From: Azolla caroliniana
Lineage: Eukaryota; Plantae; Polypodiophyta
NCBI GenBank assembly: GCA_043228905.1
Contig: JBHGNT010000003.1
Span: 23,064,001-23,128,000, forward strand
Direction: 5' to 3'
DNA: 64,000 bases
This document shows positions 1 to 64,000 of this stretch, in pieces. The stretch's first letter is position 1, and the number at the start of each line of letters is the position of its first letter. The position numbers and the translations under genes were made by a program. Under the pieces are notes generated by a model. It was not told the DNA's origin and did not search any database. It saw nothing but the letters and a program-made list of their open reading frames with translations.

Positions 1-440
1 AGAAGAGAGAAAACAAAAGAAAGTAAAGAAGGAATAAGATAGATAGATACCTTATAGAAAGGGGGGGTTGCAAAAAAGAAAGAAAACAAATAGAAAAAGG
101 TCATAAGTCTATATATCTCTATAGGCTAAGAAGAGGATGACTAAAGGTAAAGAAAGAGTTCACAACCTAATTAATAAAATCAAAAGCTTCTTTCTCTTTT
201 GTGGAGTTCACAACCCATGAGTGCCAATGATGACAAGACGAAGTGTGGAAAGGGAAAAAAAGAACAAGAAGACCCAAAAGGCATGTTACATGGGCCTACT
301 TACACCATGTCCACATACATACAAATACACCATGTGGCCATGTCCATGCATGGGGACAAAATGAGCGCGATATGGATATGGATTACATCCATGCCAAAGA
401 TCGTGTGCGTCATTTATGTAACCCTCTCGCTCTGATACCA

Positions 441-890
441 TGTGAAAGCTTAGATGTGGAAGCGTTAGACAGTCGGATAACGAAAGAGAGTAAGAAAATA
501 AGAGTGAAAGCTCAACACAGAGAATATACGCGGGAGAGACAGAGAATGAGCAGAACGTAGAAGTCTATTTCAAATATAATATCAATCCATTGTTACTCTG
601 TATATACAATGTGCTCAACAACACTATTTATACAAGTCCTTGAAGGATTGACATAAGTACGGTGTACTTCAATGCTCACAGGAGCGTTTGACACTAACTA
701 TGAGACTATTTTTACCTAGTAGTCTAGGCTACTACTAGGGTTCTGTTTACTGCTTGAGTTTGGCTCACCGGCTCCCCAGCTGATCGGCTCACTCGCTCAC
801 CAGCTGGCCAATCCGTCTCATCCTTCTAGATGCTGATTCGGCTCAGGCTTATTTAGCCGATTCGGATCCGGTTGAGCTTGCCGCCCAACA
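441..890 (-). mobile_element. LTR (probably Copia-type) flanked by a PPT on one side and a tRNA-iMet PBS on the other
   Basis: Minus strand reads PPT tgagggggag (891-900), then TGTTGGGCGG...TTTCACA (890-441), then PBS TGGTATCAGAGC (429-440). Confidence 0.8.
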
Positions 891-954
891 CTCCCCCTCA
901 AGCTCAACTTCAGGTCGGATCGTGGTGTTAGCGTCTGTGGCAGCTGGTTCTTAC

Positions 955-1035
955 CTCAAGGTGCAACGAACTCGGTGGCTCATATGATGCATGCCATGAA
1001 CAAAGTCTTGAAGGATTGCATCCCGGGAAACATGA
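955..1035 (+). mobile_element. Gypsy reverse-transcriptase fragment
   Basis: Translates PQGATNSVAHMMHAMNKVLKDCIP, the Gypsy RT segment preceding the catalytic DD motif. Confidence 0.6.
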
Positions 1036-1735
1036 TGTCGTGAAGATTCGTCACTATGTGCGGATCGTGAGGCAAAAGCACCGGGGTCCTGGACCGGAAG
1101 GATTTTGAAGTTTGCACTAGCTTTAGCGAGAAAGTATTTAAGATAGATTGAGAGAGATTGATATGGCGAGAGAAAGATTTAGATGGAGAGAGAGAGAGAG
1201 AGAGATTAAGATTGAACCCTTGACTTTAGATTTGAGAAATAAGATTAATACATCATCAAATGGGATAACGAATTTTCTTTTCTATTAATTTCTTAATCCA
1301 TACATAGCTCCCTTCTTCTTTTCCATCCACTATTTTATAGATGCCCTCATGCATATGATGCATGTAAGGGTGCAAGACATGCATGTTTGCAATTTGGCAC
1401 TCATGCATTACATGTGATGCATGATAAACATGTCACTCATTCAAGCTCTCATGTATAAGAATTTACTTGTAAACACAATGATAAAAATATAATTCTTGAA
1501 GAAATGAATTGGTTTAGTGGTAAGTTTATTGCCTTTCCTCTTGGAGGTGCAAGGATCAAGCCTTGCTTACATACATCCCTTTGTATACAAATTTTTACTA
1601 GGTTTCTTGTATACACATTTTTACTAGGTTTCTTACTCTAGATAATTTTGTTCGTTTCACACCGAAATCATCGCGATCAACCTATCCGGTCCCGGTTTCG
1701 TCGTCGTCCGGCGGTCCAGTTCCGTCCAAAACCAA
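1036..1735 (-). mobile_element. Partial LTR (family ending ...CACGACA) containing tRNA-like A/B boxes
   Basis: Reverse-complement similarity to 61390-62124. The CACGACA end is at 1036, with A box 1510-1520 and B box 1553-1563. The other boundary is approximate. Confidence 0.7.
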
Positions 1736-2149
1736 TTAGAACAACTACTTATATATTCTTGAATCCTGTTGTTGTCCTATCTATGTGGGATATCCCACAG
1801 TTTATTTTCCTCTTCTTCTCAAACTTTACACTCACATAACTTGACATTAAGTTGTCCGTTTCACACGTATTAAATGCATTAGGAAGCTCTTGAAGACATC
1901 TATCTTTTCGTATCAAGATATTAAACTAATATAAAATTGTATCTTCATTATTATTGTTTCATATTGTGTGTGAAGAACCACACTCGATTTTGTACATTCC
2001 ATGCAATTTTCACACAGTTGCCGAAAATCTTCATGACATCCACCCCCACCAAACCGCACGTCCTCCGATATGTGCCAAGAAGAGAGAGTGTGAGATTTTG
2101 GCTATGGTGATCAATCAGATTCCTCCATGTCCTCGTTCACATAACTTAT

Positions 2150-3010
2150 GTCTGTAGGTTTTGTCCTACTATCTTCATCGTCAAGGTTATTGAGGTCAGA
2201 ATCCTTATCTTGTCTTTTCTTGAAAATCTTTACTCTTTTTCCTACAATGGGTATGGCCAACCTTCACCCGTCTAGCTCCGCAAGGTGGTATGTGGCATTG
2301 TCATTGGAACTTGTCACCACATACGGTCCAAACCATCTTCTTGCGAACTTTCTGGTTGTCATGTGTTAATTGTCAAGGCTGCAGTTGTAGACCAATACCC
2401 AATCTCCTTCTTTGATCTTCTTGGGACACAGTCGATGTGTCTTGTCGAACTGAATCTTGTTCTTCACTTGGTTTACCTCAATCATCTTTCGCGCTTTTTC
2501 TAAATCTTCAGGCCTTCATTCAAGCTACCTTATCCGTGCCACTAACAATTCTTCTTGGCTCATCTTGTTTTCCCATGGTATCACTATCCAGGAGGCGATC
2601 GTCCTTTCAATGGGCATTACCGGCTTTTGTCCATACATAAGCTTTGTTGGCATATACCTTGTCACTGAACTGTGTGTAGTTCTGTCGGCCCACAAGGCAT
2701 AAGGTAATAGTCGTGGCCAGTTCCCGACTTGACCGTTGCATGCTCGTACGATGGCTTTGACGATTGCTCCATGCCCTCGCTCGATCTTCCCATTTGCTTT
2801 TGGATTGTAGGCAGTCATGAGGGAGAGCTTCACGCTTAGTCGTTCGAAAAGCTCCGTTGCTTTGTGTGCATCCAATTCCCCTCGGTCGGCCACTATCTTC
2901 CCCACACATCCGTATCGGCAGACAACCTCTTCAAGTAGAAATTTGCAAATAGCTGACATCGTCTTATTTGCCAAGGCTCGTCCTTCCACTTGATTTGTCA
3001 AGCCATTTGC
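2150..3010 (-). mobile_element. Gypsy integrase remnant
   Basis: ORF 2525..3211 contains the rve core: CRYGCVGKIVADRGE, AYNPKANGKIERGH, LWADRTT. Confidence 0.85.
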
Positions 3011-4770
3011 AACCGAAGTAAGGGAAGAGCTATTTCGACTAAAGGTGGAATCACCACTTGGTTTCATGTAGTATGAAAGAAATTTCAAGGATTTGTGGAC
3101 AACATGGACTCGTATTCGTGGTGGCATTGAAGACGAGTGGTTTAAAATGGAATGATTCAAGATAGGTCTTGATATGTATTTCTGTTTGGAGGCAAACTTG
3201 AAGGATCCCACATCTTTTCAAGCTCTTATCCAAGTTTGTCAAGCTTACGAATGACAAGTGAAGATGATGAGTTCCATGGGGGACCCCCAAATGACGTCTT
3301 TGGGTGCAAATTTGATGCCTCATGCTAACTTTCAAGCCTCATATTAAATTGTGCATGGTGGACAAGTGTTTCCAAATGTGTATACCACCACAACAATAAA
3401 CCCAACAAGTATATCTCAAGAAGTGGAACAAGTGAAGAGTGAAGAAGATACAATGGCATTGGTAAATCGGTGCTCTAATGAAGTGATGGCCCACTTGCGA
3501 CAATCCCAAGCAATTCACAACACTATTCCCGATGGTGTAATTTTTTATTCTTGTCAAGAGGAGGGACACATCTCAACAAGATCTCCTCATCGACAACAAA
3601 GAGGCATGGGAAGAGGAATGTATCAAGTGCAAAGGAATGGACAACGACCTAACAACAATGAAGTTGAAGGAGGCGTAACACTTCCTATGGCTCAGGTTCC
3701 TACAATTCCTCATCATGTGAATCTTCTTAATTTTATTGATGATAGTGATATGTCTTGTGAAGTAGCTCATGTGAAAAGGACAAGGTACTCGCAAAAGGAG
3801 AAAGAAGTTGAAGGAGAATCTAGTGCCTTAAGACAAAAGAAGAAGTCTAAGGAGAATGAGAATGAGGAAATATTGAGAAGAAGACACTCTAGAAGAAAGA
3901 TCAAGATGGAGGACATTCCTATGGGTGAAGGTGTAGAAGCTTTCAATTTGCACCATGAGTTGATATCAAGTGGACCACGGATAACATGGTCGCAACTTCT
4001 CCGATTATCTCCCACATTGCAGCATGAGTTGATATCAAGTGGACCAAGGATAACATGGTCGCAACTTCTCCAATTATCTCCCACATTACGAAAGGAGTGG
4101 GGGCAGCTTGCAAGTATTCGCCAAAGTCGGAAGAGTGTGCGTTATGTGGGGATCGTGCGAGTAGAAGATCAAAAGGACATACGACCAACCATCCCCATCT
4201 CCATCAAAGGGTTTCACATCAGAGATGTCTTGGCTTGATTTCTGAATTTGTGGTAAACAAAGTGGGAATTCCTATTAGTAGGTCATCTTCGGCAAGGGTG
4301 GTTGTAGTTGATGGTGGAGTCGTTCATTGCATTGGCATCGTGGAGGATGTGGTCATCAAGTATTTTGGGGTAAGCATTTCGATGGATTTTCATGTAATAC
4401 CACTAAAAGGACCATCATATTCTTTGGTACTAGGAAGACCATGGATGCAAGAACTCAATGTTGTCCAAGATTGGAGCAAAGGTTTGATGACCATAACGCC
4501 ATCAAATGGAGTGAGCATACATTATGATATGCGGCAATAACGACTTATTGAGAAAGAAGAAGATGGAATAACTGAATATGATAGCGGGTCCGCATATGAA
4601 AGTGATGAAAGTGAAGATTCCTTATCAGAATAGGAAATGACAACATAATATGCCGTTTTGAAGGAAGAAGATGATGAAGGAGGTTTAATTACTATGGAGC
4701 AGAAAGAGAAGATGATTTCTAAAGATCTTAAAGGGTTTGTCCTCAATGGTAGAATACTACAGTACAAACT
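3011..4770 (+). mobile_element. Gypsy gag-protease remnant
   Basis: Degenerate zinc knuckle (FYSCQEEGHISTRSP) and protease C-terminal motif (FHVIPLKGPSYSLVLGRPW), with stops and frameshifts. Confidence 0.8.
3954..4088 (+). repeat. 69-bp in-frame tandem duplication in gag
   Basis: HELISSGPRITWSQLL(R/Q)LSPTL occurs twice. Confidence 0.9.
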
Positions 4771-5923
4771 TACTACGAATAATTTATGGTTATGCCCGTA
4801 ACATCCTCACCAATAACTTGATGAGATTCTTTTGTTTTACTTTGATCAACAATTCCTTTTTGCAATGCACGTCCTAAATTTCCCTATCAAAAGAAAAGGC
4901 CTTAGTTTGGAGCAAGTGTGTACTTGTTCAACATATAGTCGATGAATTTAGATTTTATCATGTATCTATATACATAATTACTCCATCCAGAACCAATCAA
5001 ATGATTGATATCATGACAACCACCACACTATGTAGTCATACACTAAGGGTTAGCATTGAGGAACTCACACCAAAATAATGGGTGGTTCTACGGTTCATAT
5101 ATGTTGACGCAAAATTAGAGCCAAATATCATTTTCCTATTTCTAAGATATCGGGGATTGCAGCATAATTAGGATATATGTATTGTGTTTATAATCAATGG
5201 TAGGCATTGAGTGATACCATATCTACAAAAGTTGAAGAGATTACCAATGTCAAAGTTTCGTTTGTTGGCATTGAGAACAAAAATATTCTATTTTCAAGTA
5301 ATATATGTGAAAGTAAGTAGCCACTCTTGATGTCCAAAAACTTTTACTGATGAATGTCATAATTGAGAGTGAAAACTAATCGGACAAGGAGAGAGAAATC
5401 CATCCAAAGATTGGGATTTGTCGAAAATGTGTGGAAAGCATAGCGAATGTGATGAAAGGCAAGAGGAATCCATCTAAATCTAATGATGAGACTCTCTCTA
5501 ATTTATTAGAGAAAGAAAGAAAGTTACATTAACGTCATCTAAGACCAGAATTGGCACATTAATGATACAATAAAGAAATGTGTACCTAATGATGCAAAAT
5601 TAAATAAAAACAAAAAATAAAGTGGCTTAAAAGGCCCCAATAATGGGATTGGCATACTCTACAATAACGAGATATGTATCCAATCATCCAAAATATAAAA
5701 ATAAAAATACATAAAAATAAAAATGGCCAAGGGGCCAATCCCAAAACGGAACATAAAATGCGAGGAGTTACATCATGCTAGAGAAAAAGAGAGATACGAG
5801 AAAAAAGGGGTAATTGCGTCTCCATAGATAGATAGCTGGAGACCTCCAAATTTGAGATGCTAAACAACAACTGGAAATGCAGGGAAGTAAGTTTAGAGAG
5901 TGTAAGTGGCAGGTAGCTAGGTG

Positions 5924-6730
5924 TTAGATTCTTGGATTGAAGCTAGCAATAAACAACATATCCTCTTCAGATTCAACTGCATTTTGGGCTTCGTTGAGAA
6001 GGTGCAATGCGCTGATCGTCGCATAATTATTGAGGTGAGGATCGAAGGACATGATAACTGGGTGGGCCACTACGGCACTGACGGCAGAGGATTCTGTTTT
6101 GAGGAGGTCCGACGAAGACAAGCCCTTCAGAGCATCACTAAAATCGAAGCGGCGGAAGTTGGTTTTGAAAATGCTGCTGTGATGCTTGAGGAGCGCGATT
6201 GCGAGCTCCAATGCACTCCGCTTCATATAGGGAAGCATTCGCTCTTGCTCGCTTGATCTTCGCATCTGCTCTTGGCCTCCAATAGCATCGCCTGACCTCG
6301 CCGGCACCGCCGGCATATCCATATTCATGAAGCTTCTCATTCCCATCTCCAATATGTCACCGGGCACGTCCCGCAGAAACCCACCCCATTGCCGCTACCT
6401 GCAGCGCCATCTGACCCCTTTCTCATGTTTTCTGCATATGGCATCATCATTTTCCTTATTGCCGGCATTATGCACGGCCTTCTGCAGTGGGGCAGGAGTC
6501 CTGTTTAATTCTACCGCGTGGGTGCTCATCTCTTTGATCAAGTTCAAGAGGCAGGTTTTGATGGTATGGAGAGCAGGGATCTCTGGTCAGATACTTGAGA
6601 AACTTTAGGGTAGTAATAGTTACTGGCATGGCATTGATGGTGATGGTATGACTATTGGAGGAGGTTACAGAGCCTCACTTCCAATATGATCCTCACTAGT
6701 GCTTTCATTCTGCGTAGCCATTGTTAGCAT
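5924..6730 (-). pseudogene. BLE2-like TM/ARM-repeat gene, copy 1 (internally deleted pseudogene retaining N- and C-termini)
   Basis: ATG 6730 gives MLTMATQNESTSEDHIGSEA, like copy 2. After a frameshift it reads ITTLKFLKYLTRDP..KTCLLNLIKE, matching VALRILKYMIRDP..KTCLLNYIRD of copy 3. The C-terminal LPYMKRSALELAIALL...SALHLL resembles the family C-terminus. In-frame stop present. Confidence 0.7.
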
Positions 6731-6749
6731 ATGAATACACTCAAAGCCA

Positions 6750-6793
6750 TGTATGTATGTATGTATGTATGTATGTATGTATGTATGTATGTA
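6750..6793 (+). repeat. (TATG)n microsatellite just upstream of the copy 1 ATG
   Basis: Seen directly. Confidence 0.9.
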
Positions 6794-7659
6794 TAGCTCT
6801 TACCAGAAACCATTATCAAGTGCCGAGTTCAATTTGACTGAGTTTTGTCTGTAGGTAGCAAAAGCTCTCCTAACGACAACTACCCACCAAAAGAAGAGGA
6901 AAGAGCAGCATTCAATGCCTCGTCAGCATTGACCTTAAAGAGTTCCGTACATTGACTGAAGTCTCCTTAGCCTCCCATCTACCCCAATCATCATCAATAA
7001 TGTATTGATCAGGTTTCTCCAGTGATTATTGGATTTAATCATGTAGAGGTTGCATTTGAGATCATGAAATGTATAAATTCTTCATGGGTTTGAGTATCAA
7101 AGGTAGAACTTTGACATTCAGATTAGCTGAATGACCAATATTACTTTGAGAACTTTTTGTTGTCAATCACTTCGAGATTGTTATATTTGAGTTTAGATGT
7201 CGACAAAGTTGCTCTTTTGCTAGGACACTATGCTTTTTATCGGACAATAAAGAAGCAATCCATTCTCGAGTTATCATCAACGGAAGTGAAGTACAATGAA
7301 TCTTGTTATTGTGGAGGACACTTCATAATGCCTATTAAGGGGAAATCTTGTCATAGATAGCATTTCCAAACATGGTTGTTTGCTATGGTGAAAGAGTATG
7401 TGTGGGTGGAACAAGTAGATCATGACCCAACAGTAATCCTAACACAAAAAAACGCCATTAAAGATCATGAAAATTATATTATGGGAACTAATAGAATCAT
7501 TATTACTCTAGAGGAATGATACAACTCTAGAGGAGTTAGATATCGACCTATGGAACAAATCGTTCGGACATATCAACTTCCCCCAACTTCGAGAAATGCA
7601 GATGAAGAACATTGTTTTCTATTACGAGCATGACCATATAATATCTATGGTGAGAATTT

Positions 7660-8051
7660 ACCATAGTATTCTATACACTACGTGAAATATGTAAAAAAAG
7701 CTAAAGTGTGCATGAAAACTAAAGTTAGAAAAAGCATGATGCTTGCATGTGATAAACTTAGACTCTTTCATCACTATATAAGGAAGAGAGAAAGATGTAT
7801 ATGGTTGTTGATTTTTTATAAGGATTGATTAATATAAAATATTCTTGGGATCCACAAATTTGCCATCTATTTCTCTCTTACAATCTAAGTATCAATTAAT
7901 GCACTATACTCGTAGGATTCACAATTTTCATATCTTCTTCTTGCAATCTTTTCCTAATTAACATTATCTCATATTCTTCTTTCCCCTAGTCCAAAACCCC
8001 AGTGGTTCCCACCCGACTCATGCAAACGATTTGGCGCTGAAAGGCACGACA
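7660..8051 (+). mobile_element. Internally deleted solo LTR, same family as 11893-12612
   Basis: Ends ...gaaaggcacgaca and shares ctacgtgaaa and cactatataagg blocks with the reverse complement of 11893-12612. Confidence 0.6.
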
Positions 8052-8700
8052 ATGTGGATAATGTATGAGGGTTAAACGAGAGTGTAAAGAAGGGGAGGAT
8101 TACTTTTAATTCTCACGATTCAGACAACCCATTAGGGCAAGTGTGAACTTTCCTGGGGGCCTTAGGTTTGGCTATAAATATGAGTACTTGCTACCCTCAT
8201 TCGACACATTATCGACTATGTGGAGACTCTATCATTGTGGTGGGTCAACTTATGTAGCCAGCACGCTAGCACCATGTACGACTCGACGCCACAACGGTGG
8301 TATGGGATGCCGATCGAGGCTCGGGGGTGATCGCACCCTTCTTTCTCTCTCTCCTTTCTTATTTATCAATCTTTTATCCTGATCATATGCGTACATTAGT
8401 AGCTAAGCTCTAACAATTGGTATCTGAGCCATGTTTCTAATGTTTCTTTTGTTGATTGTTTTTTTCTTGTTGGATGGTGATCGATTGATGTATGATCGAG
8501 CTTGATCCAGATAATTATCAACAAAGGAACTTTGGTAACTCTTTTTTTTATCTATTATTTCTTCTCCCAATATAAGCATGTATAGTCAATATGTACTTTT
8601 TTACATTGATTCAATTATGTTGTAGTGGTAATAATTGGTAATAATTAATATATGCATATATAATCACATGTATACGTATTTAATCGTATACGTGTGATAA

Positions 8701-8735
<35 letters not shown>

Positions 8736-9965
8736 TTTTTATTACGTGATTGTGTATGTCGAATGTTGTACTTTTCAGGGAAAGCATCAATGTCGTACTC
8801 ACCATCCTTTTTTTCAACAATTTTTTTTGTTGTTGCCATCTCCGTTGGTCACTTCAACCTTACTATGCGTTATAATGAAACGATTATAGCCACAATGATG
8901 TTGAGAGCATAGGGCGTAACCTACTTTAAGTGAGGTCGCCCCTATGACACACACATCCAACATCCCTCCCATGTTACATTGTTACGATGCCACCAGGAGA
9001 TCATCATTACGAAAGGCATTCGTAATGATGTAACCATGTGATGGGCCACGTGGGCCTACTATGAAAAGAGGGCTCGTGTGGTTTGACCATTAGGTTGCAC
9101 TTTGGGGTATGTCGTTGTAATGATGAGCCTTGAGGTTGGGTAACGTACCAACATAGTTTTGTAGTAAACGAGGGGGAAATAAGGACTCTCGACATATATA
9201 TTTTCATTTAAAAAAACATATATGGGCAAATGCCTTCGCATATCTCTCATATGCATAAACATTAAACCTTCAAAAGAAGCAAACCATTTTTTAGCTCAAG
9301 TGTTTAATGTATTTCTTCTCGAGGTTTCGAGTTCAAATATGACCAAGACCATACAACATTGTTGATACATATGACAATAACACATGTTTAGACTTGAGGT
9401 ATAAGTGCACTTCGAGATCCTCGTAATAGGACTTAAAGAGCTGAAACCACATGGGTAGCCGCAGAGATATAGTTTATTGTTAACAAGTTTTCGTGTTTAA
9501 ACTATTCATGAAGCAAACATACATGGTTGAGCCTCGGGGAGCTGCCATGAAAAAATCGAGATAAAGATCAGGGAAACACATTCATTTGTCACCCCCATGG
9601 TTTTTAAAACACCTTTGTGTTACCATAGTAACCTGATCTTGAACCTTATCTCATACGTTTAGAGGGGTATTGACGTGAGATGCTCATATCGATTAATGTT
9701 TGCCCATGATATGTTTACATCATGACATAATGTTATGACTATTTGTTTGACCTTATCCTACTTCTTTGCCAGAAATTATCATTCAATGGCTCATACTAAC
9801 GACCTGATCAGGAAATCCTCCTAGTCAATCCCCGTTCAGTCGTATTTGATATAAATACAAAATGTCTTTAATTCAACCGTGCATCAGATGTGTGAACTTT
9901 GGCAATCTCATAATGCTCTCGAGGCACGTGTCATTAGTTTACAACGTGATACTAATAGATTTGAT

Positions 9966-10402
9966 TGTCATGAGTAGATGATACCTCATGAGGTTTAGGG
10001 TGACTCGAACCTGTGACCTCCTAAGGAGAAGCACTTAGCTCTAGCCATTAGGTTATATATGTTGTACATAAAGATATTATAATTTACTTTATTATAATAT
10101 TGATAATGTAACCCTATAAATATCCGAAAGGGGCCATGACCTTTCAATATCCGAAAGGGTATCATGACCCTACAACATCCCAAAGGGTATCATGACTCTA
10201 CAAACATTCAAGGGGCACATACTACTCCTATATAAATAGGACATATTGTATTGTTAGAACTATTCTGGTTCAACACCAGTCTTTGGCAAATATTCTAGTT
10301 CTTGCTCTTGTATATTTTCCTATTATAATAAAATATAGTCATTGTTCTCTCTTTCTTTTCCTCTCTTGTTTAATCTTCTTTGGTCAAGCTAAGGCCTTGT
10401 CA
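9966..10402 (+). mobile_element. Solo LTR of the Tcn1-like chromovirus group
   Basis: Starts TGTCATGA and is 437 bp, with near-TSD ttgat/ctgat. TATA at ~10229 is followed by ggttcaacaccagtc, as in the LTR at 30066. Antisense B box 10001-10011 and A box 10045-10055. Confidence 0.75.
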
Positions 10403-11892
10403 CTGATGAGTGTCAAGGCGTACGATCATTTGTCGTAAAGCCATTTACGGGAGAAAAAAAGGAAAGAACCGAAGAAGCAATCTGCACGTGGTTGGGCTGA
10501 TGGGAGTCTCATTTTGAGCTCTATCCCAAGCCTGGTGGCGTGGGTTCTAGACTTTGGAGAAATTTCCCAATACCTAGACAAAATGTGTCATAGCTTTCAT
10601 GGGCCAATTTCTGTAACCTCCATCTCGAACCAAGGCAACACAAACTTTAATGAAGCTCTCTAGTAGGGAGTTCTCCTCGCTAGAAGACTATGTTCATGAT
10701 GCTAGAACACAAATCCAAAAATCGGGTCTAGAAGGGGACAATTAGTTGATAGCTTGTTTTGTCCATGGCATCCTCAATTCGGACTATCACTGGATAGTGC
10801 ACGATAAGGATCCCAAATCCTTCGGAGAGGTTGTTGAAATAGTTCTTTGCTATCAACACACTTCAAAGGACCATAACAAACCCAACGAAGCGCCTGGGAC
10901 TAAGCCGTCGCAATTTGCTGGGAAAGGCAAGACACCCAACAAATTCATGGATCGGGATTGTAAGCAACAAAATCCTTTTCGTGTATTCTACAAAAAGAAG
11001 GGCCATACAAAAGAGAAATGTCGAAAGCTCTAATGGAAAGAGCATGACAACAAAACAAAAGTTGCAGACTAGAAAGGACAGATTCCTGATGTCCTTGAGG
11101 TCTATACACATCATTTAAATAATTGTAAATGTTCTTTCCCTCACTATGTATTGGGACCTAATGATTTACTACGTGCAAACGAGTATATCAATGGATCTCC
11201 CGTACAATTTTTATTTGATTCGTGAAGCTCACACAATTTTGTGAATGATCGTTTGGTTCGGACATGGGGAATCTAACCCACCGTAAGTGATCACACCTAT
11301 AGGGTGTACTTGGCTGATGGAAGAGTACAGTATAATCAAAGAGGCGATTCATTCATTATGAATTTCTATTGTTATTTATATAGAGGAAGTAGACTTCCAT
11401 GTAATGAATCTTTGAACCACTAATGTAATACTAGGCTATCCCTAGTTTTATAATAAAAACTCTTCTTTGTCTATTGATTGGGTTCACCATTCCATTTCCT
11501 TTGCACTGAATGATTGTACTCATTTTATTCAATGTTTAAATAAACAATCTCTTTCGATTGTTTCCTCTCCATCAATATCTGAGTTATCTTGTTCTTCTTT
11601 ATTTTATTGTGTATTTGATCAGAACATTCATGTTTATAATAACGATAATGTCTCGGGGTCAATTATCATATTTTTAGGAACAACAGCTCGATGAAATCTC
11701 AAATGATTTTGGTGATGTTTTTCCGAGTGAACTACCACATGGGTTACCTCCTAAACGTAATCTAGACCACCGTATAGATATTGTACCTGGTGTTGCACCA
11801 ATAAGTATACCTCCTTATCGCATAAGTCGATCCGAAGAGGATGAGGTATCTAAGCAACTCAATGACTATTTACAAATGGGTTCACCAACTTG

Positions 11893-12612
11893 TGTCGTGC
11901 CTTTCGGCTCTGGATCGTTGCGTGAGTTGGGTGGGAACCGCCGAGGTTTTGAACTAGGAGGAAGAGGAATACAACTTAAGGCTAGTTATGAATAGTAGAA
12001 AGAGAAGTAAGATAGCAATCTCGTGAATCCCACGAGTTTAGTGTATTTAAAACAATATTTAGATTATAAGAGTAATTTAGATGGCAAAATTCGTGAATCC
12101 CACGAATATATTAGATTGATCAATCCTTGTAGAAAAATAATCAACAAAAACTATAATGTGCTCCCCATCCTTATATAGTGATGGGAGAGACTAAGCATAG
12201 CTAGCTTTTTTTTTTCTAATATGTTCATGCACACTAAATGTGCATGTGATGCTTTTCTAATCCTTGCTTTTATTTGCTAAATATAGTGCTCATGCACGCT
12301 AGATGTGCATGAGTCACTTTTTAGTTGCTTGCGTTTTTCTATAAAATATTCACGCACTCTAAAAATGCATGATTTACCTTTTAATAGGTAGGTGCAAATA
12401 AAGCACTTATAGTTATTAAATCTATTTGTAGAACACTAAAGATAAGGTAGCATAATGGTAAAGTTGAGTTTATCTATGTGGAGGTGCAAGGTTCGAATCT
12501 TGCCTTATGCATGTGATAAATATTTTGATATATTATTTATTTATTTATATGTATCTAAAATCGGATATATTATTTTATGGTTTTCACGTAGTGTGTGGAA
12601 TACACTACGACA
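11893..12612 (-). mobile_element. Solo LTR nested in Gypsy RT
   Basis: TGTCGT...CACGACA termini interrupt the RT-upstream reading frame. A box 12448-12458 and B box 12490-12500 are antisense to the LTR. TSD imperfect. Confidence 0.75.
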
Positions 12613-12916
12613 ACGTTATCGTAAATCTCCATTGGGGGCAACTGTTCTCTTCGCAAAAAAGAAAGACGACACATGGCGTATGTGTATCAATTATCGACAC
12701 TTGAATAAATTGACGTGATAAATATTTTGATATATTATTTATTTATTTATATGTATCTCAAATCGGATATATTATTTTATGGTTTTCACGTAGTGTGTGG
12801 AATACACTACGACAACGTTATCGTAAATCTCCATTGGGGGCAACTGTTCTCTTCGCAAAAAAGAAAGACGACACATGGCGTATGTGTATCAATTATCGAC
12901 ACTTGAATAAATTGAC
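12513..12916 (+). repeat. 202-bp tandem duplication spanning the LTR/RT junction
   Basis: 12513-12714 is nearly identical to 12715-12916. Confidence 0.9.
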
Positions 12917-14519
12917 GATCAAGAATTCATATCCATTGCCCCCGGCTGACGATCTAATTGACCGTCTCCAAGGAGCTCGGTATTTTATGAAACATTATCT
13001 CCGTACGGGCTACCATCAAATTCATATAAGTGAGGAAGATGTTCCTAAAATGGCCATTATGAGTTTTTGGTTATGCCTTTTGGTTTGACCAATGCTCCGG
13101 CCACATTTCGACAACAAATGAATAACATTTTCCGAGAACAACATGGAAAATTTGTCGTTTTTTTCTTGGATGATATTCTAGTTTATAGTCGTACGCTAGA
13201 AGAACATGTTAAACATGTCCACTTTATTTTACAAACATTTTGTGACAAGCAATTCTACACGAAGATCTCAAAATGTGAGTTCTTTAAGAAATCAATTACT
13301 TACCTTGGACATCTCATAACTGAATGAGGAGTTGAAATTGATCATTCTCGCATCGAGAAAGTAAAACTTTGGCCCACTCTTTGGAATATTCGAGAAGTTC
13401 GATCATTCCTTGGTTTTGTCGGGTTTTTGCGAAAATCTCTTCATAATTACTCCCAATTGATGACACCGTTTACTGATCTTCTCAAAGGTCAGTAGAATGC
13501 TACACTAGACCTCTCCTTTAAGGAACTCAAGGACCTAGTGTGCAAGGCTCCTTCGCTTCTTTTACTAGATCCTTCAAAACCTTTTCAGGTTAAAATTCAT
13601 GTAAGCGTTTATACTATAGGTGTCGTCCTATATCAAGATGGTAAACCAATAACATTTGAGAGTAAGAAACTTGATTCGGCTCAGTGTTGGTATACCGCGC
13701 AAGAAAAGGAATTGTTTGCAGTTATTAATGCACTCAAGACATGGCGCCATTATCTTTATGGAAACTTTTTTGTGGTAACTACGGACCATGAGTTCTTGAA
13801 ATATTTTTGTGACCAACAAGGCCTTAAAGGTCGTAAAACATGATGGTCACATCTCATCTTAAAGGTTCCATGAACACTATCGTTGATGCACAAAGTCACA
13901 TCCGTGAAGTTAACATGCTTAACTTCACTGAAATAACATCAGATCTTTATGATCACCTCCGAGGAAAGTATCCTGATGACAGTTATGTTGCAAAATACTT
14001 GGCAAGAGTTGAGTCTGAAACAGACACCACCACATCCTTGAAGGATATCTTCCACATTGCTAACGGTCTGCTCTGCCGTAATGGGAAGGTTTGTGTTCCA
14101 AATTTGCCTGAGGTCAGAAAGAGAATTCTTTTTTAATGCCATGATACACCCTCAACAGGGCACCCTGGAATACATCGTACACTCGTTCTCATTTCCACTC
14201 AATTCTATTGGCCTAAGATGCGGCCTGACATACATAACTATGTGACTAAGTGTCACCAGTGTCAGGTTAACAAAGCTGAGCGACTTAAAGTCGCACGACT
14301 TTTACATCCCTTGGACATTCCCAATAATAAGTGGGAAAGTATATCATTGAATTTTATTGTTAGGCTTCCTCGCACCCAAAAAGGCCACGATGCCATCTGG
14401 GTTGTGGTTGATCGACTAACTAAAATGGCCAGATTTATTGCTACTAAAACGGCGGTAACAGCTCCTGAATGGGCTTACCAATTCGTTGACGAGTTATTTC
14501 TTGATGAGTTGTGAAGTTA

Positions 14520-15762
14520 ATATACATCTTGATGAGTTGATGGCTTGATCCTATTCAAATAGAATTTATAGTAAACTTACCCCACGTCTCTAAGGTTTTC
14601 ATTTAAATGACTTTAGGTTTATCACTCCATATCAATATTTCCTAGGTTGAAAGATCATTGTTCTATTTATTATCATGTAAATCATTCGAGGAAGAGTGAT
14701 GTCAGATGATTACCTAGAATGTGGTATTGCCGCAATTGATGCATATGTGGGCTCTAATGTTGATCGCACCATACGTTGTTGCCGCTCGGAACACGTTTTG
14801 AATAGTCTATTGTCACATCTTACTGCTCTACTAATTGCCTCCGTAAGTGATTTGGGATCCTTCGGAAAAGTTAGAAGCAAATCCTTTACATCATTGTGAA
14901 GGCCATTTTAGAAAGCCCTGAAATTACGAGTGCTTGATGCCTGAGTTGGATAATGTGTCGGGTGCATTTGAATTACGAATCGTACCTGATTCAGAAAGCC
15001 CTGAAATTACGAGCGCGTTCGATCAAACCTTGCTGGAAGACATATCTTAGGTTCCTTAAAAATGCCTTGGTTTTCGATTGCTTGTTGTTGTCAAGACTCT
15101 AGTGCCATCTCTAATTTTTGAACTTGTTCCTCATATTGTCGTACTCGTTGTTTCAATCCTTCATCTTGTTGTCGCTTCTCCATTATGAGTTGTTGTAGAT
15201 CTCCAAGTAGACGTTGATTATCTTGTTCAAGCATCACGAATTTGCCTTTCAAGCATTCAAGCTCTGATAGGACAAATTGATGTTCCTCAAGGCTAATGGA
15301 AGCCAATAGAGTGCTAGGAGATTTTGGGTAGAGGTGAATTCCAGTTCAAACTACCAGTGCGCGGACAAGAGAAAAGGATAGAGGTGCTTAGAAGAAGCGG
15401 AATGGAGATATTTATTATTACACTAGGGTAGAGAATTAAGAGGATGAATGATAATGTAGGCTAGAGGGCTCGAGACTGGTGTTGAATTGGAATGGCTTGA
15501 AAATAGTGAGGGGCTGCAATTTATAGGAGTGGGTGATGCCACATGTAGGAGCAATCAATGGCATGTGTCATCCCTGCAACTGCAATCAATGGCACATGTC
15601 ATCCCTGTTTTGGAATATTCCAAAATGTTCTATAATGCTATATATATACATCTCTTAATAATGACATGAATTATTATCACATAATCTAAATGACCCAACG
15701 GGTAAGGTGTTATAAGATGTGTGCTACAGTTGAGGGTTCGAGCTTTGCTATTATTCATGATA
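14520..15762 (-). mobile_element. Truncated Tcn1-like chromovirus (5' LTR ~15352-15762 plus deleted gag)
   Basis: MASISLEEHQFVLSELECLKGKF and GLHNDVKDLLLTFPKDPKSLTEAISRAVRC are homologous to gag of the element at 24966. Confidence 0.8.
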
Positions 15763-15800
15763 GGTTTCAATGCAATTTTAGGAAGTCGATGTGAGAGAAT

Positions 15801-16032
15801 TTTTTGAACCTTAAGTATGTATTCAACAACCCATTCCATGGTCATGATCTCAATGGGAAGTGATCTCGTCTCAAGGAGGAGGGTGTATGGGGAGAGAGAG
15901 TGAGGGACTTTTTTGAACCTTAAGCATGTATTCCACAACCCACTCCATGGCCATGATCTCAGTGAGAAGTGATTCATCTCAAGGAGGAGAAGGGTGTATG
16001 GAGAGAGAGAGGGGGGGGGGGGGGGGGGGGGG
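15801..16032 (+). repeat. Two ~109-bp tandem units followed by a poly-G run
   Basis: tttttgaaccttaag...ggtgtatgg is repeated, and the G run is at 16011-16032. Confidence 0.8.
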
Positions 16033-16649
16033 TGAGGTGAGAGAGTTATGGTGCAACTAGATTTGGAGAAAGTGTATGATCATGTTAATTAGTTCTTTGT
16101 TTCTGGGTTAATGCATACAATGGGCTTTGGACCATATATGTCTTGCCACAGACAAGATGTGATGTCTTGAGTTATGCAATATATCTACTATTTGAAAATT
16201 AAATACAAAAACCCTTAGCCTTGCAAAGAACAACCCATAGCACCATTTCAGTAGCATGAAAATATAACTAACAGACTTTTCATTGGAGCATACACTTCTT
16301 GATGTAGAAACCTTTAGAGATGAATGTCACTAATCAATGTCACAATCGCTTGTGTAAACTATTGGGACAATGAGACAGAAATTCATGTAAGGATTGGGTT
16401 TGCTCGAATATGTGTGGAAAACATAATCAAATGTGATAAAGCGCAGTAACAATGTATTAAAGTAACGCATAGTCCAATGTGATAAAAGGCAAGAGAAATG
16501 TATTATTAAGTATAATTCTCAGATTCCATGACTTGTTAAAAGAAAGAAAGACTCCATGACTTGTTAAAAGAAAGTTATATTAATGTCCCGTAGGACCAGA
16601 ATTGGCACATGAGACAAATGATAGAAAAGTTATATTAACGTCCCGTAAG

Positions 16650-17288
16650 ACTTCAAGTGCGTAGCCTCGGTTTAACTTTGTTGCTACACCCTCGCTGGGC
16701 ATGGTGTAAGTGGCGCCCAAACCGTCATTGTCCTCATCATGCTGCAATTCTAGCAGGCTGGTTCGATAGATGTACCGTGCACCTAGAAACAGGACGATAA
16801 TGGTGACAAATCAGAAGTCAATCGCCTTCATCATGATTGCAAAACCACCCACGAGGACGACGGTGGCCCAAATAAACATAAGGGAACCAAACAGGATTCC
16901 CATCTTTTCAGGGATAACCAGGCCCAACACAATCCGGTAGACTAATTCCTCAGGGTACGGTTGAGCAACTCCACGATTAGATTGCATCGGCAGGATTCGA
17001 CGACATGCTAGGATTAGATTGCATCAACGGATTTGATGGCACTGCGGGAACCTCGAGAGAGTAAGGAACGGCCTGTTGAGATGATTGGGGTGCACCAGGG
17101 GTAGTAGTGGTGCTGGTAGTGGTAGTGGTAGTGGAAGTAGGTTGGGAATATCTGGTGCCATTAGTGGGAGATGCTCGTGATGTTAGAGAGCCATCCATGT
17201 TGATGCTATGATAATTGGAGGAGGTTATTGCTTCACTTCGAAGATGATTCTCACTAGTTAGCCCATTCTGTGCGGCCATTGTTAGCAT
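16650..17288 (-). pseudogene. BLE2-like TM/ARM-repeat gene, copy 2 (5' fragment)
   Basis: Reads MLTMAAQNGLTSENH..., then after a frameshift PEELVYRIVLGLVIPEKMGILFGSLMFIWATVVLVGGFAIMMKAIDF*FVTII...LELQH. This is homologous to copy 3, with a premature stop and 3' truncation. Confidence 0.85.
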
Positions 17289-18923
17289 GTGAATATGTTA
17301 GCATATGAATATATATGTATGTATGCATGCATGCATAGCTCTTAGTTGAAACCATTAGTGCCAAGTTCGATTTGACTGTTTTGTCTGTAGGTAGCAAAAG
17401 CTCTCCTAACGACAACTACCCACCAAAAGAAGAGGCAAGAGCTATTTTGAATGCCTTGTCGGCATTGACTTTAAAGAGTTCCGTACATTGACCTAGTCTA
17501 TTTAGGCTCCCACCTAAGCCCAATCATCATCAATACTATATTTATCAGGTTTCTCTGTTGAAAAAAATGGTGATTAAACACGACCCTGTTAATAATATAG
17601 ATGCTTATCATCGTCCCTGGTAGAGGTTGCATTCGAGAACTGTATAAATTCTTTATGGGTTTGAGTTTCAAACTTAGACCTTTGGCTTTGAGAGATTAGC
17701 TGAATACCTAAGATTACAAATCCTCTTCGTTGTCAATCACTTGGAGATTGTTATGTCTGAGTTCTGATGTTAAATTAGATGTTGACGAAGCTGCTCCTAG
17801 CTGGGACACAGTGCTTTTGATCTGGCAATAAAGAAGCAATCGAGTGTTGGGTTATCGTCAACGAAAGTGAAAGTACAATGAATCTAGTTCTTTTGGAGGA
17901 CAATTCACAGTGCCAATGAAGGGGAAATCCAACCCATTTTCAAACATGGTTGTTACCCTATTGCAAAAGAGTATGTGTGGGAGGAACAAGTATGTAAACA
18001 TGACCCAATGGTAATCTGAAAACAAATAAACCCAACTAAGAATCATGAAAATTATATATTATTGTAAAATCATGGACTCATTATTATTATACAGGAATGA
18101 TACGACCAGAACCACTACACTATGTGATCATACACAACGGGCTAGCATTTGGACTCTCACCAAAATTTCACTAGAATACATAATCTATTGACTTTAATGC
18201 CAATCCATTGATTGCATTAACTACAGGACAACTATTAAATCCTCACCAATAAATTGATGATATTCTTTTGTTTTCCTTTGATCAACAATCGCTTTTTGCA
18301 ATGCATGCCCTAAATTTTCCTATAAACAAAAAGGTCTTAGCTTGGAATAAGTGTGTACATACAAATTCAACTTATAGTCGAAGAATTTAGATTTCATCAT
18401 GTATCTATATATATTACTCCTTCCTTAATCAATCAAATGATTGATATCATGAGATCCACTACACTATCTAATCACACACACAATGCTAGCATTGAAGCAT
18501 GATTATTTGGACTCTCACCAAAATTTCAGAACAATACAAAAGCTATTGCCTTAAACGACCAATCCATCCATTGCATTAACTATAGGACCACTATGTCCTC
18601 ACCAATAAATTGACGACATTCTTTTGTTTTCCTGCGATCAACAAGCCCTTTTTGCAATGTATGCCCTAAATTTTCCTATAAATGAAAAGGTCTTAGCTAT
18701 TAATGATCATCAATTTTGACAATGACATGAGATCTTAGATTACATTTTGAGGTTACATACACACTAATCCTCCCAATGTTCACATTTGTCACCTACTACT
18801 CGGTAAATTAACCAAAATTGTTAAGAATTATGTAAGTAATTAAGCAAGGGTTAATTAGTACCTAATTACGTGATTAGTTGATAAGCCGAAGATTAAGTGA
18901 TATGTGTGTGTATGTGTGTGAGA

Positions 18924-18967
<44 letters not shown>

Positions 18968-21900
18968 GTTAACACTTATGAACAACACAAGATAGGAGAT
19001 GATTAACTCTATATTAAATTAGCATTATCATCATCAAAAACGAAAACACCCACAATGAGGTATATATAGATCTCATGTGAAAGGGTGCACATGTGTGAGG
19101 AGAATGTAGGTACAAAGGTGTAAGTCCGATATTAAATGTACTTGGGAGTGGAGGATCTAGAATATCCTACTTAAGTACAAGGTCCTATTTAAGGCGTTGT
19201 AGTCAACACTTCTAACTAGATTCTATCTAGGTAACTACGAAGTTACATGGTTGACTAACTAACTAAACTAAGTTGAGCTCGATCTCTCAACACGCCCCCT
19301 CAAGCTTAAGTGTGAGGTGTCCGACATCTGGTTCTGCTTTCGGCGTTGTCCGGCTTTGGATGTCAGCTTATGTGCGACTTCTGTCTGGCCTTCGGTTTTC
19401 TTCACCGTGACAATCTTGGTTCCTCCCCGTCAAGCTGATGACGAAGGCTTGTAGTGTGTGGGTGAAGATCGACTACTTCCACCCATTCTGGGTTACGAGC
19501 CACTTCGGTGGAACTCTTGGGCTCTTGTTCGGCCGCTACCTTCATCACGAAGGCATAGTGATGGGCCATGTACTCGTTGTAGCCGAGCCGAGTGACGGGA
19601 TTCTTCTCTCTAGAAGAACGTCGAAGTTTTTCGCTTGCCGATGTGAGCTTCTTCTTTGCTTTGGGTGTCCGCATGATAAGTACACCGAACTCACTGTCTA
19701 GTGAGGGAACCGACACATCCGAATCGCTGTCGTCAAGGTGATTGACTTCGTATTTGGGCATCTTACCTTTGCCTTTATCCAAGTTCGTACTTGGCCACGA
19801 CGTGCTTGGGCCACATGAGGGCTCTTGTGGCCCACTAGGCCTTGCCGTAATCGGACTTTCTTCGAACATGTGCTCGAAGTGATCTCCATCTTCCACCTCT
19901 TCTTCGGTGGATTCCGGGTTAAGCGGAGTCGGAGTCGAAGTTGTCCTGGTGTGTACCAGAATACAGACTCGTCGAACAACTCGGGTAAAAGGGTTGTAGC
20001 ACTAGTATGCCTTCTACTCTGACGAGTATCCTATGAGGATACATTCCTCCGACTTCGTGTCGGGGTTCTGTTGTTGGTCGTTCGGGATGCGTACATTCGC
20101 AATGCTTCCGAACACCTTGAGGTGCAACAGGATCAACATCCTTCCGAAGAGGAGCTCGTAGGGAGTTAGTTCATGGACTCCATTGGTGGTGCACCGGTTC
20201 ATGAGATAGACGGCCATGGATGCTCTGGCGGCCCAATAGAAGTTCAACATGTGCTTCTCATGCATCATGGCGCGTGCTACCTCAAGTATTTGCCTATTCT
20301 TCCTTTCGACTACTCCATTTTGTTGGGATGTGTGTCGGCACAAGAAGTCTCTCCGAATGCCTTCACTTTGGAGGTAGGAGGTGAATTCATCGGAGAAGTA
20401 CTCGTTGCCTCCATCCGATCGTAGGCATCAAATGTGCCGACCGGTTTCTTTTTCGACTTGGCCCTTGAGCTTTTTGAAGTGGGAGAACACTCCACTCTTC
20501 TTCTTCATCGGGAAGATCCATGTGTAGCATGAGTAGTCGTCAATAAAGCTGCGTAGAATTGGCATCCGCCAATCATCAACGTTTGAGCGGTCCCCATACA
20601 TCTGAGTATATGATGTCGAGGAGGCCTTTGCTCGCGTGGCTCATCTTTGGGAATGGGAGTCGATGTTGTTTGCCGAGTACACATGCTTCGCATAGCCGTT
20701 TCGACTCGAATGTTAGAAGTCCGATGACAACTCCCTTTGATTGCATAGCTTGGAGCCGTTGGAGGTTTATGTGGCCGATTCTCTTGTGCCACAACTCTGT
20801 GCTTGTCTCAGTTTTGAGACCTTTAGCATACATTGCCGATTTCACCTTGTTCGAATCGAGGATGAACATTCGACCATCTCTCCGCCCCTTAGCGGACTTA
20901 CATGCCTTGCTCCACAATTTGGCCGACGGAGACCAAATTCTTTGTTACTGTGGCCACATGCAAAGACATTCTTGATGCAAGTTTTCTTGCCTTCTTTCCC
21001 GAATGGGACATTGCCGATGTGCTGAATGGGATGTGTGGTGTTGTCACCCGTCTCTATGACACCGGCTCGATCGGGTGTGTGCAAATCACTGAACCACTCT
21101 TTGTGGGATGTCATGTGATGTGAGGCGCCGGAATCGACGAACCACACGTCTTCCAAGTTTGAGGTGCTTGTGGAGTCAAAGGCCATCAAAGAGTTTGCTC
21201 TATGTCTCATTACGAATAGACCACTGTAGTTCTCGTATTCAGAGTTGTCGACGTAGCTTGTCGAAACCGACTCACTTCTCTTTTTCCGACACTCCTCTTC
21301 CTGGTGGCCGATTTTGCCGCAATAATTGCAAGTTACGGGCCTTGTTCGGCATGGAAGCTCCCCCTTCTTCCGAATGTTCCTCGATGGCTTCCGTGAAGGT
21401 TTGAGTTCCCATCGTGTGATGGGCCGAATTGGGCTCTTCTACCACCTTGACCTTGTCCTCGGCCACCATCCAAATTCGAGAAGAACATTTGTCCTTCTGA
21501 TGTCTTGGTTTTGGTTTGGACGTGCTTCTCTTCAACCATTAGCATTGATTCATGGTCAAAGAACGAAGGAGGATTTTCCCTCGCCAAGATTGCCGTCCTC
21601 AACGAGTCGAGTTGTTGTGCGAGGCCAGCCAAGCATACTTGAACCATCTCATCTTCGTCGACGTTTGTTTTGATGGAGCCAAGAGAGTCGCAAATGCTCT
21701 TGATCTTGGCAGTGTAGTCCGACACAAACATTTCTTTTTGCCGAATGCTGTTCAACTCTTGTCGGAGTTGAAGCTTTCGGGCGGTCATGTTGGTGGCGAA
21801 CATTTTCTTTAAGTTCTCCCATGCCTCTTTGGGCGTCTTGGCATCTCGAATGTGGCTAAGCATGTGGTCGTGGACACATGTTGCCAAGCAATACATGTCT

Positions 21901-22030
21901 TGACTTGCCGCTTGCTCCCATGTTGAGTAGTCGGCGTTCTTTGAGTCGGGTCGATTTTCTTGAGCGCTTTCATGGAAAACAATTGGAATATGCATATGCT
22001 TTCATGTTTGACAGTAGAAGACATGAGGTG
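18968..22030 (-). mobile_element. Ty1/Copia element lacking RT-RNaseH (3' LTR ~18968-19292, PPT 19293-19304)
   Basis: gag (AKTPKEAWENLKK), PR (WFVDSGASHHM), GAG-pre-INT (LWHKRIGH..CEAC) and INT (QQNGVVERKNR). The linker runs directly into the PPT. Sits next to a (GA)n tract. Confidence 0.85.
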
Positions 22031-22686
22031 CAAGCCTATATGAAGAAGTTGAAAGGTAGTGTGATGTGGAATATCTGGTTGTTAGAGCATGTGGGGATCA
22101 TTTCCTCAAGTGTATATTCTGGTTTTCTATTAGGACATCCCTCTCCCTACATAGGATAGATAGGTAGTGGAGACTATGAAGTGTGTTTTTTTTCCAAAAA
22201 CCAGACTAAGAAGTCTTGTAATGTTATATACAATTAATACGATTGTGTGCCCTAAAAAGCAAGAGAGAGAGAGAGAGAGAGAGATATTCTATCATTGCTT
22301 TGTTGAGTCTCTTGGATGGTTATCATCTAAGGTTGAAGAAGAATGGAGAATACACAAATCCGATCATGGGTGGTGGCAGATCCTACATCGTAGTAACTTG
22401 GCATTCTAAATTGGAGGATTGCCTTTGGGATTAGCTCTAAAGCTTCGTGGACTAGCAGCGAGTAATTGCTTCTTTTGCACTATTCAAATGGAAGATAATA
22501 CTCATCGATTTATACAACGTCCGATTGCTTGTCAGATTTGGAGTTACATTTCTCAAATTTGGCAAGTCTTATCACAATGTTATTTGACACCTAGACAGTT
22601 GGTGTTTGAACAATTTACAAAGGTTGACGAAAAATCAGAGATGGAGATCGTTTTTCTATTTCTGAGATATTGGGGATTGCGCATAA
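22031..22686 (+). mobile_element. Old L1-type LINE 3' remnant
   Basis: zf-RVT-like CFFCTIQMEDNTHRFIQRPIACQIW; degenerate. Confidence 0.5.
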
Positions 22687-24905
22687 TGTTAGGATTTTGG
22701 TTCCTCCGAATGGGATACAAGTACCCGACAGCGGAAGACCCGGTGAGAACCGGATGAGGAGTACCTGGCAATGGAAGACCCGGTGAGAACCGGATGATGC
22801 AGGCCCGGTGAGAACCTCTCATCGGTTGAAGGGATATATATGTAAATATGTTCTAGAGTGCCCACTAGGGCTATATTTGTAAATAGCCCAAAAGTTATAT
22901 TAGTATAAATATGACTTAGGGCAAACAATATCGATACTCTTGGTGTTGTTATGTTGTAATTACTGTACAGAGCATAATAGAGAGAGAGGGAGAGAGGGAG
23001 AGATACAAAGTGTGTCTCTATTGTAACCGCCGCCAGGCGAAGATTAAGAGCACGAGGTTGCCGCCTCTGTGCTCTTTTCTGTTTTATTCTTCATACATAG
23101 TGATAGTTCGGGGTTTGTGGGCTCCCGTGGTTTTTCCCGTTTAGGGTTTTCCACGTTAACATACTGTGTACCCTCTCTCATATTGTCTGGGTATATGTGC
23201 ATTTACCCTCATTGCCCATTTCTTCTGTGGTTGTGATTTTAATGAAGTGATTGAAGTCTCTATTCTGGCCGAGCATTATTCCGCGTATACATTTCAAATT
23301 GGTATCAGAGCGAAATGGCACAGAAAAATGGACAATTCGTTAGGAGGCATGTTCAAGCTCACCGGCTCCAACTACTCAGTGTGGAAGTCGAAGATGAGGG
23401 ACATGCTCATGGTTAAAGATCTTTGGTTGCCGGTTCAGTTCGGGGACAAGAGACCAGACAAGATCGATGCCACGATATGGGAGGTGATGCACATGAAGAC
23501 AATGGCGTACAGACGGTGCTTCATCGACATGAGCCTGTACAACAACTTGAATGAAGAGAGCAAGGCTCATGAGCTCTGGGAGAAGATCAACATTATGTTT
23601 CAGAACAAAAATGTTGTGAATCGGGTTTCGGTATTCCGGAAGCTAGTGCGGTTTCGGGACTAAGATGGCTCCAGTATGGTAGAGCACATGAATGCCTTCC
23701 AGGGGCTGATTCACCAGCCAACATCGTTGGAAGTACCTCTCGCCAATGAGGTACTAGCATTACTCCTGCTCGGTTCCCTCCCGGATAGCTGGGAGACGTT
23801 AGTTGTCACTTTGGGCAACGCCGGGCCGGAAGGGAAACAATTATCCCTAGCAAGAGTCAAGTCGAGCTTGCTAGATGAGGAGGCGCGTCGGAAAGACAAG
23901 GATACGAGCTCCGAATCCAAAGCGCTCCTTACAGAATTGGAACGCGGAAACAAAGGAACCGTAGTCCCTAGAACTGGGAAAAGTCGGGGCCAGGGTCAAA
24001 GTCAAGGGGAAGGCCCACTTGCTTCTATTGTGGGAAGCCAGGGCACTTCCAGAAGAACTGTCTGCATTTCCGGAAAGAGAAGGAAACCGACAGTACCGAT
24101 TTGAAGCGGTCACAGGACCGGAACGGTAAAGACCGAAGGGGACTGGACCGAAAGGGAACGATGGCAATCGCGGCAAGTGAAGGAGAGTTGATGCTCATCA
24201 CCGAAGAGAGTGAGTGGAACCTTGCCGGCGACGAGACAACGTGGGTTGTCGACTCTGGAGTGTCGTTCCACCTTACCCCGGACCGGAAATGCTTCTCATC
24301 CTACACAGCCGGCGAGCATGACTGTGTCCGGATGGGGAATGAAGGTACATGCCGATTGTCGGCATAGGAGACGTCTGGTTCACAACACCAACCGGATGCA
24401 AGTTGTTGCTGAAGGATGTCCGACACGTTCCGGAGGTTCGATTGAACCTGATATTAGCCAGTCGGGTGGATGACGAATGCTACATGGGTAGCATCCGAAA
24501 CGGAGTCATGAAATTCAGCAAAGGGAGCCTAATAGTGGCTCGGGCCTGGAAAGTCAACACGTTGTACCTGATGAATGCCCGGTTATGCCCGAAAGAAGTG
24601 AACGTTGCATCCGACACTACCGATGAGTTGTGGCACAAGAAACTTTGTCACATGAGCGAGAAGGGGATGAGGAGGCTTGTCGATGACAACCTCATTCCGG
24701 TGAAGAACGTGCATCTTGAGAGGTGCACCGACTGCCTGGCCGGTAAGCAAAACCGGACCTCCTTCCGATCAAGGCCACCAATGAGACGTAATGCACCACT
24801 GGAGTTGGTGCATACTGATGTGTGTCAAGTGGATATGAAGTCACATGCCGGAGCGTAGTACTTCATGACGTTCATAGACGACCATAGCCGGAAGCTGTGG
24901 GCCAC
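22687..24905 (+). mobile_element. 5' half of a Ty1/Copia element (LTR 22687-23296, PBS-Met 23300-23311, gag-PR-INT start)
   Basis: MFKLTGSNYSVWKSKMRD, LLLGSLPDSWETLV, zinc knuckle, WVVDSGVSFHL, LWHKKLCH, LELVHTDVC. The LTR has internal gacccggtgagaacc repeats. Confidence 0.9.
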
Positions 24906-25481
24906 AATTTTCTTTATTGGAGCAAGTGGAAATTCTTTCGTCGGTGGGGTGTTTGTCTTGCCTATTGTCATGATATGGCAAGAATCGAACCCATGACCTT
25001 ATGCTACATGGGTCGAGCTCTTACCATTAGACTATGAATTATAATTTGTAGGATATTATTTTCATTTATGTTTTATCATAGAAAATTGATGCATATTCCA
25101 GATCTCTTTGGAACATTCTAGAAGCTTTAGGATTATTCCTAAAAACACTATAAAAGGAGGCACAAGGCATTATTTTGAACCAAATTGGTTCAATGCCAGT
25201 CTTAAGCCTCTTAGCCGCTTGTACTTATCTTTTCACATATTATATTAGCTGTTGTCATCATCTTTCTCTCTCTCTCATCCTCGCTATCTCTCTCTCTCCT
25301 CTTCTCACTTCCTCTGTCGGGAATCTTACGCAGTCCCGTCCTCTTAGTACTAATAGTACTACTCTTCTTAGTACTAATTCCATCTCTGCTTTAGTACTAT
25401 TCCTAACAGTTTGAACCAATTTTCTCTTTCCTCCAGCCTACTTGTCGTTCTCCCTCATCTTCCTACCCTTTTCCCTATACT

Positions 25482-26636
25482 ATGGCTACTGTTAGCGCCC
25501 AAGAATATCAATCCATTTTCTCTGAGTTACAGTGCCTAAAAGAAAAGTTTGTTGCCCTCGAACAAGAAAACCAACGGTTGATAGGGGATCTGCAACAAAT
25601 CGCTCTCAAAAAACAACAAACGCAACAACAACCTGGGGAGTTAGCATTACGAGTACAACAACTCGAAGCAAAATTGCAACAAGGATCAAGTCCCCAAGGA
25701 TTTCATAAAGAGCCCAAGATTGGACTTCCTGTGTAATTTGATGGAACGCGATCGCAATTCTGGGGATTCCTTAATCAGGTACGCTTAGTCATCCAGATGC
25801 TTCCTTCCCGATATCCCACTGATGCATCTCGAGTCGGCCTAATAGGCACGTTACTTAGCGGCTCAGCCTTGGCATGGTTCACTCCGCTTCTAGAAAAACA
25901 ATCGCCCTTGCTTAATAACTTTGAAGATTTTATTGGTGAGTTTAAAGCTTGCTTTGGAGATATCGATAGCATCAGGACGACGATCAACAAGATCCGAAGA
26001 TTGCGTCAAGGCGATCGTCCAGCCTCTGCCTACGCGGCGGATTTCCGTCTACTCACCTCAGATATCCCCTGGGATGATCAGGCCCTCATGGAGCAGTTTC
26101 GCTACGGGTTGCGCAATGATGTCAAAGATTTGCTTTTAACCTTCCCCGAAGAACCAAAGTCTCTCACGGAGGCAATCAGTCGAGCGGTCCGATGCGTCAA
26201 CCGCCTTTTCGAACGGCGTTTGGAACGTCAGTTACAAATACCACGCTCTCGGCCGGAACCCACATACGCCTCAGTCACGGCTAAACCGTTTGCACGCGAT
26301 GTACCTCAAGCCAATATTCCGACACCGATGGAGATCGACACCATGCGTCGACGCGGCCCGTTATTGGAAGAAGAAAAGCAACGACGACATGCCAATCGAT
26401 TATGTCTTTATTGCGGTGGACCAGGGCATATCGCCATCAATTGTCCCCATGGGCCAAGAAGACAGGTAAATCAAATCGTCGCCTGTACTAAACCCGAGTC
26501 AATTCTTCCCTTCGGAGTGTCTGATAGTATTAATAGTACTAATAGAGTGTCAGATAGTATTCATAGTACTAATAGCCCAAGTATCTCAAACAAATTTGAA
26601 ATCCTTAGTCAATTAGATGAAGAGTTAAACGATTGA
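25482..26636 (+). CDS. Chromovirus gag (one in-frame stop at ~25736)
   Basis: ORFs 25482..25736 and 25797..26636, with CCHC CLYCGGPGHIAINC and the TPMEID motif. Confidence 0.85.
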
Positions 26637-29600
26637 GTCTAGCCAAAATAGGAGTTGTTTGGTTCGACAGCAGCCCTAGATATGTACAGCCCATTAGTGG
26701 TTCCATTCCTTCCAAGCAAGTTAGCAATGTGTTCCTAGCCCAAGTCATTGTTAGTACTAAAAGTACTCCCTCAGTACCCGTCCTAGCACTCTTAGATTCC
26801 GGAGCTAATTCCTGTTTTATGGATCGAAATTTTGCCCAAGCTTCTCAGATATCCCTAAGGAAACTTCCTTGTCCCGCATCTGTAGTGGTCATTGATGGTC
26901 GTCCCATTGCTCCGGGAATATTGGAGAAGAATCAGAACCCATTCAAGTTGTCCTAGGTAGTTTTTTGTGTGTAATATCATTTAATATAATTAGTAGTCCA
27001 GAGCATCCCATTGTCCTAGGATTACCTTGGTTTGAATTACATAATCCAGCCATAGATTGGAGAACAAGAGAAGTCCGATATCGACCACCCCAAGAATCTA
27101 CTCACCGAGTTTCGACCATTTCACTCCATCAATTACGCGAAGAAGGACACAAGGAGGCAATGTTCCTATTTGCAATATCAGTACATCCTTCCAGCACTAT
27201 TAAGAAGGACTCCTCAATACAACTTCCGGCAAAATATCATCCTTATGCCGATGTATTTGACAAGGTAAAAGCCGGTACCCTTCCTCATCACCGTCCCTAT
27301 GACTCTCCCATCGATTTACAACCAGGAACCGAGCCACCATGGGGACCAATTTACAACTTGTCACCCACCGAGTTAGAAGTCCTTCGAGCCTACATAGAGG
27401 AGAACTTGGCAAGCGGGTTCATCCGTCATTCAAAATCTCCAGCCGGTGCACCCATCTTCTTTGTCAAGAAGAAAGATGGCTCACTTCGTCTCGTCGTTGA
27501 TTACCGTGGATTGAATAAGGTCACCATCCGGAATAAGTATGCACTTCCTCTTATATCAAGCCTTTTAGAGTGACTTAATGGTGCCAAGTTTTTTACTAAA
27601 ATCGACCTAGGAGGAGCGTATAACCTCGTGCAAACCCGACCGGGAGATGAATGGAAAACCGCCTTTCGCACGTGGTATGGGCATTTCGAGTATACTGTTA
27701 TGCTGTTCGGCCTAACCAATGCACCCGTAGTCTTATCTCCGCGAGAATGGTCTTTATGCCAAGCTAGAAAAATGTAGCTTTGACTGCAAGCAAGTGGAAT
27801 TTCTAGGCTACGTCATCTCCTCAAAGGGCATCGCCATGGATCCAGCTAAAATCCAAACTGTACTAGACTGGCAAATTCCACGGTCGGTACGAGATGTTCA
27901 ATGTTTTCTAGGTTTTTCTAACTTCTACCGTAAGTTTATACAGGACTACTCGAAGATTATTTTACCTCTCACACAACTTACGAAGAAGGGCCAAGAATTT
28001 CTTTGGTCCATCGAAGCAGATATGGCTTTTCGGCATCTTAAGAAAGCCTTTACATCAGCACCGATTCTAGCTCATGTGGATACAAGCAAACCATTCATCA
28101 TGGAGGCCAACGCATCAGATTTCGCCCTCGGTAGCATCCTTTCTCAACAAGGAGATAAAGAAGAGTTGCATCCGGTGGCTTTCCATTCGCGCAAATTCGA
28201 TGTCGCAGAAATCAACTACGAAATACATGACAAGGAGTTATTAGCCATCGTGGATTCATTTGTACAATGGCGGCATTTCTTAGAGGGCTCTCCACATCAG
28301 GTCATTGTCTTTAGCGATCATAAAAATCTTGCTTATTTTCAGAACGCTCGCGTACTAAATCGACCGCAAGCTCGGTGGGCGCAATTCCTCACGTGTTTCG
28401 ACTTCGAAATCACATATCAACCGGGGAAGCAGCAAGGAAAAGCAGATGCACTATCACGGCGTTCATATCTTGCACCTCGTCCTGGTGACGCAACATTTGA
28501 TAATCAAAAGCAACTAATCTTGGGACCAACACGATTGCACACGACGCGGATTTTTCACACCCCGATGGATTCACGGATTACCGATGACATACGTGCAACC
28601 TTGAAGACGGATAGTTTTGCTCAAGACATCCTGGCGCACATTGATAGTTCTCGGGCATCCTGTTCTCAGTCTCAACAACCAGGTATTGACTACCGACAAT
28701 TCGAATATCATGATGGTTTGTTATTCTTTAAAAAGCGCGTATATGTCCCCGATTGCTCCTGTCGCCTTCAAATCGTCCAACATTGTCACGACACCCATAC
28801 GGCGGGACATTTCGGTAGTACCAAGACGTTGGAGCTAGTGCAGCGATCTTTTTGGTGGCCCCACATGCGCCGTTTTGTCGACGACTACGTTCGGACCTGT
28901 GATGCTTGCTGCCGAGCAAAGATGCCACGACACCATCCATATGGCTTGTTGGAACCTTTACCAATTCCAAGTAAGCCATGGCAGTCTATTTGTCTTGATT
29001 TTATCACAGATCTGCCGGTCTCGAAGGGGTTCGATGCTATCCTAACCGTCATCGATCGATATACGAAGATGGCACATTTTGTGCCATGTACTAAAGCCAT
29101 CACTAGCGAGGAAACCGCCGCTCTTATTATGCGTGAGGTATTTCGGCATCATGGCCTCCCAGACAGTATTATCAGTGACCGAGGCCCGCAATTTGTCTCC
29201 AAATTTTGGCAGCATCTCTTCAGGATGCTCAAGGTCTCCTGCAACCTCTCCTCCGGCTACCATCCTCAGACCGACGGACAGGCGGAACGAACAAACCAAA
29301 CGTTGGAGCAATATCTCCGGTGTTTCTTGAGTTATCAACAGGACGATTGGGCCGAGATTCTCCACTTTGCGGAGTTTGCGTATAATAATGCTATTCACTC
29401 CTCGACTCGGGTCTCCCCATTTTTCGCTTATACCGGTTTCCATCCTCGCTGGTCGGTGATCGACACTCCGGAGCTACCTACCAACCCTCGTGCCGAGGAC
29501 CATTTGGAGAGGCTACGCAAGATCCAGATGGATCTCTCTACTCACCTTCGTCATGCTCAACACACACAGAAGACTTATGCGGATTGTCATCGGATTCCCT

Positions 29601-30053
29601 CCTCTTTTGCCATCGGAGATCGAGTATGGCTCTTACGTCGTCACATCAAGACTACTCGACCGTGCGACAAGTTGGATTATCGACGACTCGGTCCTTTCCG
29701 TATTACGGGGAAGATTAATGATGTCACCTTCCGCCTTGATCTCCCTCCGCAGCTTCAGATACATCCGGTTTTCCATTGTTCTCTTCTTGAACCTTATAAA
29801 GCAAACACCATTCCCGATCGTGTGACACCACCGCCGCCCCCGAGTATGAAGTTGCTGCCATCCTCGATTCCAAACTTGTTCGCAACAAACTTTATTACTT
29901 GGTCGATTGGCTCGGTTATAGTCCGAGCGAACGTACTTGGGAACCCGTCGAGCATGTTGCCAATGCATAGGATCTTCTTGCTGATTTCCACCGAAAGTAT
30001 CCGGACAAACCCGGTCCGCAATCAGCGCCAACTCGTTCCACTCGTCGTCTTTA
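26633..30053 (+). CDS. Chromovirus pol (PR-RT-RH-INT-chromodomain), disrupted
   Basis: ORFs 26633..26956, 26965..27573 and 27794..30073. Chromodomain [35 protein letters not shown] follows a frameshift at ~29842. Confidence 0.9.
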
Positions 30054-30635
30054 AGGGGGAGATAGTGTCATGATATGGCAAGACTCGAACCCATGATCTT
30101 ATGCTACATGGGTCGAGCTCTTACCATTAGACTATGAATTGTAATTTGTAGGATATTATTTTCATTTATGCTTCATCATAGAAATTTGATGTATATTCCA
30201 GATCTCTCTAGAACATTCTAGAAGCTTCAGGATTATTCCTAAAAACACTATAAAAGGAGGCACAAGGCATTGTTTTGAACCAAATTGGTTCAACACCAGT
30301 CTTAAGCCTCTTAGCCGCTTGTACTTATCTTTTCACATATTGTATTAGCTGTTGTCATCATCTTTCTCTCTCTCTCATCCTCGCTATCTCTCTCTCTCCT
30401 CTTCTCACGTCCTCTCTCGGGAATCTTACGCAGTCCTGTCCTCTTAGTACTAATAGTACTGCTCTTCTTAGTACTAATTCCATCTCTGCTTTAGTACTAA
30501 TCCTGACATCTATTGGCAATTTAGCATGTTCCACTACCCATGTAGTGTAGTTAGTGCGTGGCCATACTCCATTGTCACACCCATTGTAAGTAGTGTTTTT
30601 TTCACACATTTATAACTGTAATTGTGTGTTTTCAC

Positions 30636-30830
30636 GAGAGAGAGAGATTAATGTATTCGAAGACCAAATTTGGCCCATGATGCAATTTGTTTACAACAAA
30701 AAGGGGTGTACTCCCGATCATCGAATATGAAAATAAAATAAAATAACATAATACTTAGATAAAAGAGTTCTAGTATTGTACAAAACATGTTATGGTTTAA
30801 CATATTCTATAAAGGAAATGAGTTTGTGCT
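30636..30830 (-). mobile_element. 3'-end fragment of the RTEX-like LINE family
   Basis: Reverse complement of the 34670-34820 tail (ccaaatttggcccatga, aagagttctagtattgtac). Confidence 0.75.
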
Positions 30831-31419
30831 ATGCTTGATGAGACTATTCCATGAACATATTTACTACTGCGCTTAACTTTAAGATGTTGAACAACAATGG
30901 GAAGTTTGAAAGAAGTACCACCTCATGTTAGCATATTGTGTGAAGCTACAAAGAAAGAAAATACATTCGTACAATAAAAAGAGAAGTGACATCTTGGTAA
31001 GGTATTTGGTGGTATGCCTTTATTCCATGCGCACTACACTACATTGGAACCATAGATTGACACATGCGTGATATTCGTGATATTCTCCATGTGCAATATT
31101 CTCAATATTGGAGAATACAAAATGGCCCCAAGAATATTAAAAAACCATTCGTTTTGTAAAATAAATATAAAAAAGTATTTATTTATTTAAATAAATGTTA
31201 TTCAAACATTCTTGTGTTTTTTTTTTTGTTTTTTTCCCATTTTTTAATGTTTTGGTTTTTGTTTTTTTTCCATTGTTTAGGCATATTTACCTCATAATAA
31301 ATAGTTAATCCAAAAGTATGGTATTTATCATTCTTTGATGGTGTTTTTCTTACGAGAATGATTGAAACATTGGAGAATGCGAATGCGCGTATGTTACGTA
31401 TGGTTCATACTATGGTTAC

Positions 31420-34400
31420 TATGCGAGAACCCAATCCCGACAATGCACAGTATTTCAGATGAATAGAAACCTAGAAATGGTAAATGTTGATCCTTTAGAC
31501 ATAGGCACCACACGTAGATCAAAGGATCAAGGTGCGGACGCCACGAGCTTTGGCCATCACCTGCTCGAACTTGGCAGTCGGCACCAGATGGTCATATATA
31601 ATGGTTTAGCTAAGTGGCCGGGCTCGGAAGAGCTCACATGTTTCCCACATGGAGGAGGGGAAAGCACAGTTGACTATCTAATAGGGCGCCCGACAGCTAC
31701 CCACTTGATTAACTCCTTCCGAGTGGCCCCATGCCCTATTGGCGCAGACCATAGCTTCTTATACTTCGAGCTAAAATGTGATATCTCTAAGGTCACCAAG
31801 TCTAGTCAACCATGCCATCACACCACAATACATTTCACACATGAGCTCTCTGACATATACTCTCAACATGTTCAGGCCCATCTCCCCTCCATTGATCCCT
31901 CTCTACCGTTAGAAAGCCTTAGTACAAAACTCACACACATCCTTCACTCCGCAGCAGCTAGCAGTTTCCCATATACAAAACACTCAAATCAAGGTAGATC
32001 AGGATCAATGCCACAAAATAAATGGCATGACGAGGATTGTAGGGACCTACATAGACAACTTACAGTATCGCAACTCAATGGTAGTATTACCTCCACACAA
32101 GCTCGCAAAGAAATGCGTAAGATGACACGTCGTAAGAGACGAGCGTGGGAGGCATCCCAATACTGGGAACTCTACCATATGCTCATGAGTAGCGATTGCG
32201 CCACGGCATGGAAGAGACTACGGGAGCCAAGACCACAAACACCCATCGAAGATCCCGAAACTTGGCACACATATACAGAGAGACTTTACCAAATCCCAAA
32301 CCAACCACCTTTTCCAATGCCTTCCACACCCCGGCCTACCACGGGGACACTTTTCACGACCTCTAGGGTCATGAAGGTCATAAAGAAATTACAACATAGG
32401 AAGTCCATGGACCACACAGGATTGCGAGCAGAACACATTATATATGCGAGAGAGTGCCTAGCTCCCTTGCTAACTCTAATCTTCAATCGTGCCCTTGCGG
32501 AGGGTTTTCCACCACAGTGGACTATGAATACAGTGACCCCCATACATAAAGGGGGGGACCCCATGGACCCAAATACATATAGGACCATTATGATAGGCCA
32601 TACCCTTGCTAAGTTATATGGTGCAGTAATGGAAGCAGAGCTTAGCGACTACATGGAGACCCTAAACCTTCGTGCACCTGAACAAGCTGGCTTTAGACGA
32701 GCCTTCTCCACTATTGATCACATCTTCACACTTAGATGCCTAATTGACCAAACTAGGGCTCGCAAGAAGAGATTATATTGTTGTTTTGTGGACTTCCGCA
32801 AAGCCTTTGACACAGTCCCTAGAGATCGGTTGTCTGATAGACTTAAAAGCTTGAGGATACCAGATGATATGGTATGGGCCATCTACGCACTATATGAACA
32901 AGTGTCCGGGTGTGTCCGATGCCCAGGTGGCCTATCCAATCGTTTCATTAGCACTATTGGTGTAAAACAAGGTTGCCCCCTATCACCGACGCTTTTTGGG
33001 ATTTACATTGATGAGATCACAGATTTTATTGCTCGTGAAGGAGGCACCGGAGTGGTCCTTGGGGATACGCAGGTTCGTATCTTGCTCTATGCGGATGACA
33101 TAGTTTTGCTCTCTGAATCCGAACACGACCTACAGAGGCACCTCAATGCCTTAGATGACTTTTGTGTACAACGAGGATTAGTAGTGAATCTAGGGAAAAC
33201 GAAAGTCCTTATCTTCCACACATCGGCCCAAGTTAGAGCTAAGTGTCACCTAACTATCTCCCATAGCCCAGTCGAGGTGGTTGGATCGTACGTATATCTC
33301 GGAGTCACTTTTAGTGCCCGCTCAGGTAAATTTTCGATGACACAGGCAGCGAAGGATAGACTCACGAGAGGACATGCATCCCTCTCACTCCTAGAGAGAC
33401 AATGCCACCAAGCACACTTTCAAGAGCCACGGACTAAAGGGTGGCTCTTTGACTCATTAGTGACCCCCTCCCTCATGTATGCATCTGCGGTTTGGGCTCC
33501 AGGATTACCATCCTTCATGTGGACGCAATTAGAGAGACCATTGGTGATGATGCTATCACGCCAACTCCGAAGCAAATCGACTGTACCACATGACATTATT
33601 AGGGCCGAGTTCACGTTACCCCCAATGCTAGTAGAGGCACTTTTTCAACTTGTAGTCTTTATTGATAGGATACATAGCCAACCACATGATAGAATATCTC
33701 ATCAAGCCTTTAAGGCCTCTCGATCATTGTATGAGTCCGGCTATACTAGCTCATGGTATGGCATGATGGTGACTTGGCTTCTTGCGAATGGTCTAGACAT
33801 TAATAACCTACCTCCCCTTAGGCACAACCACACGAGTGATAACACCTTAATCTCTCATGAGAACCGTAATAAAGTAATACGCCAAGAAATATGGCAAATT
33901 TACACTCGGTGTAAATGGATCACCCCACTAGAGCCACTCCCATCTAAAATGTCGTACTATAAGAAACACTTCATGCACTTCTCTGAGTTAGGTTTTATCA
34001 CACGGCCAAAATATCTAGATGTATTCTTACCACATGCACTAAGGGTTGCCATTGGACAACTTAGAATATCATCTCACCAACTTGAGATTGAAAATGGCCG
34101 TACTAGTGGAGTCCCTAGGGAGGAAAGGGCAAAATACCACTAGAGGATGAGTACCACTTTACTTGCAAGTGTCCAACCTATGCCGAGATAAGGGCAAAAT
34201 ACCAAGACATACTTGGTCCGTCTCCCACCCTCCCCAAACTATTAGATACCCTAGATATAAAGAAATTAGGCAAATACATTCTAGAACTAAAACAACACAG
34301 AGAGAATAAATTACAAAATGTTGACAATAATGCTGCTAATGATCACGAACATGTAACAAATGCAGTTTTTCAGGAACCTGAGGAGACAACGAATGCCGAC

Positions 34401-34842
34401 ACACTTGCACCACTCGGCCTTTCCATTGATGAGGCAGAAAACCAGAGAAGAACCAGACGTCCTCGGGTGCCGGGTTTAAAAACAACTCAACGTGATGTGG
34501 ACGCAATATTGAAAATAAGGGAACGTGAGCTACACCGCCTAGAAGCCATGGCTAGGGCACTCTCTACATTGGAACCCACATCAAGACCCTTTGACCCCCC
34601 ACTTCTTTTCGAGAGGCTTGGGTGGAAATAAAATTAGGCTTAGTGTATAGTCACTTTCGAGTATACTACATATTGTACACTACTAGAACTCTTTTAGTTT
34701 AAGTTCTATTTTTTTTTACTTAATTTTATTTTTAGTTATGATGACTGGATAAATACTCTATTGTTGTAAACCAATTGTCTCATGGGCCAAATTTGGCCTT
34801 AGAAGACGTTAATACACCTTTCTTTCTTTCTTTCTTTCTTTC
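31420..34842 (+). mobile_element. 5'-truncated non-LTR retrotransposon (RTEX/RTE-group-like LINE) with a (TTTC)n tail
   Basis: Long EN-RT ORF, then a 3' UTR with the palindrome ggccaaatttggcc and a microsatellite tail. Confidence 0.85.
31459..34143 (+). CDS. LINE ORF2 (APE endonuclease C-terminus plus reverse transcriptase); continues after a frameshift to ~34630
   Basis: STVDYL..ADH, EQAGFRR, CFVDFRKAFD, GVKQGCPLSPTLF, LLYADD, YLG, LRISSHQLEIENGR. Confidence 0.92.
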   Translation: MNRNLEMVNVDPLDIGTTRRSKDQGADATSFGHHLLELGSRHQMVIYNGLAKWPGSEELTCFPHGGGESTVDYLIGRPTATHLINSFRVAPCPIGADHSFLYFELKCDISKVTKSSQPCHHTTIHFTHELSDIYSQHVQAHLPSIDPSLPLESLSTKLTHILHSAAASSFPYTKHSNQGRSGSMPQNKWHDEDCRDLHRQLTVSQLNGSITSTQARKEMRKMTRRKRRAWEASQYWELYHMLMSSDCATAWKRLREPRPQTPIEDPETWHTYTERLYQIPNQPPFPMPSTPRPTTGTLFTTSRVMKVIKKLQHRKSMDHTGLRAEHIIYARECLAPLLTLIFNRALAEGFPPQWTMNTVTPIHKGGDPMDPNTYRTIMIGHTLAKLYGAVMEAELSDYMETLNLRAPEQAGFRRAFSTIDHIFTLRCLIDQTRARKKRLYCCFVDFRKAFDTVPRDRLSDRLKSLRIPDDMVWAIYALYEQVSGCVRCPGGLSNRFISTIGVKQGCPLSPTLFGIYIDEITDFIAREGGTGVVLGDTQVRILLYADDIVLLSESEHDLQRHLNALDDFCVQRGLVVNLGKTKVLIFHTSAQVRAKCHLTISHSPVEVVGSYVYLGVTFSARSGKFSMTQAAKDRLTRGHASLSLLERQCHQAHFQEPRTKGWLFDSLVTPSLMYASAVWAPGLPSFMWTQLERPLVMMLSRQLRSKSTVPHDIIRAEFTLPPMLVEALFQLVVFIDRIHSQPHDRISHQAFKASRSLYESGYTSSWYGMMVTWLLANGLDINNLPPLRHNHTSDNTLISHENRNKVIRQEIWQIYTRCKWITPLEPLPSKMSYYKKHFMHFSELGFITRPKYLDVFLPHALRVAIGQLRISSHQLEIENGRTSGVPREERAKYH

Positions 34843-36447
34843 TAAGGCTTCCTTAAGTTCGTTAAGGTTATTTTCCATTGAAAAGGCATGGCCCATGCTC
34901 GTCTGCTCTAACAAACGCAAAGCTTTGCCAGCCCTCCGACTGGTTTTAGATTGATCCAGCCTCTTCGTGTTTTCCTTAGCTAGATCCTTGCTGGCCAACA
35001 TATGGAGGAGCTGCAAACATAGCTTCAGCTGCAGGATGATAAGCTCCTTCTTCTGGGCGTCGCTGAGCATGTGTTTGGTATCCCTGATGTAGTTGAGGAG
35101 GCAGGTTTTCAGGGGGCTCACAGTAGGGATGCTGTCCCTGGCCAGAGGGTCTCTGATCATATACTTCAGAATCCTTAGGGCCACGATGCGAATCTGGATC
35201 TTATCCTGGTTGTCATTGGAGATGAAAAGCCTGGCGATACGCTCGATTGAACCCGATATGGCGATCTGTTGGCTAGACTTCACTATCATGCACAACAGAT
35301 CGGCAGCATACTGTTGGATGAGAGTGGTCTGATGGTCGTTCCAAGTCACCATATCCAGAAGCCGCTCAACGGCTCCTTGCTTCATCCCAATGCTGCGGAG
35401 GGTGTTATCCACTCTGCCCGAGTCGACTTGCGTTCTCTTAGAGTAGGTCACCAGCACACTCAGCCCACCCAGCTGCTCGTCGGCTTGATCCGATTGCAAG
35501 CATGAGAGAGCGTAGTCCACCATGTCCATCTTCAGACTCCCGTAGATGCTCTGGCTCAGGCATGTGCTATAGACCTGGTAGAAGAAGCTCCGGGTCATGG
35601 GTAGGTCTTCTGGTTTGAGCCCCAAGCTTTTGTTCACTCGCTCCAACACATGCATGTAATAGATGTTGATCTCCCAGTACATCCTCTGGATCAAGAACAC
35701 GAGCGCCTCCGTTATCGCGAGGCTGTAGAAGATGAAGAGCGCAGACCGGTGGTTGATCTGTGTCCCATCTTCCTTCTCCTTGGGCAATGTGAACCGACGC
35801 ACGCATAGACGGATGATAGACATCGCAAGAGTGGCGAGTGCCGCCAGAACCTGCACCAACTCCAACAGTAGAAGAACGTTGGAAGCCCTAATCTCAAGCC
35901 AAGGGAGGATGGGAAACCTCAAATTATCCCATTTCCTCATCTTCGACTGGCGGAGTCCCCAATGAGTTCTCCAAGTATCCTTTCCATGGCTTGCTCCATG
36001 GCTTGTAGCAGTTGAATGAGGAGAAGGATCCGGACGAGAGAAACAGCCCAAGTTCAAGAACTTGGCCGTTCTCTGGATGAGGCTGCCTGAACAGTCATTC
36101 TTGTCCTGATGCTGCAATTCTAGCTGGTGGCTCCGACTGAAGATCCGTGCGCCTTCCATCACGAGGATTGCCGTGACAAACCAGAAGTCGATCTCCTTCA
36201 TCATGATTGCGAAACCACCGAGAAGGACGACCGTGGCCCAAATGAATGTGAGAGTGCCGACCATGACTGCGATCTTTTCGAGAATAGCTAGCTGCAAGGC
36301 AAAGGTGTTGAGCTTGTTCTCATGCTCGGGATCGGATGGAGCAGCAGGATTAGATGGTGGGGATCGGATGCTAATGGAATGATCACCGGAGGAGGTCGTT
36401 GGCCCTCTTCCATTATCCTCACTACTAAAATCATTCCCTGTAGCCAT
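34780..36447 (-). CDS. BLE2-like multi-pass membrane / ARM-repeat protein, copy 3 (intronless, C-terminus truncated by the LINE)
   Basis: Family motif ENKLNTFALQLAILEK...FIWATVVLLGGFA...DFWFVTAILVMEGARIFSRSHQLELQHQ, plus ALFIFYSLAITEALVFL and ARM-like helices. Likely ATG at 36447. The last codons read through the LINE tail. Confidence 0.85.
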   Translation of the reverse strand: MATGNDFSSEDNGRGPTTSSGDHSISIRSPPSNPAAPSDPEHENKLNTFALQLAILEKIAVMVGTLTFIWATVVLLGGFAIMMKEIDFWFVTAILVMEGARIFSRSHQLELQHQDKNDCSGSLIQRTAKFLNLGCFSRPDPSPHSTATSHGASHGKDTWRTHWGLRQSKMRKWDNLRFPILPWLEIRASNVLLLLELVQVLAALATLAMSIIRLCVRRFTLPKEKEDGTQINHRSALFIFYSLAITEALVFLIQRMYWEINIYYMHVLERVNKSLGLKPEDLPMTRSFFYQVYSTCLSQSIYGSLKMDMVDYALSCLQSDQADEQLGGLSVLVTYSKRTQVDSGRVDNTLRSIGMKQGAVERLLDMVTWNDHQTTLIQQYAADLLCMIVKSSQQIAISGSIERIARLFISNDNQDKIQIRIVALRILKYMIRDPLARDSIPTVSPLKTCLLNYIRDTKHMLSDAQKKELIILQLKLCLQLLHMLASKDLAKENTKRLDQSKTSRRAGKALRLLEQTSMGHAFSMENNLNELKEALERKKERKKGVLTSSKAKFGP

Positions 36448-36869
36448 TCTTAGCGTATTGTAAAATACACTCAAAGCCTCCAGTTACTTATATATATAGC
36501 CTACAGTCAGATCATTAACAAACACAAAAACTTTTTAAACGACAGCTACCCCACCAAAACACAGTCTACATGGAAGCAATCCAAAGTCTACATGGTTTCA
36601 ACGCTTCATGTAGCCCCACCATTAAAGCTGGATGGTCGTTAGATCTTATTATCTGTCGCTCTGATCATCTTGCAGATGTAAGTGAGCTGTATAGTAAAAA
36701 ATACAAAAGTAACTGTAAGTCAACTATATGATTTTATAACTCAAAGTCAAAGCTCATTATTGGAGGAATCAGAAATTCTCAAGATCAATGTGTTTTTCCA
36801 GGTTCACTTTTGAAACAAACCCCAAACGATTGTAGAAAGTAAATAAGATATTAAGTATATGGACCCCTA

Positions 36870-37270
36870 TAATATTATAGAAACATGCTTTCTAAATTCT
36901 CTCGCCATTGTTAGACATAATACACAACAACCATACACGATGGAGACTAAACACTTGACATAATGTTGTTATGCTTTCTAAGTTCTCTTCCAAATTTATC
37001 AGCATTGTTAGACCATACACGATGGAGACTAAGCACTTGACATAATGCTCTTATAGAAACATGCTTTCTAAGTTCTCTTGCACATTTATCACCATTGTTC
37101 GACTTAATACTGACAACCATACACAACGGAGACTAGTAAACACTTGACATAATGCTCTTACAGAAACATGCTTTCGAAGTTCTCTTCCACATTTATCGGC
37201 ATTGTTAGACTTTCCCAAAACACGGTTAGACTTAACATAGACAAGCACATGCAATGGAGACTAAACATGG
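36870..37270 (+). repeat. ~100-bp unit minisatellite (also 48150-48360, 48670-49090, 63105-63160)
   Basis: Recurrent gaaacatgctttc...cattgttagac...gatggagactaa...cacttgacataatg. Confidence 0.8.
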
Positions 37271-37504
37271 GACAAAATTATCTAATATTAATTCAACGCA
37301 AGTGTGGTGCACTTAAGTAGTCCCAATTGGTAAGGGACCACAAACAGAGTCGGAACAATCCTGAGTAGCCCCAAGGAGTCAATAAACAGAGTTGGGACAA
37401 TCTTGAGAAAACCCAAACTATGCCTTATTTGAAAGTGGGAATGGGCCCCTTTATGAGTCCTAGACAGTTTGAAGACTATGTCCCTGTTGGATCATATCAA
37501 CAAC

Positions 37505-38434
37505 ACCTAAGACACAAATTGGCCGATGAGACAATTGGTTTACAATAAGAAAGGGTTGTTTACCTGACCATTGAAAATAAAAATAAACCAAAATAGAACT
37601 TAAGCTAAAAGAGTTCTAGTATTGTACAAAACATGCTATCATGTAACATATTCTAGAAAGGAAATGACTTTATACTAGGTTTAGTTTCATTTCCATCCTA
37701 GTCGTCAAAGGGTTTCGATGTGGGTGTGCCGCTTGGTACCTCAACCATAGCTTCTAGGCGGTGTACCTCACGTTCCCTTAGCTTTTGGATTGCATCTACA
37801 CCATGTCAAGTTGCTTTGAAAACCCCACCTCTGAGGGCATTTGGTTCTTCTTTCGTTTTTTGCTTTAGCATGGGAGAGGCCGAGTGGCGTAGCTATTGCC
37901 ACATTGATCCTCTCCCCCTATCCTTGAAAACATTTACTTGTTATATGTTGGTGATATTAGAAAGGTTATTGTTAACATTTTGTAGCTTATTCTCTCGATG
38001 TTGTCTTAGCTCTATGATATATCTACATAATTTCTTTGTATTTGCAGTATCTAATAGTTTGGAGAGGGTGGGAGAGGGGCCGAGTATGTCGTAGTATTTG
38101 TCCTTTATCTCGGTGTAAGTTGGACACTTGCATGTAAAGTGATAGTCATCCTCTATCTCCATGCGACAAAATCTACATATCCTTTCCTCTATTGGGAGTC
38201 CATTAGTATGACCATTTTCAATCTCAAGTTGGTGACATGATATTCTAGGTTGTCCAATGGCAACCTTTAGTGCATTTGGTAAGAATGTCTCAAGTTGGTG
38301 AGATGATATTCTAAGTTGTCCAATGGCAACCTTTAGTGCATTTTGGTTGTGTAATAAAACCTAACTTAGAGAACTGCATGAAGTGTTCCTTATAGTACAA
38401 CATATTACTTCTTGGCGAATTACTTTATTACGGT
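37505..38434 (-). mobile_element. RTEX-like LINE 3' fragment
   Basis: EDDYHFTCKCPTYTEI..LGPSPTL and the conserved 3' tail. Confidence 0.85.
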
Positions 38435-40831
38435 GTTCTGATGTGGCGTGTCCAATATGACAAAATGTGAAAATGTGAGGTCACACACACATTCACAACA
38501 TAGTATAAATATGAAAAAGTGAGGTTGCATTCAAAATTGCCCTATGTGTTAGTAACATCGGGCTACGTAGAGTACAACAACGTCTTCTTATGGGGATTTT
38601 ACGGTCCATTGTAAAGATGTTCCAAGCATGAAAGGCGCAACTAGAAGACATGTTATTGGCTGGATGAAAAATTACTTCAAGGTAAATTGTGTCATAATGT
38701 CTACTACCGTTAGGATGCACCACTTTGATAATTACACACGTTAGAAAGTATATGATGTCCATAGATCAGAAATGTTGATATCAAGTGATAAATGCGTTAC
38801 ATACAATCAGTTCACAAGATTGTGGACAATATGGTTTACAAACGTTATTATTCCGTGGAAAGTAAGAATGGGGTATTGTTTAGTTTGTGCAAACTTTAAA
38901 AGCATGGCTAAAGGTGCGAAGGCAACAAAGGAAAAGGATATGAGTAAGAAATTATTAAAGGAGCATTGTGAAGCACAATCTTTAAAGGCAATGCGTCGCA
39001 GAGATAAGTCTTTGAAGAGTTCCGAATAAAACATGTGCTTAATGATCGATGGCATGGACCAGAAGAAGTCGTGTTTACCTCACATGCGGGGCTTCCCAAA
39101 GACATCAATGATGAGTGCCTTGTTCAAATGCACTTGGTGGGATGCTTGGCTTATAATGGGTCATTTGAGGTTTTCATTACTTACCCGAATGGCCACAATG
39201 ACCCAAACCTAACTGTTACAGTGATTCAAAGGGTTTTGATGTCTCTGGGCCAATCGTTCCTACCTGTTCTCTACATTCAGTTGGACAATACCGCAAGAGA
39301 CAACACAAATTCAACTATCTCCGGATATTTGAGTATGTTGGTGAACCAAGGATTATTTAGAAAAGTGAAGGTCAATTTTCTTTTGGTTGGCTGCACACAT
39401 GATCATATAGATTAGATGTTTAGCACATTCTCTATACAATTGTCTCGATATGATGTTTTCACATTACCAAAACTATTTGATGTTATTTTTCATGCATACA
39501 CACCACAACCAAAAGTGTTACACTTGAAGGAGATATATGACTTTAAGAGATATATATCAGATCGGGGGAACGGAAAGGCTAAAATGTTGGCCCAGTTAAA
39601 CAATATAAGCTTCAATCACATTTTCTTAATAAAGAAAAATGATACAAGTGGTTCTATGCTTTTGTACACAAAGCAATATTAATCTTCGACAAAATGGGAA
39701 CCTGAAGGTGGTTGTCAGTTCTTACTTTGTATGCCTTCTACAACAGTTTGTGGAGGAAAACAAATGCCAATTGAGACCAAAGGACAATTTCATATTTAGT
39801 TGGTAGAAGAACAAAAGTACTTATGGCTCCAAGCCTTAATGGAAAAAAAGGAAGCGAATTGAGGCAGCAAAGAAATATGCCGCACCACAAGACACGTCAT
39901 GGTGGGATGTTTTTTTAAGTTGATCAAATAGGAATTATTGATAAGTATGTATCTGATGATAATTGGAGTTTGGAAATGCCATTCACATGGTCTCTACAAC
40001 ACGATTGTGTAAATAAATCTCCACATCATGCAACTAATGTGATTAATGACAATTTGGTCCATTCACAACAAAGAGACATTTATGTGGGACCAAGGATGAT
40101 CAAAGTAGATGAAGCTAGGTGGCAAGTCAACTTGCAAGTGATCGTGGCTGGGATGTTGATTGTTATACCTGTTGATTACAATGAACTAGGCCACCAATTT
40201 TGGATCGTTAAAATTCTAGACGTGGTGATGCATGAAATAGAAAACACATATAAAAGTGCATTGGTACAATGCTAGAAGCAAAAGGGCTTTTACAGGGAAG
40301 TATACACTAGAGATGATGGAATGCCTGACACCAAGACGAAATAGGAAGAGGAAGCCAAATATTCGTAACACCTCAACTCTTTACATCTCTTATGTGGATA
40401 TCGTCGTGTATGACTTCACGCTTACAAAAGCTGGATGTTTACGGAAGTGAACAATTGATATAATAAAAGGAAATTTACTCGCTCTAGAAGGTGGCTTGAG
40501 TTGAAGGCAAATGAGATCTGATGCACATAATCTAAAGTCACAACATTTGGTTTATGACAAAGACAATGTATTGAATGGTACATCCAAGGATGACGAGGAG
40601 GAATCCTCACTATATATTAGCTATAGTGATTGTCTGGAAAGGAGTGATCATGAATGTAGTTTTGGTTGTTAAGTGTAACTACCTTCCACTTGTAACAAAC
40701 TGAGTAATATAAAAGCGGGTATTTTACATTCTTTCTATTCTTATGAATATCATTTCTCAAAAAAAACATTGGTTATAAATTTCCTGATATAAATTGAGAA
40801 TGTAAGTTTTTGAAATTGCCCTCTATTTATG
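38435..40831 (+). mobile_element. Sola/DUF7869-like DDE DNA transposon remnant, copy 1
   Basis: IDGMDQKKSCLPH, LYIQLDNTARDNTN, FLLVGCTHDHID*MFS and CxxC (CLVC); frameshifted. Confidence 0.7.
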
Positions 40832-41189
40832 ATTCATTCTCAATTGGGTCGATCTGAACCTTCACGATCAGGTAATCCTACATTTGCTCCTTCCAAAAGT
40901 TGAAGTTCATGCCGTCAAACTTCCAAAGACTCATCTATGAGAAGCCGGATGTTGAAGCCATATTTATCAAGGATCAATTGGTTAGAAGTACTGTTCGATG
41001 TGACTCTGATAAAGGAAAAGGATACATCCGTCTGGTTTGCCTGAAATGAGATCTAGCCGGATTGAACACAGACTTAGTTGACCGATTTGAAATTCTGCTT
41101 GTTAACAAAGAAGCTCAACAATAGAAGGGGCTGAGGGAAGGCAACTGAATAAGTCCACAACGAGGGAGAGTAGGATAAGGTTGATAGGC
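40832..41189 (-). mobile_element. Copia gag 5' remnant
   Basis: Minus strand reads MASTSGFS*MSLWKFDGMNFNFWKEQM*DYLIVK. Confidence 0.6.
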
Positions 41190-42420
41190 CGTTAGAGTCT
41201 ACATTCTTAGTCTTAGTCTTTGGAATATTTTAGGGAGTTATATTTTAGGGAGTTAGTGTTGTAGGCTCTTTATGAACATTCAAGTACTGAAGGTACTTGT
41301 GTCAGCCCGTTGTCAAGGCTTGTTTAAAAGTGCACACTAAGGACACTTGTATATATAGAGCATAATATTATTTTGAATATGAGTTTTGTCTTCTCCTCTC
41401 TCTCAGTCTCCCGCTCTCCCTTACTGTATTTTTGCTTTTCTTTGTGTTTTACCTAACTGTGGTTGAGCCAACTGTGTTGTTCATAAGCTTGTGCATACGA
41501 AACTCGTTACATGGTATTAGAGCGAGAGGGTTGAATATGCTCTGCTGTAGTTAGAAAAGCTAGACAGGAGCAACTAGGTGTCTTGGTCATATAAGATGCA
41601 GGTGAAGCAAGAGTCTATGGAAAGAAGAGGAACCACAAGACCATGTGATCAGGCAAAGGAGTAGAAGCCAAGCAGCACGAGGGAATGAGACAAACCCTTA
41701 AAGTTCACAAGTGGAAGCAACATGTAATGGACATCCCAAGGCAAACAAGGTTACTTCCAGTGCGGAGGACCACTGTTAGCTCTAGAATGGCTAGCAAGCA
41801 AGAATGAGGTCGACTACAATTACCTCCAAAATGCCCCAAGCAAGAGGCAAGTTCCCGTCGAGTGGTGGGAGCTCCAGTGGAGTTTGATGAGCAAGAAGAC
41901 AAGCAATAGTGGGAGACCAAAGTCCAACTCCGGGCCTCTTTGGTGAAGGTGTGTACTATGAAGGTTGAAGAACTGGTCCTCAAAAAGAGGAAGAACTACA
42001 AAAGGCTTTGTTAAAAGAGCTCAAGATCGAGGTGGTAGAGCAAGAGACCAAGGTCGAGAGACTCCCTGGATGGACCACGAAGCTAAGGACCAAGAGAAAT
42101 TTGACGAAGGTTTGCCCAACCATGATGGGTGAGCAAGAGGCAAGAGAATGCCCTTGAAGGATTAACAAAAATTCGAGGACGCAAGGCCTAATGAAGGTGA
42201 GAAAACAAGAGATGAAGATGGAGGAGTTTCATTCCCAGATGATCTAATGCCTCTCGAGCATAGCAAAGCAGAGGGAAAAACCACAATTGATGGGACTCAA
42301 GCTCAATAGGACCTTGGTGAATGTGGTATCTCAACTATGTTCCAACTACGACACACTGACTTGGACTCACAAGGGAACCTGATCCGAGTCTTCAACGCGG
42401 AGTCGCCATACTCTCTCCCA
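41190..42420 (+). mobile_element. LTR (41190-41511) with PBS-Met (41512-41523) and a degenerate internal region
   Basis: ...gttaca is followed by tggtattagagc and a Copia-like gag start. The 3' boundary is approximate. Confidence 0.6.
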
Positions 42421-42983
42421 ACCCTTTGTTAACTGTTAACCCCAAGGACCATCTTTCGCTTTATATAATTTCATCTTGTTCCTGATTTCAGGATTCACTA
42501 GTGAGTGATGCTCTGGGTGTGGAGTGCTCTCTCTTCTCCCGTGCTAGGTTTTGGAGTCATCCCAGGTTGCTCGAAATCCAAGTTTTGGTTTAGTCCCAAT
42601 TTTGGGACGATTGTAATTTTGTTGTTTCCATTTCATATGTTCTTGTCTGATCTTGAAAAGAGGAGCGTGTGTGTGCGTTTGTGCGTGTGTCTAGTGTGTC
42701 TAGTGGTAGAATGGAGTCATTGGTGTAGGAAATCATGTATAATGTGAAGTATTTGAGCTAATTGTTTCCTATAGCAAACACCTATATTTATCTATACGTC
42801 AAATATATTTATGTGGAGATATTATCTTTTTACTTTTGAGAAAGTTGTATGTATTGAACACAAGTTTTTGTAAGGTAGTATTGTTTTGCACCTCCACTCC
42901 TAGTTTATGGGTTTTTATAGAACAATGACTAACAAGACATTGTCAAGGGAGCACAACGTTATGTAAATTACCATTTAAATTAC

Positions 42984-43156
42984 TTTCAGATACAAAGCAG
43001 AAGAGCAAAACGCTCTCATTATTTTCAGATACAAATCACAAGAACAAAACGATCTCATTGTTTTCAGATATAAATCACAAGAACAAATGGCTCTCATTAT
43101 TTTCAAATACAAAGCACAAGAGCAAGATGCTCTCATTATTTTTAAATACAAAGCAC
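42984..43156 (+). repeat. 39-bp tandem repeat, ~4.4 copies, downstream of the ROCO gene
   Basis: tttcagatacaaa(g/t)caca/gagarcaaaacgctctcattat units start at 42984, 43023, 43062, 43101 and 43140. Confidence 0.85.
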
Positions 43157-43406
43157 ATCACAAGCAAAACATAGATACAAAGTGCATCTCGAGCATAACG
43201 CTCTTCCTATTTTTGGATACAAGTGAGTTATATGCATGGATTGATCGAGGAATGATATCATTATATAAACGTTTACGATAGGATGATTTTTTCAATTAGT
43301 TGAAGCCAACAAACCAAAAAACCCATGGGGACACTACAGTCCAATATGTACATAATGCCTACTCACTCACATAACATAAGGAAAACAAGACAATATTGGG
43401 GCTACC

Positions 43407-46138
43407 TTACCCTACCGAGGACGCAGATTGGTGTTCTTTGTGGTGCTGGTCGCATAGCCATGCGACGTGATCACTCCCGTCTGCGTTCCTGATGTTGGCA
43501 CGCTTGAGGAGGAACTTCTGGGCTATGTTCTGCTCGGTCAGGCCTCCCTTGTCCCTCAATATGTCCGACAATAGCTCCTGCCAATCTTCGGAAGCCTCGA
43601 ATTGATGTTTATCCGTAATGGTGGGCAGCGAGGGATAGTTTTTCCCCACACTGAGCTGGGGAACCAAATTAGGCAGAAAACTGCCTGCAGAGGGAGCAAA
43701 GATGTTTATGCCAACCATAGCAGCTATGGTCAAGACATTGAGGACCACATTCACATAAGGAATGGCTTTCTGCAGTTCCTCTGACTGCCAGTCGATGATA
43801 ATGCCCGGCTGCTCTTCCACTCGGTGCGTACGTTCCCCGCCCAACTCACAGCCGAGCTCTATCCGCAGAGCCCCATAATGGTGCCCCAACAATGATGTCA
43901 CCAGCTTCCTTGTGTTGCCGACACCATCAGTGGTGAGGAAGACCATCCGCGGTAGGTGCTTCGACCCCAGCAATTCGTTCTCCACCGAGAATTTCAATAG
44001 CTTGTCGATATGCTTCGTTATCTTGCTCACAACTTCGCTCCTTAGATCAACGACTCCTTTGTGTATCTCAATTACCTTCCTGTTCATCTCATCCATCTTC
44101 TCATCCAGCCTGCTTATCCCTGCGTGAAGGGAGTCAAATTGTTGATATATATATTGTAGATAGCGCTTCCACTCAATAGTGATTGCCGTTGCCATTGCCT
44201 TGCTAGATTGTACCTCCACTCCATCTCCTGACATTTGATCCCCTAGCACCAGCATGCTGCCAGTTCTACAGTGCAGCATCTTTCTTGAATCCATCGATTT
44301 GAAGACATTCTCTGCGGCTTTATGTTGATGTTGACGTTCCCTCAATTCAGTAACTTTTTCCTCCCCCACTACTTCTGTACCTGATAGTTTATTGCTCGTA
44401 TCCCCCAACCAGTCTTGGTACAACATGACGATCTTCATGTAATTCTCATATCCAAGGAGTTCAATTAAAGAAGTCTCCTTGGAAACACTGTTATGCTTTG
44501 TTTGATTCCAAACATGATTGCACAACCTTGGTGTGCCATGCTCCAGATGATCTCTTAGCTGTCGTCTCAAACACTTCATTTCTACACATTGATCTTCTCT
44601 ATCTTGTGCCATTGATGGGTCATACAAAGTGTCCGGCCGTATAGCACTTTCAATCAACCTAACCCCTTGGATTCCGCTAGGTTGGGCACATACTTTAATC
44701 AGAGTGTTGATAACGTGCTCCACTGTGTAAGCTAAGGTCATGGACATGCCCTCTTGACTTTTGGTCGATGCTCGAGCTAATACATCGATCACATTATTTG
44801 CTTTTGCATTACAGAAAACCACGATGATCTCCACACATGGCTGGCAAATATGTATAAAATCTTTTCCAAGTTTTACATTAACATCACACTCTTGAAATGC
44901 ATTGTTAAAGAGGACCTGAATCCTTGGAAACAAACCTGGTGTAAGAAAGTTGAGGTCTTTGTTCTCACACTCTAGCCTTCTACCCATGTATGTATACTCA
45001 ACGTTATCATCGGTAAAGGATGCTAATTTCCATTCGAGTTGTTCCAAACCCACATATTCTTCGACATCTGACAATGTGGTTGGTATAAAGAGATGTTCCT
45101 CATCATGTGTTGACATGCCATGGTCAACATTAGAGACTTTGGAACATAGATGCAGTGCTTTCATCCAATCTACCAATACGGGCTCGTCTCCAGCTTGCAA
45201 GTTGGTAATGGATTCGAGCTTCTTCTTCAGGAAAGCACAAGAAGTGAATCCTTGGATTTTCAAGGTTCTCTTAGACGACGTACAGTCGGGAAAATAAATG
45301 AGACTTCCCATAATCTGACTACAGAACCAATTGGGATCGAGAACAATGTATTCAACATTGTTTGCATATATGATAGCTCCAGAGTCGTTTAAGGTCAAGG
45401 CGACTGTTTTTAGTTTGGCTTTATCCATGAGAATGGGATGCCGAGCTACGCAAACATCATGGAATGTTGACCAGGGAATGATTCGTTTATTTGACGTCTT
45501 CAGATGCTTCGATAGATCTTGGCTTACCTTTGTGCAAATGTCATACACCTGGATACCTTTGAGCATCTCCTTGGCTTCCTCGAAAATGCATTCTAGTACA
45601 GCTTTGACACGCTGATCACTCTTTCTCGCATCCACCTCAAATGTATTGCATATGTCAATGACCTCTTTAAATTCAGATCGGAATGAATTGATTGGGATTT
45701 TGAGAGCATCTGAGAGGAGCTCTATTTGATCAGCACGTGTTAATACGACGATCACTTTAAGGGTGACATTAGATTGGCGGCTTTTGGAGGCGAGGAACTT
45801 GAGCCAATACCTGAAGTTGTCTTCAAATTCCTTGATTCCTTTCATTTTACCCTTCCTGCTTTTCTCATCATGAATGGGACTCCACACAAACATGAACAGG
45901 GAGGGAGCTTGATAAGAGGTTGTTCCTACCTCTGGAAACATGCAATCATGGAATGCGTGGAATTCCTGTTGGCCGGCCATGTCCCACAGAGACAATCGGA
46001 TCCCGTCTTTTCTGATGGCCCGAACTTCAATTCCTCGTGTGCGATTGGGCTTGACATGTCCACAGGTTAGGAACGATTTCAGCTTATCTCTCTTTCGTGC
46101 ATGGACGGAATGCATGCTGGATAGGAGGGTGGTCTTCC
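43407..46138 (-). CDS. TRN1: TORNADO1-like ROCO protein, exon 2 (Roc GTPase, COR, coiled coil, TRN1-type C-terminus)
   Basis: GKTTLL, RTRGIEV, LSLWDMAGQQEFHAFHDCMFP, LRYW-like FRYWLKFL, VLTRAD, VLDPNWFC, TPGLFPRIQV, ALRIELGCE..HRVEEQPG, WLCDQH. Open for >900 codons. It is a paralogue and not necessarily the TRN1 orthologue. Confidence 0.88.
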
Positions 46139-46244
46139 CTGAAACAATAAAACAATGGAAGTTAGGTTACTATATAATAGCCAGAATTAAAGAGAGAGAG
46201 AGATTAGGTAAGGTAAGTCTAATGTATTTAGAGAAAGAAATTGC

Positions 46245-46976
46245 CTGCATATGGATCTCCGCATATGAACAGTGGAATGGATGTTGCGGTAACTTTCTCA
46301 AGGTCTCCCAACATGAATAGGCGCTGGTTCTTCAAGAGCTGGGCTTCCACTGCAGGATCCATGGAAGTAACGCCCACCATCGCTGCAACACCTCCACGCA
46401 TTCATCAGTCATGTGGCAGAGCTGCAGGGACAGATGGTGGAGCCCCATGCTTCTCTGGAGTGCTTTCAAAAGATCATAAATCTTGTCGCCATAGTTGGTG
46501 ATGAGCAGGCTCTTCGGGCCGGCCGCTTCATCACCGCCTGCAGCAGCAGCAGCCACACATAGAGCCGACTTCTCGTCTTCATTGAGGCCCAGATTCAGCA
46601 GGTGAACAGCTCCGCCACTGAATTTGGCGGCGTCTCGGAGGTACTCTACTCTTCGCCGCCTCGGACATCCCCCCGCTCCCAAATCCAGCATTATGTCTCT
46701 GCTCCCCCACTCCCATTCTCTCTCGGTCGTACCATAATCGAGTCGTATTATATACTCCACTTTCTTGCTTCCGATGAGGAAGAGGTTCTCTACCTTCCTT
46801 GCATCAATTAGATCAGAGAGCTGGTGACTAGACTTCCTCATACCATTCAGAGCTGTGCTAGATTTCTCACAAGCTTCCTGTAGGTAATTAGAGTTCCAAT
46901 GCTTGCTCATGTAATGGTGAGGTGGCGGAAGCTTGATCTGCTCCTCCTGGCATGTGTATTCTGAATGATTAGCCAT
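46245..46976 (-). CDS. TORNADO1-like gene exon 1 (N-terminus, few LRR-like repeats, frameshift at ~46380, P-loop start)
   Basis: ATG 46976 gives MANHSEY...LKALQRSMGLHHLSLQLCHMTDECVEVL. A second frame gives ...AQLLKNQR...LFICGDPYA-G, which joins GKTT across a 106-bp phase-1 intron at 46139-46244. Confidence 0.7.
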
Positions 46977-49324
46977 TTTTTCAAACTGCAGAAGAAAGGT
47001 CACCACGAGTTGGAATGATGAGCACTGGCGGATATACTTCGATATTGATATGTTATAGATGCAAAATAAGGTAAACTAATCAATCAGATTAGCTATGAAA
47101 ATAGATTAATTACATGGGAGTTAATGCATCATTTCTAATACACACACACACACACACATTGAAGGGGGGAGATTGAGCTCTGAAACACATAATTATTGAT
47201 AGAAAAGGGAGGGGGAGACTAAGTCTACACACACGCATTAACGTTGTGGTTTAATAGCCCTAACATGTAAAGCGAGAATTTGAAGCTTACAAAGAAGACT
47301 TTATATAGATATAGATTAATTACGCCATATATTATGTGAGTTTTATATAGGATGCCTTATGTCTTTTTCAACCTATGATAGACATACATACATACATACA
47401 GTCCCAAAGTCTTTGTATCTATCTTTTGATACTGCCCAGTTGAAGACCTTTTAATACTGATTGGACCTTTTGACTGTGATCGATTTGGACTTTTGCAATC
47501 ATTGGCAATGGTGTGGTCTAACCGGAATGCAGTCAATTATATTATAAGACCAATATGAGACTATTACTGTTATTATTATACCATATTTGTCGTCCACTCA
47601 TTGCCTCATCCATTACAGTGGTATGCGGTTTCTTCTAGAGTCAATGGCTGCCTATAATTCATCACAACTTGTAATCCAATGATGATGTGCTCTCTCTAAT
47701 ACCCTATTTTGTTGTACACCAATTGTCTCATGGGGCAAATTTGGCCTTCAGAAGATGTTAATATGTCTTTCTCTCTTTCTTCCTTCTAATGTTAATAATA
47801 TCCTGTTTCTGGATCGAATAATGAATGATATAAATGCAAAATAACGTAATGTAATCAATCGGATTAGCTGTGATTCGCTTTGACACTTCCTTAATCAATC
47901 CGGGCATCCATGTGGAAGACTAATGGAATAACTAGAGTGTGGCATTAATTTGTTATAATAAATTGTGACTGATGAGCTATATATAATTAGTGAAGGATCA
48001 AAACCATTACCATGTGGTTCAAAGCCCCCTAGTTTTCGACATCTATACATTTGCTCAAATTACATTAGGCTTAAAGAAGACAACTTCACGTTTTAAAAAA
48101 GGTTACCCCAAAGTAGAAAGTAAATAAAAATATTAAGTATATGAACCCCTATAACATTATCGAAACATGCTTTCTTTCTCTCGCACATTTATTGCCATTG
48201 TTAGACTTAACCATACCATACGCAATGATGGAGTCTAAACACTTTGATACCATGCTCTTATCGAAACATGCTTTCCGTGCATATTTATCGGCACTGTTAT
48301 ATCCCAAAAACACAGTTAGACTTAACATAGACAAGTACATGCGATGGAGATGAAACACGGGACAAAATGCTCTTATATTATATTAAAGCCACGTTTGGTA
48401 CACTTACGCAATGCCAACTAGCAAGGGGTTCCCTGTAGATCTTATTATCTGTCGCTCTGATATTCTTGCAGATGTAAGTGAGTTGTATAGTAAAAAATAC
48501 AAAATTAACTGTAAGTCAACTATATGATTTCATAACTCAAAGTCAACGCTCATTATTGGAGGAATCATAAATTCTCAAGCTCAATGTGTTTTTCCATGTT
48601 CACTTTTGAAACAAACCCCAAATGATTATAGAAAGTAAATAAGATATTAAGTATATGGACCCCTATAATATTATAGAAACATGCTTTCTAAATTCTCTCG
48701 CCATTGTTAGACATAATACACAACAACCATACACGATGGAGACTAAACACTTGACATAATGTTGTTACAGACACATGCTTTGTAAGTTCTCTTCCAAATT
48801 TATTGGCATTGTTAGACTTAATACACACAACCATACACGATGGAGACTAAGCACTTGACATAATGCTCTTATAGAAACAAGCTTCCTAAGTTCTCTTGCA
48901 CATTTATCATCATTGTTAGACTTAATACAGACAAGCATACACAATGGAGACCAGTAAACACTTGACATAATGCTCTTATAGAAACATGTTTTCGAAGTTC
49001 TCTTCCACATTTATCGCAATTGTTAGACTTTCCCAAAACACGGTTATACTTAACATAGACAAGCACATGCGATGGAGACTAAACATGGGACAAAATTCTC
49101 TTATATTAATTCAACGCAAGTGTGGTGCACTTAAGTGGTCCCAATTTGTAAGGGACCACAAACAGAGTCGGAACAATCCTGAGTAGCCCTAAGGAGTCAT
49201 AAGCAGAGTTGGGACAATCTTGAGAAAACCCAAACTATGCCTTATTTGAAAGTGGGAATGGGCCCCTTGATGAGTCCTAGACAGTTTGAAGACTATGTCC
49301 TGTTGGATCATATCAACAACACCT

Positions 49325-50262
49325 AAGACACAAATTGGCCCATGAGACAATTGGTTTAAAACAAGAAAGGGTTGTTTACCTAACCATTGAAAATAAATAT
49401 AAAATAAAATGGAACTTAAACTAAAAGAGTTCTAGTATTGTACAAAACATGGTATCATGTAACATATTCTAGAAAGGAAATGACTTTGTACTAGGTTTAG
49501 TTTCATTTCCATCCAAGTCGTCAAAGGGTTTCAATGTGGGTGTGCCGCTTGATACCTCAACCATAGCTTCTAGGCGGTGTACCTCACGTTCCCTTAGCTT
49601 TTGGATTGCATCTACACCATGTGAAGTTCCTTTGAAACCCCACCTCTGAGGGCATTTGGTTCTTCTTTCGTTTTTTGCTTTAGCATGGGAGAGGCCGAGT
49701 GGCGTAGCTATTGCAACATTGATCCTCTCCCCCTATCCTTGAAAACATTTACTTGTTACATGTTGGTGATATTAGAAAGGTTATTGTTAACATTTTGTAG
49801 CTTATTCTCTCGATGTTTTTTTAGCTCTACGATATATCTACCTAATTTCTTTGTATTTTTAGTATCTAATAGTTTGGAGAGGGTGGGAGAGGGGCCGAGT
49901 ATTTCATAGTATTTTTCCATTATCTCGGTGTAAGTTGGACACTTGCATGTAAAGTGATAGTCATCCTCTATATCCATGCGACAAAATCTACATATCCTTT
50001 CCTCTCTCGGGAGTCCATTACTATGATCATTTTCAACCTGAAGTTGGTGAGATGATATTCGAAGTTGTCCAATGGCAACCTTTAGTGCATTTGGTAAGAA
50101 TGTCTCTAGATATTTTGGTTGTGTAATAAAACCTAACTTAGAGAATTGCATGAAGTGTTCCTTATAGTACAACATATTACATGGGAACAGTTCTTGTGGG
50201 TTGATTCATTTATATCGAGTGTAAATTTGCCATACTTCTTGGCGTATTATTTTATTACGGTG
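49325..50262 (-). mobile_element. RTEX-like LINE 3' fragment (duplicated copy)
   Basis: LRISSHQLQVE..PREERICRFCRMDIEDDYHFTCKCP. Confidence 0.85.
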
Positions 50263-53184
50263 TTCTGATGTGGCGTGTCCAGTGTGAGAAAATGTGAAAA
50301 TGTGAGGTCGCACGCACATTCACAACGTAGTATAAATATGAAAAAATTAGGTTGCATTCAAAATTTACCTATGTCTTACTAACATCAGGCTACGTAGAGT
50401 ACAACAACGTCTTCCTATGGGTATTTTACTGTCCATTGTAAAGATGTTCCAAGTATGAAAGGCGCAACTGGAAGACATGTTATTGGTTGGATGAAAAATT
50501 ACTTCAAGGTAAATTGTGTAGTAATGTCTACTACCGTTAGGATGCACCACTTTGATAATTACACACGTCAGAAAGTATATGATGTCCATAGATCAGAAAT
50601 GTTGATATCATGTGATAAATACATCACATACAACCAGTTCACAAGATTGTGGACAATATGGTTTACAAACGTTATTATTCCGTGGAACGTACGGATGGGG
50701 TATTGTTTAATTTGTGCAAACCTTAAAAGCATGCCTAAACGTGCGAAGACAACAAAGGAAAAGGATATGATGTCCATATATCAGAAATGTTGATATCATG
50801 TGATAAATACATCAAATACAACCAGTTCACAAGATTGTGGACAATATGGTTTACAAACGTTATTATTCCGTGGAACGTACGGATGGGGTATTGTTTAATT
50901 TGTGCAAACCTTAAAAGCATGCCTAAACGTGCGAAGACAACAAAGGAAAAGGATATGATGTCCATATATCAGAAATGTTGATATCATGTGATAAATACAT
51001 CACATACAACCAGTTCACAAGATTGTGGACAATATGGTTTACAAACGTTATTATTCCGTGGAACGTACGGATGGGGTATTGTTTAGTTTGTGAAAACCTT
51101 AAAAGCATGCCTAAACGTGCGAAGACAACAAAGGAAAAGGATATGAGTAAGAAGTTATTAAAGTGAGCATCGTCAAGTACAATCTTTAAAGGAAATGCGT
51201 CACAGAGATAAGTCTTTGAAGAGTCTTGAATAATACATGTGCTTAATGATCGATCGTATGGACCAGAAGAAGTCGTGTTTACCTCACATGTGGGGGCTTC
51301 CCAAAGACATCAAGGATGAGTGCCTTGTTCAAATGCACTTGGTGGGATGCTTGGGTTATAATGAGTCAGTTGAGGTCTTCATTACTTACCTGAATGGCCA
51401 CAATGACCCTAACCTAATTGTTACAATGATTCAAAGGGTTTTGATATCTTCGGGCCAATAGTTCCCCCTTGTTCTCTACATTCAATTGGACAATATCGAA
51501 AGACAGAACACAAATTCAACTATCTTCGGATATTTGAGTATGTTGGTGAACCAAGGATTGTTTAGAAAAGTGAAGGTCAATTTATTTTTGGTTGGCCACA
51601 CACATCATCATATAGATAAGAAGTTTAGCACATTCTCTATACAATTGTCTCGATATGATGTTTTCACATTACCAAAACTATTTGATGTTATTTGTCATGC
51701 ATACACACCACGACCAAAAGTGTTACACTTGAAGGAGACATATGACTTTAAGAGATATATATCAGATTGGGGGAACGGGAATGCTAAAATGCTCACCCAA
51801 TTAAACAATATAAGCTTCAATCACATTTTCTTAATAAAGAAAAATGATACAAGTAGTTCTACACTTTTGTACGCAAAGCAATATTAATCTTCGACAAAAT
51901 GGGAACCTGAAGGCGGTTGCTAGTTCTTACTTTGTATGCCTTCTACAATAGTTTGTGGAGCAAAACAAATGCTAATTGAGACCAAACGATAACTACACAT
52001 TCAGTTGGTAGAAGAACAAAAATAATTATGGTTCCAAACCTTAATGGAAAAAAAGGAAGCATATTGAGGCAGCAAAGAAATATGCCGCACAACAAGACAC
52101 ATCATGTTGGGATGTTTTTTTTAGTGATCATATAGGAATTATTGATAACTATGTATCTGATGATAATTGGAGTTTGGAAATGCCATTCACATAGTCTCTA
52201 CAACACGATAGTGTAAATAAATCTCCACATCATGCAACTAATGCGATTAATGATAGTTTGGTCCATTCACAATAAAGAGACATTTATGTGGGACCAAGGA
52301 TGATCAAAGTAGATGAAGGAAGCTAGGTGGCAAGGCAACTTGCAAGAGATTGAGGCTGGGATGTTGATTGCTACACCTGTTGAGGACAATGAGCTAGGCC
52401 ACCAATTTTGGATCGGTAAAATTCTAGACATGGTGCTGCATGATATAGGAAACACGATCAAGTCTATAAAAGTGGATTGGTACAACGCTAGAAGCAGAAC
52501 TGCGTTTACAGGCAAGTATACACTGGAGATGATGGAATTCCCAAGAAAAGAGGAAATAGGAAGAGGGAGCCAAATATTCGTAACACTTCAACCCTTTACA
52601 TCTCTGATGTGGATATCATTGTCGATGACTTCATGCTTACAAAAGCTGGACGTTTATGGAAGTCAAGAATCGATATAATAAAAGAAAATTTACCCGCTCT
52701 AGAAGGTGGCTTGAGTTGAAGGCGAATGAGATCTGATGCACATAATCTAAAGTCACAACATTTGGTTTATTACGAAGACTATGCATCGAATGGTACATCC
52801 GAGGATGACGAGGAGGAATCCACATTATATATTAGCTATAGTGATTCTCTATAAAGGAATGATCATGAATGTATTTTTGGTTGTTAAGTGTAACTACCTT
52901 CCGCTTCTAACAAACCTAGTAATATAAAAGCGGGTATTTTGCATTCTTTCTATTCTTATGAATATCATTTCTCAAAAATAACATTGGTTATAAATTTCCT
53001 GATATAAATTGAGAATGTAAATTTTTGAAATTGCCCTTTATTTATGTATTTTCAAATCACAAAAATGGTGGATTTTTAACCTTTTCCATAGTATATACGA
53101 GAATGTATAATACTAGTATCAATGTGAAAATGTACTAAAATCAAACGGAATATTCCGTATCCTTCCATTTATGCACCATCCCTC
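50263..53184 (+). mobile_element. Sola/DUF7869-like DDE transposon remnant, copy 2
   Basis: IDRMDQKKSCLPH, QLDNIERQNTN, VGHTHHHIDKKFS. Possible right terminus ...caccatccCTC at 53184. Confidence 0.7.
50577..51140 (+). repeat. 3 x 188-bp tandem triplication in the transposase
   Basis: Units start at 50577, 50765 and 50953 with atatga microhomology. It is single-copy in block A. Confidence 0.92.
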
Positions 53185-53986
53185 TAGTTGTGAACGCGAG
53201 CGTGTTCTATGGATATGGTTATGACAAGGTTAAGGGAAAGGACGAGGGTAAGAGTGAGACTGGAGATGATGATTATAAGGAATTATGTGTTTTAGTATTC
53301 CTTGGTTTTCTTCATGATGGACTCTATAAGGGTTTCATAAAATCTAATGGTGACATTCATGAGGACTTCCATAATAAAAATAAAATAGGGGGTTGTGATG
53401 ATGACGATGCTCTACAAAAATATGGCAATGATGATATGGGTTTGGATAATGAAAAGAAGGGTATAAGTGAGGATAATCTAGGATATGTTAAGATTATTAT
53501 GGATGTGTATAATGATAATGTTTATGTTGTGCATGTGTATGGAAAGGATGAGATTAGGGATATTGAGGATAATCTAGAAAATTTTAAGATGATTTGGATG
53601 TTTATAATGATAAGGTTGATGTTGTGAGTGTGCGTGGGAAGCATGTAGTGTGGTCGCTTAAGGAGCTAGAGGTTAGTATGCACTTGTAGAATGGAATATT
53701 AAGGCTAGTCAACGTTGGTATTCGGATTGGGCCTTGGGAAGGCAAACATGGGACGAGTAAAGGAAGTTTGATGACCCAGGAGATGGTCGGGACGAAGGCG
53801 GCACATGTACGATGCGTGAAGGGTTATGCTTAGGAGGAGAAAATAGGGCCATGACAATCGGTCATGGAAATGCAATGAACGGGCAAAGGATATGGTGGAT
53901 TGGATAGTGACATTGTTTCGTGTTCGAGTATGGTCATCTAGAACATTAGACAATATGATGACCTTGTCTAGAACAATTGTGCACTC

Positions 53987-55043
53987 TGTGTACGTGAAGA
54001 AGTACGAAGACAAATATCAATGAAGCTTGAACAAAAAACACGCACAGAGAGAGAAAACCAAAAGGCATACAATACGACTTGTATTATTAAGAACTAGGTA
54101 GTACAACAACATACTGACAAAGAGTTTACAAAGTTAGCTATATACTAATCAAACTAGGGCAACTGCCCTTTATGCTATTTACAAGAATAGCCTAGCCTAG
54201 TTTTTCTAATGGGGTAATGGGAATATGTCCATTATATTACTGTATGCGACACTCCCCATAATGTGAAGTTGCAACTTGTTTGCCATACTAGCAGTGCACG
54301 TAGAATTGTGGTAGGTGAAGGATAATTTCGGGATATAGCCGGTTATCGATAGATGCATGATGTTGGCTTTGTTAAGATGACACAAGGATGACACCGGAAT
54401 ATCAACCAATAATAAGTGGCCCTCTTTGAGGGTGACATACAATGGGTACAATGAATGTACCTTTAGCCCTCAAGCAAGCAGGACGATCCATCTATGGAGT
54501 GTCCACCCTCTTGAAGAGAAGCCAACACGAATGTCTTCTTCATCTAGTTGTCTCATTTGTGGGATCAAGGACATGTCGAACATTGTGTTATATCAAAGTA
54601 GAACCACTCGGCAGGTTGAGTTCTATGGTGTGGATTCCTACTATGGCACAATGTTGAGAGTTTTTGGCTCGAACTGAGTCAGAATGCCGAGCCGAGTATT
54701 GTTGAAACTCAGATCGGTGAGGGGGCACATGATATGACGCACCCAAGTCGAGAAGCCATGTTGTGAATTCTTCACTCATGTACAAAACTTCTGATTTGAC
54801 CGAATTCTTAATTAACTGAATGTTTGGGTCGTCGGATAGAATTTTGGCTGAAGAGTCGACAAAAATAACCTCTTCCTGTCGCTTGCCCTTTTGCTCCGAT
54901 CTTTGAGCTTTTCCATTCTTGTCTTTGAGGGTACAACATTCAATCTTAATGTGTTTAGGTTTCTTGTTGTAGTTGCATGTTCGGATGCCCCTGGACTGAC
55001 TAAAGGCTCTCGCCGAACTTCTTCCAGAAGTAGGAGAGATTAG
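53987..55043 (-). mobile_element. Deleted Copia remnant (3' LTR ~53987-54251, PPT, gag knuckle/PR)
   Basis: TCNYNKKPKHIKIEC and WLLDLGASYHV, with reverse-complement PPT ctcccc at 54252. Confidence 0.65.
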
Positions 55044-55948
55044 GCTCCCAAATCCAGCATTATGTCTCTTCTCGCCCACTCCCATTCTCTACCGGTCATA
55101 GCATAATCGAGTCGTATTACATACTCCACTTTCTTGCTACCGATAAGGAAGAGGTTCTTGTTAAATGACTTTAATTAATTTTTGTGGTTTATGAAAAGCC
55201 ACGTCTCTCATCGGCATGAAGTATATATAAAGGCCCATGCATGCATCATTATCATGCAAAAGTTAGTGAAGTGAGGGCAACATATATAAAGGCCCATGCA
55301 TGCATCATTATCATGCAAAAGTTAGTGAAGTGAGGGCAATATATATAAAGGCCCATGCATGCATCATTATCATGCAAAAGTTAGTGAAGTGAGGGTTATA
55401 TATATATAAAGGCAGCCTTAGTCATTTAAAAAAGCATGACTACCAAGAGTTATAGGCTTGTAAGATTTGAGACAATTAGAGAGTTGGGAAACACCATTTT
55501 AGAGAGTTCTTGTGAGAGAATTGTGAGGTTATTCTCTTGGGTGTTGGGTTTAATTAGAGAATAATTTCTCTAATTGTTGTAAACTCTCTATTACATTTTC
55601 TTATAGTGGAATCACTCTCCTTTCTGTGGACGTAGGCTAATTTAACCGAACCACGTAAATACTCGTGTCATTTATTTCTCCGCTCCTATAATATTATATT
55701 ATTGTTTTCTATTTCATCTAATGTACTATTTGATCTGAGTGTCATCCTAACAGTTCTCTACCTGCGTGGTGGCATCAATCAGATCAGAGAGTTGATGACT
55801 AGACTTCCTCATACCATTCAGAGTTGTGCTAGATTTGTCACAAGCCTTCCTGTAGGTAATTAGAGTTCCAATGCTTGCTCATGTAGTGGTGAGCTGGCGG
55901 AAGCTTGATCTGCTCCTCCCGGCATGTGTATTTTGAATGATTAGCCAT
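55044..55948 (-). pseudogene. TORNADO1-like exon 1, copy 2 (interrupted by a solo LTR, 3' truncated)
   Basis: Highly similar to 46676-46976. The upstream 55949-56760 matches 46977-47800. Confidence 0.88.
55159..55752 (+). mobile_element. Solo LTR with a perfect 5-bp TSD GTTCT
   Basis: TGTTA...TAACA termini, TSD at 55154-55158 and 55753-55757, and the empty site is visible at ~46785. Contains three internal ~60-bp TATA-bearing repeats. Confidence 0.92.
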
Positions 55949-56869
55949 TTTTTCAAACTACAGAAGAAAGGTCACCACGAGTTGGAACGATGAGCACTGG
56001 CGGATATACTTCGATATTGATATGTTATAGATGCAAAATAAGGTAAACTAATAAATAAGATTAGCTGTGAAAATAGATTAATTACATGGGACTGAATGCA
56101 TCATTTCCAACACACGGACATTGGTTGAAGGGGGCAGATTTAGCTCTAAAACACATAATTATTGATGGAAAAGGGAGGGGGAGACTAAGTCTACATACAT
56201 GCATTAACGTTGTTGTTTAATAGCCGTAACATGTAAAGCGAGAATTAGAAGCTAACAAAGAAGACTTTATATAGATATAGATTAATTACGCCATACATTA
56301 TGTGAGTTTTATATAAGAAGCCTTATGTCTTTTTCAACCTATGATAGACATACATACAGTCCCAAAGTCTTTGTATCTATCTTTGGATACTACCCAATTG
56401 AAGACCTTTCAATACTGATTGGACCTTTTGACTGTGATCGATTTGGAATTTTGCAATCATTGGCAATGGTGTGGTCTAACCGGAATGCAGTCAATTATAT
56501 AATAAGGCCAATATGAGACTATTATTGTTATTATTAAACGATATTTCTCATCCACACATTGCCTCATCTATTACAGTGGTACGCGGTTTCTTCTAGAGTC
56601 AATGGCTGCCTATAATTCATCATAACTTGTAATCCAATGATGATGTGCTCTCTCTAATACCCTATTTTGTTATACTCCAATTGTCTCATGGTGCAATTTT
56701 GGCCTTAGAAGACGTTAATATATCTTTCTCTCTTTCTTCCTTCTAATGTTAATAATACCCTCCTCATCTTGTTGTCATCGCCAGTAATCAGCTAATATAG
56801 CACTCATAAATAAAGGATAGATCAAGAAGCCTTGTAATCCACCCCATAATCATTCATTGTGCTAGTCTC

Positions 56870-57042
56870 TAGAGAGAGGCAACTAGGGGTGAGCCATACT
56901 CGCTTAGAGATTTCTCATAGGTAATTTGAATCCCCATACTCGCTGATATAGTGATGAGGTGGCGAAAGCTTGATTTGCTCCTAGGACGCAGCCACTTCAT
57001 CCCTAATAATGTCATTGCATTGGATTCTAAATGATTAGGCAT
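56870..57042 (-). pseudogene. TORNADO1-like 5' fragment, copy 3 (more diverged)
   Basis: MPNHLES resembles MANHSEY, and gaggtggcgaaagcttgatttgctcc matches 46919-46945. Its upstream region resumes after the Copia at 62680-62730. Confidence 0.6.
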
Positions 57043-60000
57043 ATTAAAGTGCATATGTGAATATAGGCATGAATTTGTCGTAATAATTTGGACTGATGAG
57101 CTATATATCTATCTATATATATAATTAGTCATGGAGCATAACTGCAATGCAATTAAAATTATCACTAATTCTCTTATGTTCCAACCTCCCCTTTCCTACA
57201 ATATCTATGTACTTGCACACTAATCAGTAGATTAGACTTTAGCGAAGAGCTTGTTAGAATATTAACATATTAATATTAAAAGTAAAACGTTATTAGAAAT
57301 AGGAAATATATCATAAATAAAGAAAATAAAACTAACTAATGTAACCACCTATTACGTGACTTTTGTTCACACAACCATTGGTTAGAAAGTTACCTTCATG
57401 TGAGATGCAATCACAATGAACATTCCCATTACAAGCTTCCCTATGATCTCTATTGCCTATAAAATGTAACATCTACCATGAACACATGTAATTCTTCTTT
57501 CTTCATAATATATTAAGTCATATGTATCCACTTGTTATTCTTTGTTAGATAGTGCTTTAAATTCCTACATGGTATCAGAGCCCTCTAATAGGAATTAAGG
57601 AACAACCATCAAGAAGATCAATCCGGAAGATCTACGAAGATGGAGTCTAACACAAGTTCAACAAACAAAACAACATCCATGACAAGAAAGTACACCATGG
57701 AGAAACTCAACGACATAAATTATGGAATGTGGAAATTAAGGATGAGTTTAATCCTTGAAAGAGCACAATTAATCGACATTGTGAAAGGTAAAATACCACC
57801 CTAGAGTTGGAAGAATGGAAAAATAAAGATTTAGATGCACACATGGAATTGGTTATGCATCTAACTGATGAACAAATAGATTTAGTAAAAGATTTAGAAA
57901 CATCAAAAGAAATATGGGATGCCTTGAAGGAACGCCAGGAACCCTCGGACAGAACAACAAAGATTAACACCTTGAGACACCTTGTCACATTGGAAATGGA
58001 AGAAAGTGAAGAAATTGACACATTCATCAGAAAATGGCCGTTGGCCCTCGAGCAAGCATTATCAGTAGGTAATAAAATTGATGAAGATATGAAATTCGAT
58101 TTAATTTTTGGGGCTTTACCAGATTCGTGGGACACCTTTGTCACCACACATGGAAATGATGACGTTTCAAACATGAAGAATATGTTTCTAAAAATGAAAA
58201 GAGAAGAGATTCGAAGAATAAAGGACAAGGCGAAACATAACAATGGATCAATGGCAATGAGCGCAATTACAAGATTTCAAAAATCTAACTTCTCAAAGCC
58301 AAGATTTCAAAAGGTTCAAAGGTCATACAAGCCAAATCAACTATCAAAGCAAGGAGCACTCAATGTTTCTACAATCATATGTAGATATTGCAACAAAATG
58401 AGACACATGGAAAGAGAATGTCGCCGGAAGCAATATGATCAAAGAAACAAAGGTAAAAGATACAATTTCCAAGCACATTCTGCATTAATACGTAATGAAG
58501 AAGAAGACACATCGTTCATACAAGCATTCATGTCAGAAGTACAAACTACAAAATTCAAATGGAAAGATTATGGTACTTTGACACCGGATCCACCCACCAT
58601 CTCACCCATAATCGAGAATGGTTACATAATTATAAACCACTCCATCATCCACTTAAGGTACGCTTCGGAGATAATGGTATGAAGTTAGCTCTTGGAAAAG
58701 GTACAATTTATCTATCAATAAATAACAAATCGAAAATTACAATCTCGAATGTTTACTTTGTCCCCGGTTTAGCAAAGAACTTACTGTCTGTAAGTGAGGC
58801 TACATCAAATGGAACAATAATCGAATTTCATTACAATTGTGCTATAATTCGTTACAAGTTACCTACGGGAGATATAATTAAAACAACATGTCCGAATATC
58901 GGAAATTTGTATCCATTAAAGATGATGGATCATGCGCCAATTGAAGCATACATAAATTGAAGCATACATAGCTTCAAGCCATCAACAAGATGATCAAACA
59001 TTGATATGGCACCATCGGCTAGGCCACCTACATCCCAAATCAATAAAGAAAATTCAAACACATAAGCTTGTTGAAGGTATACCAACTAAACCATTTCAGT
59101 ATTTATCTATTTGTGAAGGATGTATTTACGGGAAGCAAAGTAGAAGAAAGTTCCCTCACCATATTCATCAAAACGAGAGGGCACTCCAAATCATTCATTC
59201 CGACTTATGTGGGCCGCTACAAATACCTTCAATAACCGGTAATTGACATTTCATTACCTTTATTGATGACTTCACAAGATTCACCATAATTTACTTCATG
59301 AAGAGTAATGCCGGTGCTTTCAATGTCTTCAAAACTTATAAAGCACTTCCTGAAAACCAACGTCAATCTCAAATTAAAACAATTAGAACAGATAATGGTG
59401 GAGAATATTGTTCAACTGAATGGAAGACATTTTGTAAGACACAAGGAATAAGACATGAGTTTACAACTTCATACAATCCACAACAAAATGGTGTTGCGGA
59501 GCAAAAGAATAGGACACTACTAGACACAAGAAGGAGCATGCTTCAAGTGGCCGGTCTACAAAACAAGTTTTGGCAAGAGGCCATCTCTACGACATGTTAT
59601 TTACAGAACCGATCTCCGCACAAGGTACTCAGATTGAATACACCTTTTTTCTTATGGTTTGGAAGGAAACCTAATGTGGAACACTTAAAGATATTTGGTG
59701 CAATCGCTTATAGTCACATTTCTCCTAAGTTAAGAAAAAAATTAGACCCCCATAGTATTAAATGTATAATGGTAGGATATGGCGAATCCGAGGGGATTAA
59801 GGGATATAAATTATTTAACCCACAAAATAATAAATTTATATATCGTCGATCCGTCATTTTTGACGAACAAGTAGTATCCCCAAAATACCCTATAAACTTA
59901 CAAAATATCCCCCTTATACATTATGTAAATAATCACAAATATGGGAAGGAGCATGTCAATAACATAAGAGAATCATTAGAATTAGAAGGGTTCAAAGAAG

Positions 60001-61312
60001 AAGAGGAGAGCCAAGAGGTACATAAAATCAAGATAATTAAGAATTTACCAAATAAAAATATAATGCACACATCCACAAGCATAGCACAAGAAGTGGATGG
60101 TGATGCTAGAGAGGTTGGTGGTGGCATTATAATAGAAGGCAACATAGAGGTGGAACATCGTAACAATGACGACGGTGATGGCATGGTGGAGCTAAGAGAA
60201 AATGAAAGGAATGATACTCCCACTCCTAGCATAAACAACCACTCTTATAGCTTTTCATCTCCCACCAATTCTTGGCAAACCCCAACTCACAATTCTGTTT
60301 TTTCCCCCACTTTTCTAAATTCAAAATTTTCAAAACCAACTTTTGCAAATTCAAAATTTTCAACTCTACCACTTCAAAACCAACTTTTCTAAATTTAAAC
60401 TCTACCCCTTCAAAATCCACCTTTCCACAATCCATTTTCTCAAATCCCTCAAATCAAACCTTAGGATTTCCACACCAATGAACTCAAGCTTTAGGATCCT
60501 CTTCAAAAGATATATCTCAAGGTGACACCACCCCAATTGAAAATATAGCGAGCCCTATAACTATGAAGGAAAAGAAGTATAGATCCTTAAATGAGATTTA
60601 TGAGATAACCGATCCTATGGAAGCACTAATGGTGGATTTGGATGAAGAGAATGAATACATTGAAAATCATGAACCACAAGCCCCTTTGCACAACATCCAC
60701 CCATCGGTTAAAGATGCATTACAAAGCCTCGAACGTCTTCAATGGCAAACAACCATGCAAGCGGAAATTGATGCACTAGAAAAGAATGGCACATGGAGTT
60801 TAGTGCCTCGACCCAATGGTAAGAATATTATTTCTTGCAAATGGGTACTCACAAAGAAATTTGATTCCAATGGAAAGCTAGATAGATTGAAGGCCCGCCT
60901 AGTTGCAAGAGGATTTACCCAAATCCATGGCATCGATTACAAAGATACTTTTGCACCAACTTTGAAGATGGTTCCAATGCTCTTAATATTTAGCATTACC
61001 ACAGGTCTAAATCTCGAGCTTCATCATATTGACATCGAGACCGCCTTCTTGCATGGAGACCTTGATGAAGAAATATATATGGAACAACCTCCATACTTTG
61101 TAAGCTCAACAATCCCTCATTACGTATGTAAATCACATAAATCATTGTATGGATTAAAACAATCATCTCGAATGTGGCACCACAAACTTCACACTTATCT
61201 TGAAGCTATTGGATTTAGACGCCTTCAAGCCAAGCCAACTTTATACATTCGGAAGGAACACACAAATCTTGTTATCATTGGTGTATATGTAGATGATTTG
61301 CCAATTGCTTAA

Positions 61313-62124
61313 AACTCCACCAAATGAACTCCACCAAGGTAACTTGAACTAAGAGTGGAGGTGGCCTTGCCACTCGTAAAGGTTTTGGCCAACCAAAACG
61401 GAACTGGACGGTAACCGGGGATCGGCGGATCCGGCGAGGCGGCGATATCAGCATCCGACGGGCTGGCGAAAGCGGTGGCATATGGCGATCGATGGTAACC
61501 GGCATCCGGTAAATTGGCGTCATCCGGCATCCGGCGACCAAATTAATAAATAAATATATATCACATATATATACATGAGGAGGGCAAGTGAGGATTCGAA
61601 CCTTGCACCTCCTAGTTAAGAGTCAATAAGCTTACCACTAAGCCATGACATTTAGTTGAATTTATATTTCTATCATTGTACTTTTACATGGAAATTTTTA
61701 TGCATGAGAGCTAAAACGAGTGACATGGTTATCATGCACCACATGTAATACATGAGCGCCAAATGGCAAACATGCATTTTATGCATGTCTTGTACCCTCA
61801 CATGCATCATATGCATGAGAGCATCTATAAAAGAAGGGATGAAAAAGAAGAAGGGTTAGGCTTCTTTTGGGTTATGAAATTAAGAAGAAGAGAATTCGTT
61901 ATCGAATTGATCGTGTAACTTATTTTAAAATCTAAAATCAAGAGTTCAATCGTAATCTCTCTCAATCTAACGTCAAACGTTCTATTCAATCTCAAGCTCT
62001 CTCTCTCTTTCAATCTAGCTTAAGTACTTTCTCGCTAAAGCTTGCGCCAACTTCAAGTCCTTCTGGTCTAGAACCCCGGCGGTTCCGCCTCACGATCCGC
62101 CCGTAGTGACGGATCTTCACGACA
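61313..62124 (+). mobile_element. LTR fragment (...CACGACA family) replacing part of Copia RT/RH
   Basis: Homologous to 1036-1735 (reverse complement). Antisense B box 61592-61602, A box 61635-61645 and TATA ~61826. Confidence 0.75.
61585..61650 (-). promoter_or_regulatory. tRNA-like Pol III type-2 promoter inside an LTR (best-preserved copy; Lys-CTT-like loop)
   Basis: TGGCTTAGTGG-N32-GGTTCGAATCC with gactCTTaact in the spacer. There is no complete cloverleaf. Confidence 0.7.
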
Positions 62125-62748
62125 GCGTCATCATTTTATAAGAGACTTGGTCGAAGCAAAAGAAATGTCACTCCAATACACTTCAACTACAACCATGTGG
62201 GTTGATTTCCTCACTAAACCCGTACCCCAACACAAGCACTGGATATGTTGTTCGAAGATAGGACTCAAATTAGAGAAACCAAATAAATAGGTTGCTTACA
62301 TTAAGGGGGGGTGTTAGAATATTAAAATATTAATATTAAAAATAAGACGTTACTAGAAATAGGAAATATATCATAAATAAAGAAAATAAAACCAACTAAT
62401 GTAACCACCTATTACGTGACTTTTGTTCACACAACCATTGGTTAGAAAGTTACCTTCATGTGAGATGTAATCACAATGAACATTCCCATTACAAGCTTCC
62501 CTATGATCTCTATTGCCTATAAAATGTAACATCTACCATGAACACATGTAATTCTTCTTTCTTCATAATATATTAAGTCATATGTATCCACTTGTTATTC
62601 TTTGTTAGATAGTGATTTAAATTCCTACAGAGCTTACATGGGAATTAATGGATTTTGAATAATTAGACATATAAAACTATAGAAGAAAGATCACCACAAG
62701 TCAGAACGGTAAGTCTGGCGGATATGGTTCAATCCAGCAAAATGAGTT

Positions 62749-63162
62749 TGTTTCTGGATCGAATAATGAATGATATAAATGAAAACAACGTAAACTAATC
62801 AATCGGATTAGCTGTGATTCGCTTTGACACTTCCTTAATCAATCCTGGCATCGATGTGGAGGACTAATGGAATAACTAGAGTATGGCATTAATTTGTTAT
62901 AATAAATTGTGACTGATGAGCTATATATAATTAGTGAAGGATCAAAGCCATTAGAATGTGGTTCAAACCCCCCTAGTTTTCGACATCTATACATTTGTTC
63001 AAATTACATTAGGCTTAAAGAAGACCACTTCACGTTTTAAACAAAGTTACCCCAAAGTAGAAAGTAAATAAAAATATTAATTATATGGACCCGGGACCCC
63101 TATAACATTATCGAAACATGCTTTCTTTCCTTTGCACATTTATCGCCATTGTTAGACTTAAC
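62749..63162 (+). repeat. Segmental duplication block C' (copy of 47805-48210)
   Basis: tgtttctggatcgaataatgaatg... is colinear. Confidence 0.85.
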
Positions 63163-63164
63163 CT

Positions 63165-64000
63165 TTATAACCATGATGCATCTCATGAGGGCAATTTCCA
63201 ATTGATGTCAGGGTTGTCCGCTTGTGAGAAATTAAAGGGAGAGAAAAGAAAGAGAGAGAGAGAGGGGGGGGGGGAGCACAAAATTGTGTAGTATTGTTTT
63301 GTTTCTTATCGGTTACACCACGTTGAGGTACATTTATTTCCCCCCAACAATAAACTCTAATAATATGTCAACGTAAAATGTTTGTATATTATAATTATTC
63401 TAACACCCCCCCTTCTTGTAAAACATTTTAGTTCTTGGCCTTTGTAGGTAGAGGCCAATTTTATTGCTATAGTTCCAATGCTTTTGATATGACATCGGCT
63501 TAGTTAAAAAATCCGCCCACATTGTTGTTGTTGAGGTGTATAATATAGTAGCATTTCTTTAGATTCCACCAATTCTCTAATAAAGTGATGTCTTGCTCGG
63601 ATTTGCTTGTTTTGATAAGTGATCTTAGGATTTGTTGATAACTTAATACATGATTGCTTGTCACAAAATATCTTCATTTCCATAACTTTAAAGATATCAA
63701 GTTCTTCAATTATGGTATTGATCTACAATCCTTCTTTCGCCATTAGAGCAGCTGCTACATACAATTTCAATGGTTGAAAGTGCTACAGATACTTGTTGTT
63801 GCTTTTCCAAGAGATTGCGGCACCAGCAAATATAAAAACCATGCATAATGTCGAGCAGGAGATAACAGGATCCCCCCCCCCCCCCCCCCCCAATCCGAAT
63901 CCATCCAACCAACTAGAGAAGTATTGATCCATCCAGTAGGTTGTGATGAATTCTTGGGTTGGAAACTTCGATATGTAAGACCCATATCCTTGGTATATTT
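63165..64000 (-). mobile_element. 3' end of a Copia element (RNaseH, PPT 63406-63413, 3' LTR to ~63165)
   Basis: Minus strand reads KQQQVSVALSTIE and MWADFLTKPM, similar to the element at 57252. Confidence 0.8.

Follow-up and report, generated by a model that had tools for sequence, protein, structure and literature searches.

Why should the LTRs of coding retrotransposons hold, in antisense, the two internal boxes of a tRNA-type Pol III promoter? The question is raised by the window, that is, the whole 64-kb stretch of DNA analysed here, in which the initial annotation had reported seven A-box/B-box pairs. All seven A boxes and all seven B boxes are present where it had placed them, and all seven pairs are, as it had said, antisense to the host LTR and 5' of its TATA box. 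The A-to-B spacers are 32, 33, 31, 33, 32, 32 and 32 nt long (pairs starting at 1510, 10055, 12448, 15691, 25034, 30134 and 61645, respectively), and boxes and spacer form a conserved 54-nt, two-box unit, which we call the module. Modules, carriers and a negative control are as follows.

24966..30508 (+): full-length Tcn1-type chromovirus, family A, with 443-nt LTRs (24966-25408 and 30066-30508), 5-bp TSD, gag, RT-RH-INT and chromodomain
A box 25034-25024, B box 24991-24981 (-): module in the family A 5' LTR, antisense, A box 69 nt from the LTR start, with a long hairpin
25149..25156 (+): TATA box of the family A 5' LTR, at LTR position 184; TATA box and module stand back to back
25409..25421 (+): self-priming site after the family A 5' LTR, complementary to sequence just 3' of the TATA box; no tRNA PBS
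30081..30134 (-): module in the 3' LTR of the same element, antisense to the LTR
9966..10402 (+): solo LTR, Tcn1 family D, with a 5-bp TSD (near-match)
10001..10055 (-): family D module, antisense, inside this solo LTR
15250..15762 (-): decayed LTR, Tcn1 family E, left end approximate
15691..15745 (+): family E module, antisense, with a 12-nt A box
11893..12612 (-): 5' LTR, Phygy family C, with a remnant of a tRNA-Trp PBS
12448..12500 (+): family C module, antisense, with a T4 run about 20 nt past the B box
1036..2038 (-): 3' LTR, Phygy family B2, with the PPT at its edge
1510..1563 (+): family B2 module, antisense, its B box the weakest among the seven
61335..62124 (+): 5'-truncated LTR, Phygy family B, within a Copia element
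61592..61645 (-): family B module, antisense, in this LTR
57252..62629 (+): Copia element with Met PBS and 318-nt LTRs without module; negative control, best module score 0.0

The control bears out the remark that the Copia LTRs of the window lack the module. Another box pair, at 25227/30327, is weak and probably incidental; it overlaps the self-priming sequence.

The elements that carry the modules

The carriers are coding elements of 5.5-8 kb with gag-pol and a TATA box of their own, and they belong to two lineages. Families A, D and E have a chromodomain at the integrase C-terminus (PF00385 on a 96% identical protein), self-priming in place of a tRNA PBS, and a 5-bp TSD; together with LTRs of about 440 nt, these are features of Tcn1 elements as described by Neumann 2019 (PMC6317226), Novikova 2010 (PMC2864245) and for RLG1 (PMC7466625). 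The main text of the two classification papers (PMC6317226, PMC2864245) has no hit for "Polymerase III". In a tree built without reference Tcn1 sequences, the three families group with mostly distant chromovirus-like contigs, apart from a Met-PBS chromovirus (support 97), and the nearest named proteins come from chytrid, basidiomycete and fish or frog elements. A search of viral contigs with a single protein found no relatives. In the family A element of the window stops and frameshifts break the coding region. The Tcn1 module lies less than 100 nt from the PPT and the LTR end, the distance from B box to LTR end ranging from 11 to 63 nt.

What the initial annotation called other LTR families belongs, as judged by TSD, PBS and element structure, to Phygy (families B, B2, C and I), a second Ty3/gypsy lineage. 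The 4-bp NCGN TSD (CCGT, ACGT, GCGT), the tRNA-Trp PBS, which is complementary to the 3' end of a host tRNA-Trp(CCA) gene, a coding region that fills the interior and the failure to see a chromodomain in these carriers all agree with the Phygy entry of PMC6317226, where the listed length is 7.7-10 kb compared with 6.7-8 kb here; that entry contains no description of LTR boxes. The Phygy module is found more than 100 nt inside the LTR.

How closely do the modules resemble tRNA genes? With a matrix made from host tRNA boxes alone they score mostly 17-34 bits, against 25-37 bits for tRNAs, while shuffled LTRs have a mean below 8 bits and a highest single value of 24.5. The A-to-B distance of about 43-44 nt matches that of the host Asp, Gln, Arg and Lys tRNA genes. 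DNA upstream of the modules has an AT fraction of 0.74-0.93, and plant tRNA genes likewise have AT-rich upstream DNA (PMC13437025). CAA occurs upstream in 11/24 modules, a count made without a background control. The variable-loop AGGT is kept in 9-10 of 11 families; it is not known to be required by TFIIIC. The cloverleaf is lost, as had been claimed: ARAGORN finds 0 genes in the window, Rfam finds no tRNA, and the stems pair at chance (28/77, 26/44, 23/55 and 24/44; p 0.28-0.87). Mimicry of tRNA was rejected on this last result.

Abundance and distribution

The module is not a peculiarity of the window. A strict A-N32/33-B pattern has 8,124 exact matches genome-wide, its reversed control 1. 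About four fifths (24/30) of the first 30 genome-wide matches fall in LTRs, and all 18 of those first 30 for which an LTR end or PBS was located are antisense. Over 864 kb, made up of the window and eight 100-kb blocks picked by coordinate, strict pairs with 42-45 nt from A to B number 29, versus 0.2 in shuffles; at other distances there are 12, versus 7.8.

Among full elements scanned with the host-tRNA-box matrix, after removal of 5 spurious repeat pairs, the module is present in 12/12 Tcn1, 6/9 Phygy and 0/18 others (Copia, Tat-type or other). Reverse transcriptases of Tcn1 and Phygy are only about 26% identical. A census anchored on the chromodomain, and hence independent of the boxes, gave antisense modules of at least 15 bits in 42 of 52 rows and a sense one in 1, and the spacing is 43-45 nt in each of the 48 rows that reach 10 bits; the rows contain repeated families and split hits. 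From the external loci 16/102 with less than 250 nt downstream were left out, and the trees include P_C4-34813 with a Tcn1 RT acquired through wrong slicing, and L171 and L018 with too little coding sequence. Of the lineage-wide module under selection that had been proposed, one part thus stands: it is antisense and present in coding chromoviruses and in a second Gypsy lineage, with Copia lacking it.

Some members of the carrier lineages have no module. One Phygy clade lacking it is nested among carriers (support 100), and the LTRs of one of its members are 98.7% identical; Tcn1 L324 has none either. Antisense orientation is not obligatory, since the angiosperm-type chromovirus L418 has two modules in sense orientation. 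Two other candidates were rejected. The 6/38 Met-PBS clusters that score at least 15 bits owe this to neighbouring A, B2 or D LTRs 690-1070 nt away (5/6) or to an inserted 200-bp repeat (1/6), and L334, a seeming sense carrier of 23.9 bits, was judged a chance match with its 49-nt spacing and broken B core.

What is conserved and what decays

The claim that boxes and spacing are kept while the spacer diverges is borne out across 11 diverged families. Pairwise identity is 0.70 in the A box and 0.69 in the B box, compared with 0.33-0.42 in the spacer and 0.29-0.33 in the flanks; the family representatives are related, so that these counts are not independent. That boxes and geometry outlast both spacer and cloverleaf points to selection on a DNA promoter.

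Within families the picture is different. The initial annotation had counted on boxes being better conserved than the spacer there, and nominally this fails: non-CG/CHG mismatch among genomic copies is 0.038 in the A box, 0.037 in the B box, 0.047 in the spacer and 0.029 in the rest of the LTR. As worded, the selection part of the proposal is not supported. However, this comparison gauges mainly decay after insertion. Core positions alone have fewer sites with shared variants, 2/60 versus 22/149 (p=0.017); a shared:singleton test gave p=0.34. Contigs from two other organisms vary in the A box at degenerate positions and never at T8, A14 or G18; that they have no B-box variants was given no weight, because a known window-specific change near the end of the LTR was missing from the same set.

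The CpG of the B box is intact in 28/30 copies of family A, 17/30 of B, 11/30 of C, 19/27 of D and 15/28 of E. In B, C and E this is below the family's median CpG, from which it follows that most copies are not shielded, and the idea of a lasting anti-silencing insulator is weakened. Decay of this CpG in copies yields TG, which breaks the box, 36 times and CA, which is tolerated, 17 times. Four CG-less lineages were found independently of the boxes (G, K/K2, X and I); all four have CA, for which the chance is about 0.01, with few copies in each.

Some recent elements have lost box positions. In the youngest Tcn1 burst (140 LTR matches) A14 is lost and the hairpin lengthened. Two young Phygy elements, with 699/704 and 717/721 identical LTR positions, have identical damaged boxes in both LTRs. 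A damaged U3 was thus no obstacle to a single round of copying, and this speaks for a role played on DNA, at the 5' LTR; gene conversion could be an alternative source of the shared damage.

Possible functions of the modules

Any suggestion has to accommodate what we observe, namely the presence of the modules, their orientation, geometry and lineage distribution, and the lost cloverleaf pairing. We suggest that antisense tRNA-derived modules near the 5' edge of U3 may be a DNA dock for TFIIIC that aids the Pol II promoter of young copies, a reading to which we give an even chance of being right. The module would have been captured once per lineage, or captured once and spread by LTR exchange, from a tRNA or the head of a tRNA-derived SINE, and selection would have acted on it in replicating lineages. 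TFIIIC is predicted to dock on the A and B boxes beside the element's own promoter, and TFIIIB would likely be loaded between module and TATA box. The docked factors would help to hold the Pol II promoter open in young copies, with the module acting, we infer, at the 5' LTR. The advantage of antisense orientation may be that it would send Pol III away from the Pol II promoter and not through it. The module would be helpful and not essential, given that the nested Phygy clade and Tcn1 L324 do without it, and in old copies it would be lost through methylation-driven decay. Whatever RNA Pol III made would for the most part be a by-product. A strong insulator role is disfavoured by the decay within families, the unprotected B-box CpG and the losses in active lineages.

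The by-product might instead be the point. The module may be a real Pol III gene with an antisense or hairpin RNA as its product, tuning element silencing or a host target in the manner of foamy viruses, whose LTR microRNAs are the precedent (PMC3993851). In the A clade a hairpin spans the module (z -6.7 for family A at 24966/30066, -4 to -7 in the clade) and is extended in a compensatory way in the youngest subfamily. T4 runs within 40 nt of the B box occur in 28/29 copies of family C and 4/4 of family I, far above the A4 control (1/29 and 0/4). About 1.35 kb antisense to the integrase of family A is nearly free of T4 (1 run versus 5.3 expected, p=0.006, post hoc), and C>T changes are a little more frequent within the unit (odds 1.6, p=0.02; 7 tandem-cluster loci, L156-162, left out). 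However, no common fold is seen outside the A clade (z -3.3 to +1.2). The LTRs of A, B and D have next to no terminator (T4 in 4/44, 1/28 and 4/24; the counts cover A, B, C, D and I), so that the RNA ends would hinge on the flank. The long T4-free stretch is present only in A and A4 and absent from A2, A3, D, E and K, and long antisense read-through was rejected as limited to those two families, A and A4. C>T and G>A show no strand asymmetry (p=0.48), and transcription-linked mutation was rejected as an explanation of so weak and strand-symmetric a signal. We consider such a gene rather unlikely.

Could the module be a neutral relic, an old tRNA or SINE insertion in an ancestral LTR that has been hitchhiking since? 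The boxes do decay among copies like their surroundings, the module has been lost in Phygy and Tcn1, and there is a free 200-bp repeat whose head is about 90% like the family K module, so that a donor pool exists. It is difficult to see, however, why, in 11 families with LTRs that can barely be aligned, boxes and exact spacing should then outlive spacer, flanks and stems, why CpG outcomes should be box-compatible at the lineage level, or why position and orientation should be the same in lineages as far apart in RT as Tcn1 and Phygy. A relic is therefore improbable. A family-sporadic SINE insertion, which the initial annotation had allowed for, is not what we find, because the position is fixed across the Tcn1 clade and no tail was seen.

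Alternatively, selection may act on a structure that RNA or single-stranded DNA forms at the U3 edge to aid plus-strand priming, strand transfer or integration, the boxes being incidental. The closeness of the Tcn1 module to PPT and LTR end would suit this, as would the exchange of A14 for a longer stem in the youngest burst. Against it, the Phygy module lies well inside the LTR, a significant fold is lacking in most families, and elements with damaged boxes in both LTRs still transposed; we regard it as quite improbable. That the modules are landing pads for retroelements targeting tRNA genes is very improbable indeed: one Copia element does lie just 28 nt from a family E A box, on its upstream side, but of 158 LTR copies with a module only 2 have an interruption in the 200 nt that precede the A box, 60 flanks of the Copia family in question, half of which are internal sides, include a sole outer-flank module 333 nt off, and no fixed distance emerges from the flanks of families A, C and D.

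Comparison with known systems

Yeast extra-TFIIIC sites are among the known TFIIIC chromatin elements. tRNA-gene and TFIIIC barriers resemble the modules in using A and B boxes as chromatin-organising DNA sites (PMC9540200, PMC7544208), and TFIIIB and TFIIIC restrict the spreading of Sir in yeast (PMC9540200). In contrast to such barriers, the modules are mobile, borne by elements and present in thousands of copies, and as barriers they are putative, as TFIIIC barriers are in plants at large.

Close in build is TRIMp3. This group is Helenus, which is tRNA-like, and Cassandra and Ajax, which are 5S-like (Kojima 2024, PMC10886601). Like the carriers here, Helenus has tRNA-derived A and B boxes in the LTR without a functional tRNA, and an origin by SINE insertion has been proposed; in the supplement a Selaginella Helenus LTR has AGGTC before the B box, as is the case here (PMC10886601). 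Yet Helenus is 311-1263 bp long and non-coding, while our carriers are 5.5-8 kb, coding and equipped with a TATA box, and in supplement entries its module is in sense and is proposed to make template RNA (PMC10886601), whereas ours points outward. The same source calls "not a few" Repbase LTRs tRNA-like, follows up only TRIMs, and expects their autonomous partners to use Pol II (PMC10886601).

The microRNA cassettes of foamy-virus LTRs are also A/B-box Pol III units in the LTR of a coding retroelement, and mutations in their boxes reduce expression (PMC3993851). Their product is a terminated hairpin microRNA (PMC3993851), unlike the situation here, where a strong hairpin exists in one clade and terminators in two Phygy families, and any RNA is putative. 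We found no description of A/B boxes in coding plant Gypsy LTRs in the literature searched, which was mostly without subscription papers and Repbase entries.

Implications

The modules bear on how LTR retrotransposons inserted in silent chromatin remain transcribable. Through them the range of Pol III modules reaches beyond non-coding TRIMs and takes in autonomous elements, in an orientation that cannot yield genomic RNA. If they are bound, module LTRs would be the principal source of TFIIIC sites in the genome, a point relevant to genome organisation and to the existence of TFIIIC barriers in plants.

More tentatively, it is possible that coding Gypsy lineages of plants have repeatedly taken the Pol III machinery of the host into service as an activator or barrier that is built in, moves with the element and acts on its Pol II promoter, in antisense for moss-type Tcn1 and Phygy and in sense for the angiosperm-type chromovirus. 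If this is true, thousands of TFIIIC sites would have been seeded, far above the number of tRNA genes, and transposon expression would be tied to growth signals. It could also account for the behaviour of the moss chromovirus RLG1, which is active in tissue free of stress and becomes repressed under stress.

Distribution of the module

The initial annotation described seven LTRs in the window (G000:C3:23064001-23128000; the genome, G000, is 523 Mb) with an A box and a B box antisense to the LTR and on the 5' side of its TATA box. All seven box pairs match the sequences quoted, with 31-33 nt between boxes, and the placement of each is upheld by self-comparison, ORF scans and genome searches. 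At A-to-B start distances of 42-45 nt, 29 strict pairs occur in 864 kb against 0.2 in shuffles, and the sequence sampled contains a single genuine tRNA gene. Genome-wide, the strict pattern has 8,124 matches and the reversed pattern 1. The first 30 of these comprise 24 in LTR families (18 assigned by locating the LTR end or primer site, 6 through likeness), four tRNA genes and two unclassified matches; orientation is antisense in all 18 assigned by end or primer site. Judged from sequence, the module is real, lineage-wide and probably selected, and its function is a prediction.

A chromodomain, 5-bp TSDs and, in place of a tRNA PBS, a self-priming site characterise families A, D and E, which fits Tcn1 in the available part of its description (PMC6317226). 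Families B, B2, C and I, with 4-bp NCGN TSDs and a PBS complementary to a host tRNA-Trp gene, fit the description of Phygy. RT domains of the two types are about 26% identical. Element lineages of this kind would suggest a moss or a near relative as host. With a scoring matrix built from host tRNA boxes only, the antisense module was found in 12/12 full Tcn1 elements, 6/9 Phygy elements and 0/18 others (Copia and other Met-PBS, Arg-PBS, Ala-PBS). A chromodomain-anchored census (42 of 52 rows) and a PBS-anchored census are consistent with this survey.

In protein trees the Tcn1 carriers fall into a single clade (support 100), in which the module was lost once (L324) and two members retain only the B box. 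Phygy families without the module are nested among carriers (support 100, root uncertain), and therefore loss is the simpler reading. Of the 86 relatives on metagenome and IMG/VR contigs that could be scored, the nearest one, L323 (75% identical), is alone in passing the antisense threshold; none of the distant ones reaches it. An angiosperm-type chromovirus LTR on an IMG/VR contig (L418:4725-5100), which from its PPT and terminus we take to be Tekay-like, contains a pair of A/B modules in sense orientation; a T run lies 23-25 nt beyond each.

A free-standing repeat of 200 bp, bordered by GA runs, contains two modules that face each other, one of which resembles the module of Tcn1 family K at about 90%. 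It has no tail and no clear TSD at the loci examined; the 2,431 first-look candidates are not a copy number.

Unusual arrangements of the module (L, locus; C, contig)
L251:2495-3370 and L251:8983-9857 (C19 block 82495-89857): two tandem antisense modules 136 nt apart, Phygy family I LTRs
L175:7682-8075: Tcn1 family K LTR, first 90 nt duplicated inverted, giving one sense and one antisense module
L293-L322 (e.g. L223:4415-4650), also L169, L132: roughly 200-bp repeat, (GA)n or GA-rich flanks at 30/30 loci

Other features of window and genome
Window 12513-12917: exact 202-nt tandem duplication of the family C LTR 5' end and adjoining RT fragment, module excluded
Window 36640-40831 and 48436-53046: about 4-kb duplication, 90% identical, 12 kb apart, internal tandem units
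Window 43407-46166 (-): 919-codon open frame among repeats; weak Roc-domain match (E 6e-5, below curated cut-off)
L156-L162, L167 (C13): family D LTR pieces amplified locally in tandem, about 930-nt units
L213:9634 to L214:8989; C12 block 66141-82943; C6 block 2289-21047: Arg-PBS Gypsy elements, a tRNA-Arg 3'-end copy replacing the polypurine tract
L263-L271, L280, L281; G000:C8:17.80-17.82 Mb, C16:4.99-5.11 Mb: tandem clusters of tRNA-Lys, Ile and Arg genes, and clustered tRNA-Trp 3'-end pattern matches (64; one checked as gene)

Relation to known elements

Small-RNA promoters in LTRs are known from non-coding TRIMs (PMC10886601) and Pol III microRNA units from foamy-virus LTRs (PMC3993851), as far as the accessible text of each goes. 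The carriers differ from TRIMp3, as partially described, in size, coding capacity and promoter orientation, and membership is rejected on all three. Full-text literature searches returned no account of such boxes in coding plant Gypsy elements. Since many Repbase LTRs resemble tRNA, as Kojima remarks in the part of PMC10886601 at hand, the module may sit there undescribed.

Possible functions of the module

In pairwise comparisons of 11 families whose LTRs are scarcely alignable with one another, identity is 0.70 for the A box and 0.69 for the B box; the spacer gives 0.33-0.42 and the flanks 0.29-0.33. The A-to-B spacing is constant at 43-44 nt, and modules lie at differing distances from the LTR end. 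It had been stated that the cloverleaf is lost and the spacers divergent; this stands, with stems pairing at chance. The variable-loop AGGT is also kept, as in the Selaginella Helenus LTR, and marks tRNA descent.

That the module yields a functional Pol III RNA is unlikely, though it is the strongest of the alternatives. Two features absent from the initial annotation bear on it. In the A clade the module lies within a long hairpin (z -4 to -7), and a T4 run follows the B box by about 20 nt in families C (28/29) and I (4/4). A comparable hairpin is not shared by other families (z from -3.3 to +1.2), and the T4 run after the B box is not a feature of families A, B and D. Separately, families A and A4 have a coding strand without AAAA over the roughly 1.35 kb that precede the 3' LTR (window 28730-30066; 1 run against 5.3 expected, p=0.006, post hoc); their sister families do not show this.

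We hold it improbable that the module is a neutral relic, given the selection that box identity between families suggests. B-box CpG decay can break the box (TG) or be tolerated (CA), and copies show 36 TG and 17 CA. Four non-CG lineages found independently of the boxes are all CA (about 0.01 by chance), with few copies each and CA possibly ancestral. A-box variants in runs of two other organisms include none at T8, A14 or G18. Other findings count against a strong role of the module. Within families, the proposed comparison of box with spacer went against the initial annotation: among inserted copies the boxes are as variable as the spacer. Only core box positions show fewer shared variants (2/60 vs 22/149, p=0.017; p=0.34 in a second test). 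In families B, C and E the CpG of the B box is intact less often than the median CpG, so that the majority of copies have no protection against decay driven by methylation. One Phygy clade without the module has been recently active. In the youngest Tcn1 burst, represented by 140 LTR matches that are almost identical, the B box is retained, A14 is missing and the hairpin is longer:

L165:2531-8220; L485-L496: very recent Tcn1 subfamily, LTR pair 440/440 identical, non-canonical A box, extended hairpin

Slightly less probable again is a structure serving reverse transcription or integration; against it, elements with both LTRs damaged in the boxes did transpose. A landing pad we consider very improbable.

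The boxes and their spacing persist, the families share neither RNA structure nor terminators, and damage to the boxes of both LTRs did not prevent two young elements from transposing; together this fits a DNA site used at the integrated 5' LTR. We would give an even chance to the module being a dock for TFIIIC that, in recently inserted copies, holds the Pol II promoter open. TFIIIC binds A and B boxes and positions TFIIIB upstream (PMC13437025, part consulted). On the module, TFIIIC would load TFIIIB between module and TATA box, which lie about 115-270 nt apart, and so might keep that promoter open. Pol III output is repressed by stress. There is a parallel in RLG1, a moss Tcn1-type chromovirus, which the excerpted account describes as expressed in unstressed protonema and repressed under stress, and as thought to insert in heterochromatin (PMC7466625). 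For elements with such presumed insertion sites, an open Pol II promoter would matter.
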